A DNA stretch of 64,000 nucleotides from a virus. The DNA lies in the IMG/VR virus record IMGVR_UViG_3300023179_000016, positions 1 through 64,000 of that record. The stretch is one strand, 5' to 3'. Within the stretch, counting starts at the first letter, position 1. Every line of letters begins with the position of its first letter. Below are positions 1 to 64,000 of this stretch, piece by piece. Both the position numbers and the translations under genes were made by a program. The notes under the pieces were generated by a model that worked only from the letters and a program-made list of their open reading frames with translations, was not told where the DNA came from and searched no databases.

Positions 1-127
1 TCCTCGATACTCTTAAAGAACTTGCAGATGCGCTTGGCTCTGATCCAAACTTTGCTACCAGCGTAGCCAATAATATTGGTACTGCTAAGCAAGAAGCTAA
101 AGACTATGCTGATGGTCAGGTTGATGC
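1..127 (+). repeat. Exact intragenic direct repeat of 880-1006
   Basis: 1-127 is identical to 880-1006 (offset 879). Confidence 0.95.
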
Positions 128-1271
128 TGAAAAAGTTCGTGCAATGGCTGCTGAAGGCGTTCTTCAGGGCAATATTGATTCTGAACAGACTGCTCGCATT
201 GCTGGCGATAATGCCCTTGATGCTCGTCTTGACGTGCTTGAAGGTGATGAGAACACAGCTGGTTCAGTAGCTAAAGCTCTTAAAGATGCTAAAGCTTACA
301 CTGACCAAGAAGTTTCTTCTGAAGAATCTGCTCGTATTGCTGGCGATAATGCCCTTGATAGCCGTCTTGACGTGCTTGAAGGTGATGAGAACACAGCTGG
401 TTCAGTAGCTAAAGCTCTTAAAGATGCTAAAGCTTACACTGACCAAGAAGTTTCTTCTGAAGAATCTGCTCGTATTGCTGGCGATAATGCCCTTGATGCT
501 CGTCTTGACGTGCTTGAGGCAGATCCAGTCACTAAAACTTATGTTGATAATAAGGTTATAGATCTTACTTCTTCTATAAGCGATGTTGATGCATATGCTC
601 AAGATATACGTGGCGATCTAGATCAAGAAATACTTGATAGAGCTGCAGACGTAAATGCTGAAGAGTCCCGTGCAATGGCTGCTGAAGGCGTTCTTCAGGG
701 CAATATTGATGCTGAAGAATCTGCTCGTGTTGCTGCTGTTTCTGCCGAGGCTCTTGCTCGCTCTACTGAAGATGCTTCTATCCGTTCTGATTTTGCTGCG
801 CAAGATGCTGCAAAGCTTGCAGAAGCTAAAGCTTATACTGACAGTGAAATCGCTGATCTTGTCAATAGTGCACCAGCTGTCCTCGATACTCTTAAAGAAC
901 TTGCAGATGCGCTTGGCTCTGATCCAAACTTTGCTACCAGCGTAGCCAATAATATTGGTACTGCTAAGCAAGAAGCTAAAGACTATGCTGATGGTCAGGT
1001 TGATGCATTAGGCGACAGATTCATGGTTCAGTATAAAGTACTTGAAGATGGCGACATTACTGCAGAAGAATATGCCCTAACCTATAAAGGTTTTGCTAAT
1101 TCTATGGTTGTATCTATCGACAGACTCATGCTTCTTCCTGGAATCGACTATGATATAGTCGTTGAGAACAGTGTTTCTGTTATTAAGTTTACTTCTTCTT
1201 TAATGAGCAGCGATGAAGCACCTCAAAAAGATGATGTTTTAGTTGTTCGTTATCTCAAAGACGTTCGATAA
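3..1271 (+). CDS. Tail fibre protein, 5'-truncated by the window edge (coiled-coil repeats)
   Basis: Frame is open from position 3. Contains the phage tail-fibre motif APAVLDTLKELADALGSDPNFATSV twice and EESARIAGD-type repeats. Confidence 0.8.
   Translation, partial: LDTLKELADALGSDPNFATSVANNIGTAKQEAKDYADGQVDAEKVRAMAAEGVLQGNIDSEQTARIAGDNALDARLDVLEGDENTAGSVAKALKDAKAYTDQEVSSEESARIAGDNALDSRLDVLEGDENTAGSVAKALKDAKAYTDQEVSSEESARIAGDNALDARLDVLEADPVTKTYVDNKVIDLTSSISDVDAYAQDIRGDLDQEILDRAADVNAEESRAMAAEGVLQGNIDAEESARVAAVSAEALARSTEDASIRSDFAAQDAAKLAEAKAYTDSEIADLVNSAPAVLDTLKELADALGSDPNFATSVANNIGTAKQEAKDYADGQVDALGDRFMVQYKVLEDGDITAEEYALTYKGFANSMVVSIDRLMLLPGIDYDIVVENSVSVIKFTSSLMSSDEAPQKDDVLVVRYLKDVR
191..517 (+). 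repeat. 138-bp (46-aa) tandem repeat, about 2.3 copies
   Basis: ARIAGDNALD(A/S)RLDVLE units start at about 191, 329 and 467. Confidence 0.9.
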
Positions 1272-1288
1272 TATCTCAATTAGTTGAT

Positions 1289-1329
1289 GAATAGACGAGA
1301 AGACGGCTATATGCTCTTCTCGTCTATTC
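1289..1329 (+). terminator. 15-bp perfect stem-loop after the tail fibre gene
   Basis: GAATAGACGAGAAGA / TCTTCTCGTCTATTC; no clear U-tract. Confidence 0.6.
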
Positions 1330-1433
1330 GCAACACAATATTTAATTTAATTTTTAATATTTATCTTAACAGATAAGATTACGGTTCATATCAGAATCGG
1401 TTAACTACGGCTAATGCCGGTAAAGGAAAAAAC

Positions 1434-3584
1434 ATGGCAACATTAATGGTTCGTAAAGACGGAACAGGTCAATATACTCAAATCATGGCCGCTATCTATG
1501 CAGCGACCAACGGCGATGTAATCAACATCGGTCCTGGCACTTATAAAGAAAACATAGAATTTTTAGGCAAGAGTCTTACTCTTCAAGGCGCTGGAAAAGA
1601 TCTTACAATTGTAGAGGGTAAGGCAGCTAATGATACTTTAGTTGGAACTTGGTTTGCTGGCGATCAAACAATTACGCTTGCAAATTCGACTAATGCAGTT
1701 GTTGGAAAAGCTATTTCTGGAACAGGTATCACTGCTGGAACTAGAATTGCATCAATAAGCGGAAATCAAATGATGCTTAGTTTGGCGTCTCCAACCTCAG
1801 GAAACTTTTCTAAGAACGTTATCACTTATCAGACTGTTCAATTTTCTGCTGCTCCCACTACCGGTGTTTTTAAATTAGCTTACGGAGCGACTTCAACTGT
1901 AAATATTGCCTATAACGCAACTGTATCAACTATTCAAACCGCTTTAAGAGCAATTTCAGGTCTTGGATCTGTAACCGTTTCAGGTTCTTTTTCGGCTGGA
2001 TTTACAGTGGCTATGGTTGGCGTTACTTCTCCGGTTAATGTCCTTACATCCAATAGCAATACTACTGGCAAAACTATCACTATTTCAAAGACCGGTGCAG
2101 TTACTGCAGGTTCTAGTATCGTGATACTTCCAGATACAACTTCAGTTGCAGTTGGTCAAAAAGTTGACGGTGTTGGTGTAAATGCAACTGTATCTGCTTG
2201 GAATTCGACTACACGCACTATGACCTTAAGTTCTCCAGCCACCGCAAGCAACGACAACGTCACCCTGTACTTTAGACTTGCTAGATCTGGGATAAGCATT
2301 ACGCAGGCAAACAACCCAGCGTCTGTTCCTGCGACAATAGCCATGGCTAATACAAGCGACGGTATGGTGATTAAAGATCTTTGCGTTATCGGCTTTGATT
2401 GGACTTCACCTGGTACAGAAGCCGCTGCCATATCATTTGTAACCGCCAGCGGTCTTGCCCCTGGACACAAAAATTTCATGATTGACGGTTGTAAAATAGT
2501 TGCAAACGGCGATGCTGCGATAATGTCTTCTGCAAATCCATATTTAGATGGTGGAGTAATTCAAAATTGTCTATTTGAAGGCAAGACATTCGCAGGCTCT
2601 GAACCAGCAGATGTGCCGGCATTTTCTACTTTTACTGTCAATGCTGTCATTAAATCTATAGGTGCATCGTCGACAATTGAAGTTTCTAGCACTAAAGGAA
2701 TAGTTGTCGGATCTACAATGCAATCGCCATCTGGCGCTTGGGCATCTAGCGCAACAGTTCAAGCCATAAATGGAAACATACTCACTATCAATAAATTGGT
2801 TTCTGGTCAAGTGAACGATACTATTTCTGCGACCGTATCTAACGTAGCATATGTAGTACCAAACGTAGCAAGAAATCTAGTTTATATAGGTCAAAACGTT
2901 GTCGGCTGTGCGGCTAAAAATATTACTTTTAAAAATAACGTAATAAATGCTCAAACTGGCGCGTATATTGCATCAAGTGACAACAAAAATATGTTTAATT
3001 CTGTTGTTACTATGGAAGTCATAAACGGTGTATGCGAAGGTAACATTATTCTTGCTACATCGATGGTCGGTGTTGGGGCTGGTTTCTCAAACTATCTATT
3101 TAGAAATCGTCAGGCTGGCGCTGTAATTCAATACAATGTTGACTACACCAATGGTCAGTCGTTGTTGAGTGTTTATGCACCAAACGGTTCTGCTAAAGAG
3201 AATATTAAACCTAGCGGTTCATTAGTGTCTCAATCCCAGTCTGCAAATTCTGCTCCAGAGGTTCAAATGAGCGCTGGCGATGTCAATATTTTAAGCGGCA
3301 TATTGAACCATCCAACGTTTAAAGATCAAACCGCATGGAAGATGGTTGCCTTTATTTACAAGCACGAATCTTCGGCTAAACGTTTAGTCGGAGCATTTAA
3401 AGATTTTACCGCCGGTAAAAAAGCAAAAATGCGCAAGAGAAGCGGAATATCGATTGGTCAAAAATATGAATTACATAAAATAATAGTATCAGATGAATCT
3501 AGAAATCTTGCTGTAATTAAGCGCAGCGAAATAGCATCTGCTTCGAATTATGATTTTACATTGTCGTCGGACTGGGAAAATTAA
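1434..3584 (+). CDS. Tailspike / pectin-lyase-fold (beta-helix) virion protein, putative depolymerase
   Basis: N-terminus VRKDGTGQYTQIMAAIYAATNGDVINIGPGTYKENI is the typical pectinesterase/beta-helix start; T/S/G/V-rich; SD AAGGA upstream. Confidence 0.65.
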   Translation: MATLMVRKDGTGQYTQIMAAIYAATNGDVINIGPGTYKENIEFLGKSLTLQGAGKDLTIVEGKAANDTLVGTWFAGDQTITLANSTNAVVGKAISGTGITAGTRIASISGNQMMLSLASPTSGNFSKNVITYQTVQFSAAPTTGVFKLAYGATSTVNIAYNATVSTIQTALRAISGLGSVTVSGSFSAGFTVAMVGVTSPVNVLTSNSNTTGKTITISKTGAVTAGSSIVILPDTTSVAVGQKVDGVGVNATVSAWNSTTRTMTLSSPATASNDNVTLYFRLARSGISITQANNPASVPATIAMANTSDGMVIKDLCVIGFDWTSPGTEAAAISFVTASGLAPGHKNFMIDGCKIVANGDAAIMSSANPYLDGGVIQNCLFEGKTFAGSEPADVPAFSTFTVNAVIKSIGASSTIEVSSTKGIVVGSTMQSPSGAWASSATVQAINGNILTINKLVSGQVNDTISATVSNVAYVVPNVARNLVYIGQNVVGCAAKNITFKNNVINAQTGAYIASSDNKNMFNSVVTMEVINGVCEGNIILATSMVGVGAGFSNYLFRNRQAGAVIQYNVDYTNGQSLLSVYAPNGSAKENIKPSGSLVSQSQSANSAPEVQMSAGDVNILSGILNHPTFKDQTAWKMVAFIYKHESSAKRLVGAFKDFTAGKKAKMRKRSGISIGQKYELHKIIVSDESRNLAVIKRSEIASASNYDFTLSSDWEN

Positions 3585-3637
3585 TCGAACAATATAATAA
3601 TGTTTTATTTACAAGTATAGGATAACAGGAAATTTTT

Positions 3638-6600
3638 ATGTCAGATATTAGAATTAAGAAAAAATTTATAGGTTCAGGAACAGTAGGAACAGAAAAGATA
3701 CTATTAGAAAACGATAGTGCTGTTCGCGCGCGAAATGCCGCAAATGGCGCAGATGTTGATCTATTTAAATTAAACGGTAGTGATAGATTAGAGTTTTTAA
3801 CCATACCTCAAGTACCAGCAGATCCGCAAGATGCAGATGATCTTGCTCGTAAGCAATATGTAGATTCGCTTGTAAGTGGAATAGAATCTATGCGCAGTGA
3901 GGTCATAACCTTATCTGAACAGCAAATAAACAATCAATATATTGATTTAGAATTTAAAATAAATACTGATGGTTTATTTGTTGCCACTGATTCACGAATT
4001 CTATTGTTTAAGAACGTGGACTATTCATTAAGTGAAGTCATGAATTCGAGCGGCGAAACCATAAGTCGTTTAAGTTTTATGGGACCTTCAGCTATTAATG
4101 GAGATACAGAATTAAAAGAAAACGATGTTCTCTACATAAATTATTTTCCAGTAAGCGGAATATCTATTAGTAGTGGGGGCGGAGGCGGAAGCGGTCAAGA
4201 TGGTCGTTCTGTATTGTCTGGTTCTTCAAATCCATCGTCTGGTGCAGGTAATTTAGGTGATTTTTATATTAATACTACTAGTTGGAATATATTTGGGCCT
4301 AAAACACTTTCTGGATGGGGATCTGGCACATCGCTAGTAGGTGCTACTGGCCAACAAGGTCTTATCGGTCCGCAGGGTCCTATCGGTCCACAAGGTCCTG
4401 CTGGCGCAGATGGCGCAGATGGATCTATAGGTCCACAAGGTTTACAGGGTCTTACCGGCCCACAAGGTGCTACTGGTGCTACTGGTGCAACTGGCCCACA
4501 AGGTCCTGCTGGTGCAACTGGTGCAACTGGTGCTACTGGCCCGCAAGGCCCTGCTGGTGCAACTATTATTGAGGGATTTCAATATTATCAAGACGATTTA
4601 CGCTATCCAATGGTTCTTGATGCGGCTAATAAAGTAAGAGTAAATTTAGCACAGGATTATCAATTAAATGATCTTAGGGTAGGAGATAAAATAGTTAGTG
4701 GAAATTGGTGGAGCAATGGTCCAAGCGGTCCTCATATAGCTTCTATAGTTAGAACTGCAAATTATTTAGATATAACTTTTACAGCAGATCTCAAAGACGT
4801 TTTAATTAATAGCGGTTGGGCTATTCAAAGCCTAGTTGTTCTTATGAAAAATTTTGACAACGTATCGCCTCCAGTTGAATACACTGGATCAAACGGCGAT
4901 TACTATTTAGCTAAAATTAGCCCTACAGACGTTCGTTTATATGGCCCTAAAACAGATGGATCTTGGAGTTCTTCTTATGTCCAATTGATTGGTCCTGCTG
5001 GCCCTGCTGGCGCCGATGGTGCTGCTGGTGCTGCTGGTGCTAACGGTGTTGATGGCGCAACGATCATCGCAGGCCTCTACGAATATGATGAGGTGAACGA
5101 CAGAAATATCGTCCCACCTAATCTTGGCAAAGTCGGCGACTATTTTATAGAAAAGACTATTTATCACATCCATGGACCCAAAACTGCGTCAGGCTGGCCT
5201 ATATCCGGTCTCAATATGCAAGGACCTCGAGGTCCAGAAGGTCCTCGTGGTCTTACTGGCTCGCGTGGCGCAACTGGTGCAACTGGCGCAACTGGTGCAA
5301 CTGGTGCAACTGGTGCAACTGGTGCAACTGGTGCTACTGGTCCACAAGGCCCGCAAGGTCCTGCTGGTCAAGCTTTTTCTATAGCTAAAGTGTACGTTTC
5401 ATTGTCTGAATTGTTAGCGGATACTAGTCCATCGGGAATTGTTTCGGGTCAATTTGCTATAATTGACACTGGAAATGCAGAAGACGCAGATAACGCAAAA
5501 CTTTATCTTTGGGATGGATCTTCATATGGTTATATAACAGATTTGAGTGGCGCACAAGGTATGACTGGTCCACAAGGTCCACAAGGTATACAAGGTCCAC
5601 AAGGCGATACCGGTCCACAAGGTCCACAAGGCGATACCGGTCCACAAGGTCCTACTGGCGCAACTGGAGCAACTGGCGCAACTGGAGCAACTGGTCCACA
5701 AGGCCCGCAAGGTCCTCAAGGCTTGAAGGGCGATACTGGCGATCAAGGCCCGCAAGGTCCTCAAGGCTTGAAGGGCGATACTGGCGCGCAAGGCGTGGCT
5801 GGAAATAATGGAGCTGCTGCTAGTATCTCAGTTGGAACCGTCACTACTGGCGCGGCAGGATCATCCGCGACTGTGACCAATGCCGGAACTTCAAGCGCCG
5901 CCGTATTCAATTTCGTAATACCTAAAGGTGATAATGCTGTCATCACTGGCGCTGCCAGCACTATCACAAGCTCTGATCTGACCGTTAATCGCGCGGTGAT
6001 ATCGAACGCTTCAGGAAAAATTGCTGTCTCGGCTGCGACTGATACCGAATTGGGCTATCTTTCGGGAGTTACTAGCTCAATTCAAAATCAATTCACAACA
6101 AAAGCAAATCTTGCTGGCGGGAACAATTTTGCCGGAAAACAAATAACTACGGCTAACGCATCTGAAGCAGGATTGATGATTGGTTCAACCGCGAGCGATC
6201 CTAGCTTACTGGCTAATGGGGATATTTGGTACAACTCGGCAACTAACGAGTTAAAGCATCGGCAAAATGGCGTTTCAATTCCAAATCGTAATCTGCTCGG
6301 AGTTAGAGTCTTATCTACGGTCGGAGTCGGGACCTATACGCCTACCCCCGGAACGAAATATGCAGATATCACCTTGATTGGGGGCGGTGGAGGCGGCGGT
6401 GGAGTTACCGGCGCAACATCGAGCGTGGGTGTCGGAGGCGGCGGTATGTCGGGAAATATCATACGACTTTATTTGACCGTTACTTTGGCAAGTTATTCAA
6501 TCAGCATCGGAGCTGGAGGAGCGGGCGGAATAGGAGGGAATTCGGGTGACACAGGCGGCACAACTTGGATTAACACTGGCAGCGCAATTAACTGCTTTGG

Positions 6601-6934
6601 CGGGATTGGCGGACTTGTCGGCGCTGCTGGAACTACAGTCGCTTTTGTGGCCGGTGGAAGCACTGCCACCGCGCCGCCTACGGCGGGATTTATCAACGTA
6701 AGAGGTACTCCCGGAAGTGTAGGCATACGCCTCAGCGGGACAGTGGGACGACCGGGTGCAGGCGCAAGTTCTCCATTTGGCGCGGGAGGTGCCTCAGTCG
6801 GAGTGAACGGTTCCGGCGAGAACGGTACGGGCTACGGCGCTGGAGGGAGCGGCGCATTGAGCACTCAGGCGACCGGCACCTTTAACGGCGGCAGCGGTAG
6901 CCAAGGCGCGATCATCATTTTCGAGTACGCATAG
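3638..6934 (+). CDS. Collagen-like (GXY) tail fibre with C-terminal glycine-rich domain
   Basis: Long GPQ/GAT triplet runs, repeated GxxGDFY...GPKT..GW modules, Gly-rich C-terminus ending [12 protein letters not shown]. Confidence 0.85.
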
Positions 6935-6965
6935 TTTTATTGAGTTTTCTTCAATATATCCGTAA

Positions 6966-7064
6966 GATAGGATACGCGACGGGGGCAGTCTCGCCTCAGC
7001 GCTTGACTACAGCGCGATCAGCGACAACGTGGACAACCTTGAGTTCGTTCAGGTGTACTCGTAA
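6966..7064 (+). pseudogene. Orphan GC3-rich 3' gene fragment (DRIRDGGSLASALDYSAISDNVDNLEFVQVYS*)
   Basis: Startless frame with GC-ending codons between the tail fibre stop and the terminator. Confidence 0.3.
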
Positions 7065-7072
7065 TATGCGCG

Positions 7073-7113
7073 GAGTGGCTTGGGTAGGTTATTTAAACCT
7101 GCTTGAGCCACTC
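7073..7113 (+). terminator. Long hairpin ending the tail fibre unit
   Basis: GAGTGGCTTGGGTAGGTT pairs with AACCTGCTTGAGCCACTC (G-U allowed). Confidence 0.55.
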
Positions 7114-7323
7114 TAATAGCTGAAATAATTATTGTCAAACTAATTATATTGTGATAAATAAAGTATTAGAATCAACAGATTAGTTGATTTAAATTCAAAC
7201 AGAGCTTTATATATTATATTTATGCAAGTATCGTAGATGGCGGGAAAATCAGTAGAGCAATTAGTAAAATATATGAGTCATATAATAATATGATATAATA
7301 TATAAATTATATTATAGTAAATT

Positions 7324-7695
7324 ATGTCTATAAGTCGTACTAATTTTGATATCGATCAGGGTTCAGATTTCATATTAAATATGGCCCTTCTAGACTCTGA
7401 AAATAACCCAATTGATTTGACAGGCGCTGAAATATTAGGTCATATCAGAAAGACTGCATCTAGCGATAAGATCGAGACCGAATTCGACTTTGTCCCTGTT
7501 AATCTAGCAAATGGCGAATTTATAATAAGATTACCTGCCGCTAAGACTTCTTTATTAAAGATCATGCCTTCTTTTGCTGCAGAAAGAACTATTACGCAAT
7601 ATGCGTACGATATAAAAATAGCCTATCCAGATGGCGCCATAAATAGAATCCTCACCGGCATCATCAATATATCACCCGAAGTTACTAGAGAATAA
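7324..7695 (+). CDS. Baseplate / tail-fibre adaptor-like virion protein
   Basis: DQGSDF...PIDLTG...YDI...G.I.ISPEVTR pattern common in phage tail adaptor proteins; TGATATAAT at 7291. Confidence 0.55.
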   Translation: MSISRTNFDIDQGSDFILNMALLDSENNPIDLTGAEILGHIRKTASSDKIETEFDFVPVNLANGEFIIRLPAAKTSLLKIMPSFAAERTITQYAYDIKIAYPDGAINRILTGIINISPEVTRE

Positions 7696-7696
7696 G

Positions 7697-8053
7697 ATGG
7701 CAACAACTATAGTTAAAACTATCGTAATAAGGGAACAGTCTACTCCGATAAAGACTATAGTTGTTAATCGGGGACCTAGAGGTCTTTCTGGTACATCTCA
7801 AGAATACGCTATAGTAACACAGACATTTAATTTAAGTAATCAAAACATATTAGATAAAAAAGTAATTCTTAGTTCTGCGCCGGTCAATGAAGATATAACA
7901 TTAACTGTCGATGGAGCGGGCGCTGCCTCTATAATAAATACTGATTTCGCCCTAATAAATAATAGAGAGATATCTTGGGCAGGTCTTCGTCTAGAGTTTA
8001 TATTGGACAATAGCGACACCGTATATATAAGTTATCGCACAAGAACATCTTAA
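7697..8053 (+). CDS. Small virion structural protein
   Basis: GPRG motif; C-terminal beta domain resembles domains in ORFs 3-1271 and 3638-6934. Confidence 0.5.
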   Translation: MATTIVKTIVIREQSTPIKTIVVNRGPRGLSGTSQEYAIVTQTFNLSNQNILDKKVILSSAPVNEDITLTVDGAGAASIINTDFALINNREISWAGLRLEFILDNSDTVYISYRTRTS

Positions 8054-8103
8054 TCGTGATATAATATTTATTCTTGCAAATGGTTGTGAGAATACGGTAA
8101 GGT

Positions 8104-11100
8104 GTGGTAATGTTAGAAAAACGTCTGATTGCGGTTTCTCCGCAATCGTTTATTGCTGACGGTGGCAGCGATGGTTTAATCAGTGTTAATGACACTAGTT
8201 TATTTAAAGTAAAACAAGAAGTTATAATTACAGCTACTTCTTTGCCAACTTTAGATCAAATAGAAATAAAAAGAATCATAAATTCTAATGTCATGTTTGT
8301 GGGTCCTAAAGGCGGAAACATAGATTCTAGAATTAATGTAAGCGCATATACATTAATTTTATCAGCTAAAATATCTGCTAACGAGCAAAAAAGACCATCA
8401 ATACCGTTTGAAGAATACACTAGGGCCGTCTATGACGAAGAGCCTATTGTAGCCGATAGAGTTGTTTCAGTCGACAAACATGGTCAATACTATACTGTTG
8501 ATAACCCTCTCCCCGTACAGCTATCCGACGGGTCTTTAAACATCGGCACGGTAAATGCAGAGTTAGAGGTACAACTAAGTCACAAGGATGGTTATCCTAA
8601 TACTGGCGATGTAGCCGATTCTGTAAGAATAGGTGACGGTACAGAAACATTAGCTATAAACGCAGATGGATCTATTAATGCCAATGCAACTGTAACTGCA
8701 AATAACTTAGATATTAGAGATTTAACATTTGCAACTGATAAAGTTGATGTATCTGGCTCAAATGTTAATGCAACTGTAACTGCAAATAACTTAGATATTA
8801 GAGATTTAACATTTGCAACTGATAAAGTTGATGTGTCTGGCTCAAATGTTAATGCAACTGTAACTGCAAATAACTTAGATATTAGAGATTTAAATCATAC
8901 TCAAGATTCTATAAAAATCGGAGATGGAATAGATTTTCTAGCGATTAATTCTGATGGTTCAATAAACACAAATACTGAGATTAGCGCTACAGACGGGGAC
9001 AATATTGGACTACAGGTTCAGCAGAGAAATTTAACGCCAGACGATACAAAATATAATAAAAAAGTCACTGCTGTTACAGGCTCTGGCACATACGGCGATA
9101 CAACATCGCTTGATGTATCGCTTCACGATCAAAATGGTAATGCCTATACGACATTAAATCCACTGCCGGTGAACTCAACCGCAATACTAAATAAACTAAG
9201 CGCACCATTAGATTTTTTTGGTAATCAATCTGTATCAATTAGAACAAATCAAATCGAGGTCCAATTAGATGACATTAATTGGACTAATTTTATAGATGCT
9301 ATAAATGTAAGTACGGGTTCAGCATCGCAAGCTAATGGTCAAGTTACACTTACTACTGGCACTAATGCTAATGGTCGCTATGCGATAATCAGTAAGGACT
9401 TTGTTAAATATAGACCAAATTCAGAAGTTGGATGGGGCTTTACGTGGGCATTTCCTACTGTGTCAATAATCGGTGTAACTTTGAGAATCGGCGCCACCGA
9501 CGACGCGACTACTTGGGCCAATAGTGTTTTCTTCTCGCATGAGGATGGAATCTTTTCGTTGAAATATAGTCGTAACGGTACTATTATATTCAGTGCGCAG
9601 CGATCTTCATGGCTAGATCCGTGCAATGGTGCTGCAGGCAGCGCATATGTAGATTTTGCAGGTAATCCGGTCGTAATGGATATATCTAAAGATCAACTTT
9701 CTCGTATTAGAGCTGGTCTATTTGGTCATGCTGGTTTTATTGTTGAGATACTTGCTCCAAACCAGACATGGGTAACCATTTACAGACACACAAATATCAA
9801 CGATGCCTCGGTTCCAGTATTCTCTAACTTTGATCTTAAGGTTGCAGCTGAAGTTAAAAAAGTGGCAGCAGGTTCTGGTGTATATACTCTTTCTAGTGCA
9901 TGTTGGGCTGGTTGGGCAGGATCTCAGTTGATTAGGCTGTCTGATCCTATCTCAGATAGATCACTTACTCAGATTACAAGAACTATAATTGAAGGTAAAT
10001 CTAGTTCTGGCGGCGGCACATTTATTCCGGTTAAGGTAAATCCTTCTGGATCGTTAGAAGTGTCTCTTGGCGATATTGCCGGCGTTACCGGCCAAGACAC
10101 AATGGCTAATTCTTTGCCGGTCACTATAGCTTCAGATCAGACACCGGTAGATGCCGGTGTGGTTCTAGGCGATCAATATACTCCAAACATACCTGACACC
10201 GGGACAACTCAAACTAGGCTATTAACCGATCCCGATAATCAACTAAAGATTCGTGGAAATATGTTGACAGACGAAGGAACGTACAGAGACGATTTTTCTG
10301 GTATATCGCTTTCACCCGATTGGGTAGTTTCTACCAATGGTTCTGCATCGTATTCCGTCGGATCTTCTCTATTAACGTTATCTTCAGGCGTTACATCTGG
10401 TAATAGAGTTACTGCTGTCTACGCCGGTGATTATGGTCCAATAAGTCTTAGAACAAATTTTAGCATTTCCAATAGATCTGCAAATCAGGTTGTAACTGTA
10501 GGTTTTCAAGATTCTGGGGCAGGTGCGTATTTTGAATTTACAGGTACAAATAATACTCAATTAAGATGTATTACTCAATCTTCCACGGATCCCACCGATT
10601 TTCAAATCACTGCTATTAATTATTTTAATGGCTCCAACAGCAGTCAAAGTCATGAATATTACATAGAAGTTCAACCAGATCAGGTTAGTTTCTTATTGGA
10701 CCAGCAGTTAATAGCTCAACATAGGTTGCATTTACCCGGACCATATGATGTGGTTGATTTAAATTTAGAGGTGTTAAATACAGGCGCCGCAACAAACACG
10801 AATATAGTGTTTGATTATATTTATTTGATAAACCAAGATTCGATACAAATAAATAACTCGTTCGATGGAGATTCTTTACCGATAAGACAAAAGACAGGGT
10901 TTATATCAACATACGCTGCAGCTACAGCAAATTTTACGTATGCAGCTAATGGTACTGATATTTTTACTATAACCGGTAGTAATTCAAAAGTAGTTAAAAT
11001 AAAACATATATCTGTAGATGGTACTCAAACTGCTACCGCAACTAGAACCGTAAGTTTAATAAAAAGATCTAGTCAAAATGTAGGTGGAACTTTTACCAAT

Positions 11101-11394
11101 TTAACAGCCGTACCGTATGACTCCTTCAATGAATCTGCTACAGCCACTGTGCGATATTATACGGCAAATCCAACTACGTTAGGTACTACAGTAGGAGCAT
11201 TGCATACCGAAAAATTAATAATTCCCTCTACTGGCGCTACAGTAGAAGACTCATTGGTTTGGTCTACTATAGAGGCAACCACCATGCAAGACATAACTCT
11301 TCGTTCTTCTAATGAAGTTCTTGCCTTGAATTTTGGTGGGGTTACTTCAGCTGGAAATCTAATGAACGTAGATGTTGTTTGGACCGAGGAGTAA
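8104..11394 (+). CDS. Large beta-rich virion / receptor-binding protein (lectin-like domains likely)
   Basis: 1096 aa, T/S/N-rich, repeated IGDG...LAINxDGSIN; TGATATAAT at 8057. Confidence 0.6.
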   Translation: MVMLEKRLIAVSPQSFIADGGSDGLISVNDTSLFKVKQEVIITATSLPTLDQIEIKRIINSNVMFVGPKGGNIDSRINVSAYTLILSAKISANEQKRPSIPFEEYTRAVYDEEPIVADRVVSVDKHGQYYTVDNPLPVQLSDGSLNIGTVNAELEVQLSHKDGYPNTGDVADSVRIGDGTETLAINADGSINANATVTANNLDIRDLTFATDKVDVSGSNVNATVTANNLDIRDLTFATDKVDVSGSNVNATVTANNLDIRDLNHTQDSIKIGDGIDFLAINSDGSINTNTEISATDGDNIGLQVQQRNLTPDDTKYNKKVTAVTGSGTYGDTTSLDVSLHDQNGNAYTTLNPLPVNSTAILNKLSAPLDFFGNQSVSIRTNQIEVQLDDINWTNFIDAINVSTGSASQANGQVTLTTGTNANGRYAIISKDFVKYRPNSEVGWGFTWAFPTVSIIGVTLRIGATDDATTWANSVFFSHEDGIFSLKYSRNGTIIFSAQRSSWLDPCNGAAGSAYVDFAGNPVVMDISKDQLSRIRAGLFGHAGFIVEILAPNQTWVTIYRHTNINDASVPVFSNFDLKVAAEVKKVAAGSGVYTLSSACWAGWAGSQLIRLSDPISDRSLTQITRTIIEGKSSSGGGTFIPVKVNPSGSLEVSLGDIAGVTGQDTMANSLPVTIASDQTPVDAGVVLGDQYTPNIPDTGTTQTRLLTDPDNQLKIRGNMLTDEGTYRDDFSGISLSPDWVVSTNGSASYSVGSSLLTLSSGVTSGNRVTAVYAGDYGPISLRTNFSISNRSANQVVTVGFQDSGAGAYFEFTGTNNTQLRCITQSSTDPTDFQITAINYFNGSNSSQSHEYYIEVQPDQVSFLLDQQLIAQHRLHLPGPYDVVDLNLEVLNTGAATNTNIVFDYIYLINQDSIQINNSFDGDSLPIRQKTGFISTYAAATANFTYAANGTDIFTITGSNSKVVKIKHISVDGTQTATATRTVSLIKRSSQNVGGTFTNLTAVPYDSFNESATATVRYYTANPTTLGTTVGALHTEKLIIPSTGATVEDSLVWSTIEATTMQDITLRSSNEVLALNFGGVTSAGNLMNVDVVWTEE
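8683..8893 (+). repeat. 84-bp (28-aa) tandem repeat, about 2.5 copies
   Basis: NATVTANNLDIRDLTFATDKVDVSGSNV starts at 8683, 8767 and 8851. Confidence 0.9.
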
Positions 11395-11400
11395 TCATTT

Positions 11401-11727
11401 ATGACTATTAGAGAAATATCATACATCTGGAAAAATTTTACATCTAATTTAAATAGACATGGATTACCGCTACCGACTATTAGAGATCCTAAGACGGGTA
11501 AGGGAAGTATTTCTCTAACACTGGTATTTGTTAGCTTTAATACAGTTCTTGTGGGACTTGTTGGCAAATGGTCTGGTGCTTTAGGTGGAATTGATATTGC
11601 TCAAGCATTAAATTTATTTTATGCTTGTGCGGCTCTTTATTGGGGCAGAAAGTTTCAAGGTAAAGATGCTAATTTTGGTGACTCTGAGGGCGTTAAGCAA
11701 GACGGCGACACGTACACTAAAAACTAG
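11401..11727 (+). CDS. Small membrane protein, holin candidate
   Basis: Two hydrophobic segments and a charged C-terminus at the end of the structural block. Confidence 0.4.
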   Translation: MTIREISYIWKNFTSNLNRHGLPLPTIRDPKTGKGSISLTLVFVSFNTVLVGLVGKWSGALGGIDIAQALNLFYACAALYWGRKFQGKDANFGDSEGVKQDGDTYTKN

Positions 11728-11912
11728 TCTTCCTTTGCCTCATCGTCTTCTTTAGATATCAGAGATTGCAGCTCATATAATGCACCAACTAATTGATGCA
11801 TTCTCACTTCTATTTCTGACAATCTTGATTCTAATGTTTTCTTTTCGTCTTGAAGATCGTATATCTTTTGCGATATAAGGTTTATTCGTTCTTTTATCTT
11901 ATCATTTAGCAT
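11724..11912 (-). CDS. Hypothetical coiled-coil protein
   Basis: Heptad pattern; overlaps the upstream gene stop. Confidence 0.6.
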   Translation of the reverse strand: MLNDKIKERINLISQKIYDLQDEKKTLESRLSEIEVRMHQLVGALYELQSLISKEDDEAKED

Positions 11913-12498
11913 TTTTGTCTCTTTTAGACCTAGAAAGTCTAACGCCTGTCCATTTAAACTCGCCTTCCGTAGTGGAGGTAAGTAAGATCATTTCTGAATT
12001 GTACCAATCAGGCTTATTGCTATTGGTCCATATTGGTTCTTTCGCATCGTGCTCCCATTTATATATCATTGTCATTTTATACGCCATCACGGGATCTTCT
12101 ATTTGTTTATAGGGCGTGCAATTTGCAAACGGCGTCAATTCGCCAATGGGTATAAAATTTGCTCCCCTCGTCAAAACGGGGATGTTATACGACATGCAGT
12201 GATCCGTGCCCCTCCTGCCCTTTATCTCGTTTATGAGGGCGATGGTATGATTTAATAGCCATTCATAATTGCTTCTGCTCTCTTTTACCCATAGGCAACT
12301 AGGATGCTTCTGCCACGCTTTTGTCTTAAAAGGGTTGCCGGATATCTTAGATATCGGCAGATCTGCAGTAGATCCGCCATGATGCGCTATGGCATTGGCC
12401 AATAGAGATGCAGACTCTATGATCATCTTATTGACCCTGAGATCATCTAAGTTCTGTGCTGATGTTTTAGGATCAAAATCGGTGGAAAAAATATTCAT
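11902..12498 (-). CDS. Pyrimidine-dimer DNA glycosylase (DenV-like family)
   Basis: MNIF...SAQNLDD.RVNKMIIE..SLL and HPSCLW..ESRSNYEWL motifs; SD GGAGG. Confidence 0.75.
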   Translation of the reverse strand: MNIFSTDFDPKTSAQNLDDLRVNKMIIESASLLANAIAHHGGSTADLPISKISGNPFKTKAWQKHPSCLWVKESRSNYEWLLNHTIALINEIKGRRGTDHCMSYNIPVLTRGANFIPIGELTPFANCTPYKQIEDPVMAYKMTMIYKWEHDAKEPIWTNSNKPDWYNSEMILLTSTTEGEFKWTGVRLSRSKRDKNAK

Positions 12499-12609
12499 AT
12501 TTACCTCCGCAAATCATTATACAAATCAATTGTATATCTATGCCTTTGCCTAATCAGCACTCTATGATATGATAGGTGTATGTAATTTTAATGTTTTGCA
12601 ATTCGTTTT

Positions 12610-13011
12610 ATGGCTAAAGATACAGAAGATAAGCTAAGCTACATACAAGAAAAGATTGACGATGTCGATAGTTGTGTAAAGAACATCGATAAAGAGTTGG
12701 CCCTTCAGAAAGCCGCTTTCGACGATCATTTAAAGCAGGACGAAAGAATGTATGAAGAGTTCAAGCGCATGAACGACATTCTCCAGCAAAACACGGACTC
12801 CTTAAAAGAACACATGCATAGAACCGAATTGCTAGAGTCGCTGGTCCAAAAGATGGACGTTAGACTCAGTCCGTTAGAGATACAGAACATAGAAGCGCAA
12901 GCTATAAAAGCTTATAGAAATAGTGCCATCGTTAAGTTTGCTAAGATTGTTGGTATAGTTGCAGGCTTAGTGGGCGTAATCGCGACTATATGGCCACTAT
13001 TTAAACACTAA
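12610..13011 (+). CDS. Coiled-coil protein with C-terminal TM helix (possible lysis protein)
   Basis: Heptads followed by IVGIVAGLVGVIATIW. Confidence 0.5.
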   Translation: MAKDTEDKLSYIQEKIDDVDSCVKNIDKELALQKAAFDDHLKQDERMYEEFKRMNDILQQNTDSLKEHMHRTELLESLVQKMDVRLSPLEIQNIEAQAIKAYRNSAIVKFAKIVGIVAGLVGVIATIWPLFKH

Positions 13012-13048
13012 ATAAATTCATGATATAATCTATACTGTAGGAGTATAT

Positions 13049-13336
13049 ATGTTAACTGCAAAGACCAAAAAACGCCTCATCAACGCTCTAACTAGAAAGA
13101 GCCTGGCTGATGAATTAGAAGCCGCACTTGCTGCAAGCGCGCCATTGAGTGCTAAACTTAAGCGGGCAATTGAAGTTGCACTTGCTAGTAAAAAGGCTGC
13201 ATTAGATTTAATAGCAGCTGTTCAAACCGCTGGAGCTCAATCTCTTAAATTAGATACCAAAAGACGCATAATTCAAGAGATGGCAAGCAAGACTGCGGGT
13301 AACGAAGTTATATCTCAGGCACAATCTGCCAACTAA
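13049..13336 (+). CDS. Basic Ala-rich hypothetical protein with internal triplication
   Basis: TKKRL/LKRAI/TKRRI repeats; TGATATAAT at 13021 and SD AGGAG. Confidence 0.6.
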   Translation: MLTAKTKKRLINALTRKSLADELEAALAASAPLSAKLKRAIEVALASKKAALDLIAAVQTAGAQSLKLDTKRRIIQEMASKTAGNEVISQAQSAN

Positions 13337-13346
13337 TTAAATTAGT

Positions 13347-13763
13347 TTAGAGATGGGATGGGGACTCAAGAAATTTCTTGAGTCCCTTTATTTTTTCTTC
13401 TACAAAATATTTGTCGTTGAGCTTCCTGTTTCTTCCTGATGGGTGCGGCATATGATAAAAGCTCAACTGTAGCAGTGTCAATGCCCTTGCAGCGCTATTG
13501 CCCAACGCTATTAATTTATAGTTGTTGCGCTCATCTAATGATTTTTTAAGTCTAATCGCAGACTCCCTTATGTCTTTTGCCGACAGAGGCTTATTATCTT
13601 TAGTTTTAAGATCGCTTAGATTAAGATACTCTATAGATAGTTCTACATCTAATCTTTTTATCCATGAATCTAATACCCTCCTAGATAGAGTATCGTTATC
13701 AAAAGGTCTATTAGTAGAGGAAGAATTGCTGGGATTTGAACCGATAAAGATTATTCTTGTCAT
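13347..13763 (-). CDS. Uracil-DNA glycosylase-like superfamily protein
   Basis: FIGSNPS, IALG and HPSGRN motifs. Confidence 0.7.
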   Translation of the reverse strand: MTRIIFIGSNPSNSSSTNRPFDNDTLSRRVLDSWIKRLDVELSIEYLNLSDLKTKDNKPLSAKDIRESAIRLKKSLDERNNYKLIALGNSAARALTLLQLSFYHMPHPSGRNRKLNDKYFVEEKIKGLKKFLESPSHL

Positions 13764-14266
13764 CTTTTTTTATGCTTGTTGGCTATTTTACGTTTAGTTT
13801 TTGGCTTGTTCAATAGGTAGGTCAAATAATAATAGCCTGTGTCTTTACAGAACATGTAATCCACAGCCAGATCGTCCATATGAAGTATATCTTGCCAATC
13901 TCTATATAGAGACTTGGCGATAACCTGCGTAATGCCGCAGCTAAACAACATACGCATGCACAGTCGACATGGCGTGTGAGTACATATAAGCGTAGTATTT
14001 TGCGTACCTATTCCATGCTTCGCGCAATTAAATATCAAGTTCTGTTCTGCGTGTAGTATGTATTCATACTTATCTGGTCTCTTTGACGGCAGTTCGTCAT
14101 CTTGAGCTCCGCGTATAAAACCGTTGTATCCGGTTGCAACTATAGCGCTGGAATCATTCTTTATTAGAATTGCACCGACCTGCGTCTCTTCATCATGAGA
14201 TCTTTGAGAGACTATGTCGGCCATGTTCATGAAATTCTCTATCTTAGAGATTCTTTTTCTAGACAT
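13760..14266 (-). CDS. dCMP deaminase
   Basis: TGYNG, HAEQN and TPCRLC zinc motifs. Confidence 0.85.
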   Translation of the reverse strand: MSRKRISKIENFMNMADIVSQRSHDEETQVGAILIKNDSSAIVATGYNGFIRGAQDDELPSKRPDKYEYILHAEQNLIFNCAKHGIGTQNTTLICTHTPCRLCMRMLFSCGITQVIAKSLYRDWQDILHMDDLAVDYMFCKDTGYYYLTYLLNKPKTKRKIANKHKKR

Positions 14267-14555
14267 CGTCTTCTGTCTCCGTGGTTCCGTATATCGGAGA
14301 ATTTTCTTCATCGATCTTGTCTAGATAGTCGCTAGACTCTACAAAACTTTTTTGATCGACTTTGACCGGCTTTAACACTTTCACTTTAAACATCTTCTTA
14401 ATCTTGCCTCTTACCGGACAAATTATTTCTATCTCCTTCTCTACTATCTCTAGTATATTGGGATCTGCGGTTTTAGTTTTCTTTTGTTTAGTGCTTTTTT
14501 TCATTTTCTTTTTCTTCTTGGGTTTTTTCTTCTTGGTTTTTTTTACGGTTTCCAT
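14259..14555 (-). CDS. Lys-rich hypothetical protein
   Basis: Coupled ORF in the operon. Confidence 0.55.
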   Translation of the reverse strand: METVKKTKKKKPKKKKKMKKSTKQKKTKTADPNILEIVEKEIEIICPVRGKIKKMFKVKVLKPVKVDQKSFVESSDYLDKIDEENSPIYGTTETEDDV

Positions 14556-15076
14556 TCTGCCTCTATTATCTGTTGTATGGCTCTTGAATATGATTCTATT
14601 AATTTAGAGCTATTTTTGTATGCGAATTTGCACCATTCATTATACGAACCATGAACAATGAGTGTAGTGTATATATTTATGGGTGTCAATATTTGACTTA
14701 TGTCGCTGTCTGCGCCGTCGGCTCTATAAGCCTTGGGATTTATCATTAAAGCCTGCGTAGTCCTATCTATATCGTCAGATATTAGATCGTTCAACTGACG
14801 ATCTTTAGTACCTATCTCATGAGATTTAGGTATGAACGCCTCCAACTCCGGGGATGGTTTAGTGCCTATTATCTTAAAGTTGTATTTTGATAGAGTTAAT
14901 TGAATAAAAATTGGGCACTTCAACACGAGTGTCAAAGTGCCCAATTCTTCTATGGAAGAGGGATAATCGCCGCCAAAAAATTCTTGGCCGATATCGCGTA
15001 ATTTTTTAGTAGTATTACTGCTATCTATTAGACCTACATAGCCCTTATCAAGGACTGGTATCTTGCTTATCAGCAT
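14543..15076 (-). CDS. Degenerate ThyX-fold protein lacking the catalytic motif
   Basis: IPVLDKGYVGLID start, CPIFI and LTP...YT segments match ThyX, but RHR/SxRY are absent. Confidence 0.5.
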   Translation of the reverse strand: MLISKIPVLDKGYVGLIDSSNTTKKLRDIGQEFFGGDYPSSIEELGTLTLVLKCPIFIQLTLSKYNFKIIGTKPSPELEAFIPKSHEIGTKDRQLNDLISDDIDRTTQALMINPKAYRADGADSDISQILTPINIYTTLIVHGSYNEWCKFAYKNSSKLIESYSRAIQQIIEAEWKP

Positions 15077-15500
15077 CTGTGTTTTCTATCTTTTTGGGCA
15101 AATTTTCTTGAGAAGAATCAATTATGTTTGCCTTGCATGTATAGGTTTTAACTTCGTCAAATACACCACCTAACATAGATTCAGTCACGATATCTTCATA
15201 GTGCGCTTCTATGTAATCGACTGTGTTCTCGTCCAAGATTTTAGCTGGCTTGTCCTGCTCTCTTTCCAAGATTACGACTTTAGCATGATGTTGGTGATTT
15301 CTCCACATCAAGCCAACGTTCTCGCACATCTCCTCAAACGAGAATGGGCCCTTGATAGTGGAACAGACAAATTTAGGTCCACTTCTATCACCCTGATTTA
15401 CCGCAACCACATATTGTTTATTCTTGAGATCGCTAAGATCCATCGTCTCAAGTTCTGCGATAAAATCTTCACCTGTCTTGACCGGCAATGTATTTTCCAT
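15048..15500 (-). CDS. Hypothetical protein
   Basis: CCGA-TATA promoter motif and SD GGAG upstream. Confidence 0.65.
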   Translation of the reverse strand: MENTLPVKTGEDFIAELETMDLSDLKNKQYVVAVNQGDRSGPKFVCSTIKGPFSFEEMCENVGLMWRNHQHHAKVVILEREQDKPAKILDENTVDYIEAHYEDIVTESMLGGVFDEVKTYTCKANIIDSSQENLPKKIENTDADKQDTSP

Positions 15501-15516
15501 AGATATCTCCGATATA

Positions 15517-16290
15517 TTATATATTCGGATCTTTGAGTTCTTTATATGAGCGGGGTCTAGCCGTATAGAACACTTTATTACATAAGTCTTTTCTAGAAAT
15601 AAGAACTTCTTTGTTTAGGGAATTTATGGCCCGCGCCACATATTTACCCTTGATACTATTGGAAGAATACTTGGGATAAACTTCCAATATTGTCAGGCAG
15701 TTGTTTACAGATCGCCATATTGAGGCACCAACTTTTATGTGATTACTGATAAATTTATTTAATTTAACAGGGTTATCTATCCTAATAGATATAGACTTAT
15801 TGTGCTTGGCTATCTCTCTATGTAGCTTAGATTTTGATTTAAGTACGGCGCATGGGTCATAGTTTTCTATGTCTCCCATTATTATAGCATCTGCGTAGTC
15901 GGGATCAATCATGTAAGTTAACGTAGAGCCTCGCGATGAATTGTTGCTTGGCACGACACTAATTAAATTAGTGGTGTCTGAATAATCTAGTTGGCTAAAA
16001 TCTAACATACTGTATAAAAAACCCGTAGGTCTTCCATTTTTAGAGAGTCTCTTGATATAAGGAAAACCTAATTTATCGATATATAGGACTCTATATTTTA
16101 TGACCGAACCGTATGCGTCTCTGACGTAATCTTTATTGTCTGTTCTTGCCACTAGATAATCACCCAGATTAAACTGGGCGACATGATCCAGCGCATTGAC
16201 GATTCTTTCTGTGATTAAAGCGCAGTCCTTGACATCTAAAAAATCGTCTGCCGAAGGTGGTTCTCCGTTTATACCCTTTAACTCATGCAT
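15517..16290 (-). CDS. Hypothetical protein
   Basis: 257-aa ORF coupled to the thymidylate-synthase-fold gene. Confidence 0.65.
   Translation of the reverse strand: MHELKGINGEPPSADDFLDVKDCALITERIVNALDHVAQFNLGDYLVARTDNKDYVRDAYGSVIKYRVLYIDKLGFPYIKRLSKNGRPTGFLYSMLDFSQLDYSDTTNLISVVPSNNSSRGSTLTYMIDPDYADAIIMGDIENYDPCAVLKSKSKLHREIAKHNKSISIRIDNPVKLNKFISNHIKVGASIWRSVNNCLTILEVYPKYSSNSIKGKYVARAINSLNKEVLISRKDLCNKVFYTARPRSYKELKDPNI
15518..15529 (-). promoter_or_regulatory. Example of the recurring CCGA-N-TATA promoter-like motif (about 20 copies in the window)
   Basis: TCCGAATATATA just upstream of SD and ATG; also near 19440, 28434, 44184, 46161, 48359, 50875, 51310, 55626, 57752, 58370, 58546, 61438, 61941, 62581, 62990, 63671. 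Confidence 0.7.
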
Positions 16291-17080
16291 AATTTTTACC
16301 TAACATCTTAAGAACAGTCTGCGTATCTTTTTCATATATATGAATAGAATGGACTGTGTGCGTATATGTACCCATTTTTAAAGTAGGATATGCGTCTCTT
16401 AGATCTTCTACCATCTTGGGAATTAGACTGCAAAACCAAGGTAGATCATACACTAGACCTTTTACAAGATCATTACTTCGCATTACGATAGATAAGTTTA
16501 ATCTATCTTCTCTTATCAAGAATAATCCGTGCATGGTGCATGTCTGATCTTTATTTCCGAACCACTGGTGGTCCGGAAGAGAAAATCTAAGTATCGCCTG
16601 TCGAGTATCCTTATCTCTCTTAAGAGACTCTATGCACCACTCCCATGGAGTTCTTCTTATGGGCTTGGTAATATACAGTGCGCCTTCTTTGGAAGTAGAT
16701 TTTATTATCTCTTGCGGCACCTGTTCAAAATCAGATCCATGAGACTTATTTGCCCATATAAGGTGACCATACGCAGAATTAATAGTGCCGTCGGGGTTTG
16801 CAAGAGACAGCCAAAACTTACTGGCCTTGCCAAAATCTTCCGCTAGATTACTGCAGCTCTCATATAGTTCATTTTCTTTTATAGAGTAATTCTCTATAAC
16901 TTGATTTCTGGAGCTGTCTAAGGTCTTGAGAGGCAAACTATCCGGGCACAGCACTTTAAAAGTATAATCTAATTTCTCTCTTATAGGTTGCCCTCTGGGA
17001 GAAGACTTGATGTCAAAATTAAAATACACGTCCTCTAGGGTGCCGAGATATGCTTGACTAGGCGTCTCATATGATTTCAT
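16283..17080 (-). CDS. Thymidylate-synthase-fold enzyme, likely dCMP hydroxymethylase/methylase
   Basis: DKDTRQA, catalytic Cys in KDQTCT, MRSNDLVKGLVYD (Asp at the ThyA Asn177 position), SIHIYE. Confidence 0.75.
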   Translation of the reverse strand: MKSYETPSQAYLGTLEDVYFNFDIKSSPRGQPIREKLDYTFKVLCPDSLPLKTLDSSRNQVIENYSIKENELYESCSNLAEDFGKASKFWLSLANPDGTINSAYGHLIWANKSHGSDFEQVPQEIIKSTSKEGALYITKPIRRTPWEWCIESLKRDKDTRQAILRFSLPDHQWFGNKDQTCTMHGLFLIREDRLNLSIVMRSNDLVKGLVYDLPWFCSLIPKMVEDLRDAYPTLKMGTYTHTVHSIHIYEKDTQTVLKMLGKNYA

Positions 17081-17282
17081 CTATTTCGTCCCACATGTCG
17101 TAATGTTCTTTTTTAACAACTATTTCGTCTATGTCGTGACGAAATTTATACTGTCTATTCCAGTACCATACGACTAACTTTATCGATGTCGGCGAATCTT
17201 CGAGAACTTTCGTGACATCGATATCTATATCTATAGAGTTTTTATGTCTATATCTTTTAGGCGCCTTGAATTCTGTTATCAT
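17067..17282 (-). CDS. Hypothetical protein
   Basis: Coupled ORF. Confidence 0.55.
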   Translation of the reverse strand: MITEFKAPKRYRHKNSIDIDIDVTKVLEDSPTSIKLVVWYWNRQYKFRHDIDEIVVKKEHYDMWDEIDEII

Positions 17283-17283
17283 A

Positions 17284-17826
17284 TTAGTAAGGTAGACCTA
17301 TCTTAAGCAACAAAAAATCTTTGCCGTTGTTTGGTTCTTTTATTCCAGCATTTGATATGTGCTTGTAACATAGACTTATATTCGTACCGTTATTAGAATC
17401 TTTTATACCAATGCATACATCGTGAAAGAATTGAAAGTTAGACCCTAAATTATTGTCAGTTCTCCCTATCAGGCCGATACCATTAGCCAATGAGGCAATT
17501 AATATGTCGTTTGTTATTGTTGTTCCGAGCTGGATAGAGCCGTATGGATTATAGCCGATAGCATCCTTGTTTGGAAACATCCACATGCCAGTCTCCATCG
17601 ACCAATCGATGGTATTAAATGGTCTTATGTCTAGAATCTTATCTTTGTAGCCCAAAGATATTATCCTAGTGCTGGATGTGTTTCTAAGATCCATTCCGTT
17701 CTTTATGAACGTCTCGGATGCTTCAGACGTAGGAACTATCGATAGGATTGCGGTGATAGCTGCGACGATGAATATTAGTCGCCACTCTCTATTTCCCACA
17801 TGGTCTCTTCCAAGTTTGAGTGCCAT
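17284..17826 (-). CDS. pagL: Lipid A 3-O-deacylase (PagL / acyloxyacyl hydrolase) family outer-membrane protein
   Basis: Signal-like N-terminus, LGSNFQF, YKHISNAGIKEPNNG catalytic His-x-Ser motif, aromatic C-terminal residue. Confidence 0.75.
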   Translation of the reverse strand: MALKLGRDHVGNREWRLIFIVAAITAILSIVPTSEASETFIKNGMDLRNTSSTRIISLGYKDKILDIRPFNTIDWSMETGMWMFPNKDAIGYNPYGSIQLGTTITNDILIASLANGIGLIGRTDNNLGSNFQFFHDVCIGIKDSNNGTNISLCYKHISNAGIKEPNNGKDFLLLKIGLPY

Positions 17827-18161
17827 ACGCCGTATCCATACCTCTTCTTAGTTAGACGTTTCATCAACTGACCTATCCTGTTGAATAGATGCTGATATAC
17901 GAACGTAGATTCTTTGACAGATTTACCTTCTTTTGTCCTATAGTCTGGATTATAGTTGTAAAGCGCTACGCAGACTTCTGTTCTCAGATGCTGCCTGATG
18001 TCATTTACGCACATGCCGGTGTTGCCGAGTGCCACTTCACCCTTATTCTTGATAGTAGAAGCTTCATTCCAATTCTTTACTACGTAATCTCTTATGTATT
18101 TCTCTACCATCGGTTCGTACTTCAATATATCGTCGTTATTTAATTTACGATCGCGCTTCAT
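17775..18161 (-). CDS. Sigma-70 region-2-like protein (no region 4)
   Basis: YEPMVEKYIR...DIRQ...VALYNYNPD...STFVYQHLFNRI resembles regions 2.1-2.4. Confidence 0.55.
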   Translation of the reverse strand: MKRDRKLNNDDILKYEPMVEKYIRDYVVKNWNEASTIKNKGEVALGNTGMCVNDIRQHLRTEVCVALYNYNPDYRTKEGKSVKESTFVYQHLFNRIGQLMKRLTKKRYGYGVWHSNLEETMWEIESGD

Positions 18162-18669
18162 GTTTTTCCTTCATAGCCTCTAGCAGAGCAAATATATTTG
18201 GGGTATGTTGTTTCTTATCTTCTAAGATTTTAAAAGAGTTAGGATCTACCAAAGGCTCCATGTATGTGTATATCAGTAACATGCCGTCCAATACTTCGTC
18301 TGAACAATTGTATTTTACATTGTAGACCCATTTATATAGTTTAGTCATCTTGGGATTTTTACATGGCATGTTAGACTCGATAAAGGCCACCATGTTTGTT
18401 ATTACCGTGGTGATAACTTGACTCGTTATGGTATCCGGATACACGTCATATTTTTTACTTCTCATGTTAAAAGTTTCGCTGTAGCACTCAGCCACAAGTT
18501 TAGCTAATGGCTCGCTCATGTCCATTTGAGCCTTATATTTGAAATTTTCATCTTTTTCCACGCGAATACTGTAACCCTCGATAGGATCGGGAATAGATAC
18601 CTTGAATATCGGGGTAGAGGGTGTAATACTCTCTATGTATTTCATTATGCGTTTCTTGGCCGAACTCAC
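18145..18669 (-). CDS. Hypothetical protein
   Basis: Coupled ORF with SD GGAGG. Confidence 0.65.
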   Translation of the reverse strand: MSSAKKRIMKYIESITPSTPIFKVSIPDPIEGYSIRVEKDENFKYKAQMDMSEPLAKLVAECYSETFNMRSKKYDVYPDTITSQVITTVITNMVAFIESNMPCKNPKMTKLYKWVYNVKYNCSDEVLDGMLLIYTYMEPLVDPNSFKILEDKKQHTPNIFALLEAMKEKHEARS

Positions 18670-19412
18670 GATACTTCCTCCATGGAGTAGATAGGATTTC
18701 CTTTGTGGGTCATAACTTTAAGTCTGCAGAAATTAGATAGAGCAGAAAGATCGCCTTTTGTTATATAAAGCGCGATCCAATGACCCATCTTGTCCGCTAG
18801 GTCCGTGTCCTTAATGCTCCACTCGTTATTTTTAAAGATTTCGCGGAGTCTGTTTATCAGAACGTGTCTTTTTTTCTTGATAGATTTCTGCTTTATTCCA
18901 TTTTCGCATTTGCCTAGCAGTTCCATTATCTCGTTTACTCTGTTGCCACAAGATGGATGAAAGTAAACGGAATATATCTCGCCGAGACCCTCTTGACCTA
19001 AGATTTTACTGAGAACTTTTTCTTCTACTGTAGAACCGGTCTTAATAAGTTTAATTTGACCGCCGGAAATTACACCATTGACATGATCAATGATCGGTGA
19101 ACCTTCCAGTTCAAATTTGAAACTATCTAAAAGAATAGATTTATTAGAGTAACCCATACTCTTCATCTTGAGCATGGCACTCTCTTCTATTGGATTCTGA
19201 GGTTTATAGGTATTGCTCACATGCCTTAATACGCCATTCGCGTCTATATTAAGACTCCATGAGTCTCCAACTATATTTAGATAGGTGGGATAATCGACCA
19301 CTATACAATCTGGTAACACGGCCAGGACTTCATTTATTGAGGACTCCATAGGCTCTGTGGCCGCGGATATCCAGTCTAAATTTTCAAACTTTTTATCTAC
19401 AAAAACGCTCAT
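18666..19412 (-). CDS. Hypothetical protein
   Basis: Promoter motif at 19428-19440 and SD GAGG. Confidence 0.65.
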   Translation of the reverse strand: MSVFVDKKFENLDWISAATEPMESSINEVLAVLPDCIVVDYPTYLNIVGDSWSLNIDANGVLRHVSNTYKPQNPIEESAMLKMKSMGYSNKSILLDSFKFELEGSPIIDHVNGVISGGQIKLIKTGSTVEEKVLSKILGQEGLGEIYSVYFHPSCGNRVNEIMELLGKCENGIKQKSIKKKRHVLINRLREIFKNNEWSIKDTDLADKMGHWIALYITKGDLSALSNFCRLKVMTHKGNPIYSMEEVS

Positions 19413-19446
19413 ATTTTACCTCGAATAGATATACGTTCGGTAAAAA

Positions 19447-19734
19447 TTACTTGCGGGTAATGGAGAATCCCGCTTCTTCGGCCTCTTTAAGAGATAGGTC
19501 TCCGCGTTTTTCGTGCTCTCTTCTAGTTCTAAGATAAGAGAATTGTTCAAATTGAACCCATTTACCTTCGGGCGTCACCGTCTTATACACAACACCCTGC
19601 TCATCTTGAAAATAAGAATTAACGCCTATTTCTTTTACCACGTCTTCCAGGGCGGACTTTAGTTCTTCGTAATAGCGTTTTACTTCTTCTTTCTTCTTTT
19701 CCAGATTCACAAATTTCTGTTGTGCTGGGGTCAT
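19447..19734 (-). CDS. Hypothetical protein
   Basis: SD GAGG; coiled-coil N-terminus. Confidence 0.6.
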   Translation of the reverse strand: MTPAQQKFVNLEKKKEEVKRYYEELKSALEDVVKEIGVNSYFQDEQGVVYKTVTPEGKWVQFEQFSYLRTRREHEKRGDLSLKEAEEAGFSITRK

Positions 19735-20071
19735 CCTCTTCTCTCCTCGTTAAAAAGCTTTCAGCTATCTTATCCAAATAAACTTGATCTGGGCACTGCT
19801 CGCGTATCTGATTCACTATGTCTTTGTAAACATTTATCGCTCTGCTATGACCATGAACTTTAAATTCTACTGTCATAATATCATTGGATCGGGATGGAGT
19901 TATAGTGGTCTGGTTGCCTGCGTCGTCTGGTTCAAAAGTGATTTTTATGTTGTAGCAGAAAAAAGTTAATCTGCTCCTGCCGTAATAACGCAGATCAATA
20001 TCTTCATCTAAATAGATAGAATAGATCTTTTTTGCTACCACATACATCTTGTCGGTGGCTATCACTATCAT
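19619..20071 (-). CDS. Hypothetical protein
   Basis: ATGA-coupled ORF. Confidence 0.55.
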   Translation of the reverse strand: MIVIATDKMYVVAKKIYSIYLDEDIDLRYYGRSRLTFFCYNIKITFEPDDAGNQTTITPSRSNDIMTVEFKVHGHSRAINVYKDIVNQIREQCPDQVYLDKIAESFLTRREEDDPSTTEICESGKEERRSKTLLRRTKVRPGRRGKRNRR

Positions 20072-20646
20072 TGTGGAGTCTCGTTATGTTCTTCTTTAGG
20101 TTCTTCTTTAGATTCTTCTTTGGGTTCTTCTTTTAATGGCTCTATTAATTTAAGCTTAGCTTTAGATTTAGATTTAGTTTTTATAGTTGGTTCGGCAGAC
20201 ATGTTATTTCTAGTCATGAACTCAGATAATTTCATTGTTTCTAACTTTGATTCTGAGTTCATTATCGTGATTTCTGGGTCAAAACCATCATTCAGTATCG
20301 ATTGCAAAATGCCCTTTTTCTCTTCTTCCATCGAGGTTATCTTTCTCGATAGACTATTTTTATACTGGCCGTCTAGTGCATTTTTTTGAGGCAGTTCAAC
20401 CTGCATCTGCAGATCTAACTGTTCTTTGGTTATCTGCTTGACCTTGTTCATTCTTTCTTGAACATCTGTAGCCTTCTTTAGGGTATCTTTGACTTTATCT
20501 AATTCTTTGTAGAAATCCATAACTCTGGATTTTTTCTTCTTCATCTCTTTTCCAGCATAATAGAAAGCCATCGACATCACAGTCGCAACACCAAATACAA
20601 AACCAACAATTCCGCCAACCAACAAACCTATAGCTCTATCGGACAT
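20068..20646 (-). CDS. Membrane-anchored coiled-coil protein
   Basis: N-terminal TM helix; C-terminal KEEP repeats. Confidence 0.6.
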   Translation of the reverse strand: MSDRAIGLLVGGIVGFVFGVATVMSMAFYYAGKEMKKKKSRVMDFYKELDKVKDTLKKATDVQERMNKVKQITKEQLDLQMQVELPQKNALDGQYKNSLSRKITSMEEEKKGILQSILNDGFDPEITIMNSESKLETMKLSEFMTRNNMSAEPTIKTKSKSKAKLKLIEPLKEEPKEESKEEPKEEHNETPQ

Positions 20647-20653
20647 TTAAACC

Positions 20654-21052
20654 TCACAGAAAGTTTTTTTCAAACTCTTTATTCAAGATACAGTTTTCTA
20701 TTTTTTTAGCAATGAGGCCGCTATAGTCTTCTATAACTCTTATATTGCACGCGTGCCTCATCATCTTAAGATCTTTTATACTAAGTGTGTCTAGATACGA
20801 TGGATCTAAGTGATAGCACCATATGTGGTTCTCTATCTTTTTTCTTACGAATTCTTTATATTTATCTTCTATCTTAAAGTATATTATGCATAAAAAACTT
20901 ATTGGCCAAAGTATGGCCAACATGATTACATTAGCGTCCATTATGGGTTGATAGGTGTAATGTCTAAAGTCGGCATTCAATACAACATTTATTATAGCAG
21001 TAACTAATATTATTAGTGTCACTATACAAGTATATGCCAATAAATACAGCAT
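20654..21052 (-). CDS. Membrane protein (2 TM)
   Basis: Two hydrophobic segments. Confidence 0.55.
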   Translation of the reverse strand: MLYLLAYTCIVTLIILVTAIINVVLNADFRHYTYQPIMDANVIMLAILWPISFLCIIYFKIEDKYKEFVRKKIENHIWCYHLDPSYLDTLSIKDLKMMRHACNIRVIEDYSGLIAKKIENCILNKEFEKNFL

Positions 21053-21126
21053 TTATACTTTATACTTCACCATTGCACTTTACATAATAAAAACTGGCAC
21101 TATATTATAGGTAAAGGAGTACACTT

Positions 21127-21465
21127 ATGTTACCATCATTATTTATAAACGATATGTTTTTTAAGGACTTAGAGCTCAATAGATGCCATAGAGATGACAT
21201 GATTGAGAAAAACAAGAATGAATCTATATTGTATCTCGATTTACCGGGCGTAAAAAAAGAGAACATAAAGCTAACAGTGGAAAATAGATATCTCGTGGTG
21301 GAGTTCGAGAGGTCGGATCACATCAAGAACAAAGGCAAGAAGACCTATGTTCTTCCTGATAGGACAGATATCGATAAGATAGAATGCTCTTTAGAACACG
21401 GGGTTCTGAAGATACAATTGCCGTTGTCAACCTCAGCGCGTCCCAAAGAGATACAGATACGATAA
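21127..21465 (+). CDS. Small heat-shock protein (Hsp20 / alpha-crystallin)
   Basis: DLPGVKKENIKL...LP...D.I.CSLEHGVLKIQLP; SD AAGGAG. Confidence 0.9.
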   Translation: MLPSLFINDMFFKDLELNRCHRDDMIEKNKNESILYLDLPGVKKENIKLTVENRYLVVEFERSDHIKNKGKKTYVLPDRTDIDKIECSLEHGVLKIQLPLSTSARPKEIQIR

Positions 21466-21689
21466 TGAACTTGGAGGCCAGGCGCGAGTCTGGCCTCTCT
21501 AACACCTGCAGATAGCAAATCTGCCAATACCGTTACGCCTAGCTAAGGCACCCTAGTCATCAGTGTTAGAGTATATAGGTTCAACGTGTCTCTAAGCGCC
21601 GACATGCGCGCAGCGGATTCCCACGTCGCTCCAAGTTACCTCGCCGAAAATGTGCTCGATAAGATTCGAGTATCGACGGCGAGCGCTTA
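21466..21689 (+). ncRNA. Candidate structured non-coding RNA of unknown family
   Basis: Many nested stems, a GNRA-capped 10-bp hairpin, a long-range 9-bp pairing; G-U wobbles work only on the + strand. Confidence 0.55.
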
Positions 21690-22694
21690 CAGCTTCAGTG
21701 TCTTGTGAGGCATGCTCTCTATCTTACCAGATTGTGTCACGATAACAAACTGCACCTTTTCCTGCAGTTCTCTGATATTACCGGCCCCAGCATATGTTAA
21801 TCCAGATCGCAGTCCGCCGGCAATATCAGACAATATTTCGTCTTGATTGTCGTTGAATTTAACCAGCGTAGATACGCCTTCGGATGTTTTCCACGACGAC
21901 ATCTGACCCATAAAGTCCTCTTGGGCTTCCTTGCTCGCCATACCTCTATATTCTTTATAGAGAGCACCATTTTTTTCTACTACTGCACCTGGAGTATATT
22001 TGGTTCCAGCCAGCATGCCGCCTATCATCACAAAATCTGCACCGAACGCCAGAGCCTTGACTATATCACCAGCAGTTTTTATTCCGCCATCTGCCACGAT
22101 AGATCGATCTATGTCTGCGCAGGCCTCGACGGAAGCTAAAGTGGGTATTCCAAAACCAGTCTTTATCCTAGTGCTGCAGACAGAGCCTCCGCCGATACCT
22201 ACCTTCACTATGTCGGCGCCATTGTCTGCCAGATACTGCGCTCCAGTCCTAGTAGCGACATTGCCTGCCATTATGCAGGAGTTCGGCATCATCTCTCTTA
22301 GACGTCTGAGAGCTCTACCTACATAAGTGGCATGCGCGTGCGCGACATCTACACAGAAATATGTAGCGCCTGCATCGCGCAGTGCTTCTGCTCTCTGCAT
22401 CTCAGATTCTGAGACACCTACAGAGACAAACACATTACTGCTACATTTTTTAAAATCTTCTACGTTTCCATCTATCGACATGAATCGATGTAGTGCGCCT
22501 ATTCCGCCTCTAGAGGCTATATAGTTGGCCATATCGCTTCCCGTGACGGTATCCATGTTTGCTGTTATGACCGGTAATTTAAGTGCAAGCTTATTTGTTT
22601 TATCGGTAGAGGAGATCGTTACGTCTCTTCTCGATTCATACTCGTTGAATGATGGTATTAATAGAATATCGTCAAACGTTATAGCTTCGCTCAT
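21687..22694 (-). CDS. IMP dehydrogenase / GMP reductase family (no CBS domains)
   Basis: ANMDTVT, DVAHAH, AGNVAT, KVGIGGGSVCSTR, ADGGI, YRGMAS, GLRSGLTYAG. Confidence 0.9.
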   Translation of the reverse strand: MSEAITFDDILLIPSFNEYESRRDVTISSTDKTNKLALKLPVITANMDTVTGSDMANYIASRGGIGALHRFMSIDGNVEDFKKCSSNVFVSVGVSESEMQRAEALRDAGATYFCVDVAHAHATYVGRALRRLREMMPNSCIMAGNVATRTGAQYLADNGADIVKVGIGGGSVCSTRIKTGFGIPTLASVEACADIDRSIVADGGIKTAGDIVKALAFGADFVMIGGMLAGTKYTPGAVVEKNGALYKEYRGMASKEAQEDFMGQMSSWKTSEGVSTLVKFNDNQDEILSDIAGGLRSGLTYAGAGNIRELQEKVQFVIVTQSGKIESMPHKTLKL

Positions 22695-22712
22695 CGTGAC
22701 TCCTATGTTGGT

Positions 22713-22910
22713 TTATTGACTGCACTTATTGGGGCATTTTAATATAAGTTGTGGTATCGTGCCCTTAATCTTCACTCGATAAAGTATACATTCTTCTAGG
22801 GAACCGACGCGCGTGTAGGAGATTTGATGCTCGTTCTCCGATACTTCTTGTTTAAAACAAGAGGAGACAAGCATTACTATTAGACTTAATGCAAATAAAT
22901 TTTTTTTCAT
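22713..22910 (-). CDS. Small lipoprotein
   Basis: MKK, hydrophobic core, VSSC lipobox-like site. Confidence 0.55.
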   Translation of the reverse strand: MKKNLFALSLIVMLVSSCFKQEVSENEHQISYTRVGSLEECILYRVKIKGTIPQLILKCPNKCSQ

Positions 22911-22920
22911 GTTTTAATAG

Positions 22921-22995
22921 TGGCTGGGAGGGTAGGAGTCGAACCTACATAATACGCATTAACAGTGCGGCGCATTACCATTATGCTACCTCCCA
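22921..22995 (-). tRNA. tRNA-Asn (GTT)
   Basis: Cloverleaf TGGGAGG...CT GTT AA...GGTTCGACTCC...CCTCCCA G CCA. Confidence 0.9.
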
Positions 22996-23109
22996 ACGCG
23001 ATCCGTTATATGATTATACCTTTTTAAGGAGGACTGTTTCGTGTAGAAATTTATATCGTATCGACAACGTTAAGCAGTGAAAATATTAAAAGCGGATTCA
23101 TAGTTAAGC

Positions 23110-23817
23110 TTAATCTATTAACTTGCTAGCTGCATTCCTAATAAACCAATTAGTATGGTTCAGCGCCTTATCAATCCCATGCTGTGCTATGTAACCGTCT
23201 AGCCATGGTTTAAAATCAGGGTGATAAAAGGCACTTTCTACTACCTCTTGATTCGGATGCTCCAGCGTCTTCTCAATCCCATGCTGGGCTATGTGACCTT
23301 TTAGCCATGGTTCAAAATCAGGGTAATTAGTAGCATTATATGCAACAACTCCATTTGGATGCTCCAGCGCCTTCTCAATTCCATTCTGTGCTATGTAACC
23401 GTCTAACCATGGTTTAAAATCAGGGTGGCCAGTAGCATCATATGCAACAATTCCATTCGGATGCCTCAGCGCCTTATCAAGGCCATGCTGTGCTACGTAA
23501 CCTTTTAGCCATGGTTCAAAATCATGGTGATTGGTGGCATTAGATGCAATAACTACATTCGGATGCTCCAGTGCTTTCTCAACCCCATGCTGAGCTACGT
23601 AGCTAGCTATGTATGGTTTAAAATGTCTGCTGTGCTGCGCTATATTAAAATCATTATTTGCAGTACACTTATCAAATAATCTTTTAGAAAATGCTTTTGA
23701 ACTACCTATAGCCGCGGCTATATCTTCATCTTTACGGGCCAGAGGTAATAGTTTCTCTGCATGCTCTTCTTTAGCGTGCGGATGGTTAAGCAGTGAAAAT
23801 ACTAAAAGTGGGTCCAC
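23110..23817 (-). CDS. Helical repeat protein (five 34-aa repeats)
   Basis: F(K/E)PWL.GY.AQHG..KAL.HPN repeats; SD AGGAG then GTG. Confidence 0.7.
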   Translation of the reverse strand: MDPLLVFSLLNHPHAKEEHAEKLLPLARKDEDIAAAIGSSKAFSKRLFDKCTANNDFNIAQHSRHFKPYIASYVAQHGVEKALEHPNVVIASNATNHHDFEPWLKGYVAQHGLDKALRHPNGIVAYDATGHPDFKPWLDGYIAQNGIEKALEHPNGVVAYNATNYPDFEPWLKGHIAQHGIEKTLEHPNQEVVESAFYHPDFKPWLDGYIAQHGIDKALNHTNWFIRNAASKLID

Positions 23818-23825
23818 TTCGGCTC

Positions 23826-25391
23826 CTATTCACTGTGACTTTTGTCTATATTATTTATTAAATCTTCTATATGTTGAGCCGAGAATAATTTATATATATT
23901 AGCGTGCCTCAACAGCAGCTCTAGCTCCCCGTCTTTTATATCTCCTCTAATATAAGAGTTGACTATATTATCTATGTTTTTGTCATTTTTTTTATATAAA
24001 TTTACGGCCTTATTATGGTCCGATATTGTGCTTTGAAAGGCTTCGGGAAAATTATCTTCATCCAACTCATTTTCTGTATCTAATACATCTATGTTGGGTT
24101 TTTTATCTTTTAGTTTTTTATTTAGTTCTGGAGATAAATCGGACACGCTGAAGTTGTTTTGCGGCAGATATCCGCCACCTATGATACCTTTTATATCTGG
24201 ATGATCGCTTAAAAATTCAACTATAGCCCCGTGATCTTTTTCACTAGGTTTGAAATTATGCGGCCCTTTCATTTCTCCAACGTATCCGTTGTTTACTATG
24301 AATGTTGAACTTAAGTTATCGTGATATTTTTTATGGTTTCTATCGGTTTTTTCTTGACCAAGGTAGTGTACCCTGTCGTCCTCATGGCTATTAGCGTTTC
24401 CGCAGTGTCCTAATTTTAGGCCTAGTGTATTGCACGATGGAGTACCTGTATTAAACCAGGTTCTATTGTCGCTAGTATCCATCACCTTGAAATTTGTACT
24501 GGATGGTCTATATACGTGATTTTCAAATTCTTTTGCTTTTTTTTGAGCAATCTCTTCTGCCTTCTTTATCAAAGAGTCTAAGCCTTCGCCAAAATTGAGT
24601 TTGGACACGTCATGCTGTCTTAACTCGTCATGTATCTTCATCTGGCCAGAAATATGCTCTAATGTATCCATGTTGGCATTAAATATAGACGGATTGTCTC
24701 TATAGTGACGAGTAAGCCAGACGTCGTGATTAGAGTTCGGAAAAAGATCTCTTATTTTCTTAACTGCCTCTATGTGTTCCGGTTGATTACCTACGTCGCC
24801 CAACATCTGAGTAAGTTGTTTTCTACTGGCCTTGCGTAGATTTTCACTATTTTCATAAAAGTTTTTTATTGTTTTTTTAATAAAAACCTTTATCATGGCG
24901 TCATGTAGAATATGGGATTTTTCTGCGGTCTTTATTAAAAGTGCAGTCTTGAAAGTATCCATATCTATGTTGTTTTTTGACAGTTTTTTACGCCACTGTC
25001 TAAGTTTTTTGCCGTCTACTTTGTGCCTGCCTCTATTTAATTTTTCTGGCACCATTCTGACATTAGACGACGCATACCCCTTGCCGTTGTTTTTTCTATC
25101 TGGGCTTAGTTTTTGTTTAGTTTTCTTTTCTGCTCTTTGAACCTGTTTAACTATTGCTGCTCTATTACCTCTGCCAGACGATTTATGGTGTGCGGTACCA
25201 TTTTTTCCATCTTGACGTCTTAAGGCATCGTCCGCTTTAGTCTGGGCTCTCTGCCAATGACCAGGTTTGTGCTTATTTTGGCGAAGTTTTTTGAGGCAGG
25301 ATGAACACCTGCCGGAAGGATTGGACTTATCTGCCGATGCTTTTCCGCATCTTGGGCATTTTTTTTCTAAAAATTCAATGTATTGACTCAT
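23826..25391 (-). CDS. Probable virion-associated protein (N-terminal Zn ribbon, basic region, GHCG domain)
   Basis: CPRC...CSSC; ENLRKA motif; TATAAT 6 nt before the ATG. Confidence 0.55.
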   Translation of the reverse strand: MSQYIEFLEKKCPRCGKASADKSNPSGRCSSCLKKLRQNKHKPGHWQRAQTKADDALRRQDGKNGTAHHKSSGRGNRAAIVKQVQRAEKKTKQKLSPDRKNNGKGYASSNVRMVPEKLNRGRHKVDGKKLRQWRKKLSKNNIDMDTFKTALLIKTAEKSHILHDAMIKVFIKKTIKNFYENSENLRKASRKQLTQMLGDVGNQPEHIEAVKKIRDLFPNSNHDVWLTRHYRDNPSIFNANMDTLEHISGQMKIHDELRQHDVSKLNFGEGLDSLIKKAEEIAQKKAKEFENHVYRPSSTNFKVMDTSDNRTWFNTGTPSCNTLGLKLGHCGNANSHEDDRVHYLGQEKTDRNHKKYHDNLSSTFIVNNGYVGEMKGPHNFKPSEKDHGAIVEFLSDHPDIKGIIGGGYLPQNNFSVSDLSPELNKKLKDKKPNIDVLDTENELDEDNFPEAFQSTISDHNKAVNLYKKNDKNIDNIVNSYIRGDIKDGELELLLRHANIYKLFSAQHIEDLINNIDKSHSE

Positions 25392-25418
25392 GCATATATT
25401 ATACTATATATATGAGCG

Positions 25419-25934
25419 TTAATCGTGGTCGTATGTGGTGACCGTTATGTCTTTTTTAGATATAGTTATCTGAGCATGATCGCCAAATTCATTCAGTAGG
25501 GCGTCCGAAATAGCATCCAACTTACAATGGATGATGTGCATGTCTCTGCATATATATTCAATACGCTCTAACTCTTCAAAATTCAATATGTCTTTGTTTT
25601 CACAGAGTATTCTTTCTATGCCATGGATCGTGCTATATCCATCATCGTCTAACCACTTAGAACCAATACCTAATTCGACACCCGATAACTTATACTCCAG
25701 ATAAAGGATTTGAAAAGTACACTCCTCGCCGTCATTAAAATATGGTGTATATTGAGACCACCTGACAGACTCAATATGCTTGTTTATATTGACAATGCTC
25801 TGCAGTGCTTTTACTATATTGCGCACTACTTTGCGCTTCTTCTTTGAAAAGATCTCCCTATCTTCGTCTAGATCTTTTAACTGCGAGTCGATATCAGTCA
25901 AAATCGATTTTTCTTTTGTCACTCTTTTTACCAC
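25419..25934 (-). CDS. Conserved phage hypothetical protein
   Basis: W.QYTPYFNDGEEC.F and FGDH motifs; start uncertain. Confidence 0.6.
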   Translation of the reverse strand: MVKRVTKEKSILTDIDSQLKDLDEDREIFSKKKRKVVRNIVKALQSIVNINKHIESVRWSQYTPYFNDGEECTFQILYLEYKLSGVELGIGSKWLDDDGYSTIHGIERILCENKDILNFEELERIEYICRDMHIIHCKLDAISDALLNEFGDHAQITISKKDITVTTYDHD

Positions 25935-26241
25935 CTAACCATGTATAAAACGGCATCTCACCTAAATAATCTTGGATAGTTGGTATACGACCCATATCGT
26001 CAATTACATGTTGCTCTGCTATATCTCTAACAGAGACAGTCTTTCCATCCGAGTTGACGATATTGATGCCAAACATCTGTTCGCATAAAAATATGCCAAA
26101 AGAAGAGTGGAGAATTGCTCTGTGTCTCATGTCTGGAAAATGACTCTTGGTCTGATCAAGCCAATCATGTATCTTTTGATAGTCTTTCTCTATTCCGCCC
26201 CATCGTTTGACCGAGATTTTTCCGTGTAAAAAAGGTTTCAT
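25894..26241 (-). CDS. DUF6915-like protein
   Basis: H..ISVKRWGG...DY..IHDWLD.TK...D.RHRAILHSSFG...EQHV..D pattern. Confidence 0.65.
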   Translation of the reverse strand: MKPFLHGKISVKRWGGIEKDYQKIHDWLDQTKSHFPDMRHRAILHSSFGIFLCEQMFGINIVNSDGKTVSVRDIAEQHVIDDMGRIPTIQDYLGEMPFYTWLGGKKSDKRKIDFD

Positions 26242-26243
26242 AG

Positions 26244-26498
26244 CTATTTGTTTTGCCCCAATGCAATACGAGCTATTTCTTGATATGCTTCATCTAAGTA
26301 TCCGCCTATAGATGATGGGGCAATATCTCCATCTGCAATCTGTTTTAATGCTTGCTTCAAGCGGATATTTTCTCGTTTTAGTTTTACAAAAAGTTTATTA
26401 TTGCAATCGCAGAGTTTTTCCGGATAACACGATGTGTCTGTGACGTACTTGTTTTTATGTCCCCTTAGAGATTTAATTTTTTCACGTCGTTTTTTCAT
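26244..26498 (-). CDS. Small protein related to the ENARLREAL/ARAALEGK array family
   Basis: ENIRLKQALKQIA...EIARIALG. Confidence 0.55.
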   Translation of the reverse strand: MKKRREKIKSLRGHKNKYVTDTSCYPEKLCDCNNKLFVKLKRENIRLKQALKQIADGDIAPSSIGGYLDEAYQEIARIALGQNK

Positions 26499-27018
26499 AT
26501 TTTGCTTTTAACTCCGCTGGCAGTTGTTCCCAGTCGTCATCGCTGACACTGCTACGTTGCGGCTCTGACTTTTCTAGACATCTGTATTTTTTCTCTTCTG
26601 GCTTGCGGGCCTCGATGACCGGTACACTGGAAATGCCCAAGCCGGTCTCCGCAAGCATGGCATCCATCTTGGCGCCGTTGATATACAGATAATCATTGGC
26701 TATGCATGCAACAGACATTGTCAACTGTATCTCTGAGCTATATGAATAATGCTTACTGCTGAAATATGTAGACCATACATCAAATTTGACACAAAGATCG
26801 GTATTCTTATATAGGATCTTTACCGTTCTATTGCATCTCATGGGAATCTTTCTCTTACCTATGACATCGTTGAATAGCGATATACCCATGTTATAGAAAT
26901 AAGTCACGATGTCATTTTCTGAGTCACCAGATATTGCTTTGATCGCATACATGAGACTGTTGCTGATCTGCAGCGATTTAAAGATGACCGGTCTATTGTT
27001 TACCTTAGCTACTTCCAT
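26482..27018 (-). CDS. Hypothetical protein with C-terminal DWEQLPAELKAKY tag
   Basis: SD AGGAG before ATG 27018. Confidence 0.6.
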   Translation of the reverse strand: MEVAKVNNRPVIFKSLQISNSLMYAIKAISGDSENDIVTYFYNMGISLFNDVIGKRKIPMRCNRTVKILYKNTDLCVKFDVWSTYFSSKHYSYSSEIQLTMSVACIANDYLYINGAKMDAMLAETGLGISSVPVIEARKPEEKKYRCLEKSEPQRSSVSDDDWEQLPAELKAKYEKTT

Positions 27019-27019
27019 A

Positions 27020-28402
27020 TTATCTCCTTGAGCTAGAGTCTGGAACTTTAACAGTCTCACCGATTCTCTTCAGCGGATGATCCTCGGTGCCGTTCTTACT
27101 GATGATCCATAGAACTTGCGGAAATTGTTCTCCGGGTTTGAGCCATGACTCATATTCTACGTCGCCGTAGCAACCGTCTGTAATGATGATGCTGAGATCG
27201 CCTCTGCGCTTCATTACGTCTTGTAGCGTCTCCGTTAGATCTGTTCCGCCGCTCTCGATCTGCGATCTATCGATCTTGGTACCCATCTTATACGATTGAC
27301 GACCGTACGCAGCCGTGTGGAAGAAGGACATATTGCACTTGCGAGCGCCCACCTTCAAGAATTGATCTACAATCTCTAGGAATTCGTTTAATTCTTCGAT
27401 TGAGACCGAACCAGACGTATCGAGGTGTAGCTCGAGTTTGGGTAGTTCGCCGACCTTAGTACCTGGAGCCTTGAAACCAAATCGCTTAGATTTTCTAGTC
27501 CACGTAGATTTGCGATCGTGCCCTGCAGCATGCTTCTTCATCGCAGACATGATGAGGGCACGATAGTTGAGTTCTGCCCTGCGCGTCTTGATGTCGTCGA
27601 GCAATTCCTTTACATGGCCAGGCATGTCATCGTACGATAGGCGAGCCTTCACCATGGCGCGCTTGACTAGCTCCTCTGTGGCGTCAAGCATATCTTTTTC
27701 TTCTGCTGCGCCATCCCACATGTGCTCGTCCAGAGTCTGAGGAATATCACTTGATTCTGTTCCGCCGCCAGAGTTACCTTGTCCATCGCCCGACTCTTCA
27801 TCTGGATCGTCGAATCTCTTGATCAGGCGCTCGTAGTATGTCTCCATGGTCTGGTTTGCAGGCCACGGAATCTTAGCATTAGTTTTCTCGTCGAGGTCGA
27901 AGAAGTCTGCAACATCGATGCATCGACCCGGGCACATCTCGTTTGGACATTGCTCCATCTTTTCTGGAGGAGGGCAGGCAGCGCACCCTTTGGGAATGTC
28001 CTTGATGAACTGATTGATTGCCATATCGGCCGCGACATTCATGAGCATCCGCTTTCGGGCAGAGATCTTCATGAACGGTACGCGAAGTGGATGCTTATGC
28101 GTGATATGAGAGAGTTCATGTATTAGGACAGCCTTGCGCTGTGGACCTGTCAACTTCCTGCAAAAGAAAAATGGATTGATGAGCATGTCCCAACGTTTAG
28201 CATCTGTATTAAACAAGATGCCTGCAGTCGGCAGAGTGTGCGAATAAGAGATAGTTAGACATTGCAGAACAGACCCGAGGAATGGGTGTGTCTTTGATGT
28301 CTCGTAGATCGCGGTGGCCAGACATTGAGTCTTCTCCTCCACGGTGACAAACTCTTTGTCCATTATATCTTTGGTTATGTTAGGCCTAATTCTAGACGAC
28401 AT
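27020..28402 (-). CDS. VWA domain / putative metallopeptidase (DUF2201-like)
   Basis: HELSH, AADMAIN, DTSGS MIDAS, GGTD, ITDG; SD AAGGAG before ATG 28402. Confidence 0.85.
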   Translation of the reverse strand: MSSRIRPNITKDIMDKEFVTVEEKTQCLATAIYETSKTHPFLGSVLQCLTISYSHTLPTAGILFNTDAKRWDMLINPFFFCRKLTGPQRKAVLIHELSHITHKHPLRVPFMKISARKRMLMNVAADMAINQFIKDIPKGCAACPPPEKMEQCPNEMCPGRCIDVADFFDLDEKTNAKIPWPANQTMETYYERLIKRFDDPDEESGDGQGNSGGGTESSDIPQTLDEHMWDGAAEEKDMLDATEELVKRAMVKARLSYDDMPGHVKELLDDIKTRRAELNYRALIMSAMKKHAAGHDRKSTWTRKSKRFGFKAPGTKVGELPKLELHLDTSGSVSIEELNEFLEIVDQFLKVGARKCNMSFFHTAAYGRQSYKMGTKIDRSQIESGGTDLTETLQDVMKRRGDLSIIITDGCYGDVEYESWLKPGEQFPQVLWIISKNGTEDHPLKRIGETVKVPDSSSRR

Positions 28403-28440
28403 ATGGCTCCTTTTATAGATTATAATAAAATCGGATAAAG

Positions 28441-28481
28441 CAACATGCCCGGAACTGGGAGGAGTAGTTCCGGGCATGTTG
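28441..28481. promoter_or_regulatory. 16-bp perfect intergenic hairpin with an anti-SD-like loop
   Basis: CAACATGCCCGGAACT-GGGAGGAGT-AGTTCCGGGCATGTTG. Confidence 0.6.
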
Positions 28482-28510
28482 GCCGATGCGCATTTGGTGC
28501 AGCACCGATT

Positions 28511-29656
28511 TTATTTCTTGGGTTTATCGACACCAGTCGCGCGCGAGATCTTGATGTTATCTTTCAAGATCTTGACAAGTTCTGGATGACGAACGCTGAA
28601 TTGCTTGAAGAATTCAGTGATCTGGCCCTTAGATTGTTTGTACCCGCACGCCTTGATGAGGTTGACAGCATGATCTGCAGGGATGATCTTCGCTACTTCT
28701 GCCATGGTGTCCTCGTCGATCTGGTCCTGCTTGCAATCTTTCTTGAGGCCACCGTAGTGCTTCTCGATCGATTCGACCGTGGCCGCGATCATGTCGCCCT
28801 GATAGGTCTGAGGATCGGACTGCGAGCGCAACCTGGTGAATGCCGCAGAAGAATCCTTGATGATGTCTTGCGCGGTCACTGGAGCCTGCTCGAACCTGAA
28901 CTTGTGGTATTCATTGCCGATATCTTTACCCAAGATAGAGGCAGCGACGATTCGGTGGAGCTGCCTGTTCTTGTCGATACCGGCCATCTCGGCAGCATTT
29001 ACCTTAGACCAGGTGCGTGGCGAGATGTATTGCCCGTCTTTACCAAGTTCCTTGGTGGTTTTATATGTCCAGATGCCGCTGCCGACGAACATCTGCACGC
29101 CTTCGTGCCAGGAACTATTCTCCATGAAGTCGATGAACGATATGTGGTCGAATTCAACCTCAAACGACTCGAATCGATCGCGGAGAGCGGCGTCCATCGT
29201 GTTGACGTCGTATTCCGAAGAATCCGGATTGACGCAACCTGCGATGATCCAACCCTTAGGAAGTTCATAGTTATGAACCTTGCGGTCGGTGAGAAGCTGC
29301 ATGAGACAGTTCATGACGCCGGTCGTACCGCGATTCGGCTCCTCGAGAAGAATAAGGCCTTCGCTCTTCTTGTCATTTGGCCAGAATTCCGGCAGGCGAT
29401 GCTTGGTCCTGACCGTGCCATCGGTATCTCTCTCGGTCTCGGGAAACCCGATGAGATCGGGAGCTTCCATGTAGGCGATTCGCAGATCGAGAAATCCGAA
29501 GTTGGGATTCCGTTCGCGCTGCTTTTTGACCCATTGCTGCACGATCTGCGATTTACCGAGACCGGCTTCGCCGGTAAAAAGAGGGTTGAACACTTGACCG
29601 AGCTTGCGTGCCTCGGCCGCCACATCCATAATGCTGAAAATATTGTTTGGTTTCAT
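28511..29656 (-). CDS. MoxR-like AAA+ ATPase
   Basis: GEAGLGKS, LLEEPNR, DAALRDRF, SPRTW; adjacent to the VWA gene. Confidence 0.85.
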   Translation of the reverse strand: MKPNNIFSIMDVAAEARKLGQVFNPLFTGEAGLGKSQIVQQWVKKQRERNPNFGFLDLRIAYMEAPDLIGFPETERDTDGTVRTKHRLPEFWPNDKKSEGLILLEEPNRGTTGVMNCLMQLLTDRKVHNYELPKGWIIAGCVNPDSSEYDVNTMDAALRDRFESFEVEFDHISFIDFMENSSWHEGVQMFVGSGIWTYKTTKELGKDGQYISPRTWSKVNAAEMAGIDKNRQLHRIVAASILGKDIGNEYHKFRFEQAPVTAQDIIKDSSAAFTRLRSQSDPQTYQGDMIAATVESIEKHYGGLKKDCKQDQIDEDTMAEVAKIIPADHAVNLIKACGYKQSKGQITEFFKQFSVRHPELVKILKDNIKISRATGVDKPKK

Positions 29657-29713
29657 TCTTCGTTCCTCCGCTTGTGATATATATATGATCAGAATTTAGT
29701 CGTAGTCCGGCAG

Positions 29714-30022
29714 TCAATGATATTCTCTAGAGTCGGGTTCACCTATGGTCATAGATGCCACTAGCCTAGAAACATACAGATTTGAAAGTTTCTGTCTAGC
29801 TGCAAATACATCGAAAGAGGACTTGTCGTCTTCTTGAGCTGCTCTAATGGCTAGAGTCTCAAACGTCTTGGCGCTTATAGTCATCAAGTTTATCAGCGTA
29901 TTTAACTCCTCTTTTGACATGGTCAAATTTATAGTGCCTACTTGCACAGTAGGTGCAGACTTCAGTACCTCTTCAACCGGCTTACTCTTTTTCTTCGTCT
30001 TCGTCTTCATCTGTCTCACCAT
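29714..30022 (-). CDS. Hypothetical protein
   Basis: Operon ORF. Confidence 0.55.
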   Translation of the reverse strand: MVRQMKTKTKKKSKPVEEVLKSAPTVQVGTINLTMSKEELNTLINLMTISAKTFETLAIRAAQEDDKSSFDVFAARQKLSNLYVSRLVASMTIGEPDSREYH

Positions 30023-30293
30023 CGATTAATTTGTCAATAAACTTAGACTTGATTCCAGGAGGAAGCGCGCTGATGTCGATTTTCGGCGCTTTATTTTTCT
30101 TAACTTTAGGTTTAAGTCTAGTCTCACTATAAAAAAGTTCAGCCTCCTCCATAGACATCATGGAGGCGCAACCGATGAGATTTTTCTTAGGAACAACGCT
30201 CTTGATTTCGCTAACTACGGTCGGTATGAGCGTGATTACTCCACCCCTGGCCATATATTCTTCAACAGATTCAGTCTTTTTACTTGCCATCAT
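29982..30293 (-). CDS. SutA-like RNAP-binding-motif protein with IDISALP tag
   Basis: SVEEYMARGGVITLIP matches the SutA RNAP-binding motif (EEFLxRGGK); acidic tail. Confidence 0.55.
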   Translation of the reverse strand: MMASKKTESVEEYMARGGVITLIPTVVSEIKSVVPKKNLIGCASMMSMEEAELFYSETRLKPKVKKNKAPKIDISALPPGIKSKFIDKLIDGETDEDEDEEKE

Positions 30294-30319
30294 TACCTCA
30301 ACGAGGATTCGTTTCGGGA

Positions 30320-30784
30320 TCAGTCGAATAGTTTTTCGTCTAACGCAGCGGGAAATATGCAATTTAACTTTTTTAAGTAATCAAGTTGTTCTTTTTCTTT
30401 TATTTTGTTTATTAGGTTGGTTCTAAATTTCTTAAATTTTCTATAGGACTTATTGAATATAGGAAACTTGTATGCCACATCGATAGCTGCATCCGCCATT
30501 ATCGCCTTGTGCGGACTATCTACGTCCCTGAAATAGATGTAGCAACTTAATTTTTTAGAAAAGAATGAATAACTCAATATGATGGTTCTAGGTGAATTAT
30601 TGGGATCTAAGTAGGTATCGCCGTTTATGTCTATCTTCAGGCGCCACACTATAGTGATATAGCTCTTAGTCGTATCCAGTATAGGCCACAGTGGATCTTC
30701 CAATAGCTCAAAGCATTCAGGTGAACTATTTAAACTCTCATTTAATTGTTTAATAGTTAGCTGAATTAACTCATCTTTTGTCAT
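30320..30784 (-). CDS. Hypothetical protein
   Basis: 154-aa ORF. Confidence 0.6.
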   Translation of the reverse strand: MTKDELIQLTIKQLNESLNSSPECFELLEDPLWPILDTTKSYITIVWRLKIDINGDTYLDPNNSPRTIILSYSFFSKKLSCYIYFRDVDSPHKAIMADAAIDVAYKFPIFNKSYRKFKKFRTNLINKIKEKEQLDYLKKLNCIFPAALDEKLFD

Positions 30785-30880
30785 TTTATAATACCAACAT
30801 AGTATATTTTACCCATTTCGCATCCTTAAGCGAGGGGCATACATACGGTTAGGTAGAATTAACTTGTATAGAGGTCCTCT

Positions 30881-31708
30881 ATGAAGATAGAATTAGATGA
30901 GCTTTTAGCATACGGCGTAGACATTAAAAATAGAAAGATATACTTCGGTTCTCCTCTGGACGGCATAGACAATGAGTCTATAGGTGATTTTACTCAGGCT
31001 TCCATAGAGTTGGCGGTCAGAGCCCTACATAAGCTGTCGGCAGATGCTCCTGGTAAACCAATAGAGATATATATGAATAGCTATGGTGGTTCGCCATACG
31101 ATATGTTGCGTCTTCACGACGAGATATTGGCAAGCCCATGTCAGATAAAGTTCATCGGTAGCGGTGTCATAATGTCTGCAGCCACATGGATAATGGTGGC
31201 ATGCGATGAGCGGTTGCTTCACCCCAATACTACAGTCATGGTGCACGACGGCACTGATGGTTTTGAAGGAAAACATACGGATGCTCAGATTCAAGCAGCG
31301 GAGATGAAGAGACTTCAAACGCTGCTATATCAAATATATGCTGTAAATTCTAGAATGCCTAAGGAGTTTTGGGAAGACGTGTGTCAAAGAGACCTGTATT
31401 TAACAGCAGATGAGGCCATAATGCTGGGATTGGCAGATAAGATAATAGAGCCAAGAAAGAGAGGCAACTTAAGAAAGGCGAGACAGTCCGCTTTAAAGAA
31501 AGTGCCCTCCAGCAAGGACATGAAGAACCTCATACACGGTATATACGCTAGGATAAATAAGTTAAAGGTTCCTAAAATAGAACTGAACGAGATTAAAAAA
31601 GAACCCGTTGATCCTAACTTAGTTCTTCAAGAAAATCAACCAGAGCAAAACAAAAATGCGCCGGCAGAGGTGTTAATCTCGCCGGCGCATCAATCTGTTA
31701 TCGCCTAA
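30881..31708 (+). CDS. clpP: ClpP-family protease
   Basis: YMNSYGGS, MSAA (Ser), VMVHD (His), RDLYLTADEA...GLAD (Asp). Confidence 0.85.
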   Translation: MKIELDELLAYGVDIKNRKIYFGSPLDGIDNESIGDFTQASIELAVRALHKLSADAPGKPIEIYMNSYGGSPYDMLRLHDEILASPCQIKFIGSGVIMSAATWIMVACDERLLHPNTTVMVHDGTDGFEGKHTDAQIQAAEMKRLQTLLYQIYAVNSRMPKEFWEDVCQRDLYLTADEAIMLGLADKIIEPRKRGNLRKARQSALKKVPSSKDMKNLIHGIYARINKLKVPKIELNEIKKEPVDPNLVLQENQPEQNKNAPAEVLISPAHQSVIA

Positions 31709-31709
31709 T

Positions 31710-31979
31710 TCAATTAGTGAAAGAACGGCTGGACTTCCTGGTCCTCAGTGCTCTCAGCAGTCGTTGGCGCGGCGTGCGGCCGAGCGATGAATTATTCAGC
31801 ACTCGCGAGACATTACCTCCGACATAAGAGGAGAGTGCGGCAATCTTTGCACTGCGCGCGCCTGCTCGAGGACTCAGAGCGCTGACGATAGAAGAAAAAT
31901 CGCTGACCTGACTAGAGGTGAGAGATTCAACTTCGGACATCAGAAGGCTGATAGTGTACTTATGAGTGACAAACGACAT
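31710..31979 (-). CDS. Small basic hypothetical protein
   Basis: SD AAGGAG before ATG 31979. Confidence 0.55.
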   Translation of the reverse strand: MSFVTHKYTISLLMSEVESLTSSQVSDFSSIVSALSPRAGARSAKIAALSSYVGGNVSRVLNNSSLGRTPRQRLLRALRTRKSSRSFTN

Positions 31980-32043
31980 AGTTTCTCCTTTGATTTGCGT
32001 GCTTATACCGCCATCGCGCGTGCACGCAGTCACGCGATGGTTT

Positions 32044-33033
32044 TTAGAAATGGAAACCCATCTTAGAACTCTTGTCGTCAAAATCTTTCGAAAAGAGTTC
32101 TTTATGTTTTATTAGTTCGTCTATGACTTGCTCATATGTCTTATCATGAAGTTCTGCTCTTACCGCAATTTCTTCTAGATGGGCTATGCTAAAGCTTTCT
32201 GTGCCCTTCTTGGATAGAGCAGATTTTTCTACTTCCGTCAAAGACCTTTTGCATATGAACTGCATTAATTCTATTTTTTCTTCGACAGACGGAGCCTGTA
32301 ATTTCATCATCAAATCGAATCGGCCGGGGCGATCAGCAAGAGAAGAAAGCAGGTTTTCTGGGTGATTTGTGGTTGCAATGATGAATGTAGGTAATTTAAA
32401 TACCTTACCTACTCCGTCTAATAAGTTCAATAGACCAGAATCGACTGCATTCGCGCCCCTGCTTGCCTGCCTTTCCCCGCCTCCTATATCTTCTATAACT
32501 AGAACCAGTTTTGTGCACTCTGATGCATATTTCGATCTCACACTAAAAAATTTTACGATCTGGTCTGCGTCGACATCAGATGTGGGCCAAACGGCCACTA
32601 CAGTGCCGGGATCTTGTTTTAGAAGATCTAAACATACTTTTTCTATCGCAGAGGTTTTTCCCATGCCGGGAGAAGAATACAATAGTACCCCTCTTTTTTT
32701 AGGTCTATTGAGACGCTCATATACATGAAGTTTTTTAAAGAATGTATGCGCCTCATTTATGATTTTATTGGTGTTTGTAGCAGAATCCAATAAGTTTCTT
32801 TCTTTAAAGAGAAGAGTCTTTAATTCTAGACCCGCTCTAGTTTCTAGAAACATGTAGGTTCCGGGTTTTATTTCGTAAAGATCTTCTTGTTCTATACTGT
32901 GAAACTCAAATTGATATATGTTTTGAGTATCTTGAAAGCATAGATCTGATTCTGGCAATTCAGAGCATGCGCCATTTGCCATCTCAGTAAATGAGGTCTT
33001 CTTTTTTAGAATAAATTTACCTTGTTTGCTCAT
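32044..33033 (-). CDS. AAA+ ATPase
   Basis: RGVLLYSSPGMGKT, LVIEDI, LLNLLDG, ATTNHPE, DRPGRFD. Confidence 0.85.
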   Translation of the reverse strand: MSKQGKFILKKKTSFTEMANGACSELPESDLCFQDTQNIYQFEFHSIEQEDLYEIKPGTYMFLETRAGLELKTLLFKERNLLDSATNTNKIINEAHTFFKKLHVYERLNRPKKRGVLLYSSPGMGKTSAIEKVCLDLLKQDPGTVVAVWPTSDVDADQIVKFFSVRSKYASECTKLVLVIEDIGGGERQASRGANAVDSGLLNLLDGVGKVFKLPTFIIATTNHPENLLSSLADRPGRFDLMMKLQAPSVEEKIELMQFICKRSLTEVEKSALSKKGTESFSIAHLEEIAVRAELHDKTYEQVIDELIKHKELFSKDFDDKSSKMGFHF

Positions 33034-33050
33034 TAAATTCTCGTTAAGAT

Positions 33051-33299
33051 TTAAAATGTCTTGCCAATTGCTGGACCATTATAGTCTACGTTGACTCCGC
33101 AAAATGAGACATTGTATATTTTTTTGTCGATACCGTATTCTACTTCTTCAAGTTCATCGATACCCCACGCAATTGTGGAATTACTAGAAAATTTCATCAG
33201 CCTATTTGACACACGGCCATTATCGTGTATGAACTTGTTGTTAGAAAATATCCCACTGTCTGGATCAGAAAGGCGCCATTTAATTTTAAAGTTTGACAT
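33051..33299 (-). CDS. Hypothetical protein
   Basis: Operon ORF. Confidence 0.5.
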   Translation of the reverse strand: MSNFKIKWRLSDPDSGIFSNNKFIHDNGRVSNRLMKFSSNSTIAWGIDELEEVEYGIDKKIYNVSFCGVNVDYNGPAIGKTF

Positions 33300-33421
33300 T
33301 ATTCTGTGTTATCTTCTCTTATCTTTTTAAGATACCAGCACTTTATGCACACTAAATGCAGTGCATAATCTTTATTGGCTAACCAAACTTTATGCCAGGA
33401 GTGTTCACATTGATCAGTCAT

Positions 33422-33802
33422 TTATTTAACCAACGATACTGCGAGATCTACTAGATAATCTGGCAAAATATTAAGATCTATACCCTTGGGAAGAGGTTGG
33501 GACGCTGAACGGGGTACGTGTTTAGATGTTAAAGCTTTTTTTCTCATGCCGCCATTTAGCGAACTTGCTCTTTTTAGATGATTCATCACCATACTCTTCA
33601 CATAGATGCGAACATTGCGTTTTATAGTAGTAGGTTTACTGTAAGTAACATGTCCAGCACATATGCTGTCTGTAATCGAATCGCATATCCTATCGATGTC
33701 AAAAGTAGACAACAGTGACAATGCCACGTCTTTTCCAAAGACAAAACTGTTGCCCAAAGTTTTGGCAACTTCATCTACGACCGCTTGCTTTTGACTCTTC
33801 AT
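33422..33802 (-). CDS. Divergent member of the QKEAV/NWLRKDxRLNGG paralogue family
   Basis: SQKQAV...YVKSMVMNHLKRASSLNGG...IDLNILPDYL. Confidence 0.6.
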   Translation of the reverse strand: MKSQKQAVVDEVAKTLGNSFVFGKDVALSLLSTFDIDRICDSITDSICAGHVTYSKPTTIKRNVRIYVKSMVMNHLKRASSLNGGMRKKALTSKHVPRSASQPLPKGIDLNILPDYLVDLAVSLVK

Positions 33803-34105
33803 TTATTCACCAAAGGAAAATTGTTTTTGATTTTTATCTGTAACGATCAATAGTGTCAGTATTTCAACTGGCAAAATGTTCCATTTATATTCCAATAATT
33901 GGATTTTACCAATTGTATTTAATTTTTTGAGCAATGATTGTATTTCTTTAGGTCTATCAGAAGAATTCTTAATGGTCTTAATGGCGACCACATCTATCAG
34001 TCCCTCTTCTTTCAAGAAGAAGAGAACGTCTTCAAGTTGACCAGTCAAGTCATTTAATCGTTTAAGAGCTTCTATTTCAGATCTAATACTCACGGTGAGT
34101 TCCAC
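33803..34105 (-). CDS. Hypothetical protein
   Basis: Operon ORF. Confidence 0.5.
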   Translation of the reverse strand: MELTVSIRSEIEALKRLNDLTGQLEDVLFFLKEEGLIDVVAIKTIKNSSDRPKEIQSLLKKLNTIGKIQLLEYKWNILPVEILTLLIVTDKNQKQFSFGE

Positions 34106-34108
34106 ATA

Positions 34109-35041
34109 TTATGTCGACATGTCGATAGGATCTCTGAAACCTTGAAAAGAGGGTATTCTAGGTAAATCTTTTACCCCAACCTCTTGGTATCTGTATCGAA
34201 CTATCTTTCCCAAATACTCTTCTTTATTGTCCCAAATCCTTTTTCTGAGAGAATCATCTAGGCCTTTACCCGTGCCTATTCCGAACTCTCTACCGTCGTG
34301 AACATCTTTCACGAACATGGTGCCTAATGTATTGACACCCACCATACCCGCTTTCGCAGTGGATCGCTTGGTATGACCCAATTCATCCAGCGATGCTTCA
34401 TTGGTGTTATGCAGTCTTTCTTCTAGTTTAACTATGATTGCTTCTGAATCTACGAATCTTTTTATCTTGACTAGATATTGTTCTTTGAACGATGACCGAC
34501 CGCATTTATAGGGTCCAGTTAATTTTCTGGTCATTATGCCCTCATGACCTTGTCTTATCGCCTGTTCCTCGTATTCCAATAATTCTGCCTCGTTGTTGAC
34601 GATTGTGGGTAACACCAGGACGCAGAACTCCGGTTTATCATTTGCCCAGGCAACCAAGTCTTTGACTCTATCTATGTAAGGCTTATCTATGGAGTCTTTT
34701 ACGAAATCAAAGATTTGATATATAAAGTTAGGTTCGCCATCTTCTGACATCACCTCGCTTTGGATGTCAGAAAACTCCTTCAAAGAACCGTCTCGATTTA
34801 TAGTCATCAATTCGCCGTCGAGACCGTCCGGCAATACAGACATTTTGGCTTGAATATACCTATTAGGTATGTCCTTGAATGATCTAGACAGCGACTTAGA
34901 ATTAAGTCTTAAACACCTGATGCCATCTAGTTTAATAGATGCCGCTAATGGGTATTTTAAATCAACAAATGACATCTGCTGACCACGACTATTTTCCATA
35001 GAGGCGGCCAACATGGGTTTCTTAATCATAATTCTCTCCAT
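34109..35041 (-). CDS. ATP-dependent DNA ligase
   Basis: KLDGIR, LDGEL, IFD, EGIMTR, LVKIKRF, PRIPSF motifs. Confidence 0.9.
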   Translation of the reverse strand: MERIMIKKPMLAASMENSRGQQMSFVDLKYPLAASIKLDGIRCLRLNSKSLSRSFKDIPNRYIQAKMSVLPDGLDGELMTINRDGSLKEFSDIQSEVMSEDGEPNFIYQIFDFVKDSIDKPYIDRVKDLVAWANDKPEFCVLVLPTIVNNEAELLEYEEQAIRQGHEGIMTRKLTGPYKCGRSSFKEQYLVKIKRFVDSEAIIVKLEERLHNTNEASLDELGHTKRSTAKAGMVGVNTLGTMFVKDVHDGREFGIGTGKGLDDSLRKRIWDNKEEYLGKIVRYRYQEVGVKDLPRIPSFQGFRDPIDMST

Positions 35042-35063
35042 CCGAAAATGGATAAATTCGGAT

Positions 35064-35984
35064 TTAGTACTTTTTCAAGAAATCTTGCATATCTTCTTGA
35101 GATACGAGCATTGACCAGCCAAATGAATCGCCGGCAAATAGAACACCGATTACTTGACCCCATCCATTTACCACAGCAGACCCGCTACTTCCAGGTTGCG
35201 CGAGAATTGTTGTAAAATATGCGTTTTTAGTAACATTCATGCACACCTTAACTACATATTCTAGACCTAAAAAATCCCTTTTTTGAACTAGGACTTTGTT
35301 TTTAGGCTTATCGCATTCGCTCTCAAGCATTCCACCCAGTTCTTGGGGAATTAATTCTTCTGGCGCGCTACCCATCTTAATGGAGATGTATCCTTCTGGA
35401 ATCTCTATGTCTTTAGACATGATGAGAGTACCTTTTGTCATCGTCGTCAAATATCCGGCAGGATGCCCAACCGCTGCCAGCGAGTCTCCCTTGTCTGGAG
35501 GCGAAGTACTGACCGTTAGACCTTCTACTCCTGGCATGCCCTCTAGTAGGCAAAGATCAGTTTTTTCAGATCTATGTAATATGGATCTAGGTATAAACTC
35601 GCCATTGTCATCCATCACAGATAAGTGGGCTCCGTCTGTTGACGCATCGCATACATGATCGTTTGTTAGCAAATATGATTTGCCACTCGGCGCCTTCACC
35701 ATGAATCCTGTGCCGCTACCGATTCCAGGTTCAAACATTATATAACTCTTTGATCCTACTTTATTTCTTAGCCAAGCGTCCCTAAGTTCCGGGGCTTTTA
35801 CAGCAATAGCTGCAATGGCTGCCGCAATAGCTGCAGCTAAAGTTGTTGCAGCAATAGCGTCTTTATGCTTCAGTACTGCCTTTTTAGCATTGGCAATTGC
35901 AGGTTTTAATTTTTTGTTGAGTTTAGTTTTAACTTTAGATTTTTTCATTTTGACTCCAATATTTGGATATTCTACCTCACTCAA
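35064..35984 (-). CDS. Membrane-anchored trypsin-like (S1) serine protease
   Basis: GTGF, LTNDHV, DLCLL, PGSSGS triad. Confidence 0.85.
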   Translation of the reverse strand: MSEVEYPNIGVKMKKSKVKTKLNKKLKPAIANAKKAVLKHKDAIAATTLAAAIAAAIAAIAVKAPELRDAWLRNKVGSKSYIMFEPGIGSGTGFMVKAPSGKSYLLTNDHVCDASTDGAHLSVMDDNGEFIPRSILHRSEKTDLCLLEGMPGVEGLTVSTSPPDKGDSLAAVGHPAGYLTTMTKGTLIMSKDIEIPEGYISIKMGSAPEELIPQELGGMLESECDKPKNKVLVQKRDFLGLEYVVKVCMNVTKNAYFTTILAQPGSSGSAVVNGWGQVIGVLFAGDSFGWSMLVSQEDMQDFLKKY

Positions 35985-36781
35985 CGAGAGTCTAACATAG
36001 ACTTCACGAGTTTTCCTGTTTTTACAGCAGTGGCCTGCGATGTACCAGTGCTCGACTCAGAAATCTTCTCTATGCCGTAAGAAATTCTAGATACGCCGTG
36101 TTCCCAACTATTGACATAATTACCATAGTTAGAGCTATAATAGCGATTATTGTTAACATCTAGGTTACCTACTACAATTAGGCGCTCATCGTACATCGCT
36201 GGGTAAAAACTGCAACCTGTAATAGTTGTTTTGTTATTGACTTTTTTATGTGTCGCGGATCCAAGTTCGCAACCATAGTTGCCAGCAGCAACTACAACTT
36301 TTATGCCCGTATCAAGAGCGCGCTTGATATACTTTTTTTCTTCATCGTTTGAGGATCCACCGCCAGCAGATATGTTTATGATGTCCACTTTGATGTTGAT
36401 CGCCCACCTGAGCGCATTCACCATGCTTCTGACAGTAGAACTAGATGTTGCTGTGCGGGGATCATAGAATTTGAGTATGACCTGACAATAATTGATCTTT
36501 TTATCTTTGAGGGACAAGAGCTCATCGTCGCTGCGGGCGACAGAATTTTTTGCATACTGATCTATGAGGCCACTAATGTGAGAACCATGACCAGAAGTAT
36601 CTATCAGAGATGTTTTTGTGAAATCTCGATGACCATGCTTACACATGGAAATAGAATTCTTAGCTAGATTGCCAATGCCGCTATCTATTACTGCCACTAT
36701 GATAGGCTTATCGGCATTAGCAGAAGAGGCAGAGATGAAACCGCAGACGATAAAAAAAGATATTTTATTTAGAATCTTCAT
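35981..36781 (-). CDS. Secreted subtilisin-like (S8) protease
   Basis: Signal peptide, VAVIDSG, HGSH, AAGN, GTSQA. Confidence 0.85.
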   Translation of the reverse strand: MKILNKISFFIVCGFISASSANADKPIIVAVIDSGIGNLAKNSISMCKHGHRDFTKTSLIDTSGHGSHISGLIDQYAKNSVARSDDELLSLKDKKINYCQVILKFYDPRTATSSSTVRSMVNALRWAINIKVDIINISAGGGSSNDEEKKYIKRALDTGIKVVVAAGNYGCELGSATHKKVNNKTTITGCSFYPAMYDERLIVVGNLDVNNNRYYSSNYGNYVNSWEHGVSRISYGIEKISESSTGTSQATAVKTGKLVKSMLDSR

Positions 36782-37046
36782 TGTTGACAGATACCATTAA
36801 ACGTTCTAAACACTTGTAGATATCGGATCGGTATTTGTCGTCAGTAAAATGAGAGCAATCTTTAATATGTTTCTTTATGTCCTGTTGGGATAAGCCCATG
36901 TCGATTAGCTTTTGATATACGGATAGCGCTTCTATCAGAAGACTAAAATTAAATGGTTTATTTTCTGATTTGTCGACAGAAGATTTATTCTGCCGTTCAA
37001 ACCGTTTATTTTTTGCTCTTATTCTGTCGTCTTCGTAGAATCCCAT
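36765..37046 (-). CDS. Hypothetical protein
   Basis: Coupled ORF. Confidence 0.5.
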   Translation of the reverse strand: MGFYEDDRIRAKNKRFERQNKSSVDKSENKPFNFSLLIEALSVYQKLIDMGLSQQDIKKHIKDCSHFTDDKYRSDIYKCLERLMVSVNNEDSK

Positions 37047-37423
37047 ATCTTTTCACCAAATAGTTCTTGTGTCTCTTCAAGAGAGTATACCGGATAATCT
37101 ATATCTAAGTTTTTAGACTTAGGCTGTTTTGCAGGCCTATTGCTTTCCAACAACAGCAATGCGCATTCTTCCGGGGTGAAACTGGCGTAACTGGCTTCTT
37201 TGGAGGAGAAGATTTTTGAGCTCACCTTGAATTCGATCTCTGGATCGAACTTTTCCGGTACACTCTTTTGTAATTCCATCTGCTCTCTTTGTCGATCGCT
37301 GATCGACTGTGACTGAATCACGGACAGCATCACGCGCTCTACCTCTTTATATGTGCAACCTAAAATTTGGTTGCAGATAGATTGCTTTGCATCTTTACTA
37401 TGAAGTATCTCGTTGGCTCTCAT
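37019..37423 (-). CDS. Hypothetical protein
   Basis: Coupled ORF. Confidence 0.5.
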   Translation of the reverse strand: MRANEILHSKDAKQSICNQILGCTYKEVERVMLSVIQSQSISDRQREQMELQKSVPEKFDPEIEFKVSSKIFSSKEASYASFTPEECALLLLESNRPAKQPKSKNLDIDYPVYSLEETQELFGEKIWDSTKTTE

Positions 37424-37567
37424 AAGTCTATCTTCTTTATTTAATAGACTTAATCCACTAATGTCTTTGATCTTCTGTTTGAGTCGCTTTGACAGAAATT
37501 AACTCCTACACCTAGATTATATCACTCGACTATATAAAGTCGAACGACATCTACGTTAGATTATAAG

Positions 37568-37885
37568 TTATTGTTCTGTCAGAGATTTTTCTAGATCTTG
37601 ATCAAATGTCATGCTGTAGGCAACAGCGGCGCACTCCTCGACTATCTTAACAAAGTACTCGTCTTTAAAGGCCGGATGGTCTGAAGTGGAAATGGCTTTG
37701 CACACTTCATATTTAACCCGCTCTTGGTTTGGAAAAGATGGCTCATCGGTGAACGATTCAACTGCCTTAAGCAGTTCTTCCGGGACAGGTATATTAAAGT
37801 GGCGCCAGAAATCTAGCGCGCTCTGACAATCTCTTGCCGAGATGACCACTTTACCTTCATTTGCAGCAGTAGTTTCTTTGCTCAT
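37568..37885 (-). CDS. Hypothetical protein
   Basis: ATGA-coupled to the ClpP gene. Confidence 0.6.
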   Translation of the reverse strand: MSKETTAANEGKVVISARDCQSALDFWRHFNIPVPEELLKAVESFTDEPSFPNQERVKYEVCKAISTSDHPAFKDEYFVKIVEECAAVAYSMTFDQDLEKSLTEQ

Positions 37886-38553
37886 TTTTCCACCCGTTGT
37901 TTTTTAATATCGGATTTTTGTTTCTTAGTCTTCTTTATTTTAGGACTTAGAGTGGTTTTATTGTGCTTATCTATCATTGGTTTTTCGGGTGTCTGAACTA
38001 TTTCATACATAAGATTGGATACTATCTTAGGCGTCCCTATTGCGTCTATGATACCAAATTTTAAAGCTGAGGGGGCATCCATATATCTATCCCTGCCATC
38101 TTGCTTTTTTATAAGCTCTCTAATCTCTTCATAATCTTTGAATCCGCAGTTCTTAGCTAGGAGGCCTAAAAAGTGCTCGTTTAATCTTTTGGTCTCAGTG
38201 ATGTCTGCATGCATATCGTGGACATCGCCTGCGGTCCCAGAGCTTGTCTCGTGCACCATAACCCTACTGTGCTTACCGCAGAACCTAATGTCTCCGTGGC
38301 TCAATAAGATGGCTCCGCAAGACATAGCCTTACCCATGCAGGTTGTAACTACCGTATTTGGTATTTCATCTATCGTCTCTATCATTTTAGCCAGGGCATC
38401 AACGGAGCCGCCATAGGAATCGATGTATACCATTATTGGTCTTCTTGGGTCCATTCTAGATTGATTTAAGATGGCATCTCTAAACTTTTGAGCAGATTCC
38501 TCGTCAAACTTAGTCACCCAAATCTCATGAGATCTCACGAAGTCATCTTCCAT
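37882..38553 (-). CDS. clpP: Second ClpP-family protease
   Basis: YIDSYGGSV, GKAMSCG, VMVHE, DRYMDA..ALKFGIID. Confidence 0.85.
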   Translation of the reverse strand: MEDDFVRSHEIWVTKFDEESAQKFRDAILNQSRMDPRRPIMVYIDSYGGSVDALAKMIETIDEIPNTVVTTCMGKAMSCGAILLSHGDIRFCGKHSRVMVHETSSGTAGDVHDMHADITETKRLNEHFLGLLAKNCGFKDYEEIRELIKKQDGRDRYMDAPSALKFGIIDAIGTPKIVSNLMYEIVQTPEKPMIDKHNKTTLSPKIKKTKKQKSDIKKQRVEK

Positions 38554-38648
38554 TTTGCACCACCTTTTATATATTGTACTAATTTCGTTTTTTAAATGGT
38601 AAATATGGTAAAATTAACTTATAATAACTAATCAACTGAAGCACTTAT

Positions 38649-39287
38649 ATGGGTCAACTAATTAAAAACGTGAACGAATCTTATGGCTCCGCAGCAAACA
38701 ACGGTGCGTCTGCGCAACCGATGGCTATGTCTGAAGATCATGTTTGTACCTCAAAGTGCGAAAAGACTGTAGTTAAGTCAAATGGTCAGTGGCAATTAGA
38801 GAAAAGATGCTGGGAAGGATATAAGCCAGTTCCTGGCAAGAAAGCGTATAGCAAGGGATCTTGCGAACCGATTAAAAAAGAAGAAGTTGCGCCTAAAAAT
38901 TCCAACAATAGAGAGACATACTTAGAGGCTTTTGGAAAATCAGATATAGAGATGTCTATGTATGACAACGAAGACATAGATATGTTATTTGGGTCTGATG
39001 TATCTAAAGAAACAGAAGATGCTCTAATAAAGGCCATATTAGCCAAAGGTTGGACACCTAAAAAAGAACATAAGTCAGAAAAAGGCGGCTTAACAGAAGC
39101 TGGTAGAAAGTCATACAATAAGGCGACTGGCGGCAATCTAAAAGCGCCACAGCCAGAAGGTGGACCTCGTAAAAGAAGTTTTTGTGCGCGCAACAAGGGA
39201 CAAATAGAGATGCACAACATAGATTGCAAAAAAGACCCAGAAAAAAGGGCTTGTAAAGCAAGACGTAGATGGAAATGTAGCAACTAA
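38649..39287 (+). CDS. Probable virion-internal protein (DUF6321-like C-terminus, NGQW motif)
   Basis: CWEGYK...GSC and GGLT.AGRK.YN..TG.NLKAPQ...RKRSFCAR...RWKC; TGGTAAAAT promoter. Confidence 0.6.
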   Translation: MGQLIKNVNESYGSAANNGASAQPMAMSEDHVCTSKCEKTVVKSNGQWQLEKRCWEGYKPVPGKKAYSKGSCEPIKKEEVAPKNSNNRETYLEAFGKSDIEMSMYDNEDIDMLFGSDVSKETEDALIKAILAKGWTPKKEHKSEKGGLTEAGRKSYNKATGGNLKAPQPEGGPRKRSFCARNKGQIEMHNIDCKKDPEKRACKARRRWKCSN

Positions 39288-39302
39288 AAAGGGTATGAAA
39301 AT

Positions 39303-40145
39303 ATGTCTAACCGTCTAGATTGGTCTGAATGGATTTTACAAAAGAATAATGAATATAAAAAAGAACTAAACAAGATGGAGCCCAGCGTTGTTCCAGCGAT
39401 GCCTCCTGGCGATGGTTCGCAGAGAAGACCTAAGAAACCACCTATTGTTCAACCAGATCATAAAGAGCCCGTCAAGCCGAATAAGAAGGATGAAGTTGGC
39501 AAGCCAATCTTACCTAAACCAAAGAAGAATGTCACTAGCGTGGTAAAAAGTTTACCAGATTGGTCTGAATGGGTCTTAAATAAGAACCAGCAAGCTACAG
39601 AAGAATTAAATAAAGGGGTTGCCGTTGCAGTCCCACCCTCTTCAGATGATGATTCTAAATCTAAACCTAAAAAAGGTGAGTCTGTGTTTAACATAGGCCA
39701 CGTTAATGAAGTTGCCGCAATGAAAGATCACAGTGAAACTAAAAAACTAGCGCATTCACTGGTAGATAATTCTAATGCAAAACCAGAAAATAAAAAGAAA
39801 ATAAAGCTAATGATCGACAAATCTAAATCTTCTGCTCATTTAGCTCAAGGTATGGCTAATCATATACTCGCTCATCCAGGCGAGGGATTGAGGGTAATCA
39901 AGAATGAAGATGAAGATTCACAAGAATTGTCTTTAAATAAGGCCAAAGATATGGCCGGCGACGATGTAGATTCTAGCATGTTAATGTCCGAACTTGAATC
40001 AATGGATCATCACATAGAGGAAATAAGAGATCACTTAAAAGAATCTGAAGTTGCGCCTGACTGGGTTAAAGCTAAAGTTTCTAGAGCTGCATCTTCTATT
40101 TCTGATATAGCACATTATGTGATGGGTATCAAACAGCATAAATAA
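39303..40145 (+). CDS. Probable virion-internal protein (two DWSEW motifs)
   Basis: DWSEW(I/V)L.KN...ELNK twice; PDWVKAKV...I..Y C-terminal module. Confidence 0.55.
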   Translation: MSNRLDWSEWILQKNNEYKKELNKMEPSVVPAMPPGDGSQRRPKKPPIVQPDHKEPVKPNKKDEVGKPILPKPKKNVTSVVKSLPDWSEWVLNKNQQATEELNKGVAVAVPPSSDDDSKSKPKKGESVFNIGHVNEVAAMKDHSETKKLAHSLVDNSNAKPENKKKIKLMIDKSKSSAHLAQGMANHILAHPGEGLRVIKNEDEDSQELSLNKAKDMAGDDVDSSMLMSELESMDHHIEEIRDHLKESEVAPDWVKAKVSRAASSISDIAHYVMGIKQHK

Positions 40146-40826
40146 TCACCACTCTACGGCTCTTGCTATTAGTGGTAATTCTGCCTTGAATATCTCTTTA
40201 CATTTTTCTGCTATGTCCATATGCTCTTTCTGAGTACCGTTGGCAGATCTTAATTCTATATAATGGATCCAGCTTCTAATAGAACCGCTCATATATAGTG
40301 TCGTTGCGGTTCCTAACGGAAGAATAAACCTGGCGCACTCCTTTGCAATACCGTTATTGAGTGCCCAAGTGTAATGCTCAAAAGAATTTTTCCAATTTTG
40401 TAATTGTCTATTTTCCCACTCGTTTTTTATGTGCTGAGGCACGTCATCGATTGAGTTTTGTCTATTCTTGTTGTCTTGTCTTCTGGCCGCTGTAAGTACT
40501 AAACCAGATTCATCTACAGAGGAATATCTCTGGCTAAATTCTTGAAATGTAAAAGATCTATGGCGCAATATTTGAGGCGCAATTGCCCTAGAAGTTTTTA
40601 TCTGTAGAGTCATACTGGCCATCTCAAATGGACTCCAGTGCTTATGCTTTATCAGATAATTGATTAGTTTTTCTGAATTACTAAAATTTAATTGATTATT
40701 CGGATTGCTTACCCTAGCGCAATACGAAATTATTTCCTCTGCGTTGGGAGTGCACGACACCAACTCCACGTCTTTATCGCTGTAAAAAATATTTTCTAAG
40801 TTATTTTTATTTTGCTCTATGCTCAT
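40146..40826 (-). CDS. thyX: FAD-dependent thymidylate synthase
   Basis: HWSPFE, QILRHRSFTFQEFSQRY, KECAR..LP, TQKEH. Confidence 0.93.
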   Translation of the reverse strand: MSIEQNKNNLENIFYSDKDVELVSCTPNAEEIISYCARVSNPNNQLNFSNSEKLINYLIKHKHWSPFEMASMTLQIKTSRAIAPQILRHRSFTFQEFSQRYSSVDESGLVLTAARRQDNKNRQNSIDDVPQHIKNEWENRQLQNWKNSFEHYTWALNNGIAKECARFILPLGTATTLYMSGSIRSWIHYIELRSANGTQKEHMDIAEKCKEIFKAELPLIARAVEW

Positions 40827-40973
40827 ATTTGACCCTCATGTTCTGGTAATATATTTCTACCACGTATGATTTACATTTTCGATCGCGTAAATTTTAAACT
40901 CTCATACATATACACATCAACAGCTTCATTGCTGCAAGAACAACAACAAAAATAAATTAAAAGGGAGTCGACC

Positions 40974-42875
40974 GTGAAAACACCATGGGGCGAATTGGGC
41001 TATATTACATTCAAAAGAACATATGCAAGAAAGTTAGTAGAAGATGATGCTAGCTCAAACACTGAAGAATTTGAAGATACGATAGAGAGAGTAGTCGAAT
41101 CTTGCAGATCGCAGCTAAAGGTTGGTTTTTCGGCAGAAGAGGAAGATAGATTAAGAAAATATCTTCTAGGTCTAAAGGGAATGGTTGCCGGTAGATTTCT
41201 ATGGCAATTAGGATCAAAAACAGTCGATAGACACGGTCTCGCGTCTCTGCAGAATTGCGCCGTCACTGCTGTAGACCATCCAATCAGACCGTTTGTTTGG
41301 GCATTCGATATGCTAATGCTCGGTTCTGGGGTTGGATACAACATACAAAGAGAGTATGTGTACAAGATGCCGCCCACACTAAATAAAGACGTGAGTGTAA
41401 CGCGAAAAGACACTAAAGATGCAGATTTCATTGTGCCGGATTCCAGAGAGGGTTGGACAGAACTTTTAGATAGAGTACTGAGAGCATTTTTCTATACTGG
41501 TAAGAGCTTTACATACTCAACGATGTTAGTGAGAGGCAGAGGTGCATCGATCAAAGGTTTTGGCGGAGTTGCTTCTGGTCCAGAAGAATTGTGCTGGGGA
41601 ATAGAGAAAATTGCGGAGATAATTAAACTCAGAAGAGGAAAACAACTTAGGCCAATAGATTGTCTAGACATCATGAACATAATCGGATATATAGTGGTAT
41701 CCGGAAATGTCAGAAGATCTGCGCAGATAGCGATAGGCGACATGGACGATTTACAGTTCTTGAACGCAAAGAGATGGGATTTAGGAAATGTTCCTAACTG
41801 GAGAGCGATGTCCAATAACTCTATTGTCTGTAATGACATGAACCTTCTTCCTGAGCAATTTTGGCAGGGCTATATAGGCAATGGGGAACCATATGGTCTT
41901 ATAAATCTAAAGTTAGCTAGAAATTGCGGCAGACTTTTAGATGGAGAAAAATATCCAGATAAAAATATTGTTGGCTTCAATCCGTGCGCAGAGCAATCCC
42001 TGGAAGATAAGGAGACCTGCTGTCTTGCAGAGATATTCCTTCCAAATATTGCCAATAAGAGTGAACTAATGGACGTCGCATCAATGCTTTACAGAATAAA
42101 TAAGCACTCCCTTAGATTGAGGTGCCACCATGAAGATACAGAATCTGTGGTGCACAAAAACATGAGGATGGGTATTGGGGTCACTGGATATCTTCAAGCC
42201 ACAGAAGAACAACGTTCTTGGCTCTCTGAAACTTATGAATTTCTTAGAAAATTCGACGATGAATATTCTAGATCAAAAGGTTGGCCTAAGTCGATCAAAT
42301 TAACTACTACTAAGCCCAGTGGAACATTAAGTCTATTGGCTGGAGTTACTCCCGGTGTTCATCCAGGCATATATCAGTATTTTATAAGAAGAATACGTAT
42401 GTCGTCCGATTCTCCACTGGTTCAAGTATGTAAAGATCATGGATACAAGATAGAGTTTCAAAGAAACTTTGATAGGACAGAAGACAAGAATACCGTGGTA
42501 GTAGAGTTTCCATGCTCTTACCCTGTCGGAACAATTCTAGCAAAAGATGTATCCGCTATATCTCAACTTAATTGGGTCAAAAGACTTCAGACAGAATGGA
42601 GTGACAATGCTGTATCGTGTACGGTGTATTATCGCAAAGAAGAGCTACCAGAAATAAGGGAATGGCTTAAAACAAACTACAATGACAATATTAAAACTTG
42701 CAGTTTTTTATTACACAGCGATCACGGTTTTGATCAAGCCCCATATGAAGAAATTTCCAAAGAGCAATATGAATCGCTTAAGAATAAGACGATACCAATA
42801 TCTAGTATGCAACTTGGGTACGTTGAATTCTTAGATTCGATGGAGTGTGCTTCTGGGGTCTGCCCCGTAAAGTAA
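40974..42875 (+). CDS. nrdJ: Class II (B12-dependent) ribonucleotide reductase
   Basis: LQNC, GNVRRSA, NPCAEQ, CCLAE, KPSGT, C-terminal CASGVCP; no beta-subunit gene nearby. Confidence 0.9.
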   Translation: MKTPWGELGYITFKRTYARKLVEDDASSNTEEFEDTIERVVESCRSQLKVGFSAEEEDRLRKYLLGLKGMVAGRFLWQLGSKTVDRHGLASLQNCAVTAVDHPIRPFVWAFDMLMLGSGVGYNIQREYVYKMPPTLNKDVSVTRKDTKDADFIVPDSREGWTELLDRVLRAFFYTGKSFTYSTMLVRGRGASIKGFGGVASGPEELCWGIEKIAEIIKLRRGKQLRPIDCLDIMNIIGYIVVSGNVRRSAQIAIGDMDDLQFLNAKRWDLGNVPNWRAMSNNSIVCNDMNLLPEQFWQGYIGNGEPYGLINLKLARNCGRLLDGEKYPDKNIVGFNPCAEQSLEDKETCCLAEIFLPNIANKSELMDVASMLYRINKHSLRLRCHHEDTESVVHKNMRMGIGVTGYLQATEEQRSWLSETYEFLRKFDDEYSRSKGWPKSIKLTTTKPSGTLSLLAGVTPGVHPGIYQYFIRRIRMSSDSPLVQVCKDHGYKIEFQRNFDRTEDKNTVVVEFPCSYPVGTILAKDVSAISQLNWVKRLQTEWSDNAVSCTVYYRKEELPEIREWLKTNYNDNIKTCSFLLHSDHGFDQAPYEEISKEQYESLKNKTIPISSMQLGYVEFLDSMECASGVCPVK

Positions 42876-42894
42876 TCATGCAACTGTAGCAGTG

Positions 42895-43323
42895 TCAGCC
42901 CGCGGGAACGTTCTTGCGGGCTGACTTTGCTAACTTATCACATGCCTCGTTATTCAAATCACCTGAGTGACTTTTGACCCATGTAGTCTGTAAATTTAAT
43001 TTAGAACTAAGCTCTTTCAATTCAAGATATAGAGTTATCAAATGTTGCGCCTTACACGAATAAGTGCCATCTGCGTAACCTAATACAAGTTTAGAATCAC
43101 TGATAAGTGAATATGTTTTCTTGTCAGAAAGATTCTTGCATATCTCTAATGCCTTTTTTAAACCTTCAATTGCGCCACGTAGTTCAGCAGAGTTATTTGT
43201 TGCATCTTTTATGTGCCCAGAATCTTCTGCAACTAATTTACCGTCTATTAATATTCTATATGCCCATCCGCCATTCTTAGTCTGCGTATTTCCAGATCCG
43301 TCAGAGTATATATCTACATCCAT
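42895..43323 (-). CDS. rnhA: Ribonuclease HI
   Basis: IYSDGS, GGW, TNN.AEL, SDS, WVKSHSG..NEACDKLA. Confidence 0.9.
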   Translation of the reverse strand: MDVDIYSDGSGNTQTKNGGWAYRILIDGKLVAEDSGHIKDATNNSAELRGAIEGLKKALEICKNLSDKKTYSLISDSKLVLGYADGTYSCKAQHLITLYLELKELSSKLNLQTTWVKSHSGDLNNEACDKLAKSARKNVPAG

Positions 43324-43349
43324 AGTATAATTTATACGAGGTAAATAAA

Positions 43350-43652
43350 ATGCCAATGAGCCCAGGTGGACTAAAGTCCAAGATAAAAGAGACTATATAT
43401 AACGGATTAAAGACGCAATTTGGTCCGGCTGCTAGCAAGGGAGATGGTTATGATAGTGAGGCCAATGCCCAATGGCAAAAGATGGCAGAGGCCATATCTG
43501 GCATAGCTGCCGACATAATAGATGAGATCACTAGCAATGCCCAAGTTGAACCAGGAATATCCATTACCGGCATAGCTAATACCATTGGCGGTCCTTCATC
43601 TCAGACTGGACCAGTCTCAGGCTCTACCAGTTCACCTGGTAAGATTTCTTAG
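43350..43652 (+). CDS. Probable small virion protein
   Basis: TAGTATAAT promoter plus SD; Gly/Ser/Thr-rich C-terminus. Confidence 0.5.
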   Translation: MPMSPGGLKSKIKETIYNGLKTQFGPAASKGDGYDSEANAQWQKMAEAISGIAADIIDEITSNAQVEPGISITGIANTIGGPSSQTGPVSGSTSSPGKIS

Positions 43653-43945
43653 CTTTTCGTTGAGACTTCGCTGACCTCTTGTCTGGAGAATCTTGGCACC
43701 CAAGTGGATTCAGCAGAATATACTTCTATAGTGCGCGTCACCTCGATGGCTTTACCCGTATATAGAGTTTTTGCCTGACTGACGGACGAGAGTCTAAGAC
43801 AGCCAACCATAACACCTTCGCCTGGATTTTCCTCTACGATTTCGACGGTAAGAACCGCTTTTTCAGCATCTTCGCCGCCAACTCTAGAATAATCATATTT
43901 CATCTCTTTCAGAGACTCCAGGAGCGAAAGAAAATCAATCTTCAT
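43649..43945 (-). CDS. Hypothetical protein
   Basis: Operon ORF. Confidence 0.55.
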   Translation of the reverse strand: MKIDFLSLLESLKEMKYDYSRVGGEDAEKAVLTVEIVEENPGEGVMVGCLRLSSVSQAKTLYTGKAIEVTRTIEVYSAESTWVPRFSRQEVSEVSTKS

Positions 43946-43946
43946 A

Positions 43947-44162
43947 TCAACGAACCTTTCTCTCGAGGTTTGATCGACTTTTTTCTGCGTACTCTATGAA
44001 ATCTTCAATGTGTCTCATGAGAGAGGTCGCTTTCTTTTCTCCTAGAGATACCAGTGGATATTGGCCAATTTTATTGTCGCTATCATCCACTTCCCAGACT
44101 GAAAAAACATTTGAACCCTTAAAAGATTCAACAAATACTTTAGATTTCATCTTGTCCTCCAA
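43947..44162 (-). CDS. Hypothetical protein
   Basis: Promoter motif at 44171-44184; SD GGAGG (start may be 44150). Confidence 0.55.
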   Translation of the reverse strand: MEDKMKSKVFVESFKGSNVFSVWEVDDSDNKIGQYPLVSLGEKKATSLMRHIEDFIEYAEKSRSNLERKVR

Positions 44163-44514
44163 TATTGGAGATATTATATTCGGGAGGTAGTTCGCCCGTC
44201 AAGAATCTTTTGTCGACAGAAACAATGACATCCATGGCGTGATCGCACGCCATGTTTGCGTAGTGCTTACTTCTTAATAGAAATTCACGAAAATTATTTG
44301 AGTAAAGTAGGTCAGATAGGGCTCTTTGTCTTTGAATTTTAGCCTTTACAGTCAAAATATTGTCACCTTTTACAGGTAGACATCTTAGCATTGTTGCTTT
44401 ATATAGTGCAGAACTGCGCTCCGCAGCTATGTTTGCGGAAACATATTTCAATGTGGAAAGCATCAATCTTTTAATTAGAGTTATTGCATCGATTGCTTGG
44501 TCTGAAGAGTTCAT
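44140..44514 (-). CDS. Hypothetical protein
   Basis: Operon ORF. Confidence 0.45.
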   Translation of the reverse strand: MNSSDQAIDAITLIKRLMLSTLKYVSANIAAERSSALYKATMLRCLPVKGDNILTVKAKIQRQRALSDLLYSNNFREFLLRSKHYANMACDHAMDVIVSVDKRFLTGELPPEYNISNIGGQDEI

Positions 44515-44983
44515 CTAAATACTCTTTTCTCTTGTTCTTGTACTGTAGTGTAGTTAATATGCGCGGACTCATTATAGATATCGGCACATTTTCTTCTTCT
44601 ACCTCGCAATGATGCCTACCAAGAACGCAATGAGCAAGTTCGTGAAACACCAACATCTCTTTTTCTTCCGGCGACATTGGATACCACGTGTCTGTTTTTA
44701 TCCTGATGTAGGACTTGCGGAAGTTGGCATAGCAAGCACCGATAGTATCTGGATCATCATCAACCAGATCAAATATTAGTGTAATATTTTTGGTATCTAT
44801 CTTTAGACCTCTAATCTCTGCTTCCTCTTTAAAGAGAAGTACCAGCGGTCTAAATTGCGAATCAACATATGGATCTATATCGCTTTCTACGATAAAAGTA
44901 TTTACCATTGAGCAGCCGGCCAACAATATCGATAGAAAACTTAGCCTCTTTGTTAGGTCCAACTTATGAGATAATTTAGTCAT
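44471..44983 (-). CDS. Zincin metallopeptidase-like lipoprotein
   Basis: LAGC lipobox; HELAHCVLGRHH; SIM Met-turn. Confidence 0.75.
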   Translation of the reverse strand: MTKLSHKLDLTKRLSFLSILLAGCSMVNTFIVESDIDPYVDSQFRPLVLLFKEEAEIRGLKIDTKNITLIFDLVDDDPDTIGACYANFRKSYIRIKTDTWYPMSPEEKEMLVFHELAHCVLGRHHCEVEEENVPISIMSPRILTTLQYKNKRKEYLDELFRPSNRCNNSN

Positions 44984-45162
44984 GGTAATCTGCTCCGAGT
45001 GTCATATTGCTGTTCTTAGACCGCACGAGGAGCTCGTCTGGTGGTTAAAATGCCCAACGTGTGGATTCTGCTGCTTTGCCATAGAGTCAATGCACCCGTC
45101 GCGAAGAGAATTTGCATTAAAAAATCCGTACATTAGATGGGACCATCACTTAACCAATAAGA

Positions 45163-45615
45163 TTAAAATTGAAGAGTAATTCCGGTCTCTGCGACTTCTC
45201 TATTCCACTTTATGTAGTGATTTACAGATTTATTAAGTGGATTTTTAAAAGTACTTTGATAATGTTTTTTGATTGCTATGGTATACAATCCGCCTACAAC
45301 AATCAAGAAATGATCTTTATTGATGGGTGTATCATCTAGTAAAGAATAAGCCTTGTTCTCCAAAAAAGAGATCTTATTATTCACTGCACGCTTCAATGTT
45401 TCATAGCTGTGCTGAGCCCCTGTCTGTATAAAAAATGCTCTTTGCGCTGCAATAAAGGCGGTTCTATCTATAGAGCTAGATATCGGCAACATAGATTCAA
45501 GCGGCGGAACAACATCAAACGATAGAGCTTTAGTCGGAGACATTACGACTATCGCAATCAAGATAATGAATATGATTGTGTCAATAGTCGTCTTCAAACG
45601 AGGCACCATCATCAT
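45163..45615 (-). CDS. Secreted / membrane hypothetical protein
   Basis: Signal-like N-terminus; C-terminal Phe. Confidence 0.5.
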   Translation of the reverse strand: MMMVPRLKTTIDTIIFIILIAIVVMSPTKALSFDVVPPLESMLPISSSIDRTAFIAAQRAFFIQTGAQHSYETLKRAVNNKISFLENKAYSLLDDTPINKDHFLIVVGGLYTIAIKKHYQSTFKNPLNKSVNHYIKWNREVAETGITLQF

Positions 45616-45810
45616 ATTCTCTGTGAGATCTATAGTTTTCTATTTCGTGGCACACGCAAAGTTCATTGGACGCGCCGCAGTCATCACAAAAGCGAAGAGA
45701 TATTTCGTCTATGGTTTTCAAGTGCTGGTTGTCTATTATAGACAATGCGTTTAAAACCCATACAACTTCACCAACTAAACTAGTAGTGTATTGATCTTCA
45801 AATAGATCGG

Positions 45811-46134
45811 TCACGTCATTTTACCTTTAGCGTTTGAACCATTTACAGTAAGGAGGCAGCGATCGCTGCCCTTAGTTTTATAAGTAACCTTACCATTGTT
45901 GCCAAGATTTGATGTCTTGCTTCTAAGTTTAGTGGCATTGATTATGTAATTGGTCAATCCCGGATCACTGTTGATCTGGATAGAGCAACCCGTCTTGTGA
46001 TCGTAAATCATATTGCCTGTAAATCTTACGGCGTCATCTTCTGCACAGTCTGAGCAATGCGTAAGTTTGCCGGGCTTGCCACGGCGCAAATCAATATTAT
46101 ATTCCATGTCGCACAGTTCACATTTTTTCTGCAT
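45811..46134 (-). CDS. Zn-ribbon protein
   Basis: CELC...CSDC; promoter motif at 46151-46161. Confidence 0.6.
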   Translation of the reverse strand: MQKKCELCDMEYNIDLRRGKPGKLTHCSDCAEDDAVRFTGNMIYDHKTGCSIQINSDPGLTNYIINATKLRSKTSNLGNNGKVTYKTKGSDRCLLTVNGSNAKGKMT

Positions 46135-46165
46135 ACAACCTCGAGAGGTTTATATATTCGGTATA

Positions 46166-46819
46166 TTATTTAAGCAATTTAGATATTTCTAGATCCAGAC
46201 GGTGCTGAACAGCTAACTCGTCTATTTTAGATCTATTTATGTCTTTGCTTATATCTCTATTTATGCCGCCTTTAGGCTTATCATCTAGTCTAAAGCAGAT
46301 ATAGTACGCGTATCCGTTATCCCAAACGATAAAGGCATTAATCTTTTTAAGTAAGAAAAGAATCCGATTGTGATACTTTTTTGTAAGTTTATATGTCTCT
46401 AGCTTACATTTGACATATTTTTTTTCTGCTCTAAGGGCCTTCTTAAGCAAGAATTGCACGCCTAGTTTCAGATGTTTTACAGGGACTTTGGAAGAAATAT
46501 TAGATCTATAATTGTCAGATTTAAGAATTGCAGTGAGTCTATCGATATCTTTCTTCGACAGGGAAGAACCAGTAGAATTATTTAGCTCTAAAAAAGCTTT
46601 TAAGTTATTTGCTGCAGTTTCGTAATAGTACATCGAATATCGGGCCTTCGAGCGCCGATTATTTATCTCGTTCCTAAGCGAAAGGATATAGCAAATTTCT
46701 TTTATTAGAGAAAAATCTTCCATCGCACTACTTGCGCTGTTGCTCCAGCAGTTGCTTGATTCTGGATAAGGAGTATTCGGTGTATGACATTGGGGCTTGT
46801 CGTCCGCCGTCAACTGCAT
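46166..46819 (-). CDS. Hypothetical protein (start probably near 46723)
   Basis: Long ORF in the operon. Confidence 0.5.
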   Translation of the reverse strand: MQLTADDKPQCHTPNTPYPESSNCWSNSASSAMEDFSLIKEICYILSLRNEINNRRSKARYSMYYYETAANNLKAFLELNNSTGSSLSKKDIDRLTAILKSDNYRSNISSKVPVKHLKLGVQFLLKKALRAEKKYVKCKLETYKLTKKYHNRILFLLKKINAFIVWDNGYAYYICFRLDDKPKGGINRDISKDINRSKIDELAVQHRLDLEISKLLK

Positions 46820-47120
46820 TCAACAGCGGCTTGAACAAGCAGAACACGCCAATGTTAAAGGTGATAGCTGCTAAAAGAGCAGAAGTCTTTTCAGTGAACG
46901 GCAGAGTGATATTTGACGTAATGACCAATGAGCTCAACGCAACGAGACACACACCAAGTAGTACGTAGGGCATGGTGGATCTCTTACGTGGCTGAACAGC
47001 CTCTGTTCTTCTATCGTTATCTATCATGATGTTGGTCCTTACCTTTTTTCGTTTTTTTGTAGAGACAGTCTTCTTTTTAAGAGTTCGACGCATTATTTGC
47101 TCCTCACGAGTGCTTTGCAC
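46728..47120 (-). CDS. Membrane protein (2 TM)
   Basis: Basic N-terminus followed by two hydrophobic helices. Confidence 0.55.
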   Translation of the reverse strand: MQSTREEQIMRRTLKKKTVSTKKRKKVRTNIMIDNDRRTEAVQPRKRSTMPYVLLGVCLVALSSLVITSNITLPFTEKTSALLAAITFNIGVFCLFKPLLNAVDGGRQAPMSYTEYSLSRIKQLLEQQRK

Positions 47121-47338
47121 TTGACATATTCGACCACATCAAATTTGAGACTTCTATACGCGACTATGAACAGTGTTAATCCAGAGGTTACAGACATCAA
47201 CCAAGTGACAGGAAACAGTCTGGTCGCATTCATGGACATTAGCAGCATATATGTCAATACATTTAGTGACATCCAGGCGCCAAAGCCGCACATAGCTAGC
47301 CAGCAAAAAATAAAAAGTTTTAGCAGAACGCGCATCAA
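47093..47338 (-). CDS. Small membrane protein
   Basis: Two hydrophobic helices. Confidence 0.55.
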   Translation of the reverse strand: MMRVLLKLFIFCWLAMCGFGAWMSLNVLTYMLLMSMNATRLFPVTWLMSVTSGLTLFIVAYRSLKFDVVEYVKCKALVRSK

Positions 47339-47829
47339 TCCACCTTCCTCAAGTCTGGAGAGATTAGCTCTGAAAAATAATAGTTCTCCAGAGGTTTATA
47401 GAAGTCACCATAAAAAATGCTCGGATACATGAAGCTTGAAGGTACCTTGTATGTTAGATTTTGTTTTTTGTACGACATCTTATCGGTCGTATGATCTCTA
47501 TTGAGGTGACAATGTCCAATTTCGTGGAAGATGGCGCTTACTTTTTGATCTTCCGTGACATTTGGATCGTTCCAATAAGTCGGATCTACGTAGATGTACT
47601 TGTCTTGGCCATTTCTATCTGACCAGATAACACAGAGACCAATTACGGGTTTCTGCATATCCTTGAATTCAAAGTCAATATCTGACACCTTGCTGCCGCT
47701 CATTGCCTCAAATTTGGCTACATATGGTACAAATTCTGGCTGTATCTTGCCTATCTTGACGGAATGGACTTCCGGGGCACAAGAGGTAGATAGCGCAGTA
47801 ATCATGATGGTGGCAATTTTATTCTTCAT
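47335..47829 (-). CDS. Zincin metallopeptidase-like lipoprotein (paralogue of 44471-44983)
   Basis: STSC lipobox-like site; IGLC; HEIGHCHLNRDH; SFM Met-turn. Confidence 0.75.
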   Translation of the reverse strand: MKNKIATIMITALSTSCAPEVHSVKIGKIQPEFVPYVAKFEAMSGSKVSDIDFEFKDMQKPVIGLCVIWSDRNGQDKYIYVDPTYWNDPNVTEDQKVSAIFHEIGHCHLNRDHTTDKMSYKKQNLTYKVPSSFMYPSIFYGDFYKPLENYYFSELISPDLRKVD

Positions 47830-48359
47830 TTGAAGAGATCAACCGAAGTTTAGGTTTGACGACCACAGGCTCCGTATAATTACCAATATCTAGTGTGTCA
47901 AGAGACATGATGGCATAGATTTTACCATCGAGAACGACAAAATCAATATGTCCAAAAATGCACTCCATTATGCGTTGCCCTTTATCTTGTCAGATGATTT
48001 AATATCGGATTCTAGCTCTTCTAGTTGCGAATCCAGCCTCAGCGCCTGCTCTAAAAACATGTCCTTTATGACGCCATTGGACCTTTTAGCTGCCCTCATT
48101 GAGACCTTGATCAACAACTTGACGAAGTCCATTTTTTTCTGTTTAGATTTCAACAGTTTTTTCTTAGAGATTTTTTTTGCCATCTTAGCACTGTTTGACA
48201 TCGCATTTCTTACAGAAGAGATAAATATCTGTAAAACCGACATACTCGGTCCAATCGTGGATACAAGACTTTATATCTAACTCCAACGACGACGATTCCA
48301 AATCTAACTCAAAAACATATTGATTTTGGTCGTTATCCATAGAGGTATGTATATTCGGA

Positions 48360-48722
48360 TTAAGCGACATCTATCGCTGTATAGCCGCCATCTACAGTGT
48401 AGAATATCGTGTTTATGCCTGCCTTCTTCAAGGCAAGCATGCAGGTAGAACATGGTCTTGCTAAGGCAAGTTTGCCATCTTTGTGCTCTCTAAAAATATA
48501 TGCATCACAGTCTTTAGTGAGATCAAAATCTAAGCCTATCAGGGCATCCACCTCGGCATGAAGGGTGTTATATGATGCATTAGATTTTGGATGAGTCTTA
48601 GTCATGTCGTTGAATCCGACATTTATGACTCTATTTTTTCTAACAATAACACACCCCAACTTGTATTTGGAGGTGCTCTTGCGAGCAATCTTTCTTGCTA
48701 GTTCAAAGTATTTGAGTTTCAT
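48360..48722 (-). CDS. Second cytidine/deoxycytidylate deaminase-family protein
   Basis: VGFN, LHAEVDA, ARPCSTC. Confidence 0.8.
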   Translation of the reverse strand: MKLKYFELARKIARKSTSKYKLGCVIVRKNRVINVGFNDMTKTHPKSNASYNTLHAEVDALIGLDFDLTKDCDAYIFREHKDGKLALARPCSTCMLALKKAGINTIFYTVDGGYTAIDVA

Positions 48723-48940
48723 TTTTGAAACTATGATTTTTGGCGCACCAAGCGCGCAGCTCTGGACCGTATATTAGAATAGACAAAGGTATGTCCCACG
48801 CCTCGAACCATGCCACCCCAGGCGTCAGCTTTAATTTACAAATAAAGTCTAATAGACCAAATTTTGTATTTGCGCTAATAGAGTCCACGCGGATAGGATC
48901 CGCAGTAGATGCGCATGGTTCGAGACGTGAATCACTCATG

Positions 48941-49432
48941 TTAGCTAGCGATGAATTTAGCAGCGAGTTCTGGCGGGAGAACAGAGTAATCGATTGTAGT
49001 GTTCATCTTATTTGTCTGAGAAATCTCAGCAGTCCTGTTGTCGATGTGGCCCTGAACCTCAGCGATCTCGCTGGGATCGGTGAGAGTGGAAAGAAGGGCA
49101 CGAAGCGCTTTTAGCTGAGGGTCAGAAGAACCCTTACGAGAACCAGGATTCTTTGCTGCATAAGATACGCCGCCGTTCAAGCGAGTATCTTTGCGGAGCC
49201 AATTTGACTGAAGACCGGAGACATACGCCCGCAGCTCAGAAGCGTTAAAACTCTTATCAAGAGCGATGTTTCCAGCAGAAAAACCTTCTACCAGAATTTG
49301 GTTAACCTGCAACCGCAGTTCACGAGTCATCATCGAGCTGATATTGTCGCCCTCAGATACCGTGATATTGTTCTCAGCCAGAACGTTCATAACTGCTGAA
49401 TAGACTGCTTCTTTTTGAGTTTGCTTAGACAT
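48941..49432 (-). CDS. QKEAV/NWLRKDxRLNGG paralogue family protein
   Basis: QKEAVY...YVSGLQSNWLRKDTRLNGG...DPQLKALRALL...IDYSVLPPELAAKF; SD AGGAG. Confidence 0.85.
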   Translation of the reverse strand: MSKQTQKEAVYSAVMNVLAENNITVSEGDNISSMMTRELRLQVNQILVEGFSAGNIALDKSFNASELRAYVSGLQSNWLRKDTRLNGGVSYAAKNPGSRKGSSDPQLKALRALLSTLTDPSEIAEVQGHIDNRTAEISQTNKMNTTIDYSVLPPELAAKFIAS

Positions 49433-49914
49433 ATTCTATCTCCTAAAATGTTAACCCGCATAAATCTTGCACGTGATAGCGGGCCAATATCACGTGCAAA
49501 TATGATTATTTTATACCCGATGATTCATTCAACGTTTTTGTTAGTTCCGCGAGAACATCATCAAGTTGTTCTTAAGAGTGAAGTCGTAAATATCTTTCAA
49601 AGTCTCTATAGATATCTTTCATGTCGTTGCCATAAACAAATTCAAACTTATTCAAGTCAGGTAGTTTGTCGAAAAGTTTTCTGGCCTCGTTTAATTTTGA
49701 ATTCATGGTAGCTGTTGTCAACAGCTTAAAAATATAGCCAACGTATATTTTTGGAACTACGGTCTGTTGCAAGCGCGTGTCCTAATGCATCGACATTGTT
49801 CTTCGTTATTGGTTTCGGAACATTTTTTAGGAGGAGCGCTAGTGCAAGCAGAAATTATCGTTAATAACGCATAGACCGCAAATAGTTTAGTTTTCATGCT
49901 GTTCTCGTTTTAAA

Positions 49915-49990
49915 TGGTGGGAGTGGTGGGATTCGAACCCACACTGAACAGGGTTTAAGTCTGTTGTCTCTGCCGTTGGACTACACTCCC
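49915..49990 (-). tRNA. tRNA-Leu (TAA), short variable loop
   Basis: GGGAGTG...ACAGA CT TAA AC CCTGT TCAGT GTGGG TTCGAAT CCCAC CACTCCC A CCA. Confidence 0.85.
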
Positions 49991-49997
49991 GTTTAAA

Positions 49998-50073
49998 TGG
50001 TGGGCGAGGTGGGAATTGAACCCACTACCAAAGGTTTATAAGACCCCTATGCAAACCGGTACACCTCTCGCCC
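49998..50073 (-). tRNA. tRNA-Ile (TAT)
   Basis: GGGCGAG...GGGGT CT TAT AA ACCTT...GTGGG TTCAATT CCCAC CTCGCCC A CCA. Confidence 0.8.
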
Positions 50074-50157
50074 ATACTAGATCTTTTCAGGTGTATGCAA
50101 TCGTCAGGGTCATCTCTTTGGCGTCTTAAATTTACTCCTCATTATATTTTCGGAAAA

Positions 50158-50235
50158 TGGCGACCCCGGCAGGGCTCGAACCTGCGACCCACAGCTTAGA
50201 AGGCTGTTGCTCTGATCCTACTGAGCTACGGGGTC
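50158..50235 (-). tRNA. tRNA-Arg (TCT)
   Basis: GACCCCG TAGCTCAG...ACAGC CT TCT AA GCTGT...GCAGG TTCGAGC CCTGC CGGGGTC G CCA. Confidence 0.92.
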
Positions 50236-50401
50236 GTTTAAAGTTGATCACAGAGTCTCTTCTTCGCCATCCGGGTGATACACGATAACTTCATATTCGC
50301 CAACTAATTCTTCTCCAAGTTCCAAAGCCTCGTCATGAGAGGGAACTTCTTTCTCGAAGACAAGATGACCGATTTCGTTATACGCAACCACCAGATACAT
50401 A

Positions 50402-50647
50402 TTATTCGAGTTCCGAGTAGATGAAATTACCGAGGACACCGAAATGCGCCATCGAATGGCCGAGCGATGTCATCATGTCGACTGCCAGATTTACCTCTTC
50501 GCGGAAATTTTGTTTTTCATCGAGAGATTTGATTCTACCAATTTGAATCCAACCGATGTTGTAGACTTCTTGCATGTTCGAGCACCAGACAACGTAGTCT
50601 GAGTTTTTCCAGCCAATGAGACCGTCGTTGGTCTTGATAAGTCTCAT
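50402..50647 (-). CDS. Hypothetical protein
   Basis: Coupled ORF. Confidence 0.55.
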   Translation of the reverse strand: MRLIKTNDGLIGWKNSDYVVWCSNMQEVYNIGWIQIGRIKSLDEKQNFREEVNLAVDMMTSLGHSMAHFGVLGNFIYSELE

Positions 50648-50848
50648 TTACTTGATACCGAAGCGGATCTTGATGCTGGTCGGAAGAGCCGAGAAGTCTG
50701 CAGGTTTTTTATCTGCATTAGAAGTCGATCGTGACCTAGTTCCCCTAGGAACCCTCCTGGTGGGAAGCTTGGTGATTTTTCCACCAGCTTCCAGAAAACT
50801 TGCGATCTCAGAAGACATTTGAACGCGAACAACAGTTTTACTCCTCAT
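50648..50848 (-). CDS. SutA-like RNAP-binding-motif protein with DFSALP tag
   Basis: EIASFLEAGGKITKLP; promoter motif at 50861-50876; SD GGAGG. Confidence 0.6.
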   Translation of the reverse strand: MRSKTVVRVQMSSEIASFLEAGGKITKLPTRRVPRGTRSRSTSNADKKPADFSALPTSIKIRFGIK

Positions 50849-51061
50849 ATATCCTCCACGAATATATATATTCGGAATCAGTCGTTATGCCCTCGGCCAC
50901 TCTTCGTAGTCAGTGTTCCAGATCTTCTCCATTATTGTGCCCATGTAGACATCGTACATGGAGATAATACCTTCGTCCATCAGGTCTGACAGTTCGTCGT
51001 ATGAATAGTCTTTTATGTTCTCCATGATTTCTAATCTAGAGAGCTTATTCTTGTCGGTCAT

Positions 51062-51262
51062 TTAGTACTCAAATTCGGGTTCGTAGCTGAAATCTTTATC
51101 CAGATCTTCAATGTATTCTACTTCCTCTTCCGAGTACTCGGGCTCATATTCTTCAAAATCTTCAGAGGGACGGGGGAGATCTTCTTCGTCAAACGCGAAG
51201 TTTTCTTCTGCGAGCTCGATGCGCTCAAAATTCTCATCAAGAAATCTTTTGCGTCCGTACAT
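51062..51262 (-). CDS. Very acidic small protein (possible DNA mimic)
   Basis: Extreme D/E content with spaced aromatic residues; promoter motif at 51299-51311; SD AAGGAG. Confidence 0.6.
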   Translation of the reverse strand: MYGRKRFLDENFERIELAEENFAFDEEDLPRPSEDFEEYEPEYSEEEVEYIEDLDKDFSYEPEFEY

Positions 51263-51343
51263 ATTAGGTCTCCTTAATGGTTGATTTTACTTGCAAATTT
51301 ATATATTCGGAAATCCGTCGATATATGGTACTATATACATAAG

Positions 51344-51895
51344 ATGAAAGAGTTAATAAAGTACTTTCCGAATGGGCAGTGGAAAATAGAATCATTGAAC
51401 AAGGTCGGAGAAGGATACAAGAGACTGGTAGAAGATGGGATCGCTCTACTACACCCCGTTACCGTAGAAGGAAGGCCGCTTTCCGATGACGGAATACCAT
51501 ATCATGCGACAATAAAAGCATTCAATAAGGATAAAGACTCCATAGATGATGCGCACGGCATAGCAAACCAGTTAAAGATGGATAAACCAGATGCATCTAA
51601 GGTATTCATACAGCCGCATATATTCAAGGACAGATTTGGCGATGACGTGCACGTATTAACCATGCACGGCGAAGATGCAGATAAGATAATTCAAAACTAC
51701 CATCGGTTCACGGGCATGGGTTGGTTGCCAAGACCAGAAGGATATAGACCACACATCACTGTCGACGAGTCTACTTATAATAAGGCCTTACAATCCGGAG
51801 CAAAGACTGCGGCAGATTTGGGTATTCAGTTTGGTGATGCTGAACTGAGAAGAGGTTTTCAAACGGTATCGCGCTATCCAACCGATACAGGTTAA
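51344..51895 (+). CDS. 2H phosphoesterase (Acb1-like) with NGQW leader
   Basis: Two HxT motifs (PYHATI, YRPHITV); TGGTACTAT upstream of ATG 51344. Confidence 0.7.
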   Translation: MKELIKYFPNGQWKIESLNKVGEGYKRLVEDGIALLHPVTVEGRPLSDDGIPYHATIKAFNKDKDSIDDAHGIANQLKMDKPDASKVFIQPHIFKDRFGDDVHVLTMHGEDADKIIQNYHRFTGMGWLPRPEGYRPHITVDESTYNKALQSGAKTAADLGIQFGDAELRRGFQTVSRYPTDTG

Positions 51896-52431
51896 CCGGT
51901 ATCTAATTGAGTAGTCCAATAAGCGATCGATTGGGCATCGATATATGGAGTCCATTCTTCCGGCATGGATGTTATCCTCACGATAACCTGTGCGGGTAGC
52001 CACTTAGGCTTGATTGGTTTTTTAACCAGTTTCATTCCGGCTTGTTCTGGAGTCATATATGCTTTTTTAGCATTGCACGGTTGACATGCGGCTACTATAT
52101 TTTGCCAATTTGTAAGTCCACCCTGCGCCCTAGGAATAACATGATCAAACGTTAATTCTTTAGTCTGTTTTCTCTCGGCGCAATACTGACACGTCCAGTT
52201 GTCTCTCAGATAAACATTTATGCGACTGAACTGTATCTCGCCTCTTTTTCTAAATTTAGACAACTGCCTAATAACACTAGGCATTTTGAAAATTCTGCTA
52301 GTGCTTCTAACAAACTCTTCCGTCTTTTCTTCAACGACCTCGGCATCGCCTGATATCACTAAAGTCATTGCCTTAGTCCAGCTTATTATCCTTAATGGCT
52401 CGTAGGTGCAATCCAACAACAGAACTGACAT
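51892..52431 (-). CDS. HNH endonuclease
   Basis: RDNWTCQYC...LTFDHVIPRAQGG...WQNIVAACQPCN.KK. Confidence 0.9.
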   Translation of the reverse strand: MSVLLLDCTYEPLRIISWTKAMTLVISGDAEVVEEKTEEFVRSTSRIFKMPSVIRQLSKFRKRGEIQFSRINVYLRDNWTCQYCAERKQTKELTFDHVIPRAQGGLTNWQNIVAACQPCNAKKAYMTPEQAGMKLVKKPIKPKWLPAQVIVRITSMPEEWTPYIDAQSIAYWTTQLDTG

Positions 52432-52556
52432 AGAATGTATTTATTTTATCACGGGTCATTGCATTAAAAATATATATAAAAACATCATAAAAATCTGCTA
52501 CAAGCGTGATTATACTAAAATCAATGATTGTGTATCTTTTGTGGTAAAATTAGCTT

Positions 52557-53078
52557 ATGGCTCTTGCAACTATATATTCATCCGCCGCTGTCTCTATAAA
52601 TAGTGCATTGACGACGGCAGGTATCACTACTCTTCTAGTGGCTCACGCTCAAAATCAGACAATAAATGCGGTCGTCCATAATAATCTTATAGATTACATA
52701 GGATACGTGTTAAACTCTGACCTGATGAAGGTTAACAACATAATAGAGACAGAGCTTGCAAGATACGGTAAATTTGCCACTCTCAAATCGCCCGCAAGAC
52801 CAGTGACCGTACCGTCTAATCCTGTCGATGATCACTATGTTACATTGAACGGCTATTACATAGAAAACTCCGATATAGACACAGACAAAGTATTATTCGA
52901 CGATTTTAAGGGAAAAATAGAGTCGGACGTACGATACTGCTCGTCTGTTGTTCAGAGCAGGGCCAAGACGATACAATGGAATACATCTGACGAGACCTCG
53001 ACAATAACCATAACCGACGTCTCTCCTACAGCGAAGACTATATCGGTTGCCATCACAATAGATTTGACTAAGAGCTAA
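52557..53078 (+). CDS. Hypothetical (probably structural) protein
   Basis: TGGTAAAAT 6 nt before the ATG. Confidence 0.6.
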   Translation: MALATIYSSAAVSINSALTTAGITTLLVAHAQNQTINAVVHNNLIDYIGYVLNSDLMKVNNIIETELARYGKFATLKSPARPVTVPSNPVDDHYVTLNGYYIENSDIDTDKVLFDDFKGKIESDVRYCSSVVQSRAKTIQWNTSDETSTITITDVSPTAKTISVAITIDLTKS

Positions 53079-53084
53079 TAACGT

Positions 53085-54020
53085 ATGCGAGTTACTCCTG
53101 AGCAAATAAAGAAGTATCTTGATATGTATGTTATTGGCCAAGATCAAGCAAAAAAAGCCTTATCTGTCGCTGCATATAATCACAATAAGAGAGTTAATTC
53201 TAGCGGCAACTTGAAGAAATCAAACGTGTTGTTAATCGGCCCTACTGGGTCAGGTAAGACTTATATGGTAACACTATTGGCGCATATGTTGAATGTAAAG
53301 TTCATATCAGTTGATGCCACGCAGTTTACTAGTTCAGGCTATGCTGGAAGAGATGTCGAAGAAATAGCGTTCGAGATAATGTCAGCATGTGACGGTGACG
53401 AGAGCGAAGCTGTAAAATCTATAGTGCACATAGATGAAATAGATAAGATAAGAAAAAAGACCACACACAATGGTGTTTCAGATATAAACGGCGTGGAAGT
53501 TCAACAGGCGCTATTAAAGATGATAGAGGGTACAGATCTAAGTTATGCATCCACCGGATCCAAAACGGACCCACATGATAGAAAACTAAACACAAACAAT
53601 ATCATGTTTATATGTTCCGGTGCATTTGTTGGTCTGGAAAATTCCACGTCGCAGTCTTTGGTGAAATTTGGGATAATACCTGAATTTTTGGGCAGATTTT
53701 CTACTATTGCTACGTTGAATTCCTTGAGCGCATCAGATTTAAAGTCGATAATATTAGACTCTAAAGGATCAATTCTTGAATCTTACAAGGAGTGGTTCTC
53801 GAGTGAGGGCATAGAATTATCTGTTTCTGAGGATGGTTTGGATTGTATTGTAGAGAGAGCACTACTAAAAAACGTGGGGGCGAGAGGTCTACACGGCACT
53901 ATAGATGAAGCTCTACTTAATGCTCAGTTTGAAGCTCCAGGTCTAGTAATAAAACCTAAAGCCTTAATCATAAACAGAAATATGGTAGAGACTGGCATAG
54001 CAAACTGGGTATATGCTTAA
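53085..54020 (+). CDS. clpX: ClpX-like AAA+ unfoldase lacking the Zn-binding domain and IGF loop
   Basis: YVIGQD.AKK.LSVAAYNH, KSNVLLIGPTGSGKT, IDEIDKI, VQQALLKMIEG, FGIIPEFLGR, GARGL. Confidence 0.88.
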   Translation: MRVTPEQIKKYLDMYVIGQDQAKKALSVAAYNHNKRVNSSGNLKKSNVLLIGPTGSGKTYMVTLLAHMLNVKFISVDATQFTSSGYAGRDVEEIAFEIMSACDGDESEAVKSIVHIDEIDKIRKKTTHNGVSDINGVEVQQALLKMIEGTDLSYASTGSKTDPHDRKLNTNNIMFICSGAFVGLENSTSQSLVKFGIIPEFLGRFSTIATLNSLSASDLKSIILDSKGSILESYKEWFSSEGIELSVSEDGLDCIVERALLKNVGARGLHGTIDEALLNAQFEAPGLVIKPKALIINRNMVETGIANWVYA

Positions 54021-54037
54021 AATTATAGGTCAATTTG

Positions 54038-54046
54038 TGGTATAAT
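54038..54046 (+). promoter_or_regulatory. Example of the extended -10 promoter TGnTAnAAT of structural / late genes
   Basis: Also at 7291, 8057, 13021, 38606, 52542 (+) and 60939-60947 (-). Confidence 0.6.
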
Positions 54047-54052
54047 TTCTAT

Positions 54053-54757
54053 ATGGATAAATTTATAGATTGGTCCGAATGGATCCTGCAAAAAAACGAC
54101 GAATTCGCAAGCGAAGAGCTTAACAAGGCAAAAATATACGACATCAAGTCAAAGAAGAAGGTGGCAGATTTACCTTCTGACATTACACCAAAGCGCTCAC
54201 CAAAGTTAAAAGTCATTGACAAGCAAAAAGAAGAAGAAAAAAATAAAAAGTCAAAAGATGCAGACGACAAAGCCACACACAATACAACTCATTACAAATC
54301 TAGATTAAAACAATTACAAGAAAAGATAAAGCAGGTCGTAAAGCCTGCAAATGTACCAAATATATCACCGTCAAAGAAAGACAGTGATATGCTGAAAACT
54401 GAACGAGCAGAAAAGCAAAAAAAACAGTCTGATTTGCCAAGCGGACACTTGGACAGAAGAGATCAAGCAGCTAAGCCGCCAAGCGAGATAGCTAAGAAGC
54501 CAATAATCTCTAGAGTAAAACTACCAGAAGAAAAAAAGCTAGAGACCGAGTCTGTTGAAGAATTCAAGAGAAAGAGGATGGAAGATCTTAGAGCGGCTAG
54601 AAGTGTTCGAGATATCGGGGAAAGAGCCAAACAGTTGTCCGATAAAGAAACCATTATAAGAGATAGAGAAAAAGAAAAAAATAAAGTTGTAAAGACTGAA
54701 CTGTTAAAGACCTTACCGAACGGCCAGTGGGAATTACTCGAAAAAAAAATATGTTAA
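54053..54757 (+). CDS. Basic probable virion-internal protein (DWSEW and NGQW motifs)
   Basis: DWSEWILQKN..EELNKA at the N-terminus, LPNGQWELL at the C-terminus; TGGTATAAT 6 nt before the ATG. Confidence 0.6.
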   Translation: MDKFIDWSEWILQKNDEFASEELNKAKIYDIKSKKKVADLPSDITPKRSPKLKVIDKQKEEEKNKKSKDADDKATHNTTHYKSRLKQLQEKIKQVVKPANVPNISPSKKDSDMLKTERAEKQKKQSDLPSGHLDRRDQAAKPPSEIAKKPIISRVKLPEEKKLETESVEEFKRKRMEDLRAARSVRDIGERAKQLSDKETIIRDREKEKNKVVKTELLKTLPNGQWELLEKKIC

Positions 54758-54815
54758 TAACTCAGATGTTTCTGAGGGCTCTTGCGATTGCGGAGCTCAT
54801 GCTACGGGCTCAGAC

Positions 54816-55058
54816 ATGCACTCTGAATGGTGTGGCGGGTTAAAGTCTCCGCAAGACAGAGCAAAGGATCTTCAAGATAGACTTAATTCTATACAAGGGA
54901 TGAAGGGCGTGAGGCCTCACGATGTCGATAAAAAGGATTACGAGAAATGGGCGGAGACGGGAGACGACGGCGCTATTCATCATTACATGGGCAAAGACAT
55001 GAGAGAGATCTCTAGAGATGGTATGTGCACAAAATGCAAGGCCAAAAATGAGAGCTAG
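54816..55058 (+). CDS. Hypothetical protein
   Basis: H..WC and CTKC motifs. Confidence 0.45.
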   Translation: MHSEWCGGLKSPQDRAKDLQDRLNSIQGMKGVRPHDVDKKDYEKWAETGDDGAIHHYMGKDMREISRDGMCTKCKAKNES

Positions 55059-55075
55059 CCGCTGCATTTGGCGGC

Positions 55076-55103
55076 GTAGCGGTGTCAGCCGCGCGGCTGA
55101 CAC
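55076..55103 (-). terminator. Example of hairpin + GACACYGCYAC element at the 3' end of a minus-strand unit
   Basis: GTAGCG GTGTCAGCCGCGCGGCTGACAC between convergent genes; nine same-orientation copies in the window. Confidence 0.5.
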
Positions 55104-55114
55104 ACTCGAGCAAG

Positions 55115-55333
55115 TTATTCCTCTTCAGTGTACGGGTTGGAGAAGTCCAGCGCGCCAATAAATCTGGTGGCTAGTACAACTTTAGGTCTTGGAATAACCT
55201 CAACCTCTTTCACGTTCACCCTAATTTTCTTGTGATTATACAGCTGCACCAGCAGATTTTCATCTCCAATAGAGTTTAGAACTTTTGCTTCGGACCCTGA
55301 CCAAATGCCGGACTTAATCTTGATCTTCACCAT
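55115..55333 (-). CDS. Small KOW/SH3-like hypothetical protein
   Basis: IKIKSGIWSGSEAKV pattern. Confidence 0.5.
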   Translation of the reverse strand: MVKIKIKSGIWSGSEAKVLNSIGDENLLVQLYNHKKIRVNVKEVEVIPRPKVVLATRFIGALDFSNPYTEEE

Positions 55334-55343
55334 TCGCTGACCC

Positions 55344-55592
55344 TCACTCGGTTGCTTCGCTGTTGTAATTGCGCTGCTGCAGCTCTTCCATGAATCTAGT
55401 ATATGACTTTACGTGTCTCTTGAAGAGAGGGATCGCTTCGTCCCACTTCTCGTCTCCGAGAGCGCACTCGGTCTCTATTACATCTGTCACGAAAGAGATT
55501 GCTTCCGCGTCTGACCCAACCTTCCAAGAAGAAGAAATACCCTTGTTGCTGAGAATGTCATTAACCTGTTCTGCTTTGTTGCTGTTGCTCAT
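55344..55592 (-). CDS. Hypothetical protein
   Basis: Promoter motif at 55614-55626; SD GGAGG. Confidence 0.6.
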   Translation of the reverse strand: MSNSNKAEQVNDILSNKGISSSWKVGSDAEAISFVTDVIETECALGDEKWDEAIPLFKRHVKSYTRFMEELQQRNYNSEATE

Positions 55593-55755
55593 TAGAGCCT
55601 CCCGTTACTTGGAATAATAGATTCGGTTTTTAGAACTATTTATCTTCGTCGTTGTCGTCTGGGATGTTGGGCGCTAGACAGATAGTGATGATCAGCATGA
55701 TAGCCATCAAGATTAGTGGCGCTGCCTCTGATGCCTTGTCTTCCATGTTGATCCT

Positions 55756-56106
55756 TTAGGGAAGATAAGAGAAATGTATCTGCTCTTCTCTCACTTCGCG
55801 GCTGCACTCGCCGCATTTAGTTTCTCTGAGCAATACGGGATCTCGCTTGATTCCGGTGCCGCCGCAACTCTTGCAGACATTAGATTTTAAGCTGCTGATC
55901 TCCGCTCTCAGCGCTTCATTCTCGAGCTCCAATAGTCTCACATGCCACTCGCGGCACGCACATGCGTTGTGGTGGGAAGTGCACTTCGGAATTTGTCTCA
56001 GTTCTTGCGGTAGAGAATTGAGATCGCACTCGCAATCCAGCACTAGATTGCAACCTGGACACGCCTCATTATACATATAATCACTGTTGGACTTGTATGA
56101 CATCAT
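55756..56106 (-). CDS. Cys-rich hypothetical protein
   Basis: Several CxxC motifs and LENEALRAE; SD AGGAG. Confidence 0.6.
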   Translation of the reverse strand: MMSYKSNSDYMYNEACPGCNLVLDCECDLNSLPQELRQIPKCTSHHNACACREWHVRLLELENEALRAEISSLKSNVCKSCGGTGIKRDPVLLRETKCGECSREVREEQIHFSYLP

Positions 56107-56136
56107 TTTCTCCTGTTTGGTTGTTATATTCAGTTT

Positions 56137-56391
56137 TTAATCGGCGAGCTCGAACTTCATCGAGTTGATCCTCTTCACTGGAACCATATACCAGCTGGCG
56201 GACAAACCGGACAGGAAGAATGTTTTGCTGACAATACTCCAGTAGATGTAGGATTTAAAGTTCGGATTATCGTTAAACATGCCCATAAGATCATCACCGG
56301 ACTTCTCTTCGAGACCGATCATGCGAGCTGCTTCTCTGGGATCGACGGTGGTACCATCTTTGAAGATAACTTTCGTGAGTCTTGACTTCAT
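56137..56391 (-). CDS. Hypothetical protein
   Basis: SD GAGGAG. Confidence 0.6.
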   Translation of the reverse strand: MKSRLTKVIFKDGTTVDPREAARMIGLEEKSGDDLMGMFNDNPNFKSYIYWSIVSKTFFLSGLSASWYMVPVKRINSMKFELAD

Positions 56392-56636
56392 TTTTCTCCT
56401 CGACTTAAGAGGTTCTCAATCACTATATTAACTCAAAATACACTACTATCCCACGTGTTTTTATCGTGTCGGTATAAATTACCCATGGAATGGTTGAAAT
56501 GGTTCTTAGTGATACTGGCAGCAGATGTGTGCGCGAGCCTCTTAAAGGAAAGCAATTGGAAGAGATTATTCAAGAAGAAGCGCAAGCGCAGCAGGTCTCG
56601 CAAGGTCGCTCAGATTATACCCCTCAAAAAGGTGGA

Positions 56637-56849
56637 TTAGATCTTCCTGTCCGCGCACTCGTCGCAGCCTTGAATCTCATTGGAGAACGAGTTGCACTCC
56701 TTGCACGACTCAGCCCAGTATAGGTCCACGATGTTCCCCAAGTCCTCGACCTGCACAGAGCACGCCACCGTCGCATTATTCATCTCGTTGTACGGGACGG
56801 CCTCATTCGACTCAAACTCCACGATGATTCTATACTTGGGCATGATCAC
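56637..56849 (-). CDS. Hypothetical protein
   Basis: MPKY start shared with 56846-57037; C-terminal CxxC pair. Confidence 0.55.
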   Translation of the reverse strand: MIMPKYRIIVEFESNEAVPYNEMNNATVACSVQVEDLGNIVDLYWAESCKECNSFSNEIQGCDECADRKI

Positions 56850-57037
56850 TTCACCTTCTTGATGTTGAGAACTTCCTCGTTGAACTCAATATTTTTGTAG
56901 TCGTACTCCACTTCAGACATGGACTTGCGCTTTGAGACCCCGCCGTAGATCTCTGCCGCTCCCCTCTTGGATTTGGCCTTTATGTACCTCACGGAATAGA
57001 TGGTCTGCTTCACTCGGACAGCATACTTCGGCATCAC
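56846..57037 (-). CDS. Hypothetical protein
   Basis: GC3-rich coupled ORF. Confidence 0.55.
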   Translation of the reverse strand: MMPKYAVRVKQTIYSVRYIKAKSKRGAAEIYGGVSKRKSMSEVEYDYKNIEFNEEVLNIKKVK

Positions 57038-57245
57038 TCGACTCTCGCCCCTTTATGAGTTGGTCTCTGCGCATGCCGCGATGTGCTGCGCTACGTCCTC
57101 ATCTACGCCCCTCTCTCGCTTCTCGGCCAAGGAGTCTGCGTCGCACCTGCCGCAGGTCTTGACATCGTAACCCTTGAGCCTCAGAAAGAGAGCTTCGCAC
57201 CTCTCGCACGTATGCTTCACGAACGTCATACCCAAGTACTCCATA

Positions 57246-57392
57246 TCACTCCTCCTCGCAAGAGAGCTCAAACGTCTTCTTGTGCTTGACCCGGTCCTTC
57301 TTCAGGGGGTGGACCTTGCTGGGCAATGGTTCCACCCTGGGTCTAATCCTTGGGCGCTTAATCTTCAGGGTGATCTTCTTCATAGAAGACAT
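57246..57392 (-). CDS. 48-aa basic protein, not in the ORF track
   Basis: MSSMKKITLKIKRPRIRPRVEPLPSKVHPLKKDRVKHKKTFELSCEEE*; SD GAGG. Confidence 0.5.
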   Translation of the reverse strand: MSSMKKITLKIKRPRIRPRVEPLPSKVHPLKKDRVKHKKTFELSCEEE

Positions 57393-57420
57393 AGTGCCAC
57401 CTCATCCTTTCGTTATAGGT

Positions 57421-57711
57421 TTACAGCTCGAACTCCCCAACCTTGGGATTCGAACTCGAATTATAGCGGATCCAGGAGCTGCAGGAGTTGCACCTGACAG
57501 TGACGGGGTCGTAGCGATGGACGTACACGTCGGGGGACCCGCAAGCGTAGCAGCTCCTAGAGCAGTAGATGATGTCGATCAGAGCCTCCATAGTGGTCTT
57601 CTCCTCGCTGTGCTTGCCGCAGGAGGTGCAGGTGAAGATGTACGGGTCGCCCACCGTGTACTCGTCGTCCATACCAATATAGACATTGCAGTGGCGGCAG
57701 TAGATCTTCAT
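57421..57711 (-). CDS. Double zinc-ribbon protein
   Basis: CRHC, CTSC, CYAC, CNSC; SD GAGGAGG; promoter motif at 57740-57752. Confidence 0.65.
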   Translation of the reverse strand: MKIYCRHCNVYIGMDDEYTVGDPYIFTCTSCGKHSEEKTTMEALIDIIYCSRSCYACGSPDVYVHRYDPVTVRCNSCSSWIRYNSSSNPKVGEFEL

Positions 57712-57850
57712 AGGTCTAAATCCTCCTCGATTCCAGCGGATATAATCTCGGGGAAAAGTCGACCGCGCAGAAAAGAGAAGTCCACGCACGTCCCTCATAG
57801 ACACACGTGGACCTCTCTATATCAGCCGGGCTCGCGACCCAACAACCAAC

Positions 57851-58333
57851 TCACTCGCCAGACGTTGCCGTCGGAGCAAACTTGGCAGCGAGCTCCGGGG
57901 GCAGAGCACTGAGGTCGATCGTCGGCTGCTTGGACCGAGCGATCTCGGCGACCCGGGCATCGATGTGGGCCTGGACCTCAGCCCGGTCAGTGACGTCGGT
58001 GAGCGTTCCGAGCAGGGCTCGAAGAGCCTTGAGCTGCGGATCACCAGAACCAGAGCGAGAGCCAGGGTTCTTAGCCACATATGCGACCCCACCGTTCAGC
58101 CGCTTGTCCTTTCGGAGCCAGTTGCTCTGCAGGCCAGAGACATAGGCCTTCAGCTGCTGGTCGGTGAACTCCGTATCGAGCTCGATAGCTCCACCGCGGA
58201 ACCCCTCGAACAGGATCTGGTTCACCATGGCCCGCTCCTCACGGGACATCTCGACTGCACTCGAGAACTCGGTAGTTCCCTTGACGTTGACGACTGCACC
58301 ATAGACTGCTTCTTTCTGACTCATCTTGCTCAT
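57851..58333 (-). CDS. QKEAV/NWLRKDxRLNGG paralogue family protein
   Basis: QKEAVY...NWLRKDKRLNGG...IDLSALPPELAAKF. Confidence 0.85.
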   Translation of the reverse strand: MSKMSQKEAVYGAVVNVKGTTEFSSAVEMSREERAMVNQILFEGFRGGAIELDTEFTDQQLKAYVSGLQSNWLRKDKRLNGGVAYVAKNPGSRSGSGDPQLKALRALLGTLTDVTDRAEVQAHIDARVAEIARSKQPTIDLSALPPELAAKFAPTATSGE

Positions 58334-59322
58334 AACTAACGTTCCTCCGTTGTTGTTCTATAAGATCGGGATATCGGTCACCACGACCGGTATCTTCACC
58401 TATGGGGTGTTCGGTACTCACTCAAAACTGGCTACTTCCGCGTCTGCTGTGGCTACCTACTGCTTGCCGCCTGCCTCCACTGGGGAGAGCTCCACTCGCG
58501 CTACTCCCTGCTCTCTACATCATTACCACCTAGATATATGTTCGGGATAATGGGATGTCGTGTAAGTCGCTGATACTATTGGTGGGGAAGGTTGGTGTGG
58601 AAGGGGTGTAACGGTGCCCACCTGAGTCACACTGAGTCTGACCCGACCTGCACGTCGCACTCACCGAGACTCCCCGATACCCGTCCAGACAGCCGATCGG
58701 GCTCGTGAGGTCATAGGCTCGGCTGCACCCGACAGCCGGCGTAGCAGTGTCGGCGCGCGCTGAAAAGCAGTGGGTAGGGCAAGCAGCCGCTATTATATAG
58801 CCCGGCCAGGGCCATGTGCTGCCAGATCCCTACCCACGGACGCTTGTTGATCCCTTACTGCCTGAGTCTAGCCGTCGTCAGACAGGTCACCAACCTGTTA
58901 CGACCTCTAGATCGTTTCGGCCTTGGAAAGACTCACGTATCCGGGTACGGTTTTGAGAGCCACCCATCATACATATTCAGCAGGAGACAGAACCGTACAA
59001 GATTCTCCTACCGGTTAGACAATACATCCCGGTACTTCCGTCTAACAAGAGTACCGGATTTACCCCTCACTTTACCCGGACTAGGGACCGGTCACCGATA
59101 AGTGTCCTGGCTAGGACCACCGGTGAGTGGAAAACTGACTTACTTTCTGAGGCAGATGATCGGGAGCAGCGCGCGTGTTTCTGCGCCGAGAAGAAAAGCT
59201 ACGAGCGCATGACAGAAAAGCGTCTAATCCTACCAAGGCGGGCGCCGGGAATTGACCCGCCCACCCAGCGACCGCCCGATAAACCGCTGTTTTTTGAGCC
59301 TAGCTAACCTCCGGGGCGTGGC

Positions 59323-59592
59323 TCATTTCCCCTCCAGCGCGGCGCGGGCAATACTTGGCAATGCACAATCACAGGACTTCCCAAATTGAATGTCGCACCG
59401 TTCATGGTGAATGGTCAGATATTGCTTCAGCGCCTCCCGAAGCCTGGCGTTTTCAGCGCTGACTTCCTCGATTGCGACACGATACCCAGCCAAAAACACT
59501 TCTATGTCAATGTGCATTACAGATGCGTCTTTCTGATAGGCTGGGAATCGCTGCTTTAGATATTCTTCTGCCAGTTTTTCGGCTCTAGTCAT
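59323..59592 (-). CDS. Array unit 5 (ENARLREAL...ARAALEGK)
   Basis: Start codon supplied by the preceding repeat (GGAGGGGAAATGA). Confidence 0.7.
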   Translation of the reverse strand: MTRAEKLAEEYLKQRFPAYQKDASVMHIDIEVFLAGYRVAIEEVSAENARLREALKQYLTIHHERCDIQFGKSCDCALPSIARAALEGK

Positions 59593-59792
59593 TTCCCCTC
59601 CAGCGCGGCGCGGGCGATCGATGCGCCACAAAGACAACCAGCGGTATAGTCACAACCTTCATCATGGGCGGCAAATCTTTCCAGCGCCTCCCGAAGCCGG
59701 GCGTTCTCGGCTTCCATTTCGGCTCGTCCGGATTCGTAACCCTGTTGCCATCCTGAGCACGTTCCCTTGCATGGGTGATTCAGCTTGTTCAT
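59589..59792 (-). CDS. Array unit 4
   Basis: ENARLREAL...ARAALEGK. Confidence 0.7.
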   Translation of the reverse strand: MNKLNHPCKGTCSGWQQGYESGRAEMEAENARLREALERFAAHDEGCDYTAGCLCGASIARAALEGK

Positions 59793-60019
59793 TACTTCCC
59801 CTCCAGCGCGGCGCGGGCTTCAATTACTTCCTGTCTAAGTTCATCCCAAGCCTGACCTAGCTCTTCGTCCAGCAGAAGAGCCTCATCCACTTTATTGGTG
59901 ATCTTGCGAAGCGCCTCCCGAAGCCGGGTGTTTTCGGCTAAGAATCGATTCCTGGCCTCTTCAAATCCCCGCAACCACACCAATTCATCCGGACTTCCCG
60001 CCTCAGGTCTTGTGCTCAT
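59792..60019 (-). CDS. Array unit 3
   Basis: ENTRLREAL...ARAALEGK. Confidence 0.7.
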   Translation of the reverse strand: MSTRPEAGSPDELVWLRGFEEARNRFLAENTRLREALRKITNKVDEALLLDEELGQAWDELRQEVIEARAALEGK

Positions 60020-60233
60020 TTAGTTTCTCCATAACATTGGCAGGGAGCATCTTTTCGTCTTCTAAAAAGACGTAATCGTACCCATCCGCGTGTTTCATCA
60101 GGTCTTCTTTTAACGAGCGAATGTCGGAGCTTATCCACTGTCCTAGAACCTGACCGTCTTCAGTGACACACACACCAACCACGTCCCAACCCGGGCTGGA
60201 CCCAAAGATCGGAAATCCATAAGCCTTCTTCAT
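60003..60233 (-). CDS. Non-repeat gene embedded in the array
   Basis: MKKAYGFP start supplied by repeat A; lacks both motifs. Confidence 0.6.
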   Translation of the reverse strand: MKKAYGFPIFGSSPGWDVVGVCVTEDGQVLGQWISSDIRSLKEDLMKHADGYDYVFLEDEKMLPANVMEKLNEHKT

Positions 60234-60565
60234 GCTTCCCTCCCCTCCAGCGCGGCACGGGCTGCACACTGCAGGCACCCCTGGTCGGAATAGCTGCACC
60301 GCTCATCGTGCCCACGGACCATTTCTTTCAGCGCCTCTCGCAGTCGTGCATTCTCAGACCGAAGCATAATTACCTCGTTAAGCCACTGCGGTGGCTCAAT
60401 AATGAGGTAAGACATACCCGCCCTTGTCCCCGGTGGATCGGACAAATGAATTTGTAAAGGCTCTGATGAGGCCAGTACGCAAGCATGGTCCTGAAGCGTG
60501 TTCAGTGAAACTTCTGCACCGCAGCGGGAGCATTTCCCAATTTTGTCGTTTGTAAAAAGGCTCAT
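60230..60565 (-). CDS. Array unit 2
   Basis: MSLFTN...ENARLREAL...ARAALEGREA. Confidence 0.7.
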   Translation of the reverse strand: MSLFTNDKIGKCSRCGAEVSLNTLQDHACVLASSEPLQIHLSDPPGTRAGMSYLIIEPPQWLNEVIMLRSENARLREALKEMVRGHDERCSYSDQGCLQCAARAALEGREA

Positions 60566-60804
60566 TTCCCCTCCAGCGCGGCGCGGGCGATATTTCCGAG
60601 CGTGCAATCGCAGAATCGAGCAGCGTCCAGCGGTGGGTTATCCCGCGAGGCGCAATCGTGGAAATGCGTGTAAGCGTACTCCTCCAGCGCCTCCCGAAGC
60701 CGGGCATTTTCAGCTTCAAGCTCTTTCATTTTTGTAGTGACTTCTTGGTTATACCGATCGGCAGAATCCAGCATGTCCTTTGTGAGATCCAATTCATCCT
60801 TCAC
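60562..60804 (-). CDS. Array unit 1
   Basis: SD AAGGAG then GTG; ENARLREAL...ARAALEGK. Confidence 0.7.
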   Translation of the reverse strand: MKDELDLTKDMLDSADRYNQEVTTKMKELEAENARLREALEEYAYTHFHDCASRDNPPLDAARFCDCTLGNIARAALEGK

Positions 60805-60993
60805 ACAAACGCTCCTTTCCGAAACTGGGGACTGGCCGCCTTATCCTTTTCCGGAGAGAGTTATGTGTGACACTACTACTCTTCGATGAAGTTTCACGAT
60901 CTTACGCGGCACCGCAGGCACTTCAAGCCTTCTGGGCCATTATATCACACTGTGCGAGATCTGTGGAGCTCTACGTAGGTGAGACTCATGGTA

Positions 60994-61206
60994 TCAACCC
61001 TTGTCTTTGCCGAGGCTGATGGGCAGCAGAGCCATCATCTCGGCGATGACCTGCTCGTCGGTCATCGGAGTGAGCTCGGGATTGGGCGTGAGCTCGGCTG
61101 GCACGTTCGGCCAGGGATACGAGGTCATCTTGAAGGGCTTGCCGGCCGCGACGCCGTACACGGTCTGTGTCTCTGTCTCAGAGTTGTAGCACGAGAGGTA
61201 TCTCAT
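60994..61206 (-). CDS. Hypothetical early-region protein
   Basis: SD AGGAG; GC3-rich codons. Confidence 0.6.
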   Translation of the reverse strand: MRYLSCYNSETETQTVYGVAAGKPFKMTSYPWPNVPAELTPNPELTPMTDEQVIAEMMALLPISLGKDKG

Positions 61207-61242
61207 ATCTTTCTCCTGTTGAGATTTAGGATCGGGATGGGT

Positions 61243-61404
61243 TCAGAGGTCCTCGACCAGATACTCGCCCTCGATCTCCAGCTCGACTGCGTAGCCCTGC
61301 TCGAGGTACTTATCTCCCACCTCGAGTGCCTGGTCGTAGGAGTCAAACCTGATGCTGGCGAACCTGGAGCACTGACCGATCTCGCGGACGTGGATGGTGT
61401 ACAT
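61243..61404 (-). CDS. 53-aa protein, not in the ORF track
   Basis: MYTIHVREIGQCSRFASIRFDSYDQALEVGDKYLEQGYAVELEIEGEYLVEDL*; SD GGAGG; promoter motif at 61425-61438. Confidence 0.65.
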   Translation of the reverse strand: MYTIHVREIGQCSRFASIRFDSYDQALEVGDKYLEQGYAVELEIEGEYLVEDL

Positions 61405-61528
61405 TCATATCCTCCATACATGGAATTATATGATCGGGATCGGGTGGGATTCGGTTATATAGTCGGCGTGGCGGTGTCGGTCGGCGAGCAGCCGGGCGGA
61501 GCTTCCTTGCTCCGCCTGCTCACTCAGG

Positions 61529-61879
61529 TTACTTGGAGTAGGCGACCACACCGTACAGTAGTCCGTTACCGGAACCATCGACTGGTTCGTCGACCATCTT
61601 GTATCCGAAAAGCTCCATGTTGTAGTTGAGTGCGTCGAGCATGTGGTCGATCCACTCGTTGAGTTCATGAGCATCGTCGGGTTTCAAGCCGTCGTCTGCG
61701 TAGTCATAGTGGACGACTATATCGCCCAACTTTATTGAAGGAAGAACTCCGTAGTTAGAGATGTTGGTCGGATCGATCGCTTCGACATACATGCTGCCAG
61801 GCATGTCACACTTGGCCTGGTGCGGAGCAGTTGACTCGAGATTGCTCACCAGTTTCACTACGGTGTTCATGTTAGCCAT
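61529..61879 (-). CDS. Acidic hypothetical cassette gene
   Basis: Leader duplicated with that of 62668-62925. Confidence 0.7.
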   Translation of the reverse strand: MANMNTVVKLVSNLESTAPHQAKCDMPGSMYVEAIDPTNISNYGVLPSIKLGDIVVHYDYADDGLKPDDAHELNEWIDHMLDALNYNMELFGYKMVDEPVDGSGNGLLYGVVAYSK

Positions 61880-61945
61880 CAGGCAGACCTCTGGGTTATG
61901 AGTTAATTATTTAACCCATCGACAATTATATATAATGTCGGTAAT
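61876..61945 (-). promoter_or_regulatory. Promoter + hairpin leader + SD, duplicated at 62922-62995
   Basis: ATTACCGACATTATATATAA...GATG(A/G)GTTAAATAATTAACTCATAACC..GAGGTCTGCCTGATG in both copies. Confidence 0.8.
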
Positions 61946-62020
61946 GAGTTTACGGGTGGCGTAGCAGTGTCAGCGAGCAGCTGGGCGGAGCTTCCTTGCT
62001 CCGCCCAACCGCAGGTCAGC

Positions 62021-62488
62021 TCAGGCCTTGAACTTCGCGGCCAGCTCTGCAGGCAGCTGGCTGAAGTCGATGGCGGGCTTCGCGGGCTTGGCGATCTCGG
62101 CACTCCTGAGGTCGATGAAGTGCTGGATCTCAGCCCTGTCGGCCGGGTCAGTCACCGTGCTGAGCAGGGCCTTGAGAGCCTTGATCTGCGGGTCGCCAGA
62201 GCCAGAGCGAGCACCAGGGTTCTTGGTGACCCAGGTAGTCCCGCCGTTGAGTCGCTGGTCCTTGCGGAGCCAGTTGTTCACGAGGCCGACCACGTACTTC
62301 TTGAGCTCCGGCTCAGAGAAGTTGGCCTTGAGGGTGATCTTACCCTCCTTGAACATGGTGACCAGCTCCGAGTGGATCTGGGCCAGCTCAGACTTGCTGG
62401 GCGTGTGAGCTCCGTTAGGAGCGAACTGAGTGCAGAAGCAGCTGACGACATTGAAGACCGCTTCCTTCTGGTTCATTGCTGCGATCAT
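62021..62488 (-). CDS. QKEAV/NWLRKDxRLNGG paralogue family protein
   Basis: SD GGAGG before ATG 62488; NWLRKDQRLNGG...IDFSQLPAELAAKF. Confidence 0.85.
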   Translation of the reverse strand: MIAAMNQKEAVFNVVSCFCTQFAPNGAHTPSKSELAQIHSELVTMFKEGKITLKANFSEPELKKYVVGLVNNWLRKDQRLNGGTTWVTKNPGARSGSGDPQIKALKALLSTVTDPADRAEIQHFIDLRSAEIAKPAKPAIDFSQLPAELAAKFKA

Positions 62489-62667
62489 GCGGGTTTCCTC
62501 CGTTGGTTGGTTGTAGGTTCGGGCGCGAGCTGTAAACTCGAGCATCATGCGCTCGACATTTACAATTAGATATAAGATCGGGGGAAGTCGGTATGCGGCC
62601 GGCGTAGCAGTGTCACGGCGCGCGGACCAAAGGGTGGGGTCGTCCATGACCCCACCGTATCAGCGAC

Positions 62668-62925
62668 TCAACCGGTCAGCAGGTCGTTCCAGTCGACTGG
62701 TACGTAGCACTCGCCGGTCTCGCGGGCGAACTCGGATGGAGTGGGTTCGCGGCCGACTCGCACGTGCTGGTCGAGCTCCTCGATGTAGACGACCGACGGT
62801 TCGGAGTCAGTGACCTCATAGAAGTACTGATCAGCGTCCGCATCCAGCATCTCCCGCTGGATTCCCTCGTGGGTGACGAGGACGGTATAGTCGGTGCACG
62901 GCACAATAGAGATGAGTTTCACCAT
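62668..62925 (-). CDS. Acidic hypothetical cassette gene
   Basis: SD GGAGG; shared leader. Confidence 0.7.
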   Translation of the reverse strand: MVKLISIVPCTDYTVLVTHEGIQREMLDADADQYFYEVTDSEPSVVYIEELDQHVRVGREPTPSEFARETGECYVPVDWNDLLTG

Positions 62926-63084
62926 CAGGCAGACCTCCAGGTTATGAGTTAATTATTTAACTCATCATTCACTTTTATATATAATGTCGGTAATAGGACA
63001 CCAGGCGTAGCAGTGTCGGTGGCTCGAGCTACCGAGCCCGCTGCGGGGCGGAGCTTCCGTGCTCCGCCCCGACCCGCTCTTCGC

Positions 63085-63522
63085 TCAGCGCTTGCCGAAC
63101 TTGGCTGCGATCTCTGCAGGCAGCTTGCTGAAGTCGACCTTGGGTCGGTTCAGCTCGGCGATCCGAGAGTCGATGTGTCGCTGGATCTCAGCTCGATCCG
63201 TCGGGTCGGTGATGGTGCTGAGCAGAGCCCTGAGCGCAGTCAGCTGGGGATCATCGACTCGGGAGGACTTGGGTTGGTGATCGACCCCACCGTTCAGCCG
63301 CTTGTCCTTTCGGAGCCAGTTGTTGAGCAACCCTGAGACATAGTTGCTCAGCTCCTTGTCGGTGTACTCCTTCCTGAGCTCGATGCTCCCGTTCCTGAAC
63401 CCCTCGAACAAGACCTGACGGATGGTTCGGGTCTGCTCAGAAGTCGGCTCGCAGACGCCGACTCCATCGAACCCGGTGATCGCGACCACTGCCTGGTAGA
63501 CTGCTTCCTTCTGGTTCATCAT
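63085..63522 (-). CDS. QKEAV/NWLRKDxRLNGG paralogue family protein
   Basis: SD GAGGAG before ATG 63522; NWLRKDKRLNGG...VDFSKLPAEIAAKF. Confidence 0.85.
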   Translation of the reverse strand: MMNQKEAVYQAVVAITGFDGVGVCEPTSEQTRTIRQVLFEGFRNGSIELRKEYTDKELSNYVSGLLNNWLRKDKRLNGGVDHQPKSSRVDDPQLTALRALLSTITDPTDRAEIQRHIDSRIAELNRPKVDFSKLPAEIAAKFGKR

Positions 63523-64000
63523 GCGATGCTCCTCATGATCCATTGTAGGATCAGTTGACACATCCATGCGTCGGGTTGATTGATATGTAATGTCAGTACA
63601 ACATCACACATCAACATGTAAGATCAGTATTTAATTAAATACCAATCATTTACATATAGATATAAGATCGGAAATCGTCGGGAAGAGATCATCCGAAAAT
63701 AGGGCCCGCCGACCTCGACTTACAAGGGATCCCTAGAGTCGGGACCGGTACACGCTGCGCGAACGCTCTCTACATGCAACTTTTTATAAAATAGGGCCCG
63801 CCACCCTTGCTCCCTAATAGGTACAATTTAACCGGTACCTCTTTTGCCTATTATATAAAAATAAACTCATGAAGACCTATCATTTTAAGAAAGACAACGA
63901 GATACACTCTAGCATACCGAGAATAAAATTAACCGCTCTGCTTCTTCTCCTGAAGATAACGACGATCAAGGACCTAAACCTAGAACACATATGACACGCG

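Follow-up and report, generated by a model that had tools for sequence, protein, structure and literature searches.

A multicopy protein family of large uncultured phages with codon usage that suggests capsid-like expression

The window analyzed here, the whole stretch of 64,000 nucleotides, belongs to the 153,399-bp record of an uncultured 153-kb tailed phage and carries five minus-strand genes that are real, intact paralogues under purifying selection (dN/dS of 0.17 to 0.49). The codon usage of the four long copies suggests very high, capsid-like expression, and the family is probably a major uncharacterized player in infection. Our best guess, which is tentative, is that its product binds nucleic acid and is made in large amounts from several promoters.

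Results

An earlier note on the window had listed a five-copy family at 33422, 48941, 57851, 62021 and 63085, and open reading frames are present on the minus strand at all five positions (copies A to E in Table 1). A profile search of the whole record returned exactly five family genes, with E values from 1.8e-80 to 8.8e-32; a sixth match at 73758-73919 (E of 1e-3), which covers the hairpin segment only, was treated as chance rather than as a member. The four long copies have about 145 to 163 amino acids and are 50 to 65% identical to one another. The motifs that had been noted in them, YV.GL..NWLRKD.RLNGG, DPQ(L/I).AL(R/K)ALL, AE.Q..ID.R.AE and ID.S.LP.E, are indeed shared by all four, and the N-terminal third is their most variable part. 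Copy A had been described as lacking the helical hairpin, and this is so: about 45 residues, comprising the glycine-rich loop and the hairpin, are missing, while the N-domain and the C-terminal tail are kept. The gene at 62021 most likely starts at 62488, where GGAGGAA is followed by an ATG, and not at 62647; the gene at 63085 starts at 63522 (GAGGAG, then ATG). The proteins are neutral to mildly basic, with overall pI values of 6.6 to 9.3.

Table 1. Family genes, the gene upstream of copy A, promoter-like motifs and leaders in the window
Feature	Position	Strand	Remarks
Short paralogue A	33422..33802	-	126 aa, pI 9.8; N-domain and C-terminal tail, no Gly-rich loop or hairpin
100-aa gene	33803..34105	-	Immediately upstream of A, its stop adjacent to the ATG of A
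Long paralogue B	48941..49432	-	163 aa; orthologues in four relatives
Perfect 12-bp hairpin, copy B leader	49467..49499	-	
Long paralogue C	57851..58333	-	160 aa, GC3 0.71; sequence used for modeling
CCGATCTTATA promoter-like motif, copy C	58359..58369	-	Begins 36 nt upstream of the ATG of C
Long paralogue D	62021..62488	-	155 aa from the ATG at 62488, GGAGGAA before it
CCGATCTTATA motif and leader, copy D	62489..62581	-	Motif at 62571-62581; leader with 15-bp stem-loop
Long paralogue E	63085..63522	-	145 aa from the ATG at 63522, GAGGAG before it
CCGATCTTATA motif and leader, copy E	63523..63671	-	Motif at 63661-63671; 140-nt leader strongly structured, z -5.75

The family is large and confined to phages; clustering at 90% identity yields more than 2,226 clusters, and clustering at 50% yields 767. 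Counting copies in related phages, as the earlier note had suggested, gave 3 to 5 per genome in 11 of 11 genomes (126 to 177 kb; this phage and ten relatives), and the family forms a conserved anchor within an otherwise variable region. The phylogenetic tree contains an old split between short and long subfamilies, a group of copy B with its orthologues, and a D/E pair (support of 93/91). The short form makes up a syntenic orthologous subfamily of its own, present once per genome, and in four relatives it is kept beside both the 100-aa gene and a DNA ligase gene, as copy A is here. The 100-aa gene had no family match, and the neighboring genes gave no lead to function. Genes for nucleotide metabolism and ligase surround copies A and B, a GC-rich island in a small-gene region contains copies C, D and E, and every copy is on the strand opposite that of the structural genes. 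A tblastn search of 50,697 phage records returned no family match, and the family is also missing from Myxococcus phage Mx1, whose terminase (27% identity) makes it the nearest cultured phage. No longer or fused family forms were found, and the extra regions of longer members held no domain except one KGG motif; no description of the family was found in the literature. The same clade encodes its own GroEL, several proteases and a sigma factor of unusual type.

The strongest signal in the long copies is their codon usage. Among the 122 leucine, isoleucine and arginine codons of copies B to E there is not one UUA, AUA or AGA, compared with a genome median of 46% and with 36%, 55% and 67% use of UUA, AUA and AGA, respectively, in 13 large genes. 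These are exactly the three codons that are read by the phage's own tRNAs. When 150 ORFs were ranked by the use of these codons, with the long copies taken as their longest open frames, the long copies ranked second to fifth lowest, adjoined by the major head protein (3 of 82) and its two upstream head-cluster genes. Since this bias is common only to the long copies and the head gene cluster (141012-143729), it points to very high expression. The long copies of the relatives show the same avoidance, and copy B avoids the three codons even though its neighbors use them. Recent horizontal import of the GC-rich copies was rejected, as the closest relatives of these copies are not GC-rich copies from other genomes, and it is also opposed by copy B, which lies outside the island and shows the same codon avoidance.

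The earlier note had further credited most copies with a strong Shine-Dalgarno sequence, a promoter motif of their own and a structured leader. A strong Shine-Dalgarno sequence does precede four of the five copies, and one of the GGAGG type is found before most long copies in all relatives. The promoter claim was borne out for three copies, which have the CCGA-N3-TATA motif upstream (58369, 62581 and 63671), but not for the 48941 copy, for which the only candidate is a sigma70-like match at chance level, nor for the 33422 copy, which sits inside an operon. The motif is strand-specific in this genome, with 19 occurrences on the minus strand and none on the plus strand, and it is missing upstream of many copies in the relatives. 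As for the leaders, structure is convincing for the 63085 copy (z of -5.75); the 62021 and 48941 copies have local stems only, with a whole-leader z of about -1.3 each, and the 57851 copy has none. The suggestion of dosage amplification gained strength from the head-protein codon signature, the strong ribosome-binding sites, the promoters that most copies appear to own and the copy number conserved in 11 of 11 genomes. Expression from an early stage is plausible for copies C, D and E of the island; both level and timing are read here from codon usage, ribosome-binding sites and promoter motifs.

Searches of Pfam, PHROGs, NCBIfam and PADLOC with the five window proteins gave no match above threshold, and 148 diverse members had no shared match in Pfam or PHROGs. 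The best match of a sequence profile search against the PDB (E of 0.006, interferon) was taken as chance. With the whole model and with the N-domain, Foldseek found nothing in the PDB at an E value of 0.001 or below; the sole match in the BFVD fold search was an uncharacterized member of the same family, and the ESM Atlas returned unnamed viral clusters only, with no usable named match. The wide VIA-align search reached a best Z of 5.4 for the whole model and 5.1 for the N-domain, none reaching 8, and according to the tool's own note helical models often score much higher Z by chance. There is, for the predicted structure, no structural match above noise. An acyl carrier protein fold was considered and rejected on three grounds: (i) the best Foldseek rows had a probability of at most 0.54 and a TM score of at most 0.47; (ii) the invariant serine of the DSL motif is absent, the equivalent position being threonine in 57% and serine in 23%; and (iii) acyl carrier proteins are acidic, while the family proteins are neutral to basic.

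The AlphaFold2 model of copy C has a pLDDT of 94.1 for the whole protein and 90.7 for the N-domain. In this model, a long protein would consist of an N-terminal three-helix domain, next a near-invariant basic "helix 3 plus loop" (Y..GL.SNWLRKD.RLNGG.KY..KNPGSR.G.GD), then a helical hairpin that may mediate dimerization, and a short C-terminal tail (ID.S.LP.EL), most likely folded back onto the N-domain. Invariant or nearly so are Q6, Y64, N71, W72, K75, D76, N80, G81, G91, R93 and D98, and the invariant residues are placed in helix 3 and the loop after it. The net charge of segment 62-98 averages +4.1 and is above zero in 98% of the 148 members, in contrast to a charge of -2.7 for the N-domain outside it. 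The N-terminus (residues 1 to 10, pLDDT of 96) belongs to the fold, with Gln6 conserved at 100%. A reading of LNGG as a protease or ubiquitin-like cleavage site was rejected, as the motif lies within a confidently packed helix cap and turn.

Two likenesses of the predicted structure may be described. First, the N-domain superposes on winged-helix and uL11-CTD domains (E2F-DP 1cf7, FoxP, the MCM C-terminal winged helix and L11 1aci) over 56 to 65 residues with a Z of 4.0 to 4.9 in VIA-align and an rmsd of 3.1 to 3.7 Å, which is within noise; these are likewise three-helix domains with short beta bridges, and the most conserved and basic part of the family (helix 3 and loop) corresponds to their recognition helix and wing. 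Unlike winged-helix proteins, the family has no sequence similarity to them and no Pfam match, and it adds the helical hairpin and the back-folding tail. In the N-domain model, helices 2 and 3 are connected by an 11-residue loop and not by a turn, and this length speaks against a helix-turn-helix. Second, residues 95-138 superpose on antiparallel two-helix hairpins (Z of 4.4 to 5.1, rmsd of 2.3 to 5.8 Å, 43 to 55 residues) that are dimerization modules, namely, histidine-kinase DHp, SSV1 A100 (4lid) and the SIP N-domain (2a26). The motif is a generic one, and dimerization, which may occur in the family, is suggested by this resemblance alone.

Discussion

We tentatively favor a nucleic-acid-binding protein that would be needed in stoichiometric, capsid-like amounts and would contact nucleic acid through its invariant basic surface. 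Its target would most likely be DNA, bound independently of sequence in an architectural or shielding role, or possibly a conserved RNA, and the several copies would mainly give dosage and different timing, with CCGA-N3-TATA promoters ahead of copies C, D and E in the GC-rich island, which is probably early. The nucleoid or DNA-shielding role that had been proposed from the sequence would fit the conserved basic helix-plus-loop surface of the model, as well as the weak winged-helix-like likeness (Z of 4 to 5, within noise). The alternative proposal, that the copies are diversified in specificity, found little support, since it is the distal N-terminal third that varies, and the surface proposed for binding is invariant. 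Two observations count against the favored reading: (i) the overall pI is not strongly basic, unlike that of many DNA-coating proteins, and (ii) the invariant polar constellation (Q, Y, N, W, K, D, N, R and D) with the glycine-rich loop is just as compatible with a small-ligand pocket or with a protein-protein interface.

Some early proteins that phages make in abundance, among them SPO1 TF1, T4 Ndd and MotB, and PhiKZ gp014, act by coating or remodeling nucleic acid or ribosomes. The family resembles them in being small, non-enzymatic in appearance and, as far as codon usage and gene position can tell, very highly expressed from early infection; it differs in that neither homology nor a similar fold connects it with any of them in the PDB or BFVD, and to our knowledge none of them is kept at 3 to 5 dispersed copies per genome. 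The family may even represent a new class, a phage "chromatin" or shielding protein that is very abundant and comes in several isoforms, or a ribosome or RNA coat, with its own fold, essential to a widespread, uncultivated clade of 125- to 180-kb myophages and with paralogues deployed in successive, differently regulated waves, although we hold this bolder version to be unlikely. If the expression level has been read correctly, the family is among the most abundant proteins of a widespread large environmental phage group, and in the searches made it has no name, domain, fold relative or cultured carrier. The conserved copy number of 3 to 5 and the invariant surface make this soluble 17-kDa protein a tractable target for direct assay. 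A binding partner would reveal how the nucleic acids of the phage or of its host are handled in this clade, and the outcome would annotate several thousand metagenomic proteins together.

The main rival reading, which we likewise consider unlikely, is that the protein stoichiometrically binds or inhibits a host component that is itself abundant and highly conserved (ribosome or rRNA, RNA polymerase, or a nucleoid protein), or that it serves as a sponge for a small signaling molecule; it would then act in host takeover or anti-defense and would have to be abundant from the start of infection. The signature of very high expression and the location of genes in a small-gene, probably early region would agree with such a role, as would the glycine-rich loop KNPGSR.G.GD, of a kind that often contacts phosphates, and the weak uL11-CTD-like matches. 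Across 767 divergent clusters the polar residues are nearly invariant, which speaks against a target such as a phage-specific sequence motif, including the repeated DNA or RNA motifs that the earlier note had proposed, and would suggest a universal one. Anti-defense genes, however, are usually patchy, while this family is present in 11 of 11 genomes as a conserved anchor in a variable region, and its short paralogue shares an operon with DNA ligase. Nor was anything found in PADLOC or among solved sponges, inhibitors and DNA mimics (Acb2, Tad1/2, Ocr and the like), which gave no meaningful score in Foldseek against the PDB or in the wide VIA-align search, the Ocr rows having E values of about 3 only.

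Less probable still is that the protein is abundant in the virion, as an internal head protein that is packaged and injected with the DNA or as a capsid accessory. The codon signature is common only to the head gene cluster, and the proteins are multicopy, small and neutral to basic. The T4 internal proteins IPI, IPII and IPIII offer a precedent, being several small paralogues per genome that are abundant and encoded outside the structural block, features that the family shares, its abundance being deduced from codon usage. The structural genes, however, are on the other strand from all family copies, and three of these copies have the CCGA-N3-TATA motif, which is absent from the structural-gene strand. 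The N-terminus with its invariant Gln6 belongs to a confidently predicted fold, which speaks against a capsid-targeting peptide of the kind that the prohead protease removes; no sequence or fold match links the family to IPI-III, the BFVD fold search returned no T4-type internal protein, and the family is strongly conserved across the clade, whereas T4-type internal proteins are hypervariable.

Least probable of all is a sequence-specific transcription factor or cofactor of the phage's putative region-4-less sigma, with one paralogue per promoter class or repeated DNA or RNA motif (CCGA-N3-TATA, the GACACYGCYACGCC box or the hairpin RNAs): the strict strand specificity of the promoter-like motif and the weak winged-helix-like resemblance would accord with it, but many copies in relatives have no such motif upstream, a regulator is not normally produced in the amounts of a capsid protein, and the putative recognition helix and loop are invariant among the paralogues and across the family, which implies no difference in specificity between the paralogues.

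The protein family and its copies

The five minus-strand open reading frames are present and translate as the earlier note had described (copy A is short, copies B to E are long), and a whole-genome profile search returned exactly these five members (E values of 1.8e-80 to 8.8e-32); a sixth match, with an E value of 1e-3, spans just a hairpin-length stretch and was dismissed. The gene starts of D and E were reset from Shine-Dalgarno positions. The long copies are mutually 50 to 65% identical, and A, at 27% identity to them, lacks the helical hairpin as claimed; its Gly-rich loop is gone too, while the N-domain, the LNGG motif, and the ID..ILP..L tail are retained.

The family is real, conserved, multicopy, and orphan. 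More than 2,226 clusters result at 90% identity, against 767 at 50%; its members, almost always 145 to 175 aa long, are without exception unnamed or "hypothetical," and its Atlas clusters are 92 to 100% viral; a search for longer or fused forms found none. Each of the ten related IMG/VR genomes examined (126 to 177 kb) carries three to five copies, making the family multicopy in 11 of 11. In a maximum-likelihood tree, the short and long subfamilies are separated (support, 100/100), orthologues of copy B appear in four relatives (91/93), and D pairs with E as a lineage-specific duo (93/91). Each genome has a single short-subfamily copy, invariably adjoining a 100-aa gene that is itself conserved; of the four relatives compared, three show a DNA ligase match upstream. 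Since dN/dS is 0.17 to 0.49 and synonymous sites are almost saturated, all of the copies are old and under purifying selection; the small genes flanking the long copies are mostly not kept across genomes, the family being the stable element of a variable region. The D and E units share a promoter and 70% nucleotide identity from mid-gene to the end of the downstream intergenic cassette. This segmental duplication covers the 3' half of the family gene and the entire cassette (hairpin, box, promoter, and leader), and beyond it the two units are followed by genes (116 aa and 85 aa) that bear no relation to each other.

Coordinates of the family copies and other features of the phage genome
Feature	Coordinates	Strand	Remark
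Copy A	33422-33802	minus	short
Copy B	48941-49432	minus	long
Copy C	57851-58333	minus	long; modeled
Copy D	62021-62488	minus	long; start at 62488
Copy E	63085-63522	minus	long; start at 63522
100-aa gene	33803-34105	minus	upstream of A
D/E duplicated segments	61876-62278 vs 62922-63324
D/E duplicated segments	62557-62581 vs 63647-63671
HNH endonuclease gene	27020-28477		second GC-rich patch
Long ORF	28445-29677	plus	second GC-rich patch; overlaps next
Long ORF	28511-29656	minus	second GC-rich patch
ClpP homologue	30881-31708	plus	protease cluster
AAA ATPase	32044-33033		protease cluster
Trypsin-like peptidase	35064-35984		protease cluster
Subtilase	35981-36781		protease cluster
ClpP homologue, second	37882-38553	minus	protease cluster
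Tail sheath	71390-73630
Large terminase	133101-135032
Upstream head-cluster gene	141012-141413
Upstream head-cluster gene	141444-142259
Major head protein	142278-143729		phrog_752, E 5.5e-54

Codon usage and expression signals

The phage encodes tRNA-Leu(UAA), tRNA-Ile(UAU), and tRNA-Arg(UCU), and in 13 large genes UUA, AUA, and AGA account for 36% of Leu, 55% of Ile, and 67% of Arg codons. Copies B to E use none of the three (0/56 Leu, 0/30 Ile, and 0/36 Arg) and rank second to fifth lowest for them among 150 non-overlapping ORFs of at least 90 aa (genome median, 0.46), alongside the major head protein (3/82) and its two immediate upstream neighbors. The long copies thus bear the codon signature of the capsid protein; copy A shows bulk codon usage. 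Copies C, D, and E lie in a GC-rich island (56.6 to 65 kb; GC3, 0.66 to 0.85), but copy B avoids these codons where its immediate neighbors do not, and the relatives' long copies avoid them likewise, so that the avoidance is a property of the genes and not just of the island. In phages, codon usage is documented to differ between temporal and expression classes (PMC5683454). We infer from their codons that B to E are under translational selection for very high output, a reading reinforced by the GGAGG-type ribosome-binding sites that precede most long copies in all relatives.

The head cluster (141012-143729, beyond the window) holds the sole other large avoiders of UUA, AUA, and AGA and serves as an internal yardstick for high expression. 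The island (56600-64000 within the window, with an extension beyond it to about 65100; 51 to 56% GC versus about 39% for the genome) also has many single-gene cassettes. The island's genes almost never use these codons, and it may be an immediate-early block fitted to the host tRNA pool. A second GC-rich patch occupies 27000-30000 (about 49% GC).

The promoter motif and structured leader, which the earlier note had attributed to most copies, are less general. The motif, CCGA-N3-TATA, precedes C, D, and E and is missing from A and B; the leader is clear in E (z of -5.75), consists of local stems in B and D, and is absent from C. Genome-wide, the motif is strictly strand-specific (19 minus-strand sites, 0 plus-strand sites) and likely marks a phage-specific promoter class unused by the plus-strand structural genes. 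Most sites fall within 15528-63671, mostly 30 to 150 nt 5' of minus-strand start codons, and some family copies in relatives are also preceded by one. Sigma70-like matches were at chance level.

Predicted structure and possible function

The AlphaFold2 model, built with 148 diverse sequences (pLDDT, 94.1; pTM, 0.73; N-domain modeled by itself, pLDDT, 90.7), predicts helices at residues 6-18, 31-46, 58-75, 99-110, 114-134, and 146-152 and a loop, 76-98, that is non-helical yet well defined. Foldseek searches of the PDB with the whole model and the N-domain returned nothing at an E value of 0.001 or below, BFVD returned solely an uncharacterized protein of the same family, and VIA-align against 48,161 chains gave no convincing relative (best Z: whole model, 5.4; N-domain, 5.1); the protein family and fold are without known relative. 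The VIA-align resemblances of the N-domain to winged-helix and uL11-CTD-type nucleic-acid-binding domains (Z of 4 to 5) and of the hairpin to dimerization hairpins fall inside the tool's stated noise range and are only leads.

The invariant or nearly invariant residues (Q6, Y64, N71, W72, K75, D76, N80, G81, G91, R93, and D98) are nearly all in helix 3 and the following loop. The net charge of segment 62-98 averages +4.1, with 98% of the 148 members positive there, as against -2.7 for the remainder of the N-domain. None of the variable positions (15-28, 53-60, and the turn of the hairpin) falls inside this segment. Several modes of action can be considered: (i) tentatively, we favor stoichiometric action, most likely nucleic-acid binding via the invariant basic helix-plus-loop surface, with the copies providing dosage and different timing; (ii) the proteins might instead bind some abundant, conserved target in the host stoichiometrically, or act as a sponge for a small ligand; (iii) an abundant virion or internal protein is unlikely, the capsid-like codon signature notwithstanding; (iv) a sequence-specific transcription factor or sigma cofactor, for all the winged-helix leads, seems improbable. 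Diversified specificity, which the earlier note had proposed besides dosage, is not favored, since the surface that would do the binding is the one that does not vary. Amplified, highly expressed small phage proteins are an already known phenomenon; we found no published description of this five-copy family in the literature.

Phage genome and host

The window makes up the initial 64 kb of an IMG/VR virus record (153,399 bp; CheckV completeness, 91%), which represents a myovirus that also encodes a portal protein, GroEL, ribonucleotide reductase, ThyX, and DNA ligase. The closest cultured phage by terminase, Myxococcus phage Mx1, is just 27% identical, and the clade is therefore uncultivated. 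One relative, G001 (L065/L066; LNEN01000305.1, 146,658 bp), was deposited as a "Cytophagales bacterium" MAG contig, and other family matches sit in Saccharibacteria and Promethearchaeota MAGs. These MAG contigs are probably mis-binned phage contigs, and their assignments are at best a weak host clue; a Bacteroidota host is disfavored by the strong use of Shine-Dalgarno sequences. Protease genes form an unusual cluster (30881-38553) around the DNA ligase gene and copy A.

Follow-up and report, generated by a model that had tools for sequence, protein, structure and literature searches.

The window, which is the whole 64,000-nucleotide stretch of DNA analysed here, is the start of a full IMG/VR virus record of 153,399 bp that is rated 91% complete. 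The backbone of this genome has a GC content of ~38% and carries four tRNAs and genes for ribonucleotide reductase (RNR), DNA ligase and a tail fibre. The gene array described below (59323-60804, minus strand) sits in an island of 52-58% GC that extends over ~9.5 kb, roughly from 55.5 to 65 kb. Two more assemblies, obtained from other samples and 100% or 99.99% identical to the window, cross the island edge near 55.5 kb, so that an assembly chimera could be rejected as the source of the high-GC island. The phage is uncultured, freshwater-type and virulent-type, and the island is accessory.

The array consists of five paralogs of 80, 111, 75, 67 and 89 aa (U1, U2, U4, U5 and U6) and one unrelated gene of 76 aa (ORF3) (Table 1). 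Each paralog is composed of a variable N-module, an ENxRLREAL block (block 1), a variable middle and an ARAALEG(K) tail (block 2). Block 1 reads ENARLREAL in U1, U2, U5 and U6, and ENTRLREAL in U4; the C-terminal end is ARAALEGK in U1, U4, U5 and U6, and ARAALEGREA in U2. A preliminary description of this DNA had proposed five genes with two constant blocks. The six minus-strand genes were confirmed, and a repeat search recovered the blocks computationally as two families of direct repeats with five copies each (block 1, 38 nt at 68-87% identity; block 2, 31 nt at 81-87% identity). A longer stretch, 55 nt at 82% identity, is common to U1 and U6. The ORF between the repeats, described earlier as unrelated to its neighbours, has homologues that are 66-74% identical in aa sequence. 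When every ORF in the 153-kb genome was scanned with the HMM, exactly six family members were detected, the five of the array and a solo gene.

Table 1. Features of the array and the solo family member (window coordinates)
Feature	Position	Strand	Description
Promoter-like site, sigma-70-like, extended -10	60939..60967	-	TCCACA, 17 nt, TG-n-TATAAT; ~135 nt upstream of U1
U1, 80 aa	60562..60804	-	Helical N-module, ENARLREAL, middle H-x-H-x-C ... C-x-C, ARAALEGK
U2, 111 aa	60230..60565	-	N-module CxxC...HxC, zipper, middle H-x3-C...C-x2-C, variant tail ARAALEGREA
ORF3, 76 aa, outside the family	60003..60233	-	Conserved real gene; one cassette with the U4 N-module
U4, 75 aa	59792..60019	-	MSTRPE-type N-module, ENTRLREAL, Cys-free helical middle, ARAALEGK
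U5, 67 aa	59589..59792	-	Short Cys/His N-module, zipper, middle H-x3-C...C-x-C, tail
U6, 89 aa	59323..59592	-	N-module, zipper, middle H-x3-C...C-x-C, tail
Solo family member, 84 aa	26244..26498	-	Low-GC backbone; Cys-free middle, subtype IADGD...SSI.GY.DEAYQ
Block 1 (ENxRLREAL), five copies	59420-59457, 59674-59711, 59901-59938, 60321-60358, 60677-60714	-	Repeat search
Block 2 (ARAALEG + Shine-Dalgarno + stop/start), five copies	59323-59353, 59589-59619, 59792-59822, 60236-60266, 60562-60592	-	Repeat search

U1 starts with GTG, with AAGGAG 7 nt upstream. Consecutive genes are joined by ATGA at U1/U2, U2/ORF3 and U5/U6, by TAATG at U4/U5 and by a 17-nt overlap at ORF3/U4. GGAGGGG lies 3-9 nt ahead of every start that follows a tail block, and the final bases of block 2, GGAGGGGAAATGA, comprise Shine-Dalgarno (SD) sequence, stop codon and next start. 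This dual use of the tail repeat had been recognized in the preliminary description, and the same tail design recurs in eight other arrays; all 23 tails compared, from 8 genomes, are purine-rich and encode an SD sequence and a stop/start overlap. Since both the ribosome binding site and the stop/start overlap are part of the tail block, whichever cassette follows it would be expressed in frame and coupled. Note that the tail junction 3' of U6 opens an orphan frame of 8 codons (59300-59326). The array is probably a translationally coupled six-gene operon, and its expression is probably early. A promoter had also been claimed. A site with a TG-extended -10 element was found at 60967-60939, but such sites are no commoner than expected by chance (two seen in 4.5 kb compared to 2.3 expected), and thus it is the position of the site that suggests a promoter.

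To define the family, we scored a profile of the six window cores (five array members and the solo gene) against 1.84 billion representatives. The profile matched 695 cluster representatives at E ≤ 1e-3, 11 of them at E ≤ 1e-10. The six window proteins themselves scored as members, with E-values of 4e-11 to 1e-28. The solo gene, previously taken for a diverged relative, is a true family member by the profile (E 1e-15 to 1e-20), and its middle is 70-75% identical to the middles of P0007, P0012, P0024 and P0031. Most matching proteins are 57-150 aa long, with the full profile located at the C-terminus. Alignments of 79-81 sequences contain near-invariant columns at E, N, R, L, R, A and L of block 1 and at A, R, A and L of block 2; the segments between and before the blocks are hypervariable, the middle measuring 16-35 residues. 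Arrays of two to four members are present in L013, L017, L019, L031, L034, L039 and L043. Judged by these profile matches, the family is real and mostly metagenome-only. Searches of Pfam, PHROGs and NCBIfam with the window proteins and 40 relatives returned no model, only sub-threshold coiled-coil noise, and neither the array nor the family had a blastn or tblastn match among 50,697 deposited phage genomes. The genomes of 185,579 species contained one match, weak and restricted to the zipper; the family is essentially absent from bacterial genomes. A word-indexed protein search with U6 and the solo protein returned self matches alone, and the family emerged with the profile search. A literature search for the motif found no paper. 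The name of one record gives a freshwater metagenome as its source.

We next considered the structure of the proteins. As read from the sequence, block 1 follows a heptad pattern, L-x2-E(g)-N(a)-A-R-L(d)-R(e)-E-A-L(a)-E-x-I(d), and may form a leucine zipper of three heptads, with Asn buried at position a and possibly a g-e' Glu/Arg pair. The tail ARAALEG is a short amphipathic helix. Heptad Leu/Ile at d and a buried Asn at a are features of GCN4/bZIP zippers, but the array proteins are without a basic DNA-binding region and score under the Pfam cut-offs: bZIP_1 and bZIP_2 matched weakly, at E 0.03, with 14.8 bits for bZIP_2 compared to a cut-off of 22.3. AlphaFold2 (AF2) modelling of U1 with the family alignment produced a helix (residues 2-52), a loop with the Cys pair and a second helix (residues 68-77) at a pLDDT of 87.6; U4 was modelled as a single continuous helix (residues 10-72; pLDDT 91). 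A PDB sequence search and Foldseek on PDB and BFVD returned generic helical and coiled-coil matches alone.

The pattern H-x3-C...C-x(1,2)-C had been reported for four of the five middles. This holds for U1, U2, U5 and U6, and the pattern is absent from U4. As H-x3-C-x(4-16)-C-x(1,2)-C it is kept in these four and in seven other representatives. The designation as a Zn-knuckle did not hold as a family trait: the pattern is one of many middle types, present in 11 of 124 representatives, and the middles of 34 of 78 compact members are without Cys (26 of 78 contain at least 2). The zinc knuckle of retroviruses has the spacing C-x2-C-x4-H-x4-C, unlike the array pattern. In those members that have them, the His/Cys3 middles would staple the C-terminal helix to the zipper via zinc.

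The preliminary description had interpreted the array as a product of repeat-mediated shuffling and had named, as an outcome that would speak against it, DNA identity fully explained by amino-acid constraint. We compared the array with simulated blocks in which codons were drawn from the island's own usage (20,000 simulations). In block 2, 66 of 70 pairwise codon comparisons were identical, compared to 23 expected and a simulation maximum of 43. The codons adjoining the tail block, unlike the tail block itself, are unrelated between units. In block 1, 54 of 92 comparisons were identical, with 37 expected (P = 0.003). Thus, both blocks exceed the identity expected from their amino acids. In eight genomes with at least 2 members, the tails, compared over their final 12 residues and 13 codons, resembled one another more within than between arrays (P < 0.0003), and this tail "dialect" differs array by array. 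In AT-rich phages, GC3 was 0.47 in block codons compared to 0.35 elsewhere in the same genes (P = 0.001), a moderate sign that block DNA may be conserved or exchanged across lineages. The word GCTGGAGG, which we take to match a Haemophilus-type Chi variant, occurs 6 times in the array in a single orientation and 11 times in the genome. A Chi-like role was considered and dropped, because the codons for Ala-Leu-Glu-Gly already impose this word.

Nucleotide conservation of this kind could also reflect an RNA or translation signal alone (SD sequence, coupling, hairpins), with any coincidence of breakpoints being secondary. The tail's GGAGGGG followed by ATGA is a textbook example of a junction for coupling, the tail design is kept in 23 of 23 tails, and CCCGGCTTCGGG, present in four block 1 copies, could form a 4-bp hairpin as read from the sequence. 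However, such a signal leaves unexplained the identical GCC CGC GCC GCG codons upstream of the SD sequence, and likewise block 1, in which other phages have not retained the bases of the hairpin. It also leaves unexplained why homology between phages ends at the blocks, as described below, and we consider this explanation quite unlikely. Selection for SD sequence and coupling alone could account for the 3' half of the tail block.

We then traced ORF3 and its surroundings in other phages. The contigs of the ORF3 homologues (L049, L050, L052 and L054; 35-39% GC) carry arrays of the same ENxRLREAL...ARAALEG family. The shared cassette consists of ORF3 and the U4 N-module, extends in the window from 60233 to ~59910 and has 73-75% DNA identity to each of the four contigs. 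Homology ends on the left at 60233-60262, within the U2 tail block, and on the right at 59910-59931, within block 1 of U4, taken as 59909-59935; the four contigs are partly interrelated, and the eight breakpoints therefore do not represent eight independent events. Past block 1, no two of the five lineages have related middles (Cys-free helical, CCEC-type, acidic, QCEDIRFG-type and another). In L049, L050, L052 and L054 the U4 N-module is followed by four middles that differ from the one in U4. Ahead of the tail block are four different upstream units (U2, MSLSDRL-type, MYENLY-type and MTEEEL-type). The phage backbones are only distantly related, with 26% aa identity in RNR, indicating that the cassette moved horizontally between phages.

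The other contigs show further rearrangement at the same joints. The MSTRPE N-module in L052 bears a middle that is found on an MSHVEHC N-module in L049 and L050. Between L049 and L050, one segment of homology stops at the start of block 1 and another begins at block 2, and the order of units differs. One N-module is a free-standing gene of 52-60 aa in L049 and L050; in L052 and L054 it forms a fusion with the zipper framework. Across 95 representatives, we counted 44 pairs similar in the N-module, 19 similar in the middle and 0 similar in both, a count that is biased towards zero because the library was clustered at 50% identity. Codon identity, breakpoints inside the blocks, changes in unit order and independent assortment of modules together support the proposed shuffling, and the comparisons between phages support the view that the blocks act as recombination junctions.

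The array might alternatively have arisen as ordinary tandem paralogs, by local duplication, with young blocks under strong purifying selection, a fast-diverging remainder and no role for recombination. The very strong amino-acid conservation of both blocks throughout the family agrees with such an origin, as do the 55-nt, 82% identical stretch of U1 and U6 and the unchanged state of the array in all available contigs. However, the N-modules and middles of the five units are not mutually alignable and have closer relatives in other phages: for U1 this is P0009, for U4 P0017 and for U6 P0010, the U6 middle having 52% identity with that of P0010. Local duplication also fits poorly with a cassette of ORF3 and U4 N-module that is common to distant phages and breaks at the blocks, and with synonymous identity in the tail block far over expectation next to unrelated neighbouring codons. 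We regard simple tandem duplication as unlikely.

Variation within the phage's own population was also sought. No array variants were found: eight other contigs containing the array, from other samples, were all 100% identical. Because the population is without variation, invariance of the array, the second outcome named as speaking against shuffling, can be judged only on more distant relatives. The array is invariant in the eight identical contigs and varies in the more distant relatives.

The alternation of constant and variable segments superficially resembles a dedicated diversification machine acting on repeats, of the diversity-generating retroelement (DGR) or shufflon/invertase type. 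In searches with positive controls, the 153-kb genome contained no integrase, resolvase or reverse transcriptase and no tyrosine or serine recombinase. Moreover, the repeats are direct, with none inverted and no template repeat, and the variable segments are of unequal length rather than being point variants of each other. A machine of this type is thus highly implausible. As no reverse transcriptase or recombinase was found, we infer ordinary, general homologous recombination; exchange would take place between identical stretches of 25-35 nt.

Taken together, we consider it probable, as regards identity and evolutionary mechanism, that the array belongs to an undescribed family in which the two blocks are both a protein framework and DNA joints for cassette exchange. 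Two types of cassette are exchanged. The first begins in a tail block, ends in the zipper block that follows and carries the SD sequence, the stop/start, the next N-module and sometimes an extra gene, such as ORF3. The second extends from zipper to tail and carries the middle. The proteins would act as zipper dimers, possibly mixed between array members, with variable modules that would bind host or defence proteins, making the array a swappable repertoire of early binders. The functional part of this model, predicted dimeric host-directed binders, is tentative. More speculative, and rather unlikely, is a combinatorial binder system in which a universal zipper would let all array members pair, five genes yielding 15 possible homo- and heterodimers, with two specificity slots reassorted between phages by in-frame exchange at the two DNA joints. 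If that were true, lytic phages could be quickly re-armed against host defence or takeover targets.

The array resembles several known phage systems in part, most closely the Ea22/Ead type. Ea22/Ead of lambdoid phages (PF13935) are small early phage proteins, oligomeric, mosaic and of poorly known function (PMC10834534, PMC7093339). Like the array proteins, they place a coiled coil between a short N-domain and a variable C-terminal part and are highly mosaic between phages. In contrast, the array proteins are half the size and have two in-frame junctions, where Ea22 has one. Furthermore, Ea22/Ead are encoded in the early exo-xis region of temperate lambdoid phages, while the array phage is non-temperate-type and without integrase. 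Homology to Ea22 was not detectable: PF13935 gave no match to the window proteins at E ≤ 1 and none to 40 relatives at E ≤ 0.01, the family profile aligned to lambda Ea22 with hhalign scored ~1% probability, and a protein atlas listed PF13935 only at 0.84.

In T4-type hyperplastic regions, short repeats of the PeSL cassettes flank small non-essential early genes that are shuffled by homologous recombination (Arbiol 2010, PMC2839356; Comeau 2014, PMC4122927). Modular shuffling by means of repeats is common to both systems, and the intergenic grammar of the island is comparable. PeSL, however, lie between genes as modules of promoter and stem-loop terminator and mobilize whole genes, whereas the array repeats lie inside reading frames and swap protein parts in frame, and the single promoter-like site of the array precedes U1. 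No match to the T4 capsid protein Gp23 (PF07068) was found in the genome, and control genomes gave none either. The gp38 adhesins of T2/T6-type phages, in which conserved glycine-rich motifs delimit hypervariable segments (Trojet 2011, PMC3157838), are likewise small phage proteins with conserved structural motifs between interchangeable specificity segments. They differ in being unrelated in sequence and fold and in being single-copy virion adhesins with a known role; the array proteins are multi-copy and non-structural.

At least 695 clusters (at 50% identity) of small phage proteins can now be defined as a family, and the profile allows hundreds of "hypothetical" genes from freshwater viromes to be annotated. 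The module exchange is in frame, with blocks of 25-35 nt that are framework and recombination joint at once, the tail also being ribosome binding site and stop/start. This helps to explain how phages assemble new small proteins from parts while keeping them expressed. The natural chimeras provide a tractable set for asking whether the arrays are anti-defence or host-takeover repertoires.

Finally, we analyzed the non-coding sequence. Rfam searches of the window and of 58200-61100 returned tRNAs and two sub-threshold matches, nothing more, and the ~1-kb ORF-free stretch downstream of the array showed a fold stability no better than that of shuffled sequences (z -0.6). Around the array, the intergenic regions of the island display a pattern of a hairpin, a GACACYGCYACGCC box and a TATA box.

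The array lies within a high-GC island, in which ORFans are crowded (55500-64000), and the edge of this island near 55.5 kb is spanned by other assemblies. The solo family member located in the backbone has AT-rich codons, whereas those of the array are GC-rich, and cassettes homologous to those of the array have a GC content of 35-39% in other phages. Because of these differences, we consider that the island was probably imported from a phage lineage of higher GC content.

Four ORFan paralogs without a Pfam match share 70-73% DNA identity. The island holds three of them and the backbone the fourth, a distribution that matches that of the array family. The gaps separating the island genes contain a 14-nt box (6 copies observed versus 0.03 expected), which adjoins TATA boxes and GC hairpins whose loop reads AAGGAA. 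This arrangement resembles the intergenic grammar of PeSLs, the promoter and stem-loop cassettes of T4-type phages. Two further GC-rich patches were found in the window. One contains an HNH endonuclease gene and two fully overlapping long ORFs, and the other is the distal portion of the tail fibre gene.

Features of the island, the other GC-rich patches and the related contigs
Feature	Position	Strand	Remarks
14-nt box GACACYGCYACGCC	55073, 58738, 61465, 61958, 62601, 63004	minus	
High-GC island	55500-64000		continues to ~65000 in genome; GC 52-58% in a 38% GC phage
ORF-free stretch	58334-59322		1 kb; immediately downstream of array
ORFan paralogs (4)	57851-58333, 62021-62647, 63085-63567, 48941-49432	minus	160-208 aa
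GC-rich patch	27000-30000		
HNH endonuclease gene	27020-28477		inside patch 27000-30000
Overlapping long ORFs (2)	28445-29677; 28511-29656	plus; minus	patch 27000-30000
GC-rich patch	5000-7000		
PD-(D/E)XK (PF12705) nuclease genes	L052 678-1730, L054 1293-2384, L033 4232-5350		other phages

The ORF-free stretch does not exceed its shuffles in stability (z -0.6), and it gave no match in Rfam. Contigs from three other samples all end at 59078-59103, a hint that this site may hold a repeat or be a breakpoint in the population. In a single 19-kb contig from a different sample (L003), a 320-bp segment (window 55007-55326) is present twice in tandem (6642-7280); the doubling is either genuine or an artefact of assembly.

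In contigs L052, L054 and L033, an array of the family adjoins or neighbours a PD-(D/E)XK nuclease gene, frequently with RNR genes in the vicinity. No PF12705 match was detected in the window's own genome. Some family proteins (P0067, P0039) comprise two complete units within one reading frame. Their internal tail leads directly into a Met or Val, so that they resemble a fusion of two coupled genes that has lost the stop codon between them.

Follow-up and report, generated by a model that had tools for sequence, protein, structure and literature searches.

The window, a 64,000-nt stretch of DNA from an uncultured phage, carries on its minus strand at 61.4–63.7 kb four single-gene units (ORFs A–D) that share one order: a CCGA-N3-TATA promoter motif, a leader with a hairpin and an SD sequence, the ORF, a GC hairpin and a short box, GACACYGCYACGCC (Table 1). 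This anatomy is conserved across the clade to which the phage belongs: the box is co-oriented with the genes, the gene content is variable, and indels end on the junctions. We conclude that this is probably a hyperplastic, cassette-built segment, in which a junction of hairpin, box and promoter, similar to the promoter-early stem-loop (PeSL) modules of T4-type phages, isolates the units from one another and aids their shuffling. Each cassette would comprise an extended -10 promoter that lacks a -35 element, a hairpin leader with a strong SD, and one or a few small ORFs, and would close with one or two GC hairpins followed by the box, which in full reads RCTGACACYGCTACGCC. The junction would then end or damp transcription of the upstream cassette and restart it for the next, and the repeated junctions may offer homology to RecA-like and SbcCD-like recombination of the phage, leading to the deletion, insertion and swapping of cassettes. 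The promoter and terminator activities, the early timing and the route of recombination are presumptive, and the labels 'host-takeover' and 'early', which derive from position and gene size only, are not established.

All four units of the original prediction were found where it had placed them, and the region is GC-richer than the rest, as it had claimed: the GC content is 52–58% versus ~38% elsewhere, and the GC3 of the cassette-region genes is 0.66–0.85. The products of A and C are basic paralogues (51% identity; pI 9.1 and 9.3), and acidic products (pI 4.1–4.6) come from B, D, E and F; none of A–F has a match in Pfam or PHROG. The proposed alternation of a paralogue-family gene with an acidic gene is seen in the window, but it extends over two repeats only and is not a rule in the relatives. 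Two genes with unrelated products, B and D (BLASTP E 0.85), do share a promoter and leader, with matches at 65 of 76 aligned columns and an identity that ends at ATGG. The repeats could in principle have been left by a local tandem duplication in which A–B gave C–D, with no wider system behind it, given that A and C are paralogous, that their promoters are alike, as are those of B and D, and that three of the window hairpins have in common the core GGCGGAGC-ANGGAA-GCTCCGCC. Such an origin is scarcely credible, since the B and D proteins are unrelated and since it is contradicted by the comparative data, in which the same grammar is found with other genes in dozens of phages.

Table 1. Features of the cassette segment and of associated boxes and paralogues (window coordinates)
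Feature	Position	Strand	Remarks
Promoter motif of unit A, CCGATCTTATA	63661..63671	-	motif scan
ORF A, basic, 145 aa, unnamed 'NQKEAV' family	63085..63522	-	alternative start: upstream ATG at 63567
GC hairpin 3' of A, 11-bp stem, loop ACGGAA, no T-run	63044..63071	-	predicted fold
Box GACACTGCTACGCC, junction A/B	63004..63017	-	motif scan
Promoter motif CCGACATTATA and leader (AT-rich hairpin, SD) of unit B, 86% identical to those of unit D	62926..62990	-
ORF B, 85 aa, pI 4.1, no family match	62668..62925	-
GC hairpin 3' of B, 9-bp stem, loop ATGGAC	62633..62656	-	predicted fold
Box GACACTGCTACGCC, junction B/C	62601..62614	-	motif scan
Promoter motif of unit C, CCGATCTTATA, type as in unit A	62571..62581	-
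ORF C, 155 aa, NQKEAV-family paralogue, 51% identity to A	62021..62488	-
GC hairpin 3' of C, 15-bp stem, loop AAGGAA	61977..62012	-	predicted fold
Box GACACTGCTACGCC, junction C/D	61958..61971	-	motif scan
Promoter motif CCGACATTATA and leader of unit D	61880..61941	-
ORF D, 116 aa, pI 4.3	61529..61879	-
GC hairpin 3' of D, 8-bp stem, loop AAGGAA	61495..61516	-	predicted fold
Box variant GACACCGCCACGCC, junction D/E	61465..61478	-	motif scan
Promoter motif CCGATCATATA of the unit after D	61427..61437	-	fifth CCGA-N3-TATA motif
ORF E, then ORF F, then ENARLREAL mini-gene operon	61243..61404 (E); 60994..61206 (F)	-	unit behind promoter motif CCGATCATATA
Box closing the 2.7-kb unit that begins at 61464	58738..58751	-
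Third NQKEAV paralogue	57852..58330	-	promoter motif CCGATCTTATA at 58369
Box at convergent gene junction, directly 3' of a hairpin with GACAC in its 3' arm	55073..55086	-	no promoter downstream
Fourth NQKEAV paralogue, outside the GC-rich island	48941..49432	-	GC3 0.47

The record to which the window belongs spans 153 kb and is 91% complete. The terminase of the phage is nearest to that of Myxococcus phage Mx1 (27% identity), its replicase is a Pol III alpha fused to an exonuclease, and its recombination genes encode RecA-like, SbcC-like and Metallophos (SbcD-like) proteins; the region has no nucleotide match among GenBank phages. The clade consists of uncultured myoviruses of ~150–177 kb, represented by dozens of contigs, the longest of 177 kb, and by >500 homologues of a marker protein, and throughout it the cassette segment keeps a fixed position, where the block of non-structural genes begins, and is oriented divergently to the virion genes. 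A 146.7-kb relative was binned into a MAG labelled 'Cytophagales', and a second relative into one labelled 'Saccharibacteria'; we distrust these host assignments in view of the strong SD sequences of the phage genes, which are rare in Bacteroidota.

Relatives were sampled via a virion protein, and not via the box motif, and loci with at least 7 kb upstream were counted. The box is present at the syntenic place in all 26 relatives with at least 7 kb there, with 97 copies on the gene strand and none on the opposite strand; near-complete relatives have 3–8 boxes each, on one strand throughout and mostly inside a 10–20 kb stretch. The inter-box units number 103 distinct sequences with a median length of 751 nt, and their ORFs fall into 293 families, 255 of which are singletons. 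The family of gene D (F4) occurs in box-bounded units of four phages with different neighbours each time: in the three phages other than the present one, it is alone in one unit and beside a second ORF in two. Moreover, one phage (L056) carries 1.3 kb, corresponding to two cassettes, that are missing from relatives 83–87% identical (L103 and L073); the breaks of this indel coincide with boxes, and a ~70-nt junction aligns to both ends. The original prediction had envisaged cassettes that can be shuffled by recombination, and had proposed a comparison of related contigs: in these, array content and order vary at a syntenic place while the junction elements stay constant, and the 1.3-kb indel between close relatives ends at junctions.

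The box itself is near-invariant over 16–17 letters, and remains so in phages with as little as 48% identity in a virion protein. The window has six copies, each on the minus strand (starts at 63017, 62614, 61971, 61478, 58751 and 55086), where 0.03 would be expected; here and in the mapped arrays of the relatives, the boxes lie between ORFs, and the sequence is non-palindromic. In the box logo, the conserved block is sharply bounded at -3 and +13, with R-C-T ahead of GACAC and information-free flanks; positions 0–13 were set by the search pattern, and their conservation rests on a near-match scan, which found few substitutions and 49 same-strand matches versus 1 antisense. A literature search did not find the box sequence in published work, and in Mx1, the nearest cultured relative by terminase, boxes are not above the control level. 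Elsewhere in the phage's own genome, three plus-strand matches of 11–12 nt to the box core (26545, 91273 and 116379) lie in or beside coding sequence; of two further core matches, at 42896 and 13479 (GACACTGCTACAGT), the former extends over a stop codon where two genes converge, and the latter is inside an ORF. The reverse complement of the box, GGCGTAGCAGTG, resembles the ops element of the ops/RfaH system, GGCGGTAGCGTG, but it would sit on the template strand of the genes, and we regard the resemblance as a coincidence.

The modularity of the arrays raises the question of whether the box is a portable recombination adapter, att- or linker-like, that has no regulatory role and is kept by exchange between co-infecting phages. 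An adapter would account for an indel that ends on boxes with the junction duplicated at both ends, and for the recurrence of one cassette family between the boxes of different phages; conservation that is even, uninterrupted and sharply bounded would fit DNA–DNA homology, and cassette genes that are GC3-rich within AT-rich genomes are what a shared mobile pool would give. We nevertheless think it quite improbable: at 17 bp, the box is a short substrate for RecA-type exchange, a search for integrases and other site-specific recombinases came back empty (PF00589 had no match in the 153-kb record, which is 91% complete, whereas the control genomes were all positive), and selection for exchangeability alone is weak in comparison with near-invariance at 48% virion-protein identity. 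Additionally, the strict position after a hairpin and the apparent phasing with the next promoter (see below) would be left unexplained.

The promoter motifs of units A–D start at 63671, 62990, 62581 and 61941 on the minus strand, and the whole 153-kb record has 19 copies of CCGA-N3-TATA, all on the minus strand and mostly just 5' of an SD and ATG; a leader hairpin is predicted for each of the four units. The promoter consensus, CCGAnnCTATAWA, is of the extended -10 type, and the logo of 70 aligned promoters, CCGAnnCTATATA..TRTnA, has zero information at -35; a consensus scan does not call these sites. What had been put forward as a phage-specific promoter motif is, indeed, clade-wide and strand-specific. 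In 82 of 139 junctions of the relatives, the 90 nt 3' of the box contain a promoter-like motif; in 12 of the 139, such a motif is upstream of the box. The spacing from box to promoter clusters at 4–8, 11–17 and 23–28 nt, with a periodicity R of 0.50 at period 10 (n = 61, P < 0.0005), which becomes 0.43 (P < 0.0002) for the pooled set (n = 72) and is not significant in the small second sample alone (n = 11), the junctions in these statistics being phylogenetically non-independent. This periodicity of ~10 bp hints that the box acts at the DNA level, and we tentatively suggest that a factor specific to the clade may recognise it in double-stranded DNA and couple the end of one unit to the promoter of the next. 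Its ~14 contiguous near-invariant positions would be unusual for a protein site, and recognition by base pairing also fits.

Could the box instead be a promoter in its own right, served by a phage-specific RNA polymerase or sigma factor and in tandem with the CCGA-TATA promoter? With its 16–17 contiguous conserved nucleotides, the box resembles the promoters of single-subunit RNA polymerases, and it shares TGACACT with the SP6 promoter; furthermore, it opens with CYGAcaCT (8 nt), which agrees with CYGAnnCT, the upstream half of the promoter consensus, and among the phage products is a protein of 641 aa that matches sigma-70 region 2. A T7-like RNA polymerase was not detected, however, there being no PF00940 match (in a search run without a positive control) and no DxDGD motif, and those large ORFs that have Pfam or PHROG names encode baseplate, sheath, polymerase and similar products, of structural or replication type, several others being without a match. 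The box also lacks an AT-rich melting segment, one copy lies where two genes converge and has no gene 3' of it, and alignments with the sigma-54 and -35/-10 consensus sequences, as read from the sequence, fail on spacing, all of which makes this role very improbable. Specifically, a -35 element was rejected because the observed spacings imply spacers of 22–44 nt to the TATA, which is far too long, and a sigma-54 promoter because, despite the similarity of TGACAC to TGGCAC, the invariant GG reads GA and the -12 GC is one position off.

The GGA-loop hairpins of units A–D start at 63071, 62656, 62012 and 61516, with hexaloops ACGGAA, ATGGAC, AAGGAA and AAGGAA and stems of 8–15 bp, and the record has no other stem of at least 8 bp with an A-N-GGA-N loop. 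The second small hairpin that had been described as usual is predicted separately in A and B, but in C and D the fold lengthens the main stem. Of the two components of an intrinsic terminator, a GC hairpin and a U-tract, the window junctions have the former and lack the latter, no T-run following the hairpin at any of the four units. CsrA/RsmA sites present GGA in a hairpin loop, with the consensus CANGGANG, and lie over an SD or are clustered in decoy sRNAs. All four window hairpins, the CsrA-type hairpins of the original prediction, show C-A-N-GGA-N-G with the C and G paired; unlike CsrA/RsmA sites, they are in 3' untranslated sequence, with one per 3' region and none over an SD. In the relatives, a GGA-type loop is found at only 16 of 133 junctions (14 of these 16 with a C-G closing pair), and no CsrA gene was found in the phage; a CsrA reading of the hairpins is, therefore, not established.

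The association of the box with hairpins as such is more general. Across the junctions of the relatives, the 77 nt upstream of the box have a mean predicted folding energy of -25 kcal/mol versus -13 kcal/mol downstream, and in most of them no more than ~6 nt separate the last helix from the start of the box (the folded stretch ended at +6). Since the box at 55086 and 57 of the 139 junctions of the relatives have no nearby promoter, the box tracks hairpins more faithfully than promoters. It might, then, act in RNA, as a single-stranded tail 3' of the hairpin that serves mRNA 3'-end formation, processing, protection or assisted termination, in the manner of the non-canonical end signal of the original prediction. 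The hairpin is abutted by the box in most junctions, the box is strictly co-oriented with transcription, and at 55086 it closes a unit that has no downstream promoter; an extra signal would help hairpins that lack U-tracts, as in the window, and ~14 contiguous near-invariant positions would suit pairing with another nucleic acid. On balance, we consider action in RNA unlikely. A canonical hairpin with a T-run lies directly ahead of the box in 13 of 92 junctions of the relatives, where terminated RNAs would not contain the box, and the apparent phasing with the next promoter is not predicted for an RNA 3' signal and fits a DNA site better. Moreover, no antisense partner was found in the genomes of five relatives (26 of 26 core matches are on the same strand), the box interior shows no enrichment of pairing with the sequence 5' of it, and no Rfam family matches the window at gathering scores. 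At a loose Rfam threshold, there is one weak sRNA match (E 0.28) at 59029–59106.

If the box is a DNA site, the sole nameable candidate for its reader is the NQKEAV protein, which is box-adjacent and highly conserved. Same-strand boxes occur at 29 of 32 loci centred on an NQKEAV homologue, usually 50–150 nt 3' of the gene, and the two were never found separately in the sample; such constant co-occurrence cannot tell a functional link from shared ancestry. The predicted structure is all-helical (pLDDT 87) and has no significant match to a known DNA-binding fold (Foldseek E > 1, VIA Z ≤ 5.6), an outcome still compatible with DNA binding; the family has no protein match among GenBank phages, and in the ESM Atlas it falls in viral hypothetical clusters only. 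A further possibility, of which we are doubtful, is that a clade-wide factor, either NQKEAV or a pairing nucleic acid, reads the box, which would thereby be both a programmed insulator and a universal adapter for the trading of cassettes.

The closest known system is that of the PeSL cassettes of T4-type phages, in which modules of a stem-loop and an early promoter flank ORFans and mediate their shuffling, the promoters having a sigma-70 consensus with -35, -10 and an AT-rich upstream region (PMC2839356, PMC4122927). As in PeSL, a composite intergenic module combines a predicted hairpin with a promoter-like motif (at four window junctions and 82 of 139 in the relatives), and the modules flank small ORFans in a hyperplastic region (255 of 293 families are singletons, and A–F are without a Pfam or PHROG match); likewise, the modules are repeated, gene indels occur at junctions (L056 versus L103 and L073; the B/D promoter-leader), and moved genes keep their expression signals. 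The differences lie in the CCGAnnCTATAWA promoter, which is devoid of a -35 or AT-rich UP region, in the U-less hairpins, in the added box and in the phage itself, which is not T4-like, having a Pol III-alpha-type polymerase and a terminase nearest to that of Mx1 at 27%. The suggestion that the system is not a described one consequently holds for the motifs, which do not feature in the PeSL literature, but not for the concept.

Three other systems bear a more limited resemblance. The stoperators of Cluster A mycobacteriophages are sites for the L5 repressor, an immunity repressor with an HTH and a stoperator domain, present in >20 copies across each genome of temperate phages and varying by immunity group, at which the bound monomeric phage protein halts elongation (PMC9283540, PMC6550527). 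The box is, similarly, an asymmetric intergenic site of 13–17 bp oriented with transcription (6:0 in the window and 97:0 in the relatives); in contrast to stoperators, it has 3–8 sites, mostly in one 10–20 kb segment, and is near-constant across the clade, no integrase was found, and no repressor or HTH protein was identified for it. The start-associated sequences (SAS/ESAS) of Cluster K mycobacteriophages are found 3–7 bp 5' of start codons, with the SD inside them (PMC3203893). They share with the box clade specificity, a non-palindromic sequence of ~13 bp, a single orientation, location in the non-structural half and association with diverse gene families, whereas the box sits after hairpins and before a promoter. 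Integron arrays have an adjacent tyrosine-recombinase integrase, promoterless cassettes and attC sites that are imperfect inverted repeats with paired core sites. Single small genes separated by a constant, structured, repeated junction, with variable content, are common to integrons and the present arrays; the latter differ in having no integrase (PF00589 is absent), a promoter-like motif behind the box in the window and in 82 of 139 junctions of the relatives, and a linear box in place of a paired attC core.

The turnover of small, host-adapting ORFans in large lytic phages is known mainly from the work on T4-type PeSL modules, and the present segment would extend the same logic, with different signals, to an unrelated and entirely uncultured clade. 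One of its elements is kept almost letter for letter in phages whose virion proteins are only ~50% identical, so that cassette boundaries become easy to call computationally and the clade offers a natural experiment on modular shuffling. The box points to an unnamed reader of a 16–17-nt signal, and the compact, self-contained units, each with a predicted promoter, leader and terminator, are candidate expression parts.

The minus-strand region between 61.4 and 63.7 kb was originally predicted to be an array of insulated single-gene cassettes, and in four consecutive units (A to D) every element of that prediction is found at its place. The ORFs run head to tail, each preceded by a CCGA-N3-TATA motif (see the table), and the leaders of all four units are predicted to fold into hairpins. 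A GC hairpin comes after each ORF, its stem being 8–15 bp long and its hexaloop containing GGA (ACGGAA, ATGGAC, AAGGAA and AAGGAA, respectively); the whole record has no other long-stem hairpin with a hexaloop of this kind, and none of the four has a T-run on its 3' side. To the 3' side of the end hairpin there is a further element, referred to here as the box, GACACYGCYACGCC, which occurs six times in the window, always on the minus strand, against an expectation of 0.03. As anticipated, A and C encode basic paralogues (51% identity), members of a family that we call NQKEAV, whereas B, D and the ORFs of the next unit, E and F, are small and acidic. Moreover, the unrelated genes B and D do have a promoter–leader in common: 65 of 76 positions match and the identity stops at ATGG, the proteins themselves being unrelated (E 0.85). 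The alternation of the two gene types is present in the window, but amounts to two repeats only. The GC enrichment takes the form of an island of 52–58% GC at 55–65 kb, as compared with ~38% for the record.

Coordinates of the cassette genes, their promoter motifs and the NQKEAV paralogues
Feature	Position	Strand	Remark
ORF A	63085-63522	minus	NQKEAV; head to tail with B-D
ORF B	62668-62925	minus	head to tail with A, C, D
ORF C	62021-62488	minus	NQKEAV; head to tail with A, B, D
ORF D	61529-61879	minus	head to tail with A-C
CCGA-N3-TATA	63671 (start)	minus	before A
CCGA-N3-TATA	62990 (start)	minus	before B
CCGA-N3-TATA	62581 (start)	minus	before C
CCGA-N3-TATA	61941 (start)	minus	before D
NQKEAV paralogue	57852-58330
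NQKEAV paralogue	48941-49432

Just upstream of unit A, two canonical terminators (63690–63830, minus strand), each a hairpin with a T-run and each containing GGCGGGCCCTATTTT, lack the box and form the border between a region of AT-rich micro-ORFs and the GC-rich array. ORFs E and F lie in one box-bounded unit with five translationally coupled mini-genes (59323–60804, minus strand), which contain ENARLREAL and end in ARAALEGK; ahead of them lies a sigma-70-like promoter match (60967–60939) that has an extended TG. The ORF-poor, GC-rich stretch of ~770 nt at 58550–59322, inside the 2.7-kb box-bounded unit and including the box at 58751, may be a structured RNA; the sole match to RNA families within it is weak and below threshold (Cupriavidus-1 sRNA, E 0.28, 59029–59106).

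A search of IMG/VR for exact copies of the box returned more than 118 stretches. By a rough estimate, most single exact matches could be chance for a 14-mer; dozens of contigs, however, carry two to seven boxes on one strand, and in these a hairpin always precedes the box and a CCGA/CTGA/CAGA-N3-(T/G)ATA motif usually comes next. Over 92 distinct contexts the conserved block reads R-C-T-GACAC-Y-GCTACGCC, with sharp edges and flanks without information. Because the exact search had fixed the core, an additional near-match scan was run: variation is confined to a few positions, and 49 matches are on the same strand versus one antisense. Five near-complete relatives (147–177 kb) have three to eight boxes each, on one strand and mostly inside 10–20 kb. 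In a sample drawn independently of the motif, by way of the virion protein that adjoins the array (48–86% identity), boxes are present in all 26 loci for which 7 kb or more of upstream sequence exists; the divergent gene strand has 97 of them and the opposite strand has none. The clade therefore conserves the array in a syntenic position. Additional matches of 11–12 nt to the box core GACACYGCTAC, which together exceed chance expectation, are found at 42883–42896 and 13466–13479 (minus strand) and 26545 (plus strand), and beyond the window at 91273 and 116379 of the record (plus strand). Of these, the match at 42896 lies behind a hairpin where two genes converge and shares bases with a stop codon, and the rest fall within coding sequence or next to it.

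Comparison of related contigs, the check proposed at the outset, revealed variable content between constant junctions. The 103 distinct inter-box units (median 751 nt) include 33 with exactly one ORF, and their ORFs fall into 293 families, 255 of them singletons; gene content and order differ from phage to phage in the array maps. One relative (L054) has seven consecutive boxes and mostly single-gene units, with genes almost wholly unlike those of the window, and the gene D family is found between boxes in four phages with different neighbours every time. The most direct case is L056, which is colinear with the relatives L103 (83% identity) and L073 (87%) except for ~1.3 kb, corresponding to two cassettes: the alignment breaks on boxes, and the two ends both align with a junction of ~70 nt. 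This indel pattern is the apparent footprint of recombination between repeated junctions. The cassette finding is real and well beyond chance, and the core of the original proposal, expression cassettes that are insulated and can be shuffled, stands, the expression signals being predicted ones. Host takeover as the role of the genes, a CsrA-type function of the hairpins and an end-signal function are putative.

The NQKEAV protein serves as a marker of the clade. The family has at least 525 metagenomic homologues, with a mean column identity of 59% in an alignment of 42 members, and searches of Pfam and PHROG gave no match. AlphaFold predicts, with confidence (pLDDT 87), an all-helical protein; comparison with solved folds returned nothing convincing. 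Same-strand boxes occur in 29 of 32 IMG/VR loci centred on a homologue, typically 50–150 nt after the gene, and wherever enough sequence existed the two were never seen apart, a link that could be functional or merely ancestral.

Structure at the junctions is concentrated ahead of the box: the upstream 77 nt have a mean folding energy of −25 kcal/mol, versus −13 kcal/mol downstream. Only 13 of 92 junctions of relatives have a T-run. The GGA loops match the CsrA consensus CANGGANG, but are present in only 16 of 133 junctions of relatives, the remainder having other loops, such as UUCG- or GAAA-type tetraloops. In our view they represent one form that the end hairpin can take, and the cassette grammar does not require them. 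Units A, C and D have a hairpin core, GGAGC-ANGGAW-GCTCC, that is also present in other phages, letter-identical in L054 and with one loop change in others (L019/L143); conservation therefore extends from the loop into part of the stem.

The CCGA-N3-TATA motif occurs 19 times in the record, exclusively on the minus strand and mostly 20–30 nt before a Shine–Dalgarno sequence and start codon. It is thus promoter-like and spread over the non-structural block of the phage, not restricted to the island. The aligned logo, CCGAnnCTATATA and then, 6–8 nt on, TRTnA, resembles a promoter of the extended −10 type that lacks a −35. AT-rich palindromes follow in the leaders, namely GAGTTAAATAATTAACTC in the window (62926–62975 and 61880–61925) and TAATTAATTAA runs in L054 and L019; these could be 5' RNA hairpins or operator-like sites. 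AATTAA is present in 23 of 139 regions downstream of relatives' junctions versus one upstream.

A DNA site, an RNA signal and a recombination adapter are all candidate readings of the box. After it, CCGA motifs and promoter motifs cluster at 4–8, 11–17 and 23–28 nt, with gaps between, and the periodicity statistic peaks at a period of 10–10.5 (R 0.50, n = 61, p < 0.0005). A further 20 junctions supplied only 11 promoter distances, with no significant periodicity alone; the pooled set (n = 72) is still significant, its junctions not being independent. Additionally, where canonical T-run terminators exist, the box sits after them. Because of this spacing and placement, we tilt, modestly, toward a double-stranded DNA site that would link the close of a unit to the promoter that follows. 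The upstream half of the promoter consensus (CYGAnnCT) is matched by the opening eight letters of the extended box (CYGAcaCT), an agreement that we treat as a lead, not a result.

The record itself (153,399 bp in IMG/VR; estimated completeness 91%), of which the window is the first 64 kb, encodes structural genes on the plus strand from ~67 kb onward, including a virion protein, tail sheath and baseplate J domain. The minus-strand block at ~14–67 kb encodes a class II ribonucleotide reductase, an IMPDH/GMP-reductase-family protein, AAA ATPases and four tRNAs for AT-rich codons (Leu-TAA, Ile-TAT, Arg-TCT and Asn-GTT); elsewhere there are a Pol III alpha–exonuclease fusion, RecA-like, SbcC-like and SbcD-like proteins and a Cpn60-type chaperonin. 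By terminase, the closest cultured phage is Myxococcus phage Mx1 (27% identity), and the array region has no match among GenBank phages. Outside the window, a 641-aa ORF (147656–149581 of the record, plus strand) has sigma-70 region 2 as its sole Pfam match (residues 508–544), and a distinct frame of 138 aa near 138.7 kb matches sigma-70 region 4 below threshold; both may be phage sigma-like factors, which could read one promoter class.

The cassette genes of the island (61000–63600) have a GC3 of 0.66–0.85 in a genome of ~38% GC, and in many relatives also NQKEAV genes are GC3-rich relative to their flanks. This fits either a cassette pool common to phages of differing composition or early genes adapted to a host of higher GC content, ahead of the action of the phage tRNAs. 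One near-complete relative (L166/L168; LNEN01000305.1, 146,658 bp) was deposited within a 'Cytophagales bacterium' MAG, and a fragment of another (L167) lies inside a 'Candidatus Saccharibacteria' MAG; both are probably phage contigs binned with bacteria, making them unreliable as host evidence.

An integron array is excluded: the record has no integrase, every cassette is preceded by a promoter of its own and the box lies outside any paired core. Like the box, the stoperators of Cluster A mycobacteriophages are asymmetric, oriented and intergenic, but they differ in number, distribution and lifestyle. The SAS repeats of Cluster K phages are an earlier example of repeats of unknown function that are oriented and specific to a clade. 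The closest functional match is the promoter-early stem-loop (PeSL) cassettes of T4-type phages, in which modules of a stem-loop and an early promoter flank ORFans in hyperplastic regions and inter-module recombination shuffles genes. The present cassettes are not PeSLs proper, differing in promoter type and phage lineage, and PeSLs are without any counterpart of the box. Overall, we conclude that this is a PeSL-like system in an uncultured clade, in which the new features are an undescribed, near-invariant junction box of 16–17 nt and an unusual predicted promoter.

Follow-up and report, generated by a model that had tools for sequence, protein, structure and literature searches.

Comparative sequence evidence indicates that purifying selection acts on an RNA hairpin loop and its closing C-G pair (C-ANGGAN-G) throughout a lineage of uncultured large myoviruses, while the stems that carry them are free to change. 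The hairpins stand at the 3' ends of small, predicted early genes. We tentatively read them, at somewhat less than even chances, as 3' stabiliser or terminator elements that would also recruit a protein of the CsrA type.

Hairpins and gene cassettes of the GC-rich island

The hairpins were found in an uncultured phage, a myovirus with a 153-kb genome of 38% GC, in an island of 10.3 kb that has 51-56% GC and holds early-gene cassettes. The window that we analysed is the whole stretch of 64,000 nucleotides at the start of this record. The island with its hairpins looks imported, and the hairpins may be tuned to the host of a donor phage. The group of uncultured phages sharing the cassettes has no close cultured relative; the nearest one, Myxococcus phage Mx1, shows 27-34% identity and has a GC content similar to that of the island. 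A DNA search with the 2.7-kb hairpin region gave no match in cultured phages, and a protein search with gene C gave no match either. The island proteins gave no significant match to PHROGs and Pfam, and most of them are without a known family. Gene C has 35 metagenomic homologues and no match in Pfam and PDB, and a PDB profile search with the gene A/C family likewise returned nothing.

All cassettes follow the same order, with a CCGA-N3-TATA motif, a small 5' palindrome, a strong Shine-Dalgarno sequence, a short ORF, the 3' hairpin and a GACACYGCYACGCC box (Table 1). Four of them are consecutive in the window, and we recovered the same layout and promoter-like pattern in 36 viral loci. A sigma-70-type site was not found upstream of the cassette genes on the minus strand, where the CCGA-N3-TATA motif occurs instead. 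Genes A to D are described here as predicted self-contained early-gene cassettes, each with its own predicted promoter, whose transcripts are likely to be abundant and early. The likely start of gene A is the ATG at 63522, with GAGGAG ahead of it.

Table 1. Coordinates of the hairpins, genes, boxes and promoter-like motifs in the window.
Feature	Position	Strand	Description
Promoter-like motif	63661-63671	minus	CCGA-tct-TATA, ahead of gene A
Hairpin 5	63557-63572	minus	5-bp stem with one G.U pair, loop AUGGAU, 5' leader of gene A
Gene A	63085-63522	minus	145 aa, MNQKEAV...NNWLRKDxRLNGG family
Hairpin 4	63044-63071	minus	3' of gene A; CGGGGCGGAGC-ACGGAA-GCUCCGCCCCG, 11-bp stem, C-G closed; begins 13 nt past TGA at 63085-63087
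Box	63004-63017	minus	GACACTGCTACGCC, after hairpin 4
Promoter-like motif	62980-62990	minus	CCGA-cat-TATA, ahead of gene B
Gene B	62668-62925	minus	85 aa, without family match
Hairpin 3	62633-62656	minus	3' of gene B; 9-bp stem GGTGGGGTC/GACCCCACC, loop AUGGAC; begins 11 nt past TGA at 62668-62670
Box	62601-62614	minus	GACACTGCTACGCC, after hairpin 3
Promoter-like motif	62571-62581	minus	CCGA-tct-TATA, ahead of gene C
Gene C	62021-62488	minus	155 aa, paralogue of gene A
Hairpin 2	61977-62012	minus	3' of gene C; core 61982-62007, loop AAGGAA; begins 8 nt past TGA at 62021-62023
Box	61958-61971	minus	GACACTGCTACGCC, after hairpin 2
Promoter-like motif	61931-61941	minus	CCGA-cat-TATA, ahead of gene D
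Gene D	61529-61879	minus	116 aa, without significant family match
Hairpin 1	61484-61523	minus	3' of gene D; inner 8-bp stem 61495-61516 and 7-bp outer helix; inner stem and loop GGCGGAGC-AAGGAA-GCTCCGCC; begins 5 nt past TAA at 61529-61531
Box variant	61465-61478	minus	GACACCGCCACGCC, after hairpin 1
Promoter-like motif	61427-61437	minus	CCGA-tca-TATA, ahead of the next small gene

Hairpins 1 to 4 are predicted by folding to form as strong structures in the sense-strand RNA. Placed in a context of 66-81 nt, all four were present in the minimum-energy structures with GGA at loop positions 3-5, the z-scores being -2.7, -3.5, -0.7 and -3.8, respectively. Each has an ANGGAN hexaloop with a C-G closing pair (the CANGGANG form). 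Hairpins 1, 2 and 4 share the GGCGGAGC core and are repeats of it, hairpin 2 being extendable to 15 bp through two G.U pairs, whereas the stem of hairpin 3 is unrelated to these. The initial annotation had described five C-G-closed ANGGAN hairpins on the minus strand, with three unrelated stem sequences and no U-tract. Folding confirmed the position, strand and loop of hairpins 1 to 4. No U-tract follows any of them and a terminator scan was empty at all four sites, while canonical U-tract terminators are present elsewhere in the genome (for example at 123357-123383 and 143754-143785). The number of independent strong stems in the window was reduced to two, and the unrelated stems were recovered in the relatives instead.

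A count against shuffled sequence, also proposed by the initial annotation, placed these hairpins far above expectation: with stems of at least 6 bp, the 10.3-kb island contains four ANGGAN hexaloop hairpins, whereas 300 dinucleotide shuffles gave 0.14 on average and never more than 1. In the whole genome, ANGGAN accounts for 6 of 401 hexaloop hairpins, and five of these six are located at 61.5-63.6 kb on the minus strand.

The fifth hairpin did not hold as a member of the set. It is located in the 5' leader of the first gene (A) and not after a stop codon, its minimum free energy is -7.6 kcal/mol over a 51-nt stretch (z-score -0.24), and the corresponding leaders of orthologues in the related contigs L004, L005 and L006 do not have it. 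It is similar to about 20 weak ANGGAN hairpins of 4-5 bp dispersed in coding sequence, and is probably a chance occurrence, no different from this background.

Conservation of the loop in related phages

Across related viral loci totalling 321 kb, A.GGA. was the commonest hexaloop class, with 27 of 341 sense hairpins for about 1.3 expected, the next class having 10. On the antisense strand of the same loci we found it in a single hairpin out of 332. Allowing G.U pairs lengthens the stems by 98 bp on the sense strand versus 22 bp on the antisense strand. We discarded a DNA cruciform or an antisense structure, since many stems depend on these sense-strand G.U pairs, and judged the stems, at only 8-15 bp, too short for RNase III sites.

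The closing pair was C-G in 28 of the 31 ANGGAN hairpins of the lineage versus 108 of 412 (26%) for other hexaloops, and 27 of the 31 begin 5-21 nt past a stop codon. When hairpins close to stop codons were sampled regardless of their loop, 33 of 140 had ANGGAN. The contigs concerned were G000, L004, L005, L026, L046 and L058, with one case each in L012 and L032. ANGGAN-rich members of the lineage include, besides the present record, UViG_3300027541_000695, UViG_3300001848_000475, UViG_3300042691_036187 and UViG_3300024306_000745, and UViG_3300006056_000098 represents the relatives of the UUCG type.

The ANGGAN loop was present on at least 15 unrelated stems in the lineage and double changes occurred at all six inner stem pairs. 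The relatives' stems, which the initial annotation had suggested comparing, thus change completely while the loop is retained, which argues that the loop itself is under selection. Copies with the same stem varied solely at loop positions 2 and 6, and no near-miss loop was seen on shared stems. Position 2 was rather free (A 12, C 9, U 6, G 2), which agrees with the unconstrained N of the CsrA site and speaks against a simple mimicry of the Shine-Dalgarno sequence; this mimicry was also rejected because G is the least frequent letter at position 6 (3 of 28). Another candidate, pairing of the loop with a downstream UCC in a pseudoknot, was discarded as inconsistent between copies.

Could such a loop persist with no trans-acting reader? 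The hairpins would then be purely structural, as terminators or exonuclease blocks that also provide homology patches for the shuffling of cassettes, and ANGGAN would be maintained because the cassette copies share their descent and undergo gene conversion. We consider this unlikely. ANGGAN is not known as an extra-stable loop, and descent fails to explain how at least 15 unrelated stems keep A1, G3, G4, A5 and the C-G closure while leaving positions 2 and 6 free, although it would suit the repetition of one core by three of the four hairpins of the window. The lack of near-miss loops on shared stems also speaks against it, as does the fact that the GGCGGAGC stem outside the lineage has no such loop preference (ANGGAN in just 3 of 82 copies in the viral collection). 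The resemblance of the layout to PeSL cassettes, in which stem-loops terminate transcription and mediate recombination (PMC2839356), nevertheless fits a structural role, and so do the UUCG and GNRA loops of equivalent hairpins elsewhere, which suggest that stability is the common need. In Myxococcus phage Mx1, used as a further control, ANGGAN was not enriched over the 100 kb read (2 of 489), and the box of the cassettes was not found.

In other relatives, orthologous genes have UUCG, GNRA or other stable hairpins at their 3' ends, sometimes on the same stem core. The core job thus looks like that of a 3' hairpin, for which the GGA loop would be dispensable, this loop being an added feature.

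Candidate readers of the loop

The loop with its closing pair, C-A-N-G-G-A-N-G, equals the published high-affinity site of CsrA/RsmE, a CANGGANG apical hexaloop (PMC4894983), as the initial annotation had recognised. Several relatives have C-AAGGAU-G, which is the core of the SELEX consensus (RUACARGGAUGU). Because the match extends to every specified position, the putative reader is most likely a host protein of the CsrA/Rsm type. The hairpins also resemble high-affinity CsrA/RsmE hairpins in their short GC-rich stems and free position 2. Unlike known CsrA/RsmE sites, which are located in 5' leaders and overlap the Shine-Dalgarno sequence, they stand past stop codons, and each phage mRNA has a single site. 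CsrA dimers prefer a pair of sites separated by 10-63 nt, and action at the 3' end is not the usual mode of CsrA.

In our preferred reading, the basic job of the hairpin would be to end the early mRNA or to shield its 3' terminus, as suggested by the stable hairpins that relatives place there, and the ANGGAN loop would be the recognition site of a sequence-specific RNA-binding protein. Once bound, this protein would hold the 3' hairpin closed and make the abundant early transcripts more stable, and free CsrA might be drawn down early in infection as a by-product. The fuller proposal that the lineage marks its early mRNA 3' ends with a C-ANGGAN-G hairpin capturing host CsrA, both as a protective cap and with a lowered level of free CsrA, seems to us possible but doubtful. 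Several observations run against the preferred reading: the single site per gene, the UUCG or other loops of orthologous genes in relatives, the imported look of the island, and the csrA searches and host lead described below.

The initial annotation had offered both a recruitment of CsrA for stability and a distributed CsrB/RsmZ-like sponge titrating host CsrA. The former fits the anatomy better. That titration would be the principal function, a special case of our preferred reading, appears quite improbable: there is one strong site per transcript, the sites are 400-650 nt apart and number just four in the window, which differs from multi-site sponges, and the loop is replaced by UUCG in relatives. 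When positions 54500-64000 were compared with Rfam at E<=1, no Csr/Rsm RNA family was returned, the only match being a sub-threshold one to Cupriavidus-1, elsewhere. The sponge would agree with the CsrA motif itself and with four genes whose own promoters and strong Shine-Dalgarno sequences make abundant early transcripts likely, and CsrA titration by an mRNA has a precedent (PMC4894983). The phage RNAs are similar to CsrB, CsrC, RsmY and RsmZ and to mRNA antagonists (the C. jejuni flaA and Salmonella fim leaders) in presenting GGA in the hairpin loops of abundant transcripts, but differ from CsrB-type sponges in being coding, with their sites in 3' UTRs and no clustering at 10-63 nt spacing.

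CsrA (PF02599) is encoded neither by the phage nor by five related records, and T4 RegB (PF10715) is not encoded by the phage. When bacterial genomes were searched for the box and promoter pattern, we recovered one genuine relative, a 146.7-kb contig binned with a Cytophagales MAG; the remaining matches look like chance. This contig is the sole host lead. A search of 61 genomes of its order, the MAG among them, recovered no csrA. The phage has a PagL-like lipid A deacylase whose nearest protein clusters come from Pseudomonadota and Thermodesulfobacteriota, and it uses Shine-Dalgarno sequences frequently; these features are hints compatible with a CsrA-bearing Gram-negative host.

The absence of csrA from this lead would be expected if the same 3' hairpins were read by another factor, such as a phage or host RNA-binding protein, an endonuclease or a lineage-specific termination or antitermination factor, the likeness to the CsrA site being a short-motif coincidence. 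We regard this as rather unlikely. A lineage-specific partner would fit the restriction of the motif to certain contigs of the lineage, the other lineage-specific signals borne by the cassettes (the GACACYGCTACGCC box and CCGA-N3-TATA) and the lack of a known family for most island proteins. However, we found no candidate protein, RegB and CsrA being absent from the phage; the gene family most commonly found upstream of the hairpins is also present in relatives without GGA loops; and a chance match at all six specified positions of the site of a very widespread protein is improbable.

Comparison with known systems

CsrA/Rsm proteins control motility, carbon flow and biofilm formation, as well as CRISPR-Cas expression in Serratia (PMC8450108). 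If our reading is true, phages would have a new way of taking over the host through CsrA, and the hairpin would be the first phage-borne RNA element targeting CsrA, with CsrA acting in a new manner, at 3' ends; in the literature searched, no description of 3' hairpins in phage mRNAs as CsrA sites came up. Irrespective of its reader, the hairpin is well defined as an RNA motif and strongly supported by the comparison of relatives, combining a fixed post-stop position, a fixed loop and free stems.

A GC-rich hairpin directly past the stop codon is also typical of Rho-independent terminators and 3' stabilisers, from the former of which the phage hairpins differ by having no U-tract. The promoter-early stem-loop (PeSL) cassettes of the T4-type phages RB49 and phi1 (PMC2839356) are similar in more respects: a stem-loop and an early promoter form a repeated unit on either side of small genes without assigned function in a plastic region, the stem-loop comes after the stop codon and ahead of the following promoter, and sharing among relatives is patchy. 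PeSL promoters are strong and sigma-70-like, in contrast to the phage motif CCGA-N3-TATA, which is without a sigma-70 -35 element. The phage, which is not T4-type, moreover adds a conserved 14-nt box and a sequence-specific loop to its cassettes. The system formed by the hairpin, this box and the unusual promoter appears to move small early genes among uncultured phages, and the ANGGAN hairpin is also a marker for it.

GC-rich island and its hairpin-ended cassettes

The IMG/VR virus record measures 153,399 bp, and the window takes in its bases 1-64000. The gene content of the phage was that of a myovirus (tail sheath, GroEL, SbcC-like, UvsX-like), with a capsid protein only 32-34% identical to those of SPO1-like phages and a terminase, sheath and GroEL closest to those of Myxococcus phage Mx1 (27-34% identity). 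The genome has about 38% GC and the island at 54.8-65.1 kb has 51-56%, the GC at third position reaching 0.7-0.85 in its small genes. This ~10-kb island, which covers 54800-64000 of the window and ends near 65100 in the record, has the appearance of an early-gene module acquired from elsewhere. The hairpins were located in it on the minus strand, and a divergent control region (near 63.6-64.0 kb) lies just upstream of them.

The initial annotation had described five hairpins built on three unrelated stems. Reading and folding of the minus strand confirmed four strong ones, hairpins 1-4, all of them C-G-closed hexaloops lacking a U-tract as annotated (no T-run on their 3' side by sequence reading and terminator scan). 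Hairpins 1, 2 and 4 share the core GGCGGAGC/GCTCCGCC, so that the window contains two independent strong stems instead of three. The island held four ANGGAN hexaloop hairpins with stems of at least 6 bp; 300 dinucleotide shuffles gave 0.14 on average and never more than 1. The fifth hairpin was weak (z = -0.24), was missing from the orthologous leaders of three relatives and resembled about 20 weak 4-5-bp ANGGAN hairpins dispersed in coding sequence; we treated it as chance.

The strong hairpins start 5-13 nt after the stop codons of four short genes, A to D. A 14-nt box, GACACTGCTACGCC (in one case GACACCGCCACGCC), is present 5-26 nt 3' of them. Next come a CCGA-N3-TATA motif and a small palindrome, and then a strong Shine-Dalgarno precedes the start codon of the following gene. 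A hairpin usually abuts the 5' side of the box, and the CCGA-N3-TATA motif lies 5-18 nt downstream at variable spacing. Scanning the cassette junctions revealed neither a sigma-70-type promoter nor a canonical terminator. The box, which was not found in phage Mx1, may signal termination, mark a site of processing or serve a split sigma as promoter element, and the leader palindromes (GGTATTTAATTAAATACTG, TCGAGCGCATGATGCTCGA, and GAGTTAAATAATTAACTC, the last one twice) may function as operators or stabilise the 5' end. Ahead of the promoter of the first cassette, we observed two tandem ~70-nt elements, both of which end in GGCGGGCCCTATTTT. These elements are kept in the related loci L005 and L006, their consensus fold being weakly supported, and may bind a protein or represent a small RNA.

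Genes A and C belong to a multi-copy protein family of 145-163 aa in which the motif NNWLRKDxRLNGG is invariant. Its 35 homologues were metagenomic without exception, no relative was found in Pfam or PDB, and it was the commonest gene upstream of ANGGAN hairpins.

Features of the hairpin cassettes and one further gene of the phage
Feature	Position	Strand	Description
Hairpin 1	61495-61516	minus	8 bp, loop AAGGAA; with 7-bp outer helix spans 61484-61523
Hairpin 2	61982-62007	minus	10 bp, loop AAGGAA; 15 bp with two G.U pairs (61977-62012)
Hairpin 3	62633-62656	minus	9 bp, loop AUGGAC
Hairpin 4	63044-63071	minus	11 bp, loop ACGGAA
Hairpin 5	63557-63572	minus	5 bp including one G.U pair; 5' leader of first gene
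Gene A	63085-63522	minus	145 aa; strong hairpin after stop
Gene B	62668-62925	minus	85 aa; strong hairpin after stop
Gene C	62021-62488	minus	155 aa; strong hairpin after stop
Gene D	61529-61879	minus	116 aa; strong hairpin after stop
Box GACACYGCTACGC(C)	63004-63017, 62601-62614, 61958-61971, 61465-61478, 58738-58751, 55073-55086	minus	
Box core	42886-42896, 13469-13479	minus	
5'-leader palindromes	~63625-63643, ~62535-62555, ~62935-62952, ~61891-61908	minus	one after each cassette promoter
Tandem elements	63690-63830	minus	
PagL-like lipid A 3-O-deacylase	17284-17826	minus	Pfam E 1.8e-12

Loop conservation among related viruses

Relatives were collected by three routes. A search with the 145-aa gene A protein recovered three viral loci organised in the same way, a box and promoter pattern blind to the hairpin recovered 36 viral loci on contigs of up to 177 kb, and protein homology added four further contigs. 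A hairpin almost always preceded the box, with varied loops. In 321 kb of sequence from relatives, A.GGA. was the commonest hexaloop class on the sense strand (27 of 341 hairpins with stems of at least 6 bp, about 1.3 being expected; 10 for the runner-up class), versus 1 of 332 on the antisense strand. These 27 hairpins had at least 15 unrelated stems (e.g., GAGCTC, GACCC, GGGAC, GGCGCT, GTGCAC, CAGGCC, ACCGAC) and two-sided changes at every one of the six inner pairs; since they were chosen for pairing and loop pattern, the unbiased statistic is the ranking of the hexaloop class.

Three features played no part in choosing the hairpins. The closing pair was C-G in 28 of 31 ANGGAN hairpins and in 108 of 412 other hexaloops; 27/31 versus 101/403 began 5-21 nt past the stop codon of a sense ORF at least 50 aa long; and copies with identical stems differed at loop positions 2 and 6 only. 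When all stop-proximal hairpins were sampled regardless of the loop, ANGGAN accounted for 33 of 140, UUCG for 9 and GNRA for 6.

ANGGAN loops predominated in G000, L004, L005, L026, L046 and L058 (contigs of the phage and its relatives), and occurred once each in L012 and L032. In other relatives, orthologous genes end in UUCG or other hairpins, one of which has a GGGTGGAGC stem, near the GGGCGGAGC core of the window. The common need at this site thus seems to be a stable 3' hairpin, to which the ANGGAN loop is probably an added, lineage-restricted feature. Two unrelated GC-rich viral contigs (L095:608-629 and L098:1675-1696) share one hairpin, TGGCGGAGC-AUGGAC-GCTCCGCCA, which closely follows a stop codon but has no box in its vicinity, so that 3' GGA-loop hairpins of the same kind may exist in other phage groups.

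RNA structure and candidate readers of the loop

With G.U pairs allowed, sense-strand stems gained 98 bp in total versus 22 bp for the antisense strand; without them, several hairpins fell to 0-4 bp, many stems being stable only with sense-strand G.U. This dependence indicates that selection acted on the structure in the sense RNA, and not on an antisense transcript or a cruciform in the DNA. The stem GGCGGAGC-N6-GCTCCGCC occurred 85 times in the viral collection and carried ANGGAN in 3 of 82 cases outside the lineage, in either orientation; the stem therefore does not dictate the loop. In the first 100 kb of Mx1 (55-57% GC), ANGGAN represented 2 of 489 hexaloop hairpins. A loop conserved without any reader agrees poorly with the loop statistics, and we consider it improbable.

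Loop position 2 accepted every base (A 12, C 9, U 6, G 2) and G was rarest at position 6, which speaks against simple Shine-Dalgarno mimicry and is in line with the CsrA consensus. The motif had been correctly identified as the CsrA/RsmA one and as conserved, and the original observation was largely confirmed and strengthened by the relatives. Our best reading, held tentatively, is that the hairpins are the 3' ends of PeSL-like early-gene cassettes whose loop recruits a CsrA-type host protein. The main effect would be the stabilisation of abundant early mRNAs, with partial titration of this protein as a by-product. A target mRNA is able to titrate CsrA (PMC4894983). The distributed CsrB/RsmZ-like sponge first proposed fits less well: each gene carries a single site, neighbouring sites are 400-650 nt apart, and no likeness to Csr/Rsm RNAs was found.

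In architecture, the present cassettes come closest to the PeSL cassette of T4-type phages (PMC2839356), from which they differ by their promoter type, the extra 14-nt box and the sequence-specific loop. The literature searched contained no description of phage 3' hairpins as CsrA sites.

Host of the phage

No csrA gene was present in the phage or in five related records. The only host lead was a contig of 146.7 kb from a relative, which had been binned with a Cytophagales MAG, and csrA was found in none of the 61 genomes searched from the order of this MAG, the MAG included. Frequent Shine-Dalgarno use is atypical for Bacteroidota and was observed in the phage (48 of 166 ORF starts versus 8 of 166 control windows), which argues against this lead. 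The PagL-like deacylase, possibly remodelling host LPS, implies a Gram-negative host. The protein clusters nearest to it are those of Pseudomonadota and Thermodesulfobacteriota, so that a Gram-negative host, which may carry CsrA, is plausible. In our view the next most likely reader of the loop is a different, lineage-specific factor; recruitment of a CsrA-type protein is a good and testable hypothesis, not an established fact.

The phage also encodes a tRNA-Ile with anticodon TAT (49998-50073, minus), an isoacceptor unusual for bacteria, beside tRNA-Leu(TAA) and tRNA-Arg(TCT). Finally, a perfect 17-bp hairpin at 28441-28481 presents on the minus strand the loop CUCCUCC, like an anti-Shine-Dalgarno sequence, and the ATG of a DUF2201/VWA metallopeptidase-like gene (27020-28477) falls inside its stem.
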